From IMG/VR virus record IMGVR_UViG_3300031994_000060: a DNA stretch of 24,178 bases; one strand, written 5' to 3'. Positions 1 through 24,178 of this stretch are shown here, piece after piece. A program made the position numbers and the translations under genes. The stretch comes from an uncultured virus (IMG/VR IMGVR_UViG_3300031994_000060) (taxonomy: Duplodnaviria > Heunggongvirae > Uroviricota > Caudoviricetes). Under the pieces are notes generated by a model. That model was not told where the DNA came from. It saw only the letters and a program-made list of their open reading frames with translations, and made no database searches. Numbering within the stretch: the first letter of the stretch is position 1; the number at the start of each line of letters is the position of its first letter.

Positions 1-3000
1 ACCAATCCTTTCAAATCATTGTAATATTCTTTTGGAATTCCTCATCTGTTATTATATCAGAACTTTTTACTGAATATACATTTGAATTTCATAAATCTAT
101 ATCAAATGAGAATTCTCTATTAGTAAGAACTGTTTGAGATTCTGGATAGAATGGTTGTGTAGAGAAAGTTACAGTAAAGTTGTTTCATTCACGAACAATC
201 TTTCAAGTATCCCTAAGCTCTAATAAAACATCTTGTGTCATCCATGAGAAATCAGAAACCAACCCTCAACCATATACATATTGGTTTAGATCTTCTGCTG
301 ATTTCATTACACTAGATTTGTTTATTGCTTCATATAAATCATTGAAGCTAGCTCTAGTTCCATCAGCAAAATCACTTTTGATTTCTCATAAGAATGCTCA
401 ACGTCATACAAGACTTCTTGAAGTTCAAACTTTTAAGTCTTTATCTGACATTCATTCATATTGTTTTAATATTGATAATGTGGCGTCAGAGAATGTATCT
501 CAGAATCTTAAACTGTTTTTAGCTGGATCATATCTTTCAAAGAAGTCTTTAGCTTCTGGTGATAATAGACTATAATCTAATCAAGCATTACTAGCATTAA
601 GATCTATTGTTATATCTCAGTAGTCCACTCTTCATTCATAGATATCTTCAAATAATTCCATAGCATTAGTATCTGAGAATAACAACTTCATCTTTTCCCA
701 AAGATCATTGAAGAATGCTATTACATCATTACTTAATCATAGTGCTTCATTGTATCTATTATTAACATATTCTCAGAATCTTTCTGCTAACCATTCTTCA
801 GTAATCTGTGTTTGATATGCTTTCTCATCTTCAGCTCTTAGCTCAGCATAGATTTCGTCATATCATCTAGAACTAGCAAAAGATTCTATCTGATCCTTAT
901 GCCTATAATAAGTATTCTCATATAAATCAGCTATTCTTTTTTTAGTCCATTTCTTATCATGCATTAGTGATATAGCTTCATGGAACCATTCATGTCATAG
1001 AGTTCAAGATAATACAAGATCAGGATTAATTACAATAGCATGTAATTCTCTAACATGTGCGGCATTAGCTCTTCAACTCATAATATCTTGAGCTGCTGCA
1101 TCAATCTGTTCTTTATATATTATCTGTTCTTGTTCAGTAAATCATCTAGTTCTAATTTCTCAAGTTCTTCTATCAACTTCTATTATTCTTTGACTAGGTA
1201 ATCTTCTTGAGATATCATTTATTCTTGCAGTAACTTCTCTCTGAGATAAAGGTCTTTCATTCATAACTCATACCTCATTTCATGAAGCTTTTGCTTTAGC
1301 TAATGCATCAAATTCTTCTTCTGTTAAGTCTCAAAGTTTTCTTTGATTCTTATATGCAAACTCTTCTTCTCGTCTTCTATCATATTGTTCTAGTTCATAC
1401 TTCTTAGAATATGCAGCTTTTCTTCATGCTTCGTCTCATTCAAAAGAAGCCTTATTAATTTCTTCTTGAGCTTGTGCTAAAAGATTATCAACTTCGGATT
1501 TCTGGTATTCAGAAATCTTTTCTTGGATTTGGCTTGTAGCTTTTGTAGTCTTCTTCTTATATTTCTTTAAGGCTCATTTTCTTTCTAGCTCTCATAATTT
1601 ATTATTTAATTCTCAAATACGTTTTAGATCAGCAGCAGTATCTGTCAACTTTTCCATTTCTATAATACTCTTAGATAATGCTTTTAATATTCCTTTATAA
1701 ATTTCTGGATGATCTAAAACATCTTGAAGTAATTGTTCTTCTGTCCAATCCATAAGTCATTTTCTTTTAGCCCAATCAACAAGCAATTCTTTTTCTCAAT
1801 CAGACATATCAAGAATCTTCTCGTCTTTATATAATGCTAACAAGATATTATCTCTTCTGTTCCTTAATCTTTTTATCTTGGCATCCTCTAATCTTTGTGG
1901 TTCTTTTCAGAACATTGAATATCAATAGATATTGATAAGATCATTATCATTAGTAATAACCTTATTCTCTCAATACATAATATTCTTAATCTCCAGTTCA
2001 GAAGGAGTAAATTTTCAAGAATCAGGATTCTTTATTCTATCTATTGTTCTAATGATTTGAGCATCTGTAAGTTGTGTATCTGGATATTGATTAATATAAT
2101 TCTTAGCTCTTGATACATAATCTTCACCAACACCTAATTGTTTAGCAACATCTCTCCATGATCAAGATCTAATAGGAATATATCTTCAGAATTTATCATT
2201 TCTGAATTCATCTATTTTATTATTAAGATATCTTTCAGGAGTCATACCAGGAGTAGATCTTAGTTTGTGATACATATCTGCTGGCATCTCTACACCATAA
2301 AGTTCTTTATAAATTTCTTTATAATAGATATCTTCATCAGGTACATCAACCTTTACTTTAACTTCGTAATATCTATCTTCTATAATTTTATTACCTCTTT
2401 CTATATCAGCATCATCTAAGAATTCTACTCTCTTAGCATATTGTCTAGTTTTAGAATCTGTAAGATATGCTTTTACTTTAGTATCACCAATAGAAATTAC
2501 ACCAACAGGTTTTGGATCGTTAGCTCTATATAAGTTATAGATTCAACCATCAGTTGTTTCATAATGGAATGCTTCTACTGTTCCATCTTCTCTAGTAAAT
2601 AATACTGTTCCTTGAGGATGTGTTTCTTTAAATACTTTACTATCTCAGAATTTATACTGATCTACTTTTCATTCATATTTTCATTGTTTATCAAAGATAG
2701 GGGTTTTTACTTTATATGAAGGAATTCTAAATACATCTTCTCTTTGAAGATCAATAGCTATTCAATCATTTGTGATATTGATTCTTCTATTTGTCATCAT
2801 GGCTGTTAGAAGATTTTGTTTATCAACAGGTGATAAAGTCTTATCTCTCATAACATAATTGAAATAACTTTCAGGAACTCTATCAGTATATCCTGGAATA
2901 AGTTCTCTAAATCCAGCATAAGAAGTTTGTCACTTTCTTATATAGATACTGAAATTACTCCATTGTTCCCATGTAGTAGTTCTTTCTGCTATCTCTTGTC

Positions 3001-6000
3001 AAGTCCTAATAGTATCTCTTGTAACAACAGTATCATTCCTAAATGTTTTATCAAGATCAGTATTAAATACTTTTAATTCAGTTTTTCATTTAACTACCTC
3101 AAAATCTACGCTCTTTCAAGATCAAGCTAAATCTCATAGTAGTTGGATACTTAATACTCTACTGTTAGGATAGATATCTTCTGGTAAATATTTTCATCAA
3201 TACTTTTTTAGTTTAGAGAAATCAACATCTGCTGTTGTAGTAATAGTAGCAATATGGATTTCATTGCTATCATATACATGATATACTACTGTTCCATCAG
3301 ATGTATCTACTCATTGTCTTTCATATGTAGCTTTTATAACTCATTCCTCATTTCTATTAAATGGAGTTATAATATGATCCTTATCTGCATGAACTTTTAC
3401 AATAGCATTTCAATCTTCTTTATTTACTTTAAGATAGATTTCTCATTCATTACCGAAAATCTTTTTCTCTTCATAAGTATCATTGAAAACATTTCTACCT
3501 AAAGCTCTTTCCTTAGTTCATTTACCACTATCATCTATACCATAGATATGACTACCTTTTCAAATCTTTCAATCCAAATCTCATTCGATAGCTAAGATAT
3601 TTCAATTCTTATCAACCCTTCTCCAATTTCTTAACTTCATTTCAGCTTCTTCTTTTGTAAGTCAGACATTGATATCATTGATAATATCTTCATACAAATT
3701 TATTCACATATATTTAAGATCAGGATTTCATCACTTTGCAGGATCCTTAGCATCTTCAAAAGATTTATATATAAGCCAATTACTTTCATCTTTAGGTCAA
3801 TTCAATACGAAATCAGCAACATGATTAGCTCTAGCTTCTGATACAAGCTTAGCATCATATGCTCTTCAGAATTCCTTTATTGCTGATACTAATTCTTTAT
3901 ATGAAATATCTGCTATTGTTTTATTTTTAAATCTTTCTTTTAAGAAATATTGGAATGTATTAAACACAGTAGGTCACATAAGTTTTAGTCACTCATATAA
4001 TGCTCATTTGTTTAGATACTTATTCTCAATAAAATTATTAACATATCTTGCTAAGTGTCTACTCATCCATCCATCACCAGCCTCATCAATAGGTCATTTT
4101 CCCATAAATGTTTCTTTAGTTTTTGGAGCATTAAGTAAATCATACTTATATAGATTTAATCTAATAAGCCTATTCTTAAGAAGATCTTCTCTAATCTTTT
4201 TTATATTCTCTTTACCTGCAGGTGTAAAATGTCGTTTATGATCTTTTACATCTTGTTCTATCCGTCATGCTTTAGAATATTTATCCTTATATTTTTTTAC
4301 TGCTAATTTTAATGTATTGTTCTTAACATACTTTCTTTGTGCTTCAATAAGCTTCTTTACATTACTAAGATTAGTAAAATTATCTAATGTCTCTCATCAG
4401 TACAACTTAGTTCTAGCATTAGATACTTTATTCCAGAAAGCCTTCTCCTCTTTAGGAGTAGCGTCTTTCTTTAGATTCCATTCTAGTGTTTTAGTGGTTT
4501 TACCATCAGGTCATTTAGTGTATTTACTTCTAACTAACCTATTAACACTAGGATCAACAGACTTATTGAATTTTAGTTTTAAAGCTTCATCATTATCTTT
4601 AATAAGTTTCTCTCCAAAATCATCAATTGCTTTTCTAGCTATATCAGACATAGCCTGAACCTTTGAAGTGAATTGTCATTTAGTTACATACTGAGTTTCA
4701 TCTGCTATAAGTCATGTCTCTTCTCTAATCTTAGTTCAGAGTTCTTTGATATCTTGGAGTGACATCTTAGACATCTTATCTTTTACTTCTGCATCAGATA
4801 ATCCTTTTCATGTTTTAGGATCTTTATATACATCTCTATACCACCAAGTAACCCAACCGGCATCTTGTGATTGGAGTTTTGTTAATCATAAAGAGTTATT
4901 AAACTGTTTTGCTCTAATCCATCCTGAAAACATTCATCAAAAGATATCCATAACGAGATCAGAATATTGATAATCATAAGGAGTCATTCATTGGAATGTT
5001 GCACTTGTTAATGCTTCTTCTGCTAACCAACGTCATAGATTCTCTAAACGTAATTCTCGTTTATCTTTAGTAGTTAAATTCTTTAATCATTCCTTAGCGT
5101 CTTTTCTTCTTTCTGCTATTCACTTAAAGAATCTCTTAGTTGCATCACTAACTCTTTTAAAGTATGTTCAAGAATCAACTAATCATTTAATCTTCTCTTG
5201 TTCTGTTATAATCTTTTCACCAGCATCAGCCAATTTCTCTCAAGCACTAGCAACCTTCTCTGTATTCTTAGCGAGCTTATCTATTTTACTTCACTTAGAA
5301 ATTACAGTTCACAGGTTTTTAAGTTCGGCTGTTTTTACTGGTAAATCAACAGCTTTTGCTTCAATAAATGCTGTAATAAGATCATCGATTACTGATTCTT
5401 TATTTCAGATATAGTTACCAACTTTAGCATACCATGGCATCTGTTGATATACTGGATGTACTCTTTGTTTTAAATCGAATATAGAAGAGTTCTGTGCTCC
5501 ATAGAAATAAGCATTAATATCATCCAACGTAGGCATATTAGTATTTCAGCTCTTATCCCATAATGAAGATAATCATTGTGCAGTAGCTTCTGTTGTTCAT
5601 GCTACTTGTCATGCTAATGATGATACTTTACCTCACAATATAGCACTAGCATATGGTAATGTATTCACTTCTGCCAATGTCCATTCTTTTAATAATTCTG
5701 GAATAGATGAAGAATTTACAACATTACCTCAGTGATCTAAAACTTTCTTAGCCCATATAAGTTGGTTTGTTGTATAATAGGTATCTTCTCCTGTACTTCA
5801 GATAGTGTTTACTAAATTAATTAATGTTCTTTCTTTATTTGTAAGCGTTTTACTTTTTAGTAGTTTATCCAAATTCAACCTTAATGGATTTCAGTTTTGT
5901 GTAATTATCTTAGCAATACTCTCTTTAGATTGGTCATGAGTCTCAAGAATATCTCAAACCATATTTATATAAGAACCTTTCTGTTTCATTAAATAGTTTC

Positions 6001-6889
6001 TAAGATTCCTATAATCACTATCATCACCGATGTTAGCCATAAGCTGATCTAGACTTTCGAATGTTAATGCAATAGCTCTATCTTGGAAAGCTGATTCAAG
6101 ATCTCATAATGTTTCATCAAGTGTACTCTCACGTCCTCATGGATTTCTTGAAGCAATATATAGATTCTTAATCATCTGATTAGCTTTCTTCTCTACAAGT
6201 TTTTTAGTGTTTACATTAGAAAAGATACGATTAAATTCATCCTGTGTAATCGTTTCTATTCATGATCAACCTGTGGTTTGTGCTTTAAGGTTTGGATCTT
6301 GGATACCAAATAACTTCTTAACATTTGGTGTTAAGTTTTCTGTAATATAATTAGTATCTACTTTAGTTGCTCAATATTTATTACTCTGAAAATTATCTTC
6401 TCTTATAGAGTCTGGAACAATAAGATTTAATATCGTAGACCTAACTCAATGTGGTCTATCTGCTACTGTATATTTGTCTAGTTCCTCTTTATCATCTTTT
6501 AATAATTGTAATTGTGTAGGAGTTAGTGTATCCTCATTAGCTTTTAAAGTATTGTATTCATTTAATGTATTAAGATATTCTGCTCTAAGTCCATCAGTAT
6601 TCTGAGATACTCAATCTTTCTTTAATCAATACAAAGCTCTATCAACATCTTGTTTATCTTTAGATAAGAATTTACTTGCAAGTCATACAACTCATTCAGC
6701 AATTCAATCTTTAAATCATGATAACCAAGATTCCTCTTCAGCTATTTTATATGTATTTCAGTCGGCTCATACTTTTGTTCATGAACTTTCTTTAGTCTCA
6801 TCTTGGGGTTCGTTTCAAGTCACTTTAGCTCAAATCTTTTTTGCTCAAGTTTTTAACAATCAATTCATGAAGAACTCGACTACTCACAT
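1..6889 (-). CDS. Giant (>2,290 aa, 3'-truncated by window edge) probable virion/ejected polyvalent protein with zincin-like metallopeptidase domain
   Basis: ATG at 6889 (MGVVEFFMNGLLKTGAKKIG with TGA=Gly). The same frame was open at every segment I translated, down to base 2. HEWFH at 994-980, followed by EEWLAERF and FFNDLWEKMKLLF...LFEDIYEGR, the typical MPTase signature of large phage proteins. Lys/Glu coiled-coil region at about 1300-1700. Confidence 0.85.
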
Positions 6890-6919
6890 GCTATTTTATT
6901 TTGGAATGTAAATGCAGCA

Positions 6920-9241
6920 TTAATACCAGAACGCATTATCTACTACCTCATATCTTGGTTGTGGTCTAGTATCTTGTAGTAATCCTCTAGGATCTTTAGA
7001 TTCCTGCTGTTGCATTGCATATTCCGTAAAGTTATCTACTTCAAATTTATTATGTGATAATCCTAAATGAGTCCAGAATGTCCAAAGACACATAAGCAAA
7101 CAATCTACGAAGTCGTCATGTCATGTCGCTCATTTATATTTAGACTTATTTGTATATTCATTCTTGAACTCAACAAAGTTACCAAGCTGCTCTATAAGTT
7201 GTTTACAATCATTATCCCAGATCTCAACCATTCAGTTATCGAACATCGTCTGTGCTGCTTCCACCATAAGCTTCTTAGGAACACGTTCCTCTGATGGTCT
7301 AGCTCATTTCCTAACATTATCTCCTCATGTCCAGAAATAGAGATATTGGAAGAAGATCCTTTGTCACCACATCACATCAACTACTGCTGGATGTGTAGAG
7401 TCCATAACTTTTAGGATAGGACAGTTATGCATCTTAAGCTCTTCAATAGCCTGTTTAAGTAGTTCGGCTTGCGGAATAAACGAAGATTTATCTTTGAAGT
7501 TAAGTGATCGTTCTTTACGAACAATTACTTTATTTCTCGATTCATCATATCCTGTAGCCAATACGGCTGAAGTATCAGCTGTCTGAGCTGGATCATAAGC
7601 TAGAACTATTCTTTTGAAGTTCGGCTTGATAATCTGTTGGGCATCTCATACACCACTAACAAAATGAGGCTGAGGATCTTGAACAAATCTTACTGGCTGG
7701 ATATATGGCTTGAAGTTCAACACCGCTTGAGATTCGGTAGATCTACAATAAAGCTCACGCATATATCTATCAGGATCATCTGCTAGATTTTTCTTAACCA
7801 TATCTTTATTGATAATCACTTCCACATCGTCAATAGTGTACCTCAATCCCGCACATTCATCAGGGATTATTCAAGTACGCTCTTTCTCTTTTCGTAGTGT
7901 AATGATATGTTGATCAATGTCAATAATTTTTGAGCTTTCTTTTTCGTATTCATTACAGAGTTTTACTGGCCAATCATATATTCTATCAACTCATTCTTCG
8001 TCTTCAGAATAGAATGTAGAGATTACAAGTAATCTCGCTCATTCGTTATCAACGATCGGCATAATCTTATCAACAATTCTTTTAGGGATCAACAACGCCT
8101 CGTCGATAATCACAGCATCTGCTGCATCACCGACTGCTGGAAGTTTTCAGAGTGCTGAATAGAATTTGGTTTGTGCCAAAACTCTTTTCTTACCTTGTGC
8201 ATCATAGGTGATGAGTGATAAGATATGGTTAGCTGAATCGTAATTCATCATCTGTTTAAGCCAATCAAATTCGTTAGTTAATGCACTTACATAGTCCATC
8301 ACTTGTCATACCGCATCAAAATCTTTTGATAAGAAAATTACAGAACGAGGTCTGGTTCCGGCTTTATAGTTGTGTGCCAACATCTCTTTCAAGATCTCCT
8401 GAGATATCAAAAACGTTTTTCAACTACGTCTCGGTGCTAATACAACTGTCCTTCTTCACATACGCTTTGAGACGTCGGATTGTCGCCGCTGGTTGAGAGT
8501 TGATCTCTGATGGTATTTATATTTAGGGTTGGCATTCCATTCCTCTAATGCACGATTCAGCATTTGGTAACGGAGTGCGGCAGTATAGTTATCTTTTACT
8601 GTAACGTTTAAATCGTATTTAGGAAAATAGAAATCGTAGTCTTGACCTACTTGAAAGTCTTGGGCTTGTGAATTAGCTTTAGGCTTGAATACGATATGGT
8701 CATGCTGAGCATATCACATGATTGATTCTTTCATCATGATCAATTCCCCGTCCATCCCCATAGACTGTTGTTTGAGTTCTGAAGATCTTCTGATTGCTTC
8801 TTCTACAACATCAGGGTCTTCCGACTGAAGCTGTTCTTCGATTTCCTCTTGGATAGCTACGATAGGTTTCTGGCATATAAGATACAATTCTTCACCTCAA
8901 GTAGAATTTACATAGATATCATAATTCTCAGTTAGTGCTTTATGAGCTCAGAGCGTATAGTCAGATATGAAACCTAGATTAGATAGTTCGATAACTTTCT
9001 CATACCGAGAGAGTGTTATATTCTTTCGGTGTGGATCGTTTTCTGCATCTTCGTGTGTGACATCGTAGAACGGGAATTTGAATTCATATGGTACTCAATA
9101 GAGATTAGGTATGACAAAAGTCCTGAAGTCAGGATTCTCTTTCTTGAACTTCAAGGCGGCTTGTCCATCGAGCACATCGTTCAGATTAGTACCGTCATAG
9201 ACTAATCATTTAGTGTAATCTCTAGTTAGGTATCAAAGCAT
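6920..9241 (-). CDS. terL: Terminase large subunit (773 aa) with long N-terminal extension
   Basis: With TGA=Gly: Walker A VLAPRRS[TGA]KT (TGA at 8422-8420), Walker B AVIIDEA, coupling motif LLVIST, RNase H-like nuclease VLAYDPAQTADTSAV and C-terminal GHDDFVDCL. Joins the supplied fragments 7364-7561 and 7646-7846. Confidence 0.93.
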
Positions 9242-9725
9242 TCTCTTGGGTTACTGTTTTAGATTCTTCATATAAATCAGCAAGACAACGTCAACAGTTG
9301 GCTGGTCAGACTCACATCGCCGTCCCTAAAAACTGATAAACCAGCTTTCTAAGCTGTGTCACTACCGTCTCGTTCTGGAATGTCGGGTCGGCATTACGGC
9401 ATTCTTCGGCTGCCGTCAAGGCTACAGCATAGTGCTTGAACTGACACCAGTAGTCGTTGTCGATTTTATAGCGTTCGAAAAAATTACGCTGCAAGTCTCT
9501 ACGGAGGTCGTAGAGTTCTTGGCGTTCTTTGTTAGCTTGGACAATCTCTTTACGGATGTCTTCGCGCATAGTATCTTTCTCGTCTTGCGTGGCGTCGATC
9601 TCAGGAACGTTGTCGTGTTCCTCCATGAGATTCATGATCTGCTCTTCTTTGTGATCAGCCAGAGCAATTAGATTACCTATCGCTAATAGGTAATCTAAGG
9701 CTGCGTTACGTGAGGTTTGTTGCAT
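9222..9725 (-). CDS. 167-aa hypothetical protein with YWCQFKH and NCGRC motifs, overlapping the terL start
   Basis: Supplied ORF 9312-9725 extends through three TGA codons (AMGVGPANCGRCLADLYEE...) to TAG at 9224-9222. Confidence 0.85.
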
Positions 9726-9748
9726 CGTGTTATGTTTATTATTATAAA

Positions 9749-10738
9749 TTATAATGATATTCTATTCTTTATTTTATTATATTCCTGTACTTCATGGATA
9801 TCTGGAGTTCATCAATTTAACCCCATAGTTTTAGCATAATCATTAAAGTTATTAACTCATAACTTATCTAGAGCTTTTCTTTGTTCATAATACCATTGAG
9901 TTGATCCTCAATATTTCTTAGCTTCAGCCCTAAGCTGTTCAGCAGTCATTCATAAATCATTAGCCCATTTAGATTCATTTGTACGAATTGCTTTGCTATG
10001 TGGTGTTAGAGCTTCATCTAAAAACTTTTGGTTAGAAGCTTTTAAACGATCTCAGTATGTCCACTTTCTATATGGAACTCATAATTGAGATGCCATGTCT
10101 GGAGTGAGCTTCTGTTTTAGAGAATTGTCATAAGAGAACATAGGATGCAAAGGTGTTGTTGTATCTCAGTCTTTTGTCACAGAGAAATTAACTTCTGCGG
10201 CATTTGTTTTATATTTAGCCATTCCAGGATTCTCAGCAGCATACGCTCTTTGTTGATATGCTGGAACTTCACGACTCTGATTATACATCCTCTTTGAAAG
10301 ATTGTTATTTATTTCCACATGCTTAGTAACGTAATCCCTTGCTTCTTTTGCAACAGCATTTTGTTTCGCAGGAGTATCCGCTTTATTAACTTTATCTAAT
10401 ATAGCCTTCCATCATTTCTGTGCTGCCTTAGGGAGTTGCTTGGCTAGCTCTCAGATACCTACTAATGCAGCCGCGTTATCTACTCATACTGGTAGTCATT
10501 CTCATATAGCATATGCTATTGAGTCGGCCTGCTTAGGCTGTTGCATCTCTCATTTTAATTGAGAAGCTGCTTTATCTATATTCTCTCTGATCTTAGTTGA
10601 GTCTTTACCAGCTAATGCGGCTGTACCTCCAGCTATTCATTTGACGGCTGTTGATCAAATATCTACTATTGGATCTAAAATTACAGATTTAGTTCAGTTG
10701 GCTACTCAGTTGAGGAAGTTGGTTACGGCGTTTGCCAT
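9749..10738 (-). CDS. 329-aa hypothetical protein, Ala/Gly-rich amphipathic N-terminus (possible virion/pilot-like protein)
   Basis: ATG at 10738: MANAVTNFLNGVANGTKSVILDPIVDIGSTAVKGIAGGTAALAGK..., open with TGA=Gly to TAA at 9751-9749. Function inferred from composition and position only. Confidence 0.82.
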
Positions 10739-10939
10739 GGTTGATTTTGTATTGATGTAAAAGGCACCGTGTATATGTGAGAATAAAAATTACAAAGGCA
10801 GGTGTATGAAAGGACAAAGGTTGTGTATGCAAGGAAAAGCACCTGCCGATTTCGAAATTAGCATAATGGCGCATGAAAGGGACAAAACAAAACAGAAACC
10901 CGCCTAGCCGTTACCGGTTTAGGACACCATTACAACTAA

Positions 10940-10967
10940 AGAATAGAAAATTACATAAGAATGTCAA
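10940..10967 (-). promoter_or_regulatory. Candidate sigma70 promoter for the leftward packaging/virion operon
   Basis: Minus strand TTGACA-16 nt-TATTCT, about 200 nt upstream of the ATG at 10738. Confidence 0.5.
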
Positions 10968-11378
10968 GAGAAAATGGGCGCCTTTAGGGAGTGGGTTTTG
11001 GAGGCCGGTTTGGAACTGGGGGGCTAGTTTATCATTTCTTACATACATTGGGGGTTCTACTACTAACTACCTATCTAATATATATATAATAATATATGCG
11101 ATAGCATATGAGAACTGGAACTATAATAAAAATCGGTATGTAAAAATTTATAGATCTACGGAAAAGGTGGGGCGAAGCCCCACACCCAAAATGATTTCGA
11201 TCTACTTAGGAGAAATACTTAAGAGTACAAATGAGGGTCGGCGGAGAGAGATTCCGCCGAAATGAAATTTGCTTAGGGAACCTCTTTGGTTCCCCTGCCC
11301 TCCAGCCAAAAGAAACTAGACTAGAATAGGCAGACTATAACGACGACGGCGACACGGTTAGAGTACCGGATGACTCCT

Positions 11379-11489
11379 ATGAAAGTAAGGAGTAATGTCT
11401 ATGTAATTATTGCTATCACACTGATAGCCGTCTTTGTTATTGCTAACAAAGTATGTCAAGCCTTTGCTTATCGCTATCAAAGTAAGTAG
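11379..11489 (+). CDS. Candidate 36-aa single-transmembrane peptide
   Basis: MKVRSNVYVIIAITLIAVFVIANKVCQAFAYRYQSK. The ATG lies in the loop of hairpin ACTCCT-ATGAAAGTA-AGGAGT. Confidence 0.35.
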   Translation: MKVRSNVYVIIAITLIAVFVIANKVCQAFAYRYQSK

Positions 11490-11504
11490 AAAAAGTATTT
11501 AGTG

Positions 11505-11532
11505 TTGAAAGTCTAAAAAAATATTATATAAT
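11505..11532 (+). promoter_or_regulatory. Candidate sigma70 promoter upstream of the 11711 gene
   Basis: TTGAAA-16 nt-TATAAT. The AT-rich context raises the chance of a random match. Confidence 0.45.
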
Positions 11533-11710
11533 AAATATTGAAAATGTCTAGTATGAAAATAAAAAAAACATTGCTTTAATTTGCAATTAATGAGGAAAAG
11601 AATATAAATAGGTATGCAAGAAAAGGACAAGGGAGATTTAACTTGCTAATAGCACTTAGCCCTTAGACTTGCTACCTTAAAAACTTTTAACTTTTAAACA
11701 ACTAACAACA

Positions 11711-12283
11711 ATGGCTATCGACTTAAACACAGTAAATCCTATCGCCTTTACAGATTGAAAGGAAATTTTAACCGCCTCAAATGGAAGTTTTTATTTAAAC
11801 AATAGACCAGATGGAAACGGACAAATAGAGGGAGTAATTACTTTTTGTTATAATAAGAAACCAAACGAGGAACTAATAAGAACAGAAGAGGGAAACCTTG
11901 AAGAGCTAAACAGGGAACTAAACAACCTCTTAAAACTTGGAGCAGATAATTTAGAACTAAGAGCACAAAGAAACAAGATAAGACACAAAGAAGACTTTTT
12001 GAAAATGATAAGGAGCGATAGAGCTTGGAGCGATTACGAATGTTATGGAATAAATGATATTGAAACACTAAACAGCCGAAGACAATTGGCACTATCTTGT
12101 AAAAAAAATAATGTATGGAGTATAGCATACAAGACAGGAGCACGTTTCGACTTTTGAAATGGAGAGCCTTGAAATTATAATGAAGATATTAATTTTGAGG
12201 AAGATGGTTATTTATTGACTAAGCGGGAACGAAGATACACTTGAAAGGAGAAACAAGAACCAAACGAGAGAAAGGACAATTAA
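11711..12283 (+). CDS. 190-aa hypothetical protein, paralog A of 14115-14639
   Basis: MAIDLNTVNPIAFTDGKEILTASNGSF...YNKKPNEELIRTEEGNLEELNREL...; open with TGA=Gly and aligns end to end with 14115-14639. Confidence 0.9.
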
Positions 12284-12295
12284 GTCCTTTCTCTT
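12266..12295 (+). terminator. Stem-loop overlapping the stop codon, probable intrinsic terminator
   Basis: GAGAGAAAGGAC-aattaa-GTCCTTTCTCTT. Confidence 0.55.
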
Positions 12296-12329
12296 AAAAG
12301 CCACTTTACATCTTAATATAGAAATTACA

Positions 12330-12494
12330 ATGCAGAGAATAATGAAAGACAACAAAGCAAAGAGCAGGAACCCTATGAAAGACACAATACCAGCCGCCCC
12401 TAAGGGGAAAAAAATGTGAAGTAAAAAGAGATTTACAAGACAACTACCACCGCCAGAGCTTGAAGATATATTATGCTGATACAGAAAAGCCTAG
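12330..12494 (+). CDS. 54-aa basic hypothetical protein
   Basis: MQRIMKDNKAKSRNPMKDTIPAAPKGKKMGSKKRFTRQLPPPELEDILCGYRKA; ends within a terminator hairpin. Confidence 0.6.
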
Positions 12495-12513
12495 TCATTC
12501 ACTAGGTTTTTTT
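12485..12513 (+). terminator. Rho-independent terminator, possibly bidirectional
   Basis: AAAAGCCTAGT-cattc-ACTAGGTTTTTTT. Confidence 0.7.
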
Positions 12514-12519
12514 AATATC

Positions 12520-12927
12520 AAAAAAAATTTCGGCAGAGGAAAACCTAGGTTTTCCTCTGCACTCTTTTCCTCTAAATGTTTTTTGTTGTCTTGTGTCTGA
12601 TTGTCAAAAAGGTTTTGTGTTGTCTCTCATCAAAGGTTACATAGGTATGTGTTTATTCGGACGGCTACCAGATGCACGACAGTCGTCGGCATCTGACAGC
12701 CGTCGGCTAAGGTAGTGTTGTCTCTGATCCGCGGGCAAAAGGTGTGGCTGCTAGGGCAGCCACTTCGTGTCCATGCTCACTGTGTTCGCGACAGGCTTCC
12801 AGCCTGTCCGCAAAAATTTTATTCTAAAATTTTTGTAGGAATTTTTTTGTCTCTAATCTGTGGAAAAAAAATTACATAAACAAATTTCATTATGTCAATA
12901 TAACCAGGCGATTTCCGTGTCATTTTT
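12520..12927 (-). ncRNA. Candidate ~400-nt structured non-coding RNA
   Basis: Five GC-rich or perfect hairpins and no credible ORF. Lies between a minus-strand promoter (12934-12962) and a minus-strand hairpin plus U-tract (12560-12520). Tandem G-U pairs form only on the minus strand. Confidence 0.5.
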
Positions 12928-12933
12928 TCACCT

Positions 12934-12962
12934 ACTATATACACTTTCGTTCGCTGTGTCAA
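12934..12962 (-). promoter_or_regulatory. Near-consensus sigma70 promoter
   Basis: Minus strand TTGACA-cagcgaacgaaagtgta (17 nt)-TATAGT. Confidence 0.7.
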
Positions 12963-13555
12963 TGATTTTTTTGCTTCATTTTTCCAATTTTTTTGAGGTT
13001 TATTTCGGTATAAATATTTTTATCTGTACGATTTTTAACATAGTTCCCAGTTTCCATATGATAAGTAATATAATTTTTTTTATAGTGAAATAAAGGTTAG
13101 AGTATTGTACATATTAGAGTGTTTTTTTATTGGATTATCTAGTCCAATTTTGTCAAACTTTTTTTTGACAAAACATACCCATAAAAAATCGTGTTTCATA
13201 GAAACATACACAAATGTTTATTTCATTATAATTTTTTTTATATTACTTATTAGTTCTCATCTAACATATCATATAAAAATAATATATATAAATATATTTA
13301 TAATGAAATAAATAATAAAAAAATAAAAAATCAGATTAAATATTTCTATTGACAAATCATTTTTTTCTACCCCCAAAGTATAGAAAAAATTGTATTTCGA
13401 GCGACACCCGGAATTTGAAATCCCAGTTCAGAAGCCAACCTCATTTCCAACTGTGTAAAGATATTTTTTGACAACCAACTAACTACAGATTTGCTTATGT
13501 AATTTTTATAATTTGTAAATATAAATAAATTTATATTAACAATTTAATAATATGT

Positions 13556-13665
13556 CTAGCCAAAAAAAATCACAAGAAAGAATGGAAAAATTTTTGGCGG
13601 TACCCAACCACCAAAACTTTTTCTCATTCTTTCAATGTAATTTTTCTTGTCTAGTAGTGTTGTCT
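13556..13665. repeat. Long imperfect hairpin, copy 1 (copy 2 at 14672-14781)
   Basis: GAAAGAATGG...TTTTGGCGGT-accca-ACCACCAAAA...TCATTCTTTC, followed by GTGTTGTCT. Confidence 0.75.
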
Positions 13666-13699
13666 GTTTTGGTTGTCGGACCCATTCAGGGATCCGCCA

Positions 13700-14043
13700 A
13701 CCAACTGAGTTCGTTCCTACTCAGACTCTCCCCAGCGGTGTGACAACCCCCGTGGTTTTCACACTTTCCGGAGACGGCACCTCTAGTGCCTCAAATGGAA
13801 GGGCGCTCGCGCGCCCCACACCCCACTCAGGGAAACCCCCTCTCCTGTGGTTTCCCTGAACCCCCTTCCGGTGAGAAAGTCGGCGGGACAAGGAGTGTCT
13901 GCCAACACTTGACTCAGCAGACACATCGTTATTGATTTGGTTTTCTTTCCAAGAAAACCGCCCGCCTTGCCACAATCCGTAATGAAAGTAAAGAGAAGCA
14001 GGGGCCGTCCCTAAAGGGCACCCTCCCCTGTTCTCTTGACTTT
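13700..14043. ncRNA. Candidate GC-rich multi-hairpin structured RNA or ssDNA element
   Basis: At least seven consecutive stems in a GC-rich island flanked by very AT-rich DNA. ORFs across it have non-native composition. Confidence 0.45.
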
Positions 14044-14114
14044 CAAAACTATTTTGTGGCAATATTAAAAGTGTTATTTTTTAATAACATTTTTATTCTT
14101 TAAACATTATCACA

Positions 14115-14639
14115 ATGTTAAATCTAGAAAACATTTCAACAGAAAAATTCCCAGCTAAAAAGGAATTTCTTATCTGTAGTAATTGAAGCTTCACCATTTC
14201 TGAGAATGGTATTGTTAGGTTTACTTATGCTAAGAAGCCTAACAAAGAACTTATTCGTTCAGAGAATGCTAATCTTCACGAGCTTAACAAAGAGCTTAAA
14301 TGTGCTATTAAATCTAAAGCGGATATGTATGAGCTTAGAAGTATCAGAAGTAAGATAGCTTCTAAAGAAAAATTTATTGAAGTTATTTCTAGGGAAATGG
14401 TACCAGCACAATATGAATGCCGAGGATTAGATAACGAAGTAGCATTCAAAATGTTTCAAGAGCTTGCTAAGAAAGCTAAGAGTAATAATGTGCGAAGTGT
14501 AGCTTATGCTACAGGGCTTAGGTTTGAAGAAGAAGAATGTCCTAATGAAGACATTGAGTTCAACGACCCAGACGGAATGCTAATTACTTATCGGGAGTGG
14601 CATTACACAGGGAAGAAGAGTTTAAGAGAGGCCGAATAG
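14115..14639 (+). CDS. 174-aa hypothetical protein, paralog B of 11711-12283
   Basis: MLNLENISTEKFPAKKEFLICSN[TGA]SF...YAKKPNKELIRSENANLHELNKEL...; extends supplied ORF 14325-14639 upstream. Confidence 0.9.
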
Positions 14640-14655
14640 GCTTCTCTTTTTTTTT
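14624..14655 (+). terminator. Rho-independent terminator
   Basis: AAGAGAGGCC-gaata-GGCTTCTCTT followed by a T-run. Confidence 0.8.
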
Positions 14656-14671
14656 GTTATTAGCAATAGGT

Positions 14672-14781
14672 ATATCAAAATAAATTACAAAGAAGAATGG
14701 ATAAAATCTTGCGGGTCCCCAACCCACAAGATTTATATCTCATTCTTCTGATTGTAATTTTATTTTGTTATCGTGTTGTCT
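14672..14781. repeat. Long imperfect hairpin, copy 2
   Basis: GAAGAATGG...AATCTTGCGGGT-cccca-ACCCACAAGATT...TCATTCTTC, followed by GTGTTGTCT. Confidence 0.75.
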
Positions 14782-14928
14782 AGTAGCTATGTGGCTACTA
14801 CTTTGGATCCTACTATGGCTACTACTTTGACTAGCCGTGTGGCTAGCTGAGGATATATATGTATATATTATATAATGTAGGTAGAGGATTATTCACACCG
14901 AATGGTAGGTTCATAAAGGAGAGAAAGA

Positions 14929-15030
14929 AAAATGAAATGAAATGAAATGAAATATAAATGAAATAAAAAAAATGAAAATAAAAAATAAAATGAAATGAAA
15001 TAAAATAAAAATAAAATGAAAATAAAAAAT
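14929..15030. repeat. A-rich degenerate (AAATG/AAAAT)n microsatellite
   Basis: aaatgaaatgaaatgaaatgaaatataaatgaaataaaa..., about 100 nt with no C. Confidence 0.85.
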
Positions 15031-15054
15031 GTTTTATATTATATATGAATTATA

Positions 15055-15270
15055 ATGAAAGATTTTGTACAAGTAATTACACTATTGAATGCAATACATC
15101 TTCCAGAAGAAATGGATTGTGTATATTATATTGAAGATAATGAAGTGAAGGTTGAAACATTTGGTTGATATGAAATAGTATGTGAATGTAATGATAGTTG
15201 ATATGAATATCTGAATGAAAGATTAAATGAAAGATTAAGATTGTTTAAAGATACATATGAATTGAATTAA
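15055..15270 (+). CDS. 71-aa acidic hypothetical protein
   Basis: MKDFVQVITLLNAIHLPEEMDCVYYIEDNEVKVETFGGYEIV...; two TGA=Gly, TAA stop. Confidence 0.75.
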
Positions 15271-15296
15271 TGTTTTAGATTTTAATATATATTATT

Positions 15297-15533
15297 ATGT
15301 TGTATGAAGTATTATTAAATCCAATGAATAAGTTAGTCGCTGAAGTTATTACTGAAACATCTGATAACTTGAATGAAACTACACTTGAAACATTAAAGAT
15401 TTATAGAGTGTATTGACAATGAACATTGAAAGAGAAATCGATTTTATTATATGAAGCACAATGTGTTGACGACGAATTTGAAATTGAAGATATCAAATGA
15501 TTAGTTGATGCATTTGTTCCATTTGAAAAATAG
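15297..15533 (+). CDS. 78-aa hypothetical protein
   Basis: MLYEVLLNPMNKLVAEVITETSDN...; three TGA=Gly, TAG stop. Confidence 0.75.
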
Positions 15534-15558
15534 GTTTTTATTTTATAATATATATACT

Positions 15559-15867
15559 ATGTCTTACGAAAAAGAAAACAGCAACTACGAATTCCTACTT
15601 GAATGGAGTGACCCAGTTCCATTCACAGGTTATGGATTGGAGAATGGTGCAAGAAGAGGTACTTGGCAAAGAGGTTATACATTCTTCCTTGACGAGTATG
15701 ATACAAGAGAATGAGTTCATTGTATTGATTTGAGAGTAGTGCAACCGCATACTTGAAGTGATATATTGATTGATACATATGATACATATGAACAGCTTGA
15801 AGATAGTTTGTTCCTTATATTACAATTTTTATGAACTGTATCACCAGTGTTACACATAGAGGATTAA
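15559..15867 (+). CDS. 102-aa hypothetical protein
   Basis: MSYEKENSNYEFLLEWSDPVPFTGYG...REGVHCIDLRVVQPHTGSDILIDTY... Confidence 0.8.
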
Positions 15868-15886
15868 TTTCCTCTATGTAATTTTT
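15854..15886 (+). terminator. Stem-loop over the stop codon, probable terminator
   Basis: ACATAGAGGA-ttaatt-TCCTCTATGT then aattttt. Confidence 0.5.
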
Positions 15887-15905
15887 ATATAATAAAACAA
15901 CCACT

Positions 15906-16073
15906 ATGAAAGACTACGAAGCACTTGGTATGTATTGAATACTAGTAGGTATTTGTTGATTTATCTTCATTTGATTATGAGTATGGAAGTGATTTTTCAT
16001 ACCGCTTGGCATCACCACTTGGTGAGTGTCAATGTATATATTGTTTTATGTGATATCACATAAGGATTTTTAA
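15906..16073 (+). CDS. 55-aa two-TM membrane protein
   Basis: MKDYEALGMYGILVGICGFIFIGLGVWKGFFIPLGITTWGVSMYILFYVISHKDF (six TGA=Gly in hydrophobic helices). Confidence 0.75.
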
Positions 16074-16091
16074 TTACTAATTCAAACCGCA

Positions 16092-16466
16092 ATGATTAGA
16101 CTATGAACACCAGACGATTACTTACCATCTCACCAATTCGAATGGTGAGAACCTGAAGACCTTAGAGGTAATCAATGTAGCAAACCTAATAAAGGTATTG
16201 TTAATTGATATAGACAAGCTTTAGTCAACCCGGATACTAGGAATAGATTATTCCTTGAAGAATCTATATCATATGATAAATGATTTATGTGAAGCAGATT
16301 AAGATTACTTGTAATGGATTGAATGACTTGAAGAATTTCATCTATTGCACAAGTAATGTCTAGAGAAGAAGCTGAACATTTGATTGATGTAATCATAGCT
16401 TATGATAATTGAACTAATGATACAATAGTATATGACGAACATTGAAAAGCTATTGATATAGAATAA
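16092..16466 (+). CDS. 124-aa hypothetical protein
   Basis: MIRLGTPDDYLPSHQFEWGEPEDLRGNQCSKPNKG...; open with TGA=Gly. Confidence 0.8.
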
Positions 16467-16493
16467 TAATTTATATGGATTATTCATACCGAA

Positions 16494-16628
16494 ATGCAGA
16501 ACATAGAAGAATTACAGCAGACAGCAGACGAGCTTAAGGAAGCTAGAGATAATTCCGAAGACGAAGACGATTGGAATTATTATGATTATAAATTGCTTAA
16601 GGTGTTAAAAGCAATTGAAGATTTATAG
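16494..16628 (+). CDS. 44-aa acidic hypothetical protein
   Basis: MQNIEELQQTADELKEARDNSEDEDDWNYYDYKLLKVLKAIEDL; ATACCGAA-ATG start context. Confidence 0.7.
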   Translation: MQNIEELQQTADELKEARDNSEDEDDWNYYDYKLLKVLKAIEDL

Positions 16629-16655
16629 TTTTTTATATTTCTAAATAATATTAAT

Positions 16656-16847
16656 ATGATAAATTACAGAAGTTATTGGATAGTACAAAAAGGTACTAAC
16701 TCATTTTTAATCCTTGATCAGGATAAAATGCCAGTGGATATTCAAACTACATTATCGAAGAGTAAACATCTTATTGATGTGATACTTGATTCAACGGTAT
16801 CATCTACAACAATAGAAGATATCAATGAACTAGAAAATCTATGTTAA
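16656..16847 (+). CDS. 63-aa hypothetical protein
   Basis: Supplied ORF; fits operon spacing and has the shared upstream TTTTTATATTTCTAA motif. Confidence 0.75.
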   Translation: MINYRSYWIVQKGTNSFLILDQDKMPVDIQTTLSKSKHLIDVILDSTVSSTTIEDINELENLC

Positions 16848-16876
16848 GGTTTTTATATTTCTAATATAATATCACT

Positions 16877-17131
16877 ATGAAAACAATTACAGCATTGAAA
16901 CCTAAATTGGTTTCAGCCAAAGAGATTGCAGATCTCAAAACAAAATTCTGAAAATTAAAAACAACGGTGTCTACCTACACAACAAAGTATGGTACACTAT
17001 GTACATTGTATACTTTCTGGCAATGAAAGGAGAAGGCAGGACAGTTCCATGATTATTGATACTGAAAAGTATTCAAAGACTTTGTACATAAATTGTATTA
17101 TACAGACAATGAGAATTGGCTGGATAATTAA
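16877..17131 (+). CDS. 84-aa hypothetical protein
   Basis: MKTITALKPKLVSAKEIADLKTKFGKLKTTVSTYTTKYG... Confidence 0.75.
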
Positions 17132-17168
17132 TCCAGCCTTGTAATTTTATTTGTTTAATTCAAACCGA

Positions 17169-17516
17169 ATGATGGAACAATCAGAAAAAGATATCGCATC
17201 TGAGATTACAGATATACTTATGAAATGTTATCATGCGATCTGAGATAGTGATACAACTAATGAAGAGATTGATAATATTCATAATGAATTGAAGAAGGCA
17301 TGCAGACTTATCCATAATTGATTGTGAGAAGATGCCCAAATATATCTATCCGCACTTGCATCACCTGAGATTAAAGATAAGTGATCAGCATGGCCTGTGT
17401 TTGTTAACATGGTATTGCTTCAGTATATTATCTCAATGATCCATAATGAACTAGAAGACGATGATCAACCCGAAGAAGACAATTCACTCAAGAAACTTTT
17501 TACATTCAATGAATAA
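17169..17516 (+). CDS. 115-aa hypothetical protein
   Basis: MMEQSEKDIASEITDILMKCYHAIGDSD...; open with TGA=Gly. Confidence 0.78.
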
Positions 17517-17518
17517 CA

Positions 17519-17881
17519 ATGAACATCATAGATTTACCACAACCAGATCGAGAACATTTTAACAGTGATCAGGAATATTATTTGCAAGATGTCAAGTCGT
17601 GATTAAAGGCATGGTATTATTATACAGTTATGGACTACCTAAAATGATACACACCACTTGATCTTGATAAAGAAACTTATCTTGCAAATATAGAAAAGTT
17701 TTATAATATATATGTACAACATTGTATAGACCATAACATCGTTGCAATGCCAAGGAGGGAAGCTTTCGAATGAAAGGAGATCCAAGAGATCCTTGAGAGA
17801 TGGAATGATGTATATGCATATACAGAGTTTGATCCTGATATTAAAGTTAAAATCAAAGACCTGGAAAGTAACGATGCCTAA
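17519..17881 (+). CDS. 120-aa hypothetical protein
   Basis: MNIIDLPQPD[CGA]EHFNSDQEYYLQDVKSGLKAWYYY...; starts 2 nt after the previous stop. Confidence 0.78.
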
Positions 17882-18017
17882 TCAAAAAGAAGTTACTTCC
17901 CAGCACTGGAGCTGATGACTACCGTGCTGGTGTATGGATGGACAAAGCCTAAAGCTTTGAACATTCCATTTGTATAAGCGGACATGATGCAGTTTTAATT
18001 CTTAATCAATAAAGACC

Positions 18018-18062
18018 ATGGCTTGTTGAAGAAAGAAGAAAAGCTGAGGAAAGAGAAAGTAG
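18018..18062 (+). CDS. 14-aa basic microprotein MACGRKKKSGGKRK
   Basis: Has the same T-rich then ACC-ATG start context as neighbouring genes, and sits in the main unpaired stretch of the structured region. Confidence 0.5.
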
Positions 18063-18377
18063 GATTACTTTCCCTTTCGATGGATAGAGTAACTCTAAAG
18101 GTTATGATATCCAGATTTGTTTTTCATTGTGGTAAAAGGTAAAAGAGTAAATCTTGAGAATGTCGTAACCGTGAGGCCGACAAGGGTTTCTGTATCCTTC
18201 ATGGTTCTCAAGATTTATGTCTGAGAGATCCCTAAAGGGTTGATCAGGCAAGGTAGTAAGTTGTAAAAATCCTTGACCTAGATAAGTCTTTTGGTTGTTT
18301 GGCTTATCTAGGGTATGGTTGTCTGTCCCTAAAGGATAAGATAATCTATCATTATTATTTTGCAGAAACTAACAATT

Positions 18378-18417
18378 AGCCAGACGGTATGTCCCACTCA
18401 TACCGCTTGGCTTTTTG
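18378..18417 (+). terminator. Terminator-like hairpin
   Basis: AGCCAGaCGGTATG-tcccact-CATACCGcTTGGCT then TTTT. Confidence 0.6.
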
Positions 18418-18445
18418 TAATCTTTTATTCTTAATTGAACCGACA

Positions 18446-18799
18446 ATGTATACAATCAAAGCACCTAATGGAGACAAACTAACAGTTGAATTAAAGTATT
18501 GATCTTATGCAGATAATCATAATCTGTATATAGGATTAGTAGTTGATAAAGATTATGAAGATCATGAAGTGTTTAAATGAGAACCTTGGTGTGATCTCAC
18601 AGTTAATATAGGTAGTTTATTACCTAATGAAATAGCATTAGATGTAAATAATTTTCCTGATGCATTAGAGTTTGTAAAAGAAAATAATATAGCAAACTTA
18701 ATAAGATATACTACATCAGGATTTGTAAAGTATCCTATTGTAAGATTTACAGATGAATTCTTTAGAGAGAATTCATTACATATATTAGCACAGTGTTAA
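18446..18799 (+). CDS. DUF4313-like protein (117 aa)
   Basis: YADNHNLYIGL...GEPWCDLTVNI...IALDVNNFPDALEFVKENNIA...SGFVKYPIVRF matches the DUF4313 pattern as I remember it; needs HMM confirmation. Confidence 0.75.
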
Positions 18800-18871
18800 T
18801 AAAACATAGTCGTTGTAGATAGTGGTAACGACGATGTCTTATTATATCTTTTATAATCTTATACCGAACAC

Positions 18872-19207
18872 ATGTACACAAAAATTAAGAACATTGCTAT
18901 TGTAATTTTATTAGTAATCATTGCTTGATTATTAGTAGTTGCATGCACAAGAAAAGCTTGAGCTGTTGATCCTCAAGATGAACAAGCTAAAGCATTAATG
19001 GATGAAATAGATTACTATAAATATTTGCTTGAGTATGAGAAACAAGCTTGAGAAGATTTCAGAACAAAAGAAGTTGAATGCTGAAAAGCATTGAAAGAAC
19101 TTCATAGTAAATGAGTTTATGCTAGAGCTGAACAAGAGATAGCTAAACAAAAGATTAATGAGTTATCAGGATTGTCGGGTTTTATTCAGCAGAGCCAACT
19201 GCAGTAA
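18872..19207 (+). CDS. 111-aa membrane-anchored protein or lipoprotein with coiled coil
   Basis: MYTKIKNIAIVILLVIIAGLLVVAC: basic N-terminus, hydrophobic helix, lipobox-like VVAC. GGGTTTT lies near the 3' end. Confidence 0.8.
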
Positions 19208-19686
19208 CAAACCCAGAGCCTGAACAAACCGAAGTGTCTGAGGAAACCAAAGAGCAAATAACAAAAGTGCTTGAAACATTTGATCCTACACCAGTGACAA
19301 CAGAAGAACATAACTGAGTGAAGATCATACATGAATGATTTTCAAAAGACAGTGAAGTTCAGGCGATGGTTCAATATGCTTATGATGTATGATGAATGGA
19401 GCTGGTTAAATTAATTGAATGTGAGAACTGAAATTGGAACCCAATGCTTCAATCATCAGTAGTTAAGAATTGAGTAAGAGAACCATCATATGGATTATGT
19501 CAGATTCATAAGAAATATTATCCACATATCATTAATGATCCGAACTTCTGGAGTGATTGGAAAGTTCAGATAGATTATTGTAAACAGTTAATGGATAATG
19601 GAACTAGCTTCTATGGACCGACAAGAAAGATTAAATGACAGTATTGTTATAATTATGTTGAAAGTCGTTTTACTTTTGTAGAATAA
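19177..19686 (+). CDS. Lysozyme-like/lytic transglycosylase domain with P/T/E-rich linker, probably expressed as a -1 frameshift fusion to 18872
   Basis: LIECENGNWNPMLQS...REPSYGLCQIH resembles the SLT catalytic Glu and GLMQ motifs. The frame opens at 19159 and has no ATG until about 19366. Confidence 0.72.
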
Positions 19687-19692
19687 ATAACT

Positions 19693-19947
19693 ATGTTAAT
19701 TCAATGTTATAAACTACCGCAAGTTGAATACAAATATGTTTCATCATTAGATGAAAATGATTATGTAATTATAATTAAAAGACTTATTGATTGATCTTGA
19801 TCTAAAGTAAAGTGTGATTACTACGATACTGAATGAGCAGGATTAGAAGTATTGTCTTTAGGTAATTGAGAACATAGAGAAATTATTCAAGCTAATGATA
19901 TAGAAGATTGTCCAACACTTAAATGATTTTATATCGTAAGAGAATAG
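19693..19947 (+). CDS. 84-aa hypothetical protein
   Basis: MLIQCYKLPQVEYKYVSSLDENDYVIIIKRLIDGSGSKV... Confidence 0.75.
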
Positions 19948-19949
19948 AT

Positions 19950-20168
19950 ATGGATCTACCAATGACAGTTAGAGAATTAAACCGTTTTATCCAAATCCAA
20001 ATGGAGAAATGAAATGGTGATAAACATGTCTTTATATCATCAGACGATGAGTGAAATGATGTACATTGATTGTATTATCAGTTCAGTAAATTTGATGAAG
20101 ATGATTGGTATAAAGAAACAGTAGAGGATGCAGGTTGCACCCTTGATAATAGTATCTTATTATGATAA
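19950..20168 (+). CDS. 72-aa hypothetical protein (MTVRELN..., SSDDEGN motif)
   Basis: MDLPMTVRELNRFIQIQMEKGNGDKHVFISSDDEGNDVHGLYYQF... Confidence 0.78.
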
Positions 20169-20199
20169 GATAGTTTTTTATTTTTTATTCTAAACCAGA

Positions 20200-20661
20200 A
20201 TGAAACTAAACCAGAAAGAAATCAACATGTTAGCACAAACATTAGTTGATGACATTTATGATCAAAACAAATTCAGAGAACTTGCAGAAGCTGAAGGAAG
20301 GAAAGCTTATGAAAAGTTCTTGAAAAGAAAAGAAGTCAAGGAGATGATTACTTTTCTAAAGAAACATGAAGAGGTTAATTACCTTGAACTTGATAGTAAG
20401 TTCCTATGAAAAGATTGGAGCTGTAATAGCTGTTGAGATTTTTATTTTGGTTATGCATCAAACAATCTTAGGTTTTGATTGGATAATAACAATGGTGTCT
20501 TAACAGGTTTCATGAACTGAGCATCAAAGAAGTTCCCTAGTAGACACGAAATAGAAAGAAAAGTAAGAACCGAATTAACATATAGAATGTTATGAGGTGA
20601 GGAACTTAAAGATGTAATTGATTGATTAAAGAATTCTATCAAGAAAGAATTTAAATTGTAA
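20200..20661 (+). CDS. 153-aa hypothetical protein
   Basis: Supplied ORF 20200-20409 reads through TGA (FLGKDWSCNSCGDF...) to TAA at 20661. Confidence 0.82.
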
Positions 20662-20671
20662 TTAGATTACA

Positions 20672-21049
20672 ATGAACCAAACCGCAGTAGACCAAAAGAT
20701 GCGAGAAGAACTTAATGCTAAATATAAAGATAGAGTTAATGAATTGTGTCACTGAGATTTGAATGTGATCGATTGAAAGATCATCATCACAAAGTGGTGA
20801 TGATCAAACAATCGTATCATATTTCCAGATGAAAACCAATTAAGTATGTATCTTGATTGAGTTGAGTGACAGGTGCATATAAGTCAACGAGCACAATACC
20901 AAGAAGATTTGAAACATATAATATATAAATGTAATTATTATATTAAAGAGATTAAAGCCAATCCTGAATATTTTAGTGATGATCGAGATGTAGATATCAT
21001 TACAGCATTTCAAAGTACTAAAGATATTTTATCTAAGTATGTAAATTAA
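20672..21049 (+). CDS. 125-aa hypothetical protein
   Basis: MNQTAVDQKM[CGA]EELNAKYKDRVNELCHGDLNVIDGK...; three CGA codons. Confidence 0.78.
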
Positions 21050-21050
21050 G

Positions 21051-21389
21051 ATGTTAAAACCTAAAGAAGAAATGATTAGTAAAGTAACAGAAATGTGTCC
21101 AGCATTTCCTATATATCTTTCATGAGAAGAAATGGAAAATATCTTATTCGAATGTAATGAATGAGATATGGACTTCTTTATAGAAGAACTTATATCATCA
21201 GCAGGAAGTTGAGACTGATCATTGAACATATCATACTTTGATGATAATGCTTGATGTATATGTCTTGTTCAAGATGTTGATTACAATATGCAATTCAATT
21301 CAGCTGAAGATGTAGTAGCTACTATATTATATTGGCAAGACAGAGTTAATTATTTTAAAGCAAAATTTTTACAACTTAAAAAAGATTAA
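21051..21389 (+). CDS. 112-aa acidic hypothetical protein
   Basis: MLKPKEEMISKVTEMCPAFPIYLSGEEMENILFECNEGDM... Confidence 0.78.
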
Positions 21390-21390
21390 G

Positions 21391-21702
21391 ATGGTAACAA
21401 AAAGAGAAGCACTTGATGCAGAACTAATTGATAATACATTTCCACAAGACTTTACAATAGCAGATATGTTTTGAATATCAGCTATTAAAGATACATATGA
21501 AAGAGCTTTTAATGAGTGGAAAGATGATATCAAATATATGACAGCATTGTCAATGGCATTAAACCATAAGATATTTGAATGGTATCATAAGGATAAAAAG
21601 ACAGCACAAGTATATAATGATTTGTTTATTGAATGTGATGATTACATTCATGAGAACTTTAAGTGAGATGATCTCACATATTATTTTAGAGTTACTGATT
21701 AA
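21391..21702 (+). CDS. 103-aa conserved phage hypothetical protein
   Basis: TFPQDFTIADMFGISAIKDTYERAFNEWKDDIKYMTALSMALNHKIFEWY...ENFKGDDLTYYFRVTD resembles a widespread phage family (recalled, not searched). Both TGA codons fall at Gly positions. Confidence 0.85.
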
Positions 21703-21706
21703 CAAT

Positions 21707-21928
21707 ATGGAAGGACGAAACATGAAAGTCAAAGACTTACTTAATGCACTTAAACAATATGATCCTGAAGCATGAGTTACATTAAGATTATGGCATCATG
21801 AATATGGTGTAGATACTTGATGTACTGATAATTACATTCTCAATATCTATCATTATACATATGAAGATGAAGAGACAGGATGAGAAGTTACAAGTAAAGA
21901 TATTGTTTTAGATCTTGATGTAAATTAA
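21707..21928 (+). CDS. 73-aa MKVKDLL-family hypothetical protein
   Basis: MEG[CGA]NMKVKDLLNALKQYDPEAGVTLRLW... Confidence 0.75.
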
Positions 21929-21929
21929 G

Positions 21930-22130
21930 ATGAAGGTTAAAGACCTAATAGAAAGATTACAAGATTGTAATCCAGATGCAGAAGTAAGTATATGATATAA
22001 CGATACATATACAGATACTGTAAAACATATTATTAAAGTAGAACCTATTGATAAGATACATAACGAAGCAGTTGTTTATATCTTTAACTACTGATGAGAT
22101 GAAAAAGAAAGAACTTCTTGAAGCTTATAA
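21930..22130 (+). CDS. 66-aa MKVKDLI-family hypothetical protein
   Basis: MKVKDLIERLQDCNPDAEVSIGYNDTY... Confidence 0.75.
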
Positions 22131-22356
22131 TAAATTGTTAGAAGAAAAGTTAGAAAGAGAAAGAAGAGATAATGAAGAATTTATGGACTTTCAATATGAT
22201 CAAGAGAAAAAAGAAATGTATATGATTACATATAAAAAATGATATCCTAAAGATTGGAAGATGTATGTATTTACTTATTGATGAATAGATACTTATTGAA
22301 GATTGATATTTAATGATAAGTGAGAAATGATAACACCTGTTTATAATGATAAATAG
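22099..22356 (+). CDS. 85-aa hypothetical protein
   Basis: MKKKELLEAYNKLLEEKLERERRDNEEFMDFQYDQEKKEMYMITYKKGYPKDWK... Confidence 0.75.
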
Positions 22357-22363
22357 AATACAA

Positions 22364-22648
22364 ATGAAAGTAAAAGAACTTATAGAAAAACTAAGTAAAA
22401 TAGATTGAGATATGGAAGTATATATTGATGATTCTGAATACTGACCTTGAACATTTGATTATATAAGAAAATGAATAAAAGCTGAGTTTGAATGAAACTG
22501 ATATACACTAATTTATTCATACGATTTGAAAGATATAGTTAATACGAGAATGTCTTGGAATGAAAGAGGTAAACCAATAGTATCAGAAAAGAAAATAGTA
22601 ATTCTAAGTGATTGGTGCTTAGAAGATAAATCAGATTTATTTATTTAA
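22364..22648 (+). CDS. 94-aa MKVKELI-family hypothetical protein
   Basis: MKVKELIEKLSKIDGDMEVYIDDSEYGPG... Confidence 0.78.
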
Positions 22649-22656
22649 TTAAAGTA

Positions 22657-22743
22657 ATGAAAGCACCACTACGAATGCAGATAATAATGTTTATATGAAG
22701 TATATGTCAGATTTTATTATTTATTTATATACTATGAAAGTAA
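22657..22743 (+). CDS. 28-aa hydrophobic membrane peptide
   Basis: MKAPL[CGA]MQIIMFIGSICQILLFIYILGK; fills the intergenic gap and overlaps the next start. Confidence 0.5.
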
Positions 22744-22916
22744 AAGAATTAATTAAACAGCTTCAGGAATATCCTGAAGATATGGTTATTCAAATCCAGA
22801 TATATGAAAGTGATGATCATTTTGCTTGATGAGATTATGAATATTATGATCCTGATCTTAAAGAAATGTATAAGGATGATGATGAATGACAACATAAATT
22901 TTTAGTTATATATTAA
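22734..22916 (+). CDS. 60-aa MKVKELI-family hypothetical protein
   Basis: MKVKELIKQLQEYPEDMVIQIQIYESDDHFAGGDY... Confidence 0.75.
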
Positions 22917-22928
22917 TTACAAACCGAA

Positions 22929-23510
22929 ATGCACTTTGCAATGACCGTAGCTTTGCCAGAAGGTGAATCAGTTTGAGATTTACTTGATCCATTTTGTGAA
23001 TCAATTTATTCATGGCACGAGGATTGATCAGTAACTTGACCAGATTGAAAAGTATATCCTGAATGAGACTTTGCACAATATACTTTTTATGATTGGTTAT
23101 GTTTATGATGAAGACGAGATGGATATATCAAATGAAAGAGATGAGCATATCCAGAGATAGCTTTTGATCTTTGAGAAAAAGATAAGAGATATCCAGAGAT
23201 AGATTGGAAATGGAGATGATCAGCTTTCATTAAGAAGTATATCAAATGATTTGGTTTTGATAAGAAGCTTAGTAAATATCCACAAACATATTCATACTTC
23301 GATCAGAACTATCTTGATGAGAATTGAGAACTTGATAATTATCCTGAGAGATTTAATTACATCAAGAAGAGATGAGAGACACGAGAACAAAATGAATATG
23401 ATGAAGCAGCTTATCAAAAAGAAATTAAGGAACGAGAGAAGAGAATTAAGAAATGGTATAACAGTATACCAGATGATTATGTAATTTATATTATTGACTA
23501 TCATATCTAA
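22929..23510 (+). CDS. 193-aa conserved phage protein (DWxxxGGRW ... DxHI family)
   Basis: MHFAMTVALP...FYDWLCL[TGA][TGA]R[CGA]DGYI...IPDDYVIYIIDYHI. Confidence 0.85.
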
Positions 23511-23893
23511 TGAAAAACTTTTTAGACGATCAATATATATTTGATGCAGTTGAAAAACTTACAGCAGAATTAGATGCTTCTGATTATAGAGAAGAAGAAG
23601 TAGCTAATAAGATATATGAAATGTTTAAAGTAGATCATATTGAAGCTGGTATTTATACAGCTTTATGATTTTTTTGAACAGCTTGATTTATGGCAGGTGA
23701 TTGATGATTAATGGATCGGGAAATCACTAGAGAACCTGATCATTATTGTTGTGTCGCTTGATGATTTGATTTCGAATCATATCGATCACTTAAACTTACA
23801 ATGAAGTTCTTAGATGAAATAACAAATGTTTTATTTAAGTATGACAAAATATCAGAATGAAACATACAGACAGACGATATCAAAAAAGAATAA
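23510..23893 (+). CDS. 127-aa hypothetical protein
   Basis: MKNFLDDQYIFDAVEKLTAELDASDY...; TAATG overlap with the upstream gene. Confidence 0.78.
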
Positions 23894-23901
23894 AAGCTAT
23901 C

Positions 23902-24178
23902 ATGGATCCATGTATAGCAGTGTTGAAACAAACACATTTACAAGATGATTTAAACTTATGATATCTAACAAGAAGCTGGTGTACAGCTAACAGTAGATGA
24001 GTAGTATTAGAAGTATATTGACAAGATAAAGATAGATTACATTGGAGTGTTAACTTAATTGAATGTTATGATATGGAAGATATGTTAGTGATCTTAGAAA
24101 GAATAAGTATCATACCAAAAGTTTTAGATTTATATGCAGACCGACATGCCAGAGCAACCAGTAGTTATAGAAATATTT
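23902..24178 (+). CDS. Hypothetical protein, truncated by window end
   Basis: MDPCIAVLKQTHLQDDLNLGYLTRSWCTANSRGVVLEVYGQDK...; open to the end. Confidence 0.7.

Follow-up and report, generated by a model that had tools for sequence, protein, structure and literature searches.

Genes and features of the window

The window, i.e., the whole stretch of 24,178 nucleotides analysed here, belongs to a tailed phage genome from the ruminant gut that would measure ~75–90 kb, judged by its relatives. An identical protein was found on contigs of up to 86 kb, Logan contigs of the probable source run showed 0 differing letters, and strains ~91–97% alike to the window are present in three other studies. Membership in the Caudoviricetes is indicated by the terminase large subunit; a portal/adaptor family and an SU10-type capsid fold were recognized only in a complete 75-kb relative phage (G001) and are absent from the window.

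An earlier note on this DNA had proposed that UGA encodes glycine throughout and that coding density should reveal it. Indeed, with a minimum ORF length of 90 aa, the share of the window inside ORFs rises from 10.4% under code 11 to 83.6% if TGA is read through (read-through of TAG gives 24.9%, of TAA 45.6%). Of 90 ORFs that reach 60 aa under code 25, 31 were taken as genes; they occupy 81.0% of the window, and 11.9% when cut at their first TGA. In-frame TGA is present in 30 of the 31, and their glycine codons amount to 283 TGA versus 122 GGN. As noticed earlier, TAA (24) and TAG (5) are the only stops of the 29 closed genes, which is partly a matter of construction since stops define the ORFs. 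Neither ARAGORN nor Rfam found any tRNA in the window; the reported absence of a suppressor tRNA says little, because the window is ~24 kb of a larger genome and the complete relative encodes a tRNA with a UCA anticodon.

On the minus strand, a giant ORF (2..6889, >2296 aa, 3′ end open; 120 TGA, 3 CGA, 1 CGG, 26 TGG) probably encodes a virion or ejected protein, to judge from its position and size; it matched no PHROG or Pfam family and has orthologues in three related loci (L002, L004, L007; 27–31% identity). It is followed by the terminase large subunit (6920..9241, minus strand, 773 aa; 20 TGA, 4 CGA, 2 CGG), a 167-aa gene upstream of it (9222..9725, minus strand; 3 TGA; phrog_15722, E 2e-5) with orthologues 66–76% identical, and a 329-aa gene (9749..10738, minus strand; 18 TGA). 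Two paralogs on the plus strand, 45% identical to each other, adjoin a large non-coding gap: paralog A (11711..12283, 190 aa; TGA at 4 of 14 Gly) and paralog B (14115..14639, 174 aa; TGA at 1 of 6 Gly). Together they are poor in TGA (5/20 Gly codons vs 278/385 elsewhere, p 3e-5). The remainder is a plus-strand module of 25 small genes (15016..24177), which size and position suggest to be of early type; 24 of the 25 contain TGA, and the module holds 117 TGA vs 38 GGN and 12 CGR (CGA or CGG) vs 30 TGG. It includes a DUF4313 protein (18446..18799, plus strand, 2 TGA; PF14190, E 3e-15), whose profile score cannot tell Gly from Trp at TGA (56.2 vs 56.5 bits), and a 150-aa gene (19234..19686, plus strand), presumably lysozyme-like by its motifs, with protein matches in Absconditabacterales genomes. 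A 193-aa gene (22929–23510) carries TGA TGA AGA CGA at 23106..23117 (plus strand), read as GGRW, which we take to be a family motif; no standard-code homologue of this gene was found. The tandem TGA at 23106–23111 described earlier is thus present, while the fourth codon (23115–23117) is CGA and not TGG.

Meaning of UGA, CGA and CGG

Homologues of the terminase were not found among INPHARED phages or GTDB contigs, nor in IMG/VR by single proteins or a DNA pattern; a four-sequence alignment used as query recovered one viral and 11 metagenome loci. At the 50% level 87 homologues were collected, many of them rich in W, as expected if TGA had been called under code 4. Protein-level homologue columns are confounded by such gene calls and served as a lead only. 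The codon-exchange test was based on DNA-level alignments with the test codons masked, covering 11 of the 31 genes and including loci L001–L012 and the window's own paralog; 11 of the 28 window CGR codons lie where there is no DNA homologue.

In these alignments GGN stands opposite 34 of the 163 TGA sites and TGG opposite none, so that the observation named beforehand as fatal to the glycine reading, TGA columns with mostly Trp (code 4), is not what the relatives contain. Column likelihoods rank Gly first for the window's own 123 TGA columns; over all 532 family TGA columns Ser lies just above Gly (−1691 vs −1725). The Walker A glycine of the terminase (G274, RRS-TGA-KT) is indeed TGA (8420..8422, minus strand), and its column holds G in 38 and W in 8 of 46 aligned homologue residues, the latter probably code-4 gene calls of TGA. 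The two pairings between the paralogs were verified as well: TGA 14184 stands opposite GGA 11783, and TGA 12242 (paralog A) opposite GGG 14610 (paralog B). Scored against phrog_2, the terminase reaches 71.2 bits with TGA=G and CGR=W, 67.9 with code 25, 64.7 with TGA=S, 63.2 with TGA=A, 59.0 with TGA=X and 57.2, the lowest value, with code 4.

The earlier description of TGG as the codon for Trp is true of TGG but gives a partial picture, and table 25, correct for UGA, is incomplete, for the exchange test assigns CGA and CGG to Trp too. Of 17 CGR sites, 10 are aligned with TGG and one with an Arg codon, the reverse of true Arg sites (2/184 TGG, 114/184 Arg codon; p 5e-11 on site counts, the relatives not being independent). 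This holds for CGA alone (7 of 12 aligned sites TGG, 1 Arg; p 1e-8) and for CGG alone (3 of 5 window sites TGG, 0 Arg; p 9e-5), and in the reverse direction 12 of 46 TGG sites face CGR. Likelihoods place Trp first for both CGA (−119 vs −193 for Arg; 44 columns) and CGG (−43 vs −86; 19 columns), with Trp in 15 of the 19 family columns of CGG. As a positive control, CGR in loci of the Absconditabacterales order faces TGG 33 times and AGR 0 times (123 aligned codons). Each of the six terminase CGR sites has TGG in at least one relative. The CGG CGA pair of amino acids 252–253 (8483..8488, minus strand), read as WW, meets TGG in six and CGG in four of 10 DNA relatives at residue 253, and TGG in one and CGA in five of 10 at residue 252. 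Between the paralogs, CGA 12230, CGG 12224 and CGA 12077 of A are paired with TGG, CGG and TTT, and CGA 14493 and CGA 14421 of B with TGG and TAT. CGU, CGC, AGA and AGG stay Arg: CGY sites face AGR 52 times, CGY 51 times and TGG never among 156 aligned codons. On conservation in relatives, the meanings UGA=Gly, CGA=Trp and CGG=Trp can be regarded as shown, and so can the use of these codons in both gene modules.

Host assignment and rival readings

This set of codon meanings corresponds to a published prediction for Absconditabacteria (Shulgina and Eddy, 2021, eLife 71402, PMC8629427), which comprises the same three reassignments, with CGN, AGR and UGG rates and a GC content (32%) similar to those of the window. 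In the Codetta table of that study all 10 of 10 Absconditabacterales have CGA as Trp, while of the 15 Gracilibacteria rows 12 have it as Arg and three leave it uncalled; among the rows covered here, the combination of CGA=Trp with UGA=Gly is confined to Absconditabacterales or genomes labelled likely Absconditabacteria. CGA rates per 10,000 are 13–37 in Absconditabacterales and 0.8–6.7 or 126–224 in Gracilibacteria; the window has 33. Because the code of the window equals that predicted for Absconditabacterales, and Gracilibacteria read CGA as Arg, the host most likely belongs to the former and not the latter. The CPR host supposed earlier is thereby kept but narrowed, Gracilibacteria being disfavored by CGA/CGG=Trp.

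We put at about 85% the probability that the window is tailed phage DNA written in the three-codon code of Absconditabacterales (SR1), with UGA=Gly, CGA=Trp, CGG=Trp and UAA and UAG as stops. Under this interpretation the phage would be translated by a host which, as published or predicted, lacks RF2 and reads UGA with tRNA-Gly(UCA), and which also lacks tRNA-Arg(ACG), which would leave CGA and CGG solely to tRNA(UCG) and tRNA(CCG) of Trp identity. No code switch would be needed, the phage having come by drift to use the same synonymous codons as its host; some relatives would reinforce the decoding of UGA by encoding a tRNA(UCA) themselves, and genes in high demand would shun the reassigned codons, as predicted for weakly supplied ones.

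Searches of host genomes covered two proteins, the terminase and that of gene 19234–19686. Of 141 genomes belonging to the order, 8 contain a match to the latter, seven at E 3e-20 or better (41–45% identity), one homologue being flanked by recG and a glycosyltransferase; among 401 genomes sampled from the class, two weaker matches fell outside the order (E 1.5e-12 and 2e-4). The best matches thus lie inside the order, with which the window shares this gene. A five-genome control is weak, one of its genomes (G137) being itself of the order. The terminase was matched in one of the 141 genomes (G043), on a 66-kb contig; the genes in the 60 kb of it that were read are all phage-like, and its 10 aligned CGR codons face AGR three times and TGG 0 times. 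No integrated prophage was found. Cas1 is present in 33 of the 141 genomes, with arrays in 37 of the 50 loci read, some overlapping. None of 414 distinct spacers from arrays of the order (one genome per species, arrays partly read) matched the window or a relative with fewer than five mismatches, the best having 5 mismatches in 25–27 bases. A 22-base partial spacer match at 13223–13244 was rejected, as it lies in AT-rich non-coding DNA. BLAST of window positions 4179–24178 against five genomes and of 15100–24178 against the 141 returned, outside arrays, only short AT-rich or in-gene matches; one comparison scored only two candidates per genome, so that spacers could be missed.

That the code is right and the host another lineage sharing it, or that CGA and CGG are ambiguous (mostly Trp, sometimes Arg), is improbable in our judgment. 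The spacer and prophage results leave room for it, Codetta is blind to ambiguous translation, CGG may stand for Trp in some Gracilibacteria (Shulgina and Eddy, PMC8629427), and the capsid gene of G001 has CGR at 0 of 9 Trp codons (p 0.07, not significant); yet the distribution of CGA=Trp plus UGA=Gly in the Codetta rows, the codon rates and the shared gene 19234–19686 point to Absconditabacterales. Plain table 25, with CGA/CGG as Arg and any code-25 CPR bacterium including Gracilibacteria as host, shares the well-founded TGA=Gly and can claim one window CGA opposite AGA and slight losses in some Pfam profile scores of relative-phage proteins on switching to CGR=W (54.8 to 52.8 and 33.0 to 32.2 bits, with gains from 63.8 to 64.4 and 45.4 to 45.6). 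We regard it as highly unlikely given the exchange counts above, to which Tyr and Phe opposite CGR sites, as opposite TGG sites, may be added. Least credible of all is TGA=Trp (code 4): the W seen at TGA places in database homologues, where Gly would be expected, comes from gene callers, since the window's own gene (P0003) is stored with the same mistranslation, and the exchange counts refute it, with the terminase score against it too.

The UCA-anticodon tRNA of G001 and the TGA-poor paralogs beside the gap would accord with a host that uses the standard code and a phage that brings its own recoding to switch on late genes, the arrangement of crAss-like or Lak phages. The distribution among genes largely refutes this reading and leaves it scant probability. 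As the earlier note had it, both modules are recoded alike (TGA at 161/230 Gly codons, 70%, on the packaging side vs 117/155, 75%, in the small genes; Fisher p 0.25), both paralogs contain TGA, and a code matched to the host fits better. In G001, moreover, TGA is avoided in the genes for capsid (0/51 Gly codons), holin (1/8) and amidase (1/17) and abundant in those for DnaN, dUTPase and helicase, the opposite of a lysis switch; the capsid call comes from an Atlas structure model, a single-sequence fold of the candidate reaching only pLDDT 33. Neither an RF-1-family gene or other release factor, nor a class Ic (Trp/Tyr) synthetase gene, nor a UCG or CCG tRNA was found in G001, and the tRNA-Arg of a standard-code host would decode CGA and CGG as Arg.

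Relation to known recoded phages

Glycine at UGA is by itself not new. Code-25 phages have already been published for Absconditabacteria and Gracilibacteria (Liu et al., 2023, PMC10746230; Borges et al., bioRxiv 2021.08.26.457843). Like the window, they have dense in-frame TGA, in ~90% of genes, and a host-matched code was already proposed for them; they were translated with table 25 only, and CGA is mentioned 0 times in the main texts. RSA-ATP1 of Strigamonas methylophilicida (mBio 2026, PMC13059738) is likewise a code-25 phage of an Absconditabacterales host and has a tRNA-Gly(UCA), as does G001, but is a 39-kb freshwater phage with related prophages and with UGA in 60% of its ORFs (97% in the window); the available portion of its description does not mention CGA or CGG. 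In the accessible part of Shulgina and Eddy (2021, PMC8629427) the phage analysis concerns only AGG=Met phages of uncultivated Bacilli, which similarly follow a sense-codon reassignment of the host and rely on its tRNAs, with one codon and no stop involved, against two sense codons and one stop here. The late-recoding phages of Borges et al. (crAss-like, Lak and code 4/15 clades) also have in-frame stops and, in some genomes, a suppressor-type tRNA; their recoded codons cluster in structural and lysis genes and their hosts use the standard code, whereas here these codons occur genome-wide, and the capsid and lysis genes of G001 are poor in them.

The Absconditabacterales code rests on prediction from bacterial genomes (Shulgina and Eddy, PMC8629427), CGA/CGG=Trp being still a computational prediction only (gTranslate 2026), and here phage genes with TGG/CGR exchange at the DNA level are added. 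In the literature searched we found neither a phage with CGA/CGG=Trp shown nor an SR1-specific primer. The free swapping of TGG and CGR among relatives is independent support for the prediction, and abundant virion proteins in rumen metaproteomes would make a first test on peptides practicable. The meaning of CGA could serve as a host marker that tells phages of Absconditabacterales and Gracilibacteria apart without spacers. The mistranslated database entries, with W where Gly and R where Trp should stand, conceal homology. Three reassigned codons would be no shield against viruses, which bears on the idea of viral escape as a reason for code change.

It is tempting, if doubtful, to speculate that the three reassigned codons form an expression layer in an SR1 phage clade, the inverse of a late-gene switch, and equally conjectural that this clade is widespread in the ruminant gut. 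The genes in highest demand (capsid, scaffold, SSB, holin) would then be purged of UGA, CGA and CGG and read the same in any code, while other genes would hang on a scarce UGA decoder boosted by the phage's long-armed tRNA(UCA), so that codon choice sets output; expression of the code-neutral genes in a standard-code bacterium carrying an SR1 cell, or their exchange with it, would become feasible. The tRNA(UCA) of G001 matches host genomes in the T arm only.

Coding capacity and the meaning of TGA

The window has a GC content of 32% and hardly any coding capacity under table 11: open reading frames of 90 aa or more then make up 10.4% of its length, compared with 83.6% when TGA is read through, in agreement with the gain in coding density expected from the earlier note; reading through TAG or TAA gave 24.9% and 45.6%. 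Thirty-one genes, chosen out of 90 code-25 (UGA=Gly) ORFs of at least 60 aa, occupy 81.0% of the window; 30 of them contain in-frame TGA, which represents 283 of their 405 glycine codons. The minus strand holds four of them (a giant ORF that runs off the window's edge, the terminase at 6920..9241, a 167-aa gene and a 329-aa gene), and the plus strand carries two paralogs, A (11711-12283) and B (14115-14639), and 25 small genes. Only the terminase could be clearly assigned a function in phages (phrog_2, E 1.5e-18). The source is probably a sheep gut metagenome; contigs of three other studies (two labelled bovine) span the window piecewise at about 91-97% likeness, and its 193-aa gene is recorded on contigs of up to 86 kb.

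Protein databases translate such genes, including the window's own, with code 4 (UGA=Trp), which makes protein columns misleading, and DNA was therefore compared. The relatives were one viral locus and 11 from metagenomes, whose terminases share 35-76% identity with that of the window; TGA, CGA and CGG were masked as X in the translations before alignment, and homologues were available for 11 of the 31 genes. In this masked DNA-level alignment, 34 of 163 aligned TGA sites stood opposite GGN and none opposite TGG, and GGN sites likewise never faced TGG (0/87). The terminase scored best with TGA as Gly (67.9 bits), followed by Ser (64.7), Ala (63.2), X (59.0) and Trp (57.2). The reading of UGA as glycine in the earlier note, all of whose coordinates are correct, is thus confirmed. 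When likelihoods were computed across the full set of 532 columns of the family, Ser came out slightly above Gly for TGA (-1691 vs -1725), a lead that we would attribute to ill-aligned columns of the giant protein and to half of the glycines being masked; in the window's own 123 TGA columns Gly ranked first. Profile scores of DUF4313 and of the terminase from a relative did not discriminate between the codes.

CGA and CGG as tryptophan codons

The fourth codon of the GGRW motif (TGA TGA AGA CGA, 23106-23117, plus strand) is CGA, and CGA is paired twice with TGG between paralogs A and B. Of the 28 CGA or CGG (CGR) codons in the window, 17 could be aligned to homologous DNA; TGG stood opposite ten of these (CGA 7/12, CGG 3/5) and an Arg codon opposite one. 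At AGA, AGG, CGT and CGC sites, TGG was found opposite in 2/184 and Arg codons in 114/184, a difference in facing TGG (Fisher p 5e-11) whose p value overstates independence because the relatives are kin. Reciprocally, 12 of 46 TGG sites faced CGR, and counted per aligned codon (n=87) CGR met TGG 31 times, CGR 19, Tyr 7 and AGR once. Trp was top-ranked by column likelihood for both CGA and CGG, and adding CGR=Trp raised the terminase score from 67.9 to 71.2 bits; Pfam scores of four relative-phage proteins shifted both ways, by at most 2 bits. The same trend is seen in G001, the complete genome of a more distant relative phage (TGG opposite 6/17 aligned CGR codons, Arg codons 0/17). Table 25, as previously assigned, therefore holds for UGA but not as the whole code, since CGA and CGG also encode Trp: the window uses the three-codon Absconditabacterales code.

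That code, with CGA and CGG as Trp besides UGA as Gly, has been predicted for Absconditabacteria, which lack tRNA-Arg(ACG) and read CGA/CGG by Trp-identity tRNA(UCG) and tRNA(CCG); among the source-data rows examined, CGA is Trp in 10/10 Absconditabacterales and Arg or uncalled in 15/15 code-25 Gracilibacteria (Shulgina and Eddy, PMC8629427). At 33 per 10,000, the CGA rate of the window fits that of Absconditabacterales (13-37) and neither of the two ranges seen in Gracilibacteria, as far as these rows extend. Code-25 phages are already published: they carry TGA in about 90% of genes, with host matching proposed (Borges et al., bioRxiv 2021.08.26.457843), recoding is clear in the 50 phages predicted for Absconditabacteria with the exception of 6 (Liu et al., PMC10746230), and phage RSA-ATP1 encodes tRNA-Gly(UCA) (PMC13059738). 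The term "CGA" is absent from the main texts of these three papers. Phages with sense recoding are known from two with AGG=Met (Shulgina and Eddy, PMC8629427). A literature search, with most subscription papers outside its scope, returned no phage shown with CGA/CGG=Trp, and extension of this code to a phage clade is apparently undocumented. Such an extension is expected; the triple code in a phage provides independent support for the predicted code and a host marker.

Codon use across gene classes and in a complete relative

All three reassigned codons are used in both gene modules of the window, whose labels as early and late would follow from gene size and position. TGA makes up 161/230 Gly codons on the packaging side and 117/155 in the small genes (p 0.25), and CGR 10/50 and 12/42 Trp codons (p 0.46). 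This bears out the proposals that recoding is no late-gene switch and that the phage matches its host's code. Paralogs A and B, unlike the rest of the window, are low in TGA (5/20 Gly) and high in CGR (6/9 Trp), but are recoded nonetheless.

Codon avoidance, tRNAs and release factors were assessed in G001 (75,344 bases with terminal repeats, terminase about 40% identical to the window's), the corresponding regions being absent from the window. Its major capsid gene (573 aa, L015:2339-4060), with an SU10-type fold predicted by an Atlas model, uses TGA for 0/51 Gly (p 3e-11, given a genome-wide share of 38%), and the holin and amidase genes together for 2/25 (p 9e-4), whereas the DnaN, dUTPase and helicase genes are TGA-rich. 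The capsid, adjacent 290-aa and SSB genes lack TGA, CGA and CGG and read identically in any bacterial code.

G001 encodes a UCA-anticodon tRNA (7-bp acceptor, G1:C72, C2:G71, U73, long extra arm) labelled SeC by ARAGORN; by tRNA identity rules it fits Gly better, its predicted identity. This genome contains neither a release factor nor a class Ic synthetase, and tRNA calling yielded none with a UCG or CCG anticodon, so that the phage would depend on its host for CGR=Trp decoding. The UCA tRNA belongs to a group of clustered tRNAs and similar elements (L013:5600-6800, minus strand) with Met(CAU) and a weak member with a UAU loop; several have anticodon arms that look swollen by eye, one of which was found by Rfam. 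An RNA ligase and PNKP pair is also encoded, which together with the cluster suggests tRNA repair or decoys.

Host and further features

The gene at 19234-19686 was matched in 8 of 141 GTDB genomes of the order Absconditabacterales (reached via the named record UBA3291), seven at 41-45% identity, and one copy is flanked by recG and a glycosyltransferase gene. Among 401 genomes sampled across the class, two matches fell outside the order and were weaker than those within, and the Absconditabacterales loci show the same CGR/TGG exchange as the window. The gene, which we take to be lysozyme-like by its motifs, belongs to no family in Pfam or NCBIfam and matches a PHROG only weakly (E 0.005); with 61 database homologues besides the chromosomal copies, it may represent a family of cell-wall enzymes in SR1 and its phages. 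The sole terminase match in the order, a 66-kb phage-like, TGA-recoded contig with terminase and portal (G043 contig C33, L054-L056) binned in a genome of the order, has few aligned CGR codons, leaning to Arg; it may come from a host with another code, and the match, on a phage-like contig with such a leaning, was given no weight as host evidence. Direct evidence of the host was sought in CRISPR spacers, but none of 414 from arrays of the order matched. Beside cas1, many of these arrays have 36-base repeats with the end TTTCTACT..TGTAGAT (L068, L071, L074, L079-L085), which resemble repeats of the Cas12a type.

We propose that an Absconditabacterales cell without RF2 and with tRNA-Gly(UCA) and tRNA-Trp(UCG/CCG) would translate the phage, that under AT pressure its codon use may have drifted into the host's synonymous sets, that the highest-output genes would disfavour reassigned codons, and that some relatives might add their own UGA decoder. 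To this mechanism as a whole, triple code included, we assign a probability of roughly 85%.

The giant ORF contains a HEWFHE motif (977-994, minus strand, aa 1966) with EE downstream; no family was matched, but the motif resembles the zinc-metallopeptidase site of large phage proteins of the ejected or polyvalent kind. The divergent modules are separated by long non-coding stretches (10740-11710, 12284-14114, 14640-15015), which mix GC-rich hairpin-like segments with very AT-rich ones and represent a possible origin or promoter region; a 59-base repeat has copies at 13561 and 14676 that are 76% alike, and positions 14921-15025 hold a tandem tract of the GAAAT type. Four small genes at 21722-22916 have the N-terminal motif MKVK(D/E)L(I/L) in common and match the same PHROGs of unknown function (5861, 22847, 20907).

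Follow-up and report, generated by a model that had tools for sequence, protein, structure and literature searches.

Sense codons are very rarely reassigned, and the cases to date have been predicted by computation in bacteria that are uncultivated. The closest described case is that of the Absconditabacteria (SR1). The part of Shulgina & Eddy (2021, eLife 10:e71402, PMC8629427) considered here predicts that these bacteria read CGA and CGG as Trp and UGA as Gly, and describes tRNA-UCG and tRNA-CCG. The code is restated in PMC13092985. In the same part of PMC8629427, AGG is predicted to mean Met in two phage assemblies, in agreement with recoded Bacilli as their hosts. A further publication (mBio 2023, PMC10746230) describes code-25 phages whose predicted hosts are Absconditabacteria and Gracilibacteria. 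For stop-codon-recoded gut phages, the part of Borges et al. (10.1101/2021.08.26.457843) considered here has a phage code that differs from that of a standard-code host, with a proposed role in late-gene regulation. A literature search found no paper on CGA or CGG as Trp in a phage; it covered main texts, and relevant phage entries could be present in the supplementary tables of PMC8629427 or in the Zenodo tables that go with PMC10746230.

We analysed a 24,178-nucleotide stretch of uncultured virus DNA (IMG/VR record IMGVR_UViG_3300031994_000060), termed the window. It comes from a tailed phage with a genome of about 86 kb, and this fragment carries the genes for a large terminase and a giant adjoining protein along with numerous small genes. 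Very probably its genes are written in the Absconditabacteria (SR1) code, with UGA as Gly, CGA and CGG as Trp, CGU, CGC, AGA and AGG as Arg, and UAA and UAG as stops. The original prediction, made from the window alone, had proposed CGA as Trp and named the Codetta screen in Absconditabacterales as its precedent, a citation that agrees with the portion of PMC8629427 considered.

Comparison with described codes

According to that portion, the phage and the Absconditabacteria are alike in the three codon meanings, in AGA as the chief Arg codon and in low GC (0.28-0.39 in the window). They are also alike in codon rarity, with CGA at 34 and CGG at 9 per 10,000 codons in the window, against less than 37 and mostly less than 7 in the bacteria. 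The published prediction concerns bacterial genomes, whereas here we deal with a phage clade in whose sequences neither tRNA-UCG nor tRNA-CCG was found.

As far as the AGG-Met phages are presented there, they share with this phage a sense-codon reassignment of the host, the absence of the decoding tRNA and the presumed use of host tRNAs. They differ in codon and amino acid. Here, in addition, a stop codon is reassigned as well as the sense codons, and codon-level alignment follows the sense reassignment across a clade whose TerL identity to the window (26-79%) marks it as deep. The code-25 phages are alike in dense in-frame TGA and in sharing UGA as Gly with the host; their codes were judged from the coding densities that tables 11 and 25 give, and CGA, CGG and arginine are absent from the text of PMC10746230. 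A non-standard phage code is also common to the gut phages, as far as the portion of Borges et al. goes. Unlike in those, TGA and CGR serve both gene modules here in the same way, and a recoded host clade has the matching code. Module-specific code use was rejected for this window, as TGA and CGR are present in both gene blocks.

CGA and CGG in the large terminase

The large terminase subunit (TerL, 773 aa) lies at 6920..9241 on the minus strand and contains 20 TGA, 4 CGA and 2 CGG codons. It has the Walker A ATPase and nuclease domains of tailed-phage packaging, and its profile matches are phrog_2 (E 1.5e-18) and phrog_38 (E 2e-9). Pfam Terminase_6N reached 17.6 bits, under the cut-off of 22. 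A PDB profile search gave nothing beyond weak matches to herpesvirus terminase (E 0.005), which cover the Walker A and nuclease motifs and not the W-Q column. No match was found by tblastn of TerL against GenBank phages, and a scan of IMG/VR with the single TerL protein found no relative; the same scan with a TerL profile found 3. The comparison set included 54 protein homologues and 27 metagenomic relatives with DNA, aligned codon by codon. At the codon level, all relatives compared also read TGA through, and no standard-code homologue was aligned. Some relatives are complete records with direct terminal repeats.

CGA at TerL residue 253 (8483..8485, minus strand) immediately precedes the invariant Q254, approximately 17 residues ahead of the Walker A motif PRRSGKT. 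This codon had been predicted to be the W of a terminase "WQ" motif, and the column agrees, with TGG in 14 of the 27 relatives, CGG in 6, CGA in 5, gaps in 2 and nothing else. Column 424 is also composed of these three codons only (TGG 9, CGG 5, CGA 10). Thus at conserved Trp columns of TerL, CGA, CGG and TGG swap freely among relatives.

The remaining sites are likewise on the minus strand. CGA at residue 72 (9026..9028) is opposite TGG in 6 relatives, TAT/TAC in 6, CGA/CGG in 3, CAC in 1 and ATT/ATC in 2. CGG at residue 79 (9005..9007) is opposite TGG in 9, TTT/TTC in 7, CGG in 4 and Leu/Ile codons in 4. At residue 450 (CGA, 7892..7894) the relatives have mostly TAT/TAC (15), followed by TGG (4), CGG (3) and GCA (1). 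Residue 578 (CGA, 7508..7510) has TGG 6, TAT/TAC 5, CAT 3, CAA 3, Leu codons 3, and one each of TTT, CGA and GCC. Finally, the column of CGG at residue 252 (8486..8488) appears to favour neither Trp nor Arg; it is variable across the 27 relatives, with CGA 7, TGG 1, TGA 3, Ala/Thr/Lys codons 14 and gaps 2.

With CGR read as W, phrog_2 scored 71.2 instead of 67.9 bits, with a match that now spans the W-Q motif, and phrog_38 scored 39.7 instead of 37.6 bits. The Terminase_6N score stayed the same because the Pfam domain begins past residue 253.

CGA and CGG in paralogs and other genes

Two paralogous genes on the plus strand, A (190 aa, 11711..12283) and B (174 aa, 14115..14639), share 44% identity over 173 aligned positions. 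The exchange between TGG and CGA is reciprocal, as had been predicted: TGG 12116 of A is opposite CGA 14493 of B, and CGA 12230 of A is opposite TGG 14598 of B. The other two CGA codons face aromatics, also as predicted, with CGA 14421 of B opposite Tyr and CGA 12077 of A opposite Phe, and the alignment confirms that CGG is conserved between 12224 (A) and 14592 (B). With aromatics at about 9% of the residues in each paralog, four aromatic partners out of four would arise by chance with a probability of roughly 0.09^4. In a control, the AGR/CGY Arg codons of both paralogs (17 codon-partner rows) face R, K, T, A, S, M, Q, H and E, and never an aromatic. Among relatives of paralog B, the 14493 column holds TAT, TAT, AAG and CGA, and the 14592 column TGG and CGA. 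The 14421 column is counter-evidence, as this CGA faces Tyr in paralog A but K, R, E and T across four relatives (AAA, AGA, GAA, ACA).

The giant protein (2..6889, minus strand) has at least 2296 aa and runs off the window; it contains 120 TGA, 3 CGA and 1 CGG. It adjoins TerL, a synteny kept in relatives. Its CGA at residue 886 (4234-4232) is opposite TGG in 3 of 5 relatives, and its CGA/CGG residues 611, 876 and 1840 are in variable non-aromatic columns.

For the small genes the comparison is with protein databases, where homologues were called with TGA as Trp. A "W" there may therefore be TGA, and only DNA-based tallies are unambiguous; in database entries identical to the window, every TGA of two ORFs (14 in one, 6 in the other) appears as W. 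A 125-aa ORF (20672..21049, plus strand) has CGA at 20702, 20888 and 20984. Across 17 entries, one being the window's own, column 11 has R in 9 and W in 8, column 73 has W in 15, and column 105 has F in 7, W in 2 and R in 8. A 193-aa ORF (22929..23510, plus strand) has CGA at 23115, 23382 and 23433; its two homologues, not counting the entry of the window itself, have H and W at column 152 and F and Y at column 169. The original prediction had taken the CGA at 23115-23117 as the last W of a DWxxxGGRW site; the codon is present (column 63), both non-self homologues have R, and the DNA of one locus (L009) has CGG, a column that speaks for neither residue. In a 127-aa ORF (23510..23893, plus strand), the homologues have R, W, W, R, I and F at CGG 23717, and R, R, R, N, C and V at CGA 23783.

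Codon statistics

The window has 28 CGA/CGG sites. From these, 18 face Trp or aromatics in relatives or paralogs (1 is mixed), 5 are in variable non-aromatic columns and 5 have no comparison other than CGR itself. The five variable sites, out of 23 comparable, are giant protein residues 611, 876 and 1840, TerL residue 252 and 23783. When homologue residues were tabulated at these columns, a check suggested with the original prediction, none of the 28 sites was dominated by Arg or Lys. The six codon placements of that prediction were all found at their coordinates (6/6).

CGA pairs with TGG in 23% of cases and with AGR in 3.7%, CGG with TGG in 29% and AGR in 4.8%, and AGR with AGR in 43%. In site-averaged BLOSUM scores, W ranks first for CGA (9 sites, +20.7, with R at -11.7) and for CGG (+11.2, with R at -6.6), the latter being a smaller sample of 4 sites, with 6 codons in the window. 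The controls W, R, G and Y were all correctly recovered. Outside TerL, 39 CGA codons of relatives are opposite TGG (10), Tyr (8), Phe (4) and no Arg codon in the window. In the codon-level comparison with relatives, CGA of this phage behaves like a codon for Trp and not like one for Arg. CGG, which the original prediction had left open, does the same. With 22 CGA and 6 CGG against 71 TGG, about 28% of the Trp codons would be CGA or CGG.

The remaining Arg codons behave as such. The best fit is R for CGY, R for AGA and K/R for AGG, with R or K at 111 of 186 sites. In-frame TGA is dense in the window (275 per 6471 codons), and GGN codons are scarce, at about 18 per 1000. Of 178 TGA sites, 110 are best fitted by Gly, and TGA pairs with GGN in 28% of cases in the codon alignment of relatives. 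Table 4 does not describe these genes, as the TGA columns are Gly columns, with a W score of -421.

tRNA genes

A tRNA with a UCG or CCG anticodon had been proposed as a further check, and none was found in the window, where ARAGORN detected no tRNA in 24 kb. Rfam gave no match to the window at gathering thresholds; hits at 10700-15100 with E up to 1 were sub-threshold noise. Scanning 27 relative loci, we found one tRNA-Glu (L017) and none in the others. The complete relatives G001 and G002 have tRNA-Trp(CCA), tRNA-Leu(UAA) and odd tRNA-like genes. In these two distant relatives, each of 87 kb, ARAGORN and Rfam found no UCG or CCG anticodon, and a third relative had no tRNA at all. Host tRNAs therefore presumably decode CGA and CGG; these would have UCG and CCG anticodons and Trp identity elements (G73, no A20) and be charged with Trp. 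As the window has no decoding tRNA, we infer both these tRNAs and the identity of the host (Absconditabacterales).

Alternative readings

It is very improbable that CGA and CGG are ordinary Arg codons, with table 25 enough and the Trp/Arg juxtapositions being chance substitution or alignment noise. Such a reading would suit the five sites in variable non-aromatic columns and the CGA codons in charged, helix-like contexts, e.g. KEIKE[CGA]EKRIKK and YDRR[CGA]EEEF, yet even the charged-context sites are opposite F/Y or W/R in homologues. In the 7 TerL columns with at least 50% TGG, CGA and CGG account for 24 of 165 codons (TGG 118, CGA 16, CGG 8, Tyr/Phe codons 18, CGT 1, others 4), against 0 of 257 in the 10 conserved Arg columns; in total they are 139 of the 953 Arg-box codons of the relatives' TerL genes. 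An aromatic residue fits best at 8 of 13 CGR sites, compared to 3 of 186 AGR/CGY sites (Fisher p 3.7e-9). Moreover, CGA to TGG takes two base changes, yet it recurs across many columns. Table 25, which differs from table 11 only in TGA and keeps CGA and CGG as Arg, would thus mistranslate these Trp-like codons, as anticipated by the original prediction. Hardly credible is C-to-U RNA editing of CGG into UGG with decoding unchanged. It would give Trp by a standard tRNA, but we rejected it because an edited CGA becomes UGA, which this genome reads as Gly. The partners in CGA columns are TGG and Tyr/Phe codons and not TGA or GGN, and CGA is only 0.2% of TGA partners. Phages and these bacteria are not known to have an editing system.

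Dual decoding, in which the host tRNA pool would give Trp at some CGA and CGG codons and Arg at others, both being tolerated at weakly constrained sites, is unlikely, but less so than ordinary Arg. Five of the 23 comparable sites favour neither residue, and ambiguous translation is excludable only by experiment, according to the portion of Shulgina & Eddy (PMC8629427) considered. Against it, CGA and CGG occupy the invariant Trp columns 253 and 424 of the essential TerL, where Arg should be harmful, and are absent from conserved Arg columns. The code may also be right and the host another one, either from a lineage of Gracilibacteria or from an undescribed one that decodes in the same way; we consider this possible, though rather unlikely. 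Neither the TerL profile nor a 23-nt stretch of a relative's tRNA-Trp had a match in one-genome-per-species contigs, and the same part of PMC8629427 predicts CGG as Trp for some Gracilibacteria. Among the published descriptions found, as far as their considered parts go, CGA and CGG as Trp together with UGA as Gly occur only in Absconditabacteria.

Extent in the phage clade

Returning to the reading of CGA and CGG as Trp, the codon alignments show the correspondence between these codons and the residue throughout the phage clade, at least at the level of sequence. The clade has contigs of up to about 88 kb, with the giant protein adjoining TerL. We give about even chances that a whole deep-branching clade of phages has a triply altered code (UGA as Gly, CGA and CGG as Trp). 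This reassignment of sense codons would then be seen in viruses for the first time. If true, a clade-wide code would lock these phages to recoded hosts. The exchange of CGA/CGG and TGG at invariant Trp columns would corroborate the code from a second type of genome and indicate that viruses follow even the sense-codon changes of their hosts. As a marker, CGA/CGG as Trp could also allow phages to be assigned to recoded hosts from sequence alone.

In some relatives, CGA is as frequent as TGG or more so. That CGA or CGG rivals or exceeds UGG in several members suggests active selection for CGR as Trp, perhaps caused by misreading of UGG by the UGA-decoding tRNA-Gly(UCA).

With CGA/CGG as Trp and TGA as Gly, standard gene-prediction tables mistranslate the genome. 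Public protein calls of the clade use table 4 (TGA as Trp) and read CGA and CGG as Arg, so about 4% of residues would be wrong (Gly given as Trp) and around a quarter of the true Trp would appear as Arg. These miscalled residues impair homology searches and structure prediction.

Coding of CGA and CGG

The original prediction that CGA reads as Trp, on top of TGA as Gly, withstood tabulation of the homologous residues, since none of the 28 CGA/CGG sites (22 CGA and 6 CGG) lies in a column dominated by Arg/Lys, the composition that contradicts it. Trp or other aromatics are found in relatives or paralogs at 18 sites, one of them mixed (14421). Five sites are in variable, non-aromatic columns (positions 611, 876 and 1840 of the giant protein, 252 of the large terminase subunit, TerL, and CGA 23783, where the facing N, C and V give no support for Trp), and five (17166, 17549, 23115, 23875 and 24142) have only CGA or CGG itself as comparison. 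CGG, which had been left open, is also Trp as far as the sequence comparisons go.

All CGA, CGG and TGG codons cited in the prediction are where it placed them. The paralogs A (11711-12283, plus strand) and B (14115-14639, plus strand) share 44% identity over 173 aligned positions, and the proposed reciprocal exchange is borne out: TGG 12116 of A aligns with CGA 14493 of B, and CGA 12230 of A with TGG 14598 of B. As claimed, the other CGA codons face aromatics (B 14421 with Tyr, A 12077 with Phe), and CGG is kept in both paralogs (12224 aligned to 14592). The aromatic share is ~9% in each. As a control, their AGR (AGA, AGG) and CGY (CGT, CGC) Arg codons face R, K, T, A, S, M, Q, H or E; none is opposite an aromatic residue.

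As for TerL (6920-9241, minus strand, 773 aa), a protein search gave 54 homologues with 32-96% identity, in which its four CGA and two CGG columns mix W and R, the distant members having Y or F. At the DNA level, 25 metagenome loci and three viral loci, one of these duplicating a metagenome locus, gave 27 aligned relatives, whose TerL frames are all open only if TGA is read through. The CGA before the Gln of the terminase "WQ" motif does behave as Trp: at column 253, immediately N-terminal of the invariant Q254 and ~17 residues ahead of PRRSGKT, the relatives have solely TGG (14), CGG (6) and CGA (5), apart from two gaps. At column 424, TGG in the window, TGG occurs in 9, CGG in 5 and CGA in 10 relatives. 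Columns 72, 79, 450 and 578 mostly contain TGG and Tyr/Phe codons, with His, Gln and Leu codons also at 578, and column 252 (CGG in the window) is variable, with Ala, Thr and Lys codons, TGA (3), CGA (7) and TGG (1).

In well-occupied TerL columns, CGA is partnered by TGG (23%), Tyr codons (11%) and AGR (3.7%), and CGG by TGG (29%) and AGR (4.8%); the partners of AGR are AGR itself (43%), Lys codons (13%) and CGY (7.5%). The seven columns with at least 50% TGG comprise 165 codons: 118 TGG, 16 CGA, 8 CGG, 18 Tyr/Phe, one CGT and four others. CGA and CGG, which make up 139 of the 953 Arg-box codons in the aligned TerL genes, are absent from the 257 codons of the ten columns with at least 70% AGR/CGY; lowering the threshold to 50% gives 19 Arg columns, with three CGA/CGG among 477 codons. 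Reading both codons as Trp raises the TerL score against two profiles built independently of this clade, phrog_2 (67.9 to 71.2 bits, the match start moving from residue 243 to 229 and spanning the W-Q motif) and phrog_38 (37.6 to 39.7 bits). The gain is in the predicted direction and the effect is small.

The window ORFs were also run in BLASTP against every ORF in the relatives' loci, and the matches were traced to codons. Of 39 CGA codons in the relatives, 10 are opposite TGG, 8 opposite Tyr and 4 opposite Phe in the window, and none is opposite an Arg codon. In site-averaged BLOSUM scores, W ranks first for CGA (9 window sites, +20.7, with R at -11.7) and for CGG (4 window sites, +11.2, with R at -6.6), and the controls were recovered (TGG as W, AGA and CGY as R, TGA as G, TAY as Y). 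An aromatic residue fits best at 8 of 13 CGA/CGG sites, compared with 3 of 186 AGR/CGY sites (Fisher p 3.7e-9); for TGG the figure is 33 of 48 sites. Six further sites in three small ORFs are supported by protein homologues, some in charged contexts, such as KEIKE[CGA]EKR, where homologues show F and Y. In ORF 20672-21049, the homologues have a mix of R and W at the first CGA, W in 15/17 at the second, and F7/W2/R8 at the third, and the residues facing CGG 23717 include W, W, F and I.

TGA and database translations

TGA encodes glycine, not tryptophan, in the window. Its 29 ORFs contain 275 TGA among 6471 codons (42.5 per 1000), with GGN codons totalling only ~18 per 1000. Scored on aligned relatives' residues, Gly fits best at 110 of the 178 TGA sites, W being strongly negative, and in the TerL codon alignment TGA is paired with GGN in 28%.

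The clade's public protein entries (P0001-P0081) were predicted with TGA as Trp, so they show Gly as W and the true Trp encoded by CGA/CGG as R. In entries identical to the window, every TGA position of two ORFs (14 in one, 6 in the other) appears as W, and W makes up 29-36% of the Gly-codon columns in the 54 TerL homologues. Any "W" in these proteins is therefore ambiguous, and the main codon tests were built on DNA rather than database proteins.

Source of decoding and known codes

The window has no tRNA gene. Among the 27 relative loci scanned, 26 have none and one (L017) has a single tRNA-Glu. Two complete relatives of ~87 kb (G001, G002) carry tRNA-Trp(CCA), tRNA-Leu(UAA) and aberrant tRNA-like genes, with no UCG or CCG anticodon, and a third relative, 66 kb long, lacks tRNAs. 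With no decoding tRNA in the window and no such anticodon in the relatives scanned, Trp decoding of CGA/CGG would presumably be supplied by the host.

This code is already known for Absconditabacteria bacteria. In line with the literature claim of the original prediction, PMC8629427 (Shulgina & Eddy) predicts exactly this code for Absconditabacteria and credits it to tRNA-UCG and tRNA-CCG, with tRNA-GCG reading CGU and CGC; PMC13092985 repeats it. The genetic code is the single feature that suggests an Absconditabacteria host here. PMC8629427 also describes AGG as Met in two phage assemblies, phages thus following a sense-codon change of the host. PMC10746230, on Absconditabacteria phages, limits itself to tables 11 and 25, with neither CGA nor CGG occurring in its text, and we found no report of CGA/CGG as Trp in a phage in the literature, supplements aside.

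The analysis adds the predicted Trp identity of CGG, the presence of the trait across a clade whose TerL identity falls as low as 26-34%, and members in which CGA or CGG is about as frequent as TGG or more so. Per 1000 codons in ORFs of at least 150 aa, a small sample, CGA vs TGG is 14.6 vs 10.0 in locus L023 and 11.6 vs 6.4 in L024, and CGA plus CGG reaches 14.7 vs 7.3 in L022.

Several odd tRNA-like genes occur in G001 and G002 (L030 1579-1651, L031 1501-1559, L035 1501-1617). One, beside tRNA-Trp(CCA), has a 6-nt anticodon loop, another is 59 nt long without an anticodon arm, and a 117-nt one has a 56-nt insert in the anticodon region.

Genome organization

Under table 11, long ORFs are nearly absent from the window (seven of at least 100 aa). 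Once TGA is treated as a sense codon, the window falls into a minus-strand block, with a giant protein of at least 2296 aa (2-6889), TerL and two further ORFs, and a plus-strand array of small ORFs (~15000 to 24178); the paralogs and ~3 kb of noncoding DNA lie between. The window is a fragment of a tailed-phage genome. TerL matches phrog_2 (E 1.5e-18) and also phrog_38, with Pfam Terminase_6N under its cut-off. An 86,321-base contig carries database rows corresponding to the window itself, and distant relatives are represented by complete viral records bearing direct terminal repeats.

The giant protein, roughly 2300-3300 aa, always follows TerL in the clade (e.g. L003 12348-22190). It has no match in Pfam or PHROG, and its translation in the window contains HEWFH, an HExxH-like stretch. 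Some relatives have much longer terminases, 909-1194 aa (P0030, P0036, P0038 and L008 2028-5552). These bear PF14528 and PF14890 as precomputed Pfam domains, both families of inteins or homing endonucleases, so the TerL genes concerned may be interrupted by inteins.

Structured noncoding DNA between the paralogs

Two GC-rich noncoding blocks between the paralogs are folded far more stably than shuffled sequence. The block at 13555-14060 has z -10.3 (MFE -206 kcal/mol) on the plus strand and z -10.9 (MFE -240 kcal/mol) on the minus strand, and the block at 12480-12850 has z -8.6. Neither matches Rfam. Terminator-like hairpins are enriched here (10 vs 2.8 expected), and the blocks may be an undescribed structured RNA or hairpin array. 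Conservation among relatives at the DNA level is limited to window 10938-11087 and 13214-13313.

A structured block (z -6.2) occupies the same place in L002 (2990-3750), a relative's locus syntenic with this region, with repeated G-tract motifs of the GGGUGGG..GGUGGG type flanking hairpins. In the window, an AT-rich tandem array (14921-15025) of AATGA/AAATGAAAT-type units lies immediately 5' of the first of the small plus-strand ORFs.

Follow-up and report, generated by a model that had tools for sequence, protein, structure and literature searches.

To our knowledge, bacteria and phages have few large structured non-coding RNAs, and new biochemistry has come from nearly every class discovered so far. 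In CsrB and RsmZ, a simple motif rule applies, A(N)GGA with the GGA placed in hairpin loops. ToxI is a tandem array of near-identical ~36-nt repeats located next to an endoribonuclease gene, i.e., a multivalent RNA that neutralises a protein via its repeated units and that is mimicked by phages. Among the phage-borne RNAs, ROOL was discovered in rumen data, measures ~581 nt and is found near tRNAs, and both ROOL and GOLLD often sit beside tRNAs, as described in the available parts of two reports (PMC5737381, PMC12286853). In the cages of ROOL and GOLLD, a "daisy chain" of stem-loops, together with kissing loops and A-minor contacts, keeps the assembly together (PMC12286853). In the accessible portion of a further source, the boxB elements of lambda and P22 consist of 5-bp stems with pentaloops, and the boxB of phi21, bound by an N peptide, has the hexaloop CUAACC (PMC12550061; PDB 1NYB named there).

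The locus described here lies in a stretch of 24,178 nt from an uncultured virus (IMG/VR IMGVR_UViG_3300031994_000060), which was analysed as a whole and is called the window. The window encodes a TerL matching PHROG 2 and is therefore phage DNA. The first-pass annotation had seen the structured region as interrupting a gene-dense operon, a description that is accurate under genetic code 25 and fails under table 11, which leaves almost no long ORFs in the window. When TGA is read as sense, the genes form a dense row and one frame, containing 120 TGA codons, extends over 2296 aa; reading TAG or TAA as sense gives no comparable opening of frames in the window. TGA accounts for 4.1% of the codons, TGG for 1.1% and GGN for just 2.1%, the invariant glycine of the TerL Walker A motif (RRS-G-KT) is a TGA codon, and in the 17 homologs aligned to TerL, the 20 columns with TGA hold W 144 times and G 123 times, the W being how databases translate TGA. 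Based on this codon use, the TGA at the Walker A glycine and the W and G residues at the TerL columns, the code of the phage is table 25 (TGA = Gly). This is the code used by Gracilibacteria and Absconditabacteria, and the hosts are presumably uncultured, ultra-small rumen bacteria of the Gracilibacteria/Absconditabacteria type. The sequencing runs containing the locus are ruminant gut metagenomes; one bovine and one goat run were examined, and each contains long near-identical contigs. A sampling of words showed 0.21-0.39 of the words in common with 20 further DNA runs, which were excluded from the evidence, as word sampling was all that was applied to them.

The genes and the RNA that the following paragraphs refer to are:

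6920-9241, minus strand: TerL (PHROG 2, 1.5e-18)
17519-17881, plus strand: gene upstream of the RNA, 120 aa, no family; 14 nt separate its stop codon from the RNA block
17895-18420, plus strand: non-coding structured RNA, ~530 nt, from an approximate 5' limit to the U-tract of the terminator at the 3' end
18446-18799, plus strand: downstream gene, DUF4313, 117 aa from the ATG at 18446 (PF14190, 5.3e-15)

The region 17895-18420 (+) is non-coding, and strongly and locally structured. Under code 25 each of its six frames contains at least four stops, and the longest started ORF within the RNA is 62 aa. Moreover, a 1-nt insertion (G after 18323) is common to the contigs X24, X3 and X4 of close relatives, which is incompatible with a conserved reading frame and thus rules out coding. 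The minimum free energy (MFE) of the plus strand is -175.1 kcal/mol, compared to -130.9 +/- 5.6 for 100 dinucleotide shuffles (z -7.94), none of which (0/100) folds as well; the fold thus withstands the comparison with shuffles that had been suggested for it. The claim of an RNA-type structure rich in G-U pairs holds as well: the z-score of the minus strand is -5.50, the plus strand is the more stable of the two by 34 kcal/mol, and 25 of the 173 pairs of the MFE fold are G-U. A terminator closes the unit on the plus strand only. No promoter was found for the RNA, and a direct-repeat search of 17882-18429 yielded no repeat family.

All the stems listed by the first-pass annotation were recovered in place. 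The hairpins are given below in 5' to 3' order, with mean pair probabilities:

17900-17930 (17900-17906/17924-17930), plus strand: P1, CCAGCAC/GUGCUGG, 0.97
17931-17976, plus strand: H1, 12-bp outer and 6-bp inner stem capped by CUAAA, inner stem 1.00
17943-17959, plus strand: core of H1, CAAAGC[CUAAA]GCUUUG, loop 17949-17953; UAUGG from 17933
17990-18046, plus strand: P3, AU-rich, three-part hairpin, apical loop 18013-18022 = AGACCAUGGC
18049-18078, plus strand: P4, GAAAG.GAAAGUA/UACUUUC.CUUUC, 0.98
18081-18113, plus strand: H2, outer stem UGGAUA/UAUCCA, 0.96-0.97; GAUGG from 18079
18089-18105, plus strand: core of H2, GUAACU[CUAAA]GGUUAU, loop 18095-18099
18147-18218, plus strand: P6, long hairpin of 13 bp + 9 bp + 3 bp, 0.96 and 0.70; 13-bp stem 18147-18159/18206-18218
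18219-18249, plus strand: H3, outer stem GUCUGA/UCAGGC, 0.89-0.91; UAUGU from 18216
18227-18241, plus strand: core of H3, GAUCC[CUAAA]GGGUU, loop 18232-18236
18277-18288/18301-18312, plus strand: P9, 12-bp stem CCUAGAUAAGUC/GGCUUAUCUAGG with 12-nt loop UUUUGGUUGUUU, 0.99
18317-18346, plus strand: H4, GGUUGUCU-GUCC[CUAAA]GGAU-A-AGAUAAUC, loop 18329-18333, 0.92-0.97; UAUGG from 18314; inner hairpin (U)GUCC[CUAAA]GGAU(A) at 18324-18338
18378-18417, plus strand: intrinsic terminator, AGCCAG.CGGUAUG-UCCCACU-CAUACCG.CUUGGCU followed by UUUUU, 1.00

In the partition function, P1, H1, P3, P4, H2, P6, H3, P9, H4 and the terminator have mean pair probabilities of 0.83-1.00, and the predicted long-range helices reach just 0.07, which argues for beads on a string and against a globular fold. 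The predicted architecture, about ten independent hairpins in series and then an intrinsic terminator, is thus robust. A branched junction had been proposed within the 13-bp stem of P6; here the MFE structure shows one continuing hairpin instead.

Four of these hairpins are built on a recurring unit, consisting of a 5-6-bp stem, an invariant CUAAA pentaloop and a Y-G closure, with stems that differ from one unit to the next. In every unit, a purine irregularity is seen 5-6 bp below the loop, either a tandem G.A or a bulged A. H2 and H3 follow a more elaborate common plan (outer stem, symmetric GA/GA, 5-6-bp inner stem, CUAAA): the tandem GA/GA internal loop of H3 (18225-26/18242-43) is present as claimed, and H2 carries the same motif (18087-88/18106-07), which had gone unmentioned. 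H1 and H4 have at the equivalent place a bulge on the 3' strand, AACAU and a single A, respectively. The conserved loop on variable stems is real, as stems of 5 bp or more flank each of the four CTAAA sites of the RNA; on the plus strand of the window CTAAA occurs 42 times, with stems of at least 4 bp at 6 of these sites. YCTAAAG is found 23 times on both strands of the window (10.2 expected), and the CUAAA array is the top cluster, and the only one, of identical pentaloops in the window (at least four hairpins, non-low-complexity). A KAUGK motif lies 9-10 nt 5' of YCUAAAG at 4/4 sites of the RNA versus 1/19 of the YCTAAAG sites found elsewhere in the window; KATGK itself has a background frequency of 0.0045 per position. 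The units are spaced 97-146 nt apart. The RNA contains no UUUAG, which would be complementary to the loop, and the loops therefore lack an internal pairing partner; a kissing interaction of the CUAAA loop with the anticodon of tRNA-Lys(UUU) (UAAAG versus UUUUA) was considered. The ten pentaloop families catalogued from solved structures do not include CUAAA (PMC9830547, 0 occurrences). An SD mimic was rejected, since AAGGA is present in some modules only and its GG is base-paired.

A fifth CUAAA hairpin is found elsewhere in the window, inside another structured RNA:

13540-14114: second structured RNA, -228 versus -139 kcal/mol for shuffles, z -14.1
14005-14021, plus strand: fifth CUAAA hairpin, GUCC/GGGC within CAGGGG/CCCCUG
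14068-14095: AU-rich terminator hairpin of the second RNA, 20 nt before the gene 14115-14639

This second RNA has 49-55% G+C in a genome of 32%. The gene that follows it (14115-14639) is paralogous to 11711-12283, and the homologs of these paralogs in the related contigs L114 and L117 are likewise located behind structured, G+C-rich leaders.

L114, the one distant homolog that was compared, is a 34-kb JGI contig found via the TerL alignment (38 TerL homologs at E<=1e-10, 18 of them aligned), with a TerL that is 69-71% identical. Homologs of the genes 16494-16847 and 16877-17131 lie at 2775-2581 and 2021-1776 of this contig, directly followed by a match to the tRNA model with a 47-nt insertion (1752-1649, 41.6 bits; no ARAGORN prediction at this match) and by T-arm-like minihelices (1099-1082, 1056-1040). 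The syntenic spot is occupied by about 0.7-1 kb of structured non-coding sequence (z -4.2), with the following elements:

L114 693-663: H4-like CUAAA hairpin
L114 484-447: H2-like CUAAA hairpin
L114 445-423: H3-like CUAAA hairpin with purine internal loop
L114 399-366: terminator, 22 nt before the next gene

Of the six CTAAA sites of this stretch, two are flanked by stems of 4 bp or more and a third by one of 3 bp. H4 is the best conserved module: it has UAUGGUUGUCU and CCCUAAAGGAU in common with L114 693-663, the stem of which shows one-sided compensations and an extra C that pairs with the base bulged in the window. The order of the modules and the intervening sequence differ between the two phages, and neither blastn nor nhmmer detects an overall similarity of L114 to the RNA of the window. 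No gene is conserved beside the RNA in both phages except two small ORFs further upstream (function unknown), and a homolog of the upstream gene 17519-17881 was not found in L114. More distant contigs, L116 and G001/L117 (TerL 41-44%), have neither a CUAAA array nor another convincing array of identical loops.

We aligned on their loops the eight hairpins of this type, i.e., the four of the RNA, the one at 14011 and the three of L114. The CUAAA loop is invariant in 8/8 hairpins, and all five stem pairs vary on both sides (12 cells). Paired cells amount to 87.5%, compared to 62.6% in 500 shuffles (0/500 reach the observed value) and 22-45% with the partner slid by 1-3 columns, in a set of instances picked partly for pairing; the argument therefore rests on a loop that stays constant while the stems are unrelated, and on changes at both sides of the pairs, and not on the percentage of paired cells.

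Close relatives were compared as contigs, from bovine, goat and RNA-type libraries (X3, X4, X23, X24), and in those from bovine and goat gut the RNA is about 98.5% identical. X4 (goat gut) differs by 11 substitutions and 1 inserted base over 17698-18429, X3 (bovine) by 13 substitutions and 21 gap letters over 17611-18429 (11/11 and 11/13 substitutions listed singly, respectively); a 20-nt insertion of X3 after 17893, included in its gap letters, marks the 5' limit of the conserved block. Eight of the X4 substitutions fall inside the RNA, two of them breaking predicted weak AU pairs (18011, 18372), three at unpaired bases, and three in high-probability stems, where pairing is kept in all three cases: 18094 U>C in H2, also present in X24 and X3, turns the U-G closing pair into C-G, 18182 A>G in P6 turns A-U into G-U, and 18325 G>A in H4 turns G-U into A-U. 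The inserted G after 18323 likewise belongs to H4. Divergence is 8/535 nt (1.5%) in the RNA, 2 substitutions (1.1%) in the adjoining 184 nt of the upstream gene, and 15/339 (4.4-4.7%) in 17300-17638. The RNA thus lies in a low-divergence block and is not uniquely conserved; as it is no better conserved than the adjoining upstream gene, a recombination block, and not selection acting on the RNA, may be the cause of the low divergence. Homology of the relatives stops at 18429. In X4 all similarity ends at this position, just 3' of the terminator, and the downstream gene is replaced by other sequence, and X3 has a variant joint (18429->18630). The RNA and its terminator therefore travel as a module before different downstream genes.

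Positions 17945-18138 are matched at full identity by a 194-nt contig of a sheep-gut metatranscriptome, and a wastewater cDNA library contains two 151-nt contigs at 18055-18204 and 18260-18408. These contigs establish presence in RNA-type libraries and make the locus a candidate for transcription only, since DNA can occur there. The contigs of X23 and X24, both from RNA-type libraries, lie within the RNA only and do not truly cover the flanking genes, an observation on contig data that proves nothing.

In agreement with the first-pass annotation, which recognised no known family, Rfam gave no match at the gathering score over the entire window and noise only (snoRNA, miRNA models etc.) in an E<=10 scan of 17700-18600, and ARAGORN detected 0 tRNA or tmRNA genes in the window. 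The covariance models of ROOL and GOLLD match neither the window nor, at E<=10, 17700-18600, nor, at E<=0.1, positions 1-10000 of L114. Among the INPHARED phages neither blastn with the RNA nor tblastn with TerL found a relative. In IMG/VR, protein scans with the two flanking proteins and TerL, used singly, gave no match, the exact 24-nt core occurs 0 times, and a three-loop spacing pattern retrieved 112 loci, 0/112 of which are similar to the RNA by nhmmer or blastn. The degenerate H3 pattern gave 0 matches in JGI metagenomes, and the TerL alignment none in GTDB genomes. The loci matching the H4 pattern (3 in IMG/VR, 34 in GTDB genomes) were rejected (0/37 true), as the short pattern alone matches and the flanks cannot form the hairpin. 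The RNA would represent a new family, carried by rumen and gut phages with code 25, and we consider it very probable that it is a genuine, previously uncatalogued structured ncRNA.

Three functions had been suggested for it, a protein sponge or decoy, a boxB-like array and a self-assembling RNA, and the evidence leans to a multivalent binding platform, because L114 keeps the type of hairpin and not the order, number or intervening sequence. Such a change of order and intervening sequence is the pattern expected of arrays of binding sites, in which only the sites are constrained. Our best reading, which we put forward tentatively, is therefore a multivalent hairpin platform for a protein partner, acting as a sponge or decoy. 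With its four identical loops, the RNA would offer four equivalent places at which one loop-specific partner docks, and this partner would most likely be a protein encoded by the phage or by its host of the Gracilibacteria/Absconditabacteria type. Acting in trans, the RNA would titrate the partner, similarly to CsrB/RsmZ with CsrA. The targets under regulation would be copies with a single site, like the 14011 hairpin in a different transcript, and the remaining hairpins would serve as spacers and stabilisers. Several features favour this reading: the hairpins are arranged as beads on a string, the loop is invariant while the stems are free, a single-site copy exists, and the RNA has its own terminator and is inherited as a module; the order and number of modules also vary between phages, and the intervening hairpins are not conserved.

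Other explanations have to be weighed against such a platform. It is unlikely, in our estimate, that the RNA is a cis-acting, nut/boxB-like antitermination leader, in which an N-like factor would be brought to RNA polymerase by the CUAAA hairpins of the transcript being made, so that the polymerase would read through 18378-18417 and later terminators and switch on the downstream genes. The arrangement of the locus invites this idea: the terminator ends 29 nt before the ATG of the next gene, a spacing that suits a leader equally well, no promoter-like site is seen between the two, and terminators at 17118-17138, 18385-18405 and 18809-18832 break up a same-strand gene row. In addition, three CUAAA hairpins are found at a near-constant distance of 45-57 nt 5' of a terminator directly preceding a gene (H4 to 18385, 56 nt; 14011 to 14068, 57 nt; L114 437 to ~392, ~45 nt), and, in what is available of PMC12550061, the loop CUAACC of phi21 boxB has CUAA in common with CUAAA, and lambda and P22 boxB likewise combine 5-bp stems with pentaloops. 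However, a boxA scan with up to 3 mismatches to the consensus gave 42 matches in the window, where 39 are expected, and 0 on the plus strand of 17882-18429, and among the ORFs of at least 25 aa in the 24-kb window, an incomplete phage genome, no small protein with an arginine-rich N-terminus stands out as N-like (the best candidate, 10873-11319, has a weakly similar counterpart in L114, E 0.002). Known nut sites, moreover, contain one boxB and not four hairpins amid 500 nt of extra stable structure, the CUAAA pentaloop is not of the GNRA-like boxB type, and the RNA remains with the upstream side when the downstream gene is exchanged.

We are similarly doubtful about an RNA-only machine in the manner of ROOL, GOLLD or OLE, which would fold or multimerise without protein, using for tertiary or quaternary contacts (A-minor, loop-receptor) the tandem G.A pairs and the CUAAA loops, in which an A stack would follow a U-turn. 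The length of ~530 nt, the location in a phage and the rumen origin do resemble what the available accounts give for ROOL, the L114 counterpart adjoins a tRNA-like gene and T-arm minihelices, and A-minor contacts, kissing loops and a stem-loop "daisy chain" are what ROOL and GOLLD cages use (PMC12286853, in part). H2 and H3 also combine the A-rich loop with the G.A motif 5-6 bp below it, and the apical loop of P3 contains, as read from the sequence, the 6-nt palindrome CCAUGG, which could give a self-kissing dimer, yet a 6-nt palindrome in one of about ten loops is not rare by chance. Against such a machine speak the lack of a match to the ROOL and GOLLD Rfam models, both in the 901 nt around the RNA and in L114, the lack of a well-supported junction or long-range helix, and the different order and number of modules in the two phages, which a fixed 3D architecture would not tolerate. 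Finally, the locus might have no function as RNA, being composed of DNA-level or selfish elements (hairpin repeats, an origin, a packaging site) or representing a stable 3' UTR. We regard this as very improbable, even though the minus strand also beats its shuffles (z -5.5), the expression evidence consists of contigs only, and the family is narrow, with 0 true matches to RNA patterns in IMG/VR, JGI metagenomes and GTDB genomes. The advantage of 34 kcal/mol for the plus strand with its 25 G-U pairs, and a terminator that closes the unit on this strand only, argue for RNA; an invariant loop on differing stems is not explained by DNA palindromes or repeat copies, the direct-repeat search found no repeat family within the RNA, and the hairpin type is kept at the syntenic site of L114, where the TerL DNA is ~70% identical.

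A multivalent platform remains our preferred, tentative reading, and its simple design, one invariant pentaloop shown four times, means that binding or assembly assays with short hairpins could reveal the partner. The source is almost unstudied, i.e., phages that read UGA as glycine, with presumed uncultured rumen hosts, and the presence in the window of a second, more strongly folded RNA suggests that such phages may invest heavily in RNA-based functions. One could speculate, at rather long odds, that they are equipped with two or more large structured RNAs (17895-18420 and 13540-14114) that have a private CUAAA + G.A signal in common, the four-site RNA being a decoy either for a host RNA-binding defence or translation factor, or for a phage regulator with single-site targets in other leaders. 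If true, these phages would possess an RNA circuit that titrates a protein by means of a hitherto unseen recognition code.

Compared to the systems described above, the RNA shares with ToxI the character of a multivalent RNA of repeated units, but its units are 97-146 nt apart and differ in sequence, with no tandem repeat in 17882-18429, and the neighbouring genes include no toxin family. With the boxB of phi21, which like other boxB elements is recognised by a small peptide, it has in common a 5-bp stem, an A-rich loop of 5-6 nt starting with CUAA, and a phage-encoded position 5' of terminators; it differs by its four copies within a 530-nt RNA and by a Y-G-closed pentaloop, not GNRA-like in sequence, in place of a hexaloop with a C-C flank (as far as PMC12550061 is available). 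It resembles ROOL and GOLLD in being a large (~0.5 kb) phage-borne ncRNA of unknown function, of rumen origin and with a tRNA-like neighbour in L114. Unlike these, it forms, in the MFE and partition-function folds, a row of hairpins without supported multistem junctions or pseudoknots, it is shorter than GOLLD (~530 versus about 800 nt), and its repeated identical pentaloops are not a described feature of either RNA in the available parts of PMC5737381 and PMC12286853. The closest parallel is with CsrB and RsmZ, although the RNA here is phage-encoded and its loop is CUAAA instead of A(N)GGA: the bases after the loop are GCU, GGU, GGG and GGA in H1-H4, GGA being found there just in H4 and two L114 modules, where it is base-paired, and neither a CsrA-like nor another partner protein was identified among the neighbour genes. 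As in CsrB and RsmZ, one conserved loop motif is displayed on the unrelated stems of a many-hairpin ncRNA with a terminator at its end, the number and order of sites differ among relatives, and single sites are present in further transcripts.

The window holds a second large structured non-coding RNA, at 13540-14114 (+), with a G+C content of 49-55% where the genome has 32%. Its minimum free energy is -228 versus -139 kcal/mol (z -14.1, folding energy against shuffled sequence), it contains one CUAAA hairpin, at 14011, and an AU-rich terminator hairpin closes it just 5' of gene 14115. An Rfam search of this RNA gave no match at E<=1. Gene 14115 belongs to a family of paralogous proteins that is kept in all three phages compared (the window; L114, a diverged relative on a 34-kb contig; and L117, a more distant one), and each gene of the family is preceded by a long, G+C-rich structured leader:

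Window 11711-12283, family member
Window 14115-14639, family member
L114 6494-6018, family member
L117 1482-919, family member

Other stretches of the window are also structured or rich in repeats. The segment 12400-12880 (+) is likewise G+C-rich and structured (200-nt windows give z values between about -3 and -5), lacks a believable ORF, and carries recurring GUGUUGUCUCU-type motifs. With 8 copies in the window where 1.9 are expected, GTTGTCTB clusters at 12585-13666 and in H4, the fourth CUAAA hairpin of the hairpin-array RNA. A hairpin region of very high stability (z between -12 and -15, whichever strand is folded) lies at 14601-14800, and 3' of it A-rich tandem repeats of the AATGAAAT type occupy 14921-15025.

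In L114, tRNA-like elements directly adjoin the upstream side of that phage's own hairpin-array RNA:

L114 1752-1649 (-), match to a tRNA model (41.6 bits) whose anticodon-arm region holds a 47-nt insertion, not called as a tRNA by ARAGORN
L114 1099-1082 and 1056-1040 (-), two isolated T-arm-like minihelices

The two phages further share a conserved non-coding block (window 10938-11087, L114 7862-7711; 70.6% identity over 153 nt), situated in a divergent region with packaging genes on one side and a row of early-type genes on the other. It is overlapped by a basic ORF (10873-11319) whose similarity at the protein level is weak (E 0.002).

Directly 5' of start codons in the window we found a recurring ...AYACCGAA(C)A motif, with the 17-nt repeat GGATTATTCAYACCGAA among its copies:

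14886-14902, motif site
16477-16493, motif site
18439-18445, motif site
18861-18871, motif site

Because a Shine-Dalgarno sequence is absent at these sites, the motif may be a phage- or host-specific signal for initiation or transcription start.

The phage uses genetic code 25, in which TGA encodes glycine: TGA accounts for 4.1% of codons in the window versus 2.1% for GGN, and it encodes the Walker A glycine of the large terminase TerL (6920-9241, -). Beside TerL lies an ORF longer than 2296 aa (2-6889, -). It has no match in Pfam or PHROG, and both L114 (32% over 2240 aa) and L117 (24%) conserve it. In public protein databases, the proteins of the phage's relatives show W at the TGA sites, since TGA is translated there as W.
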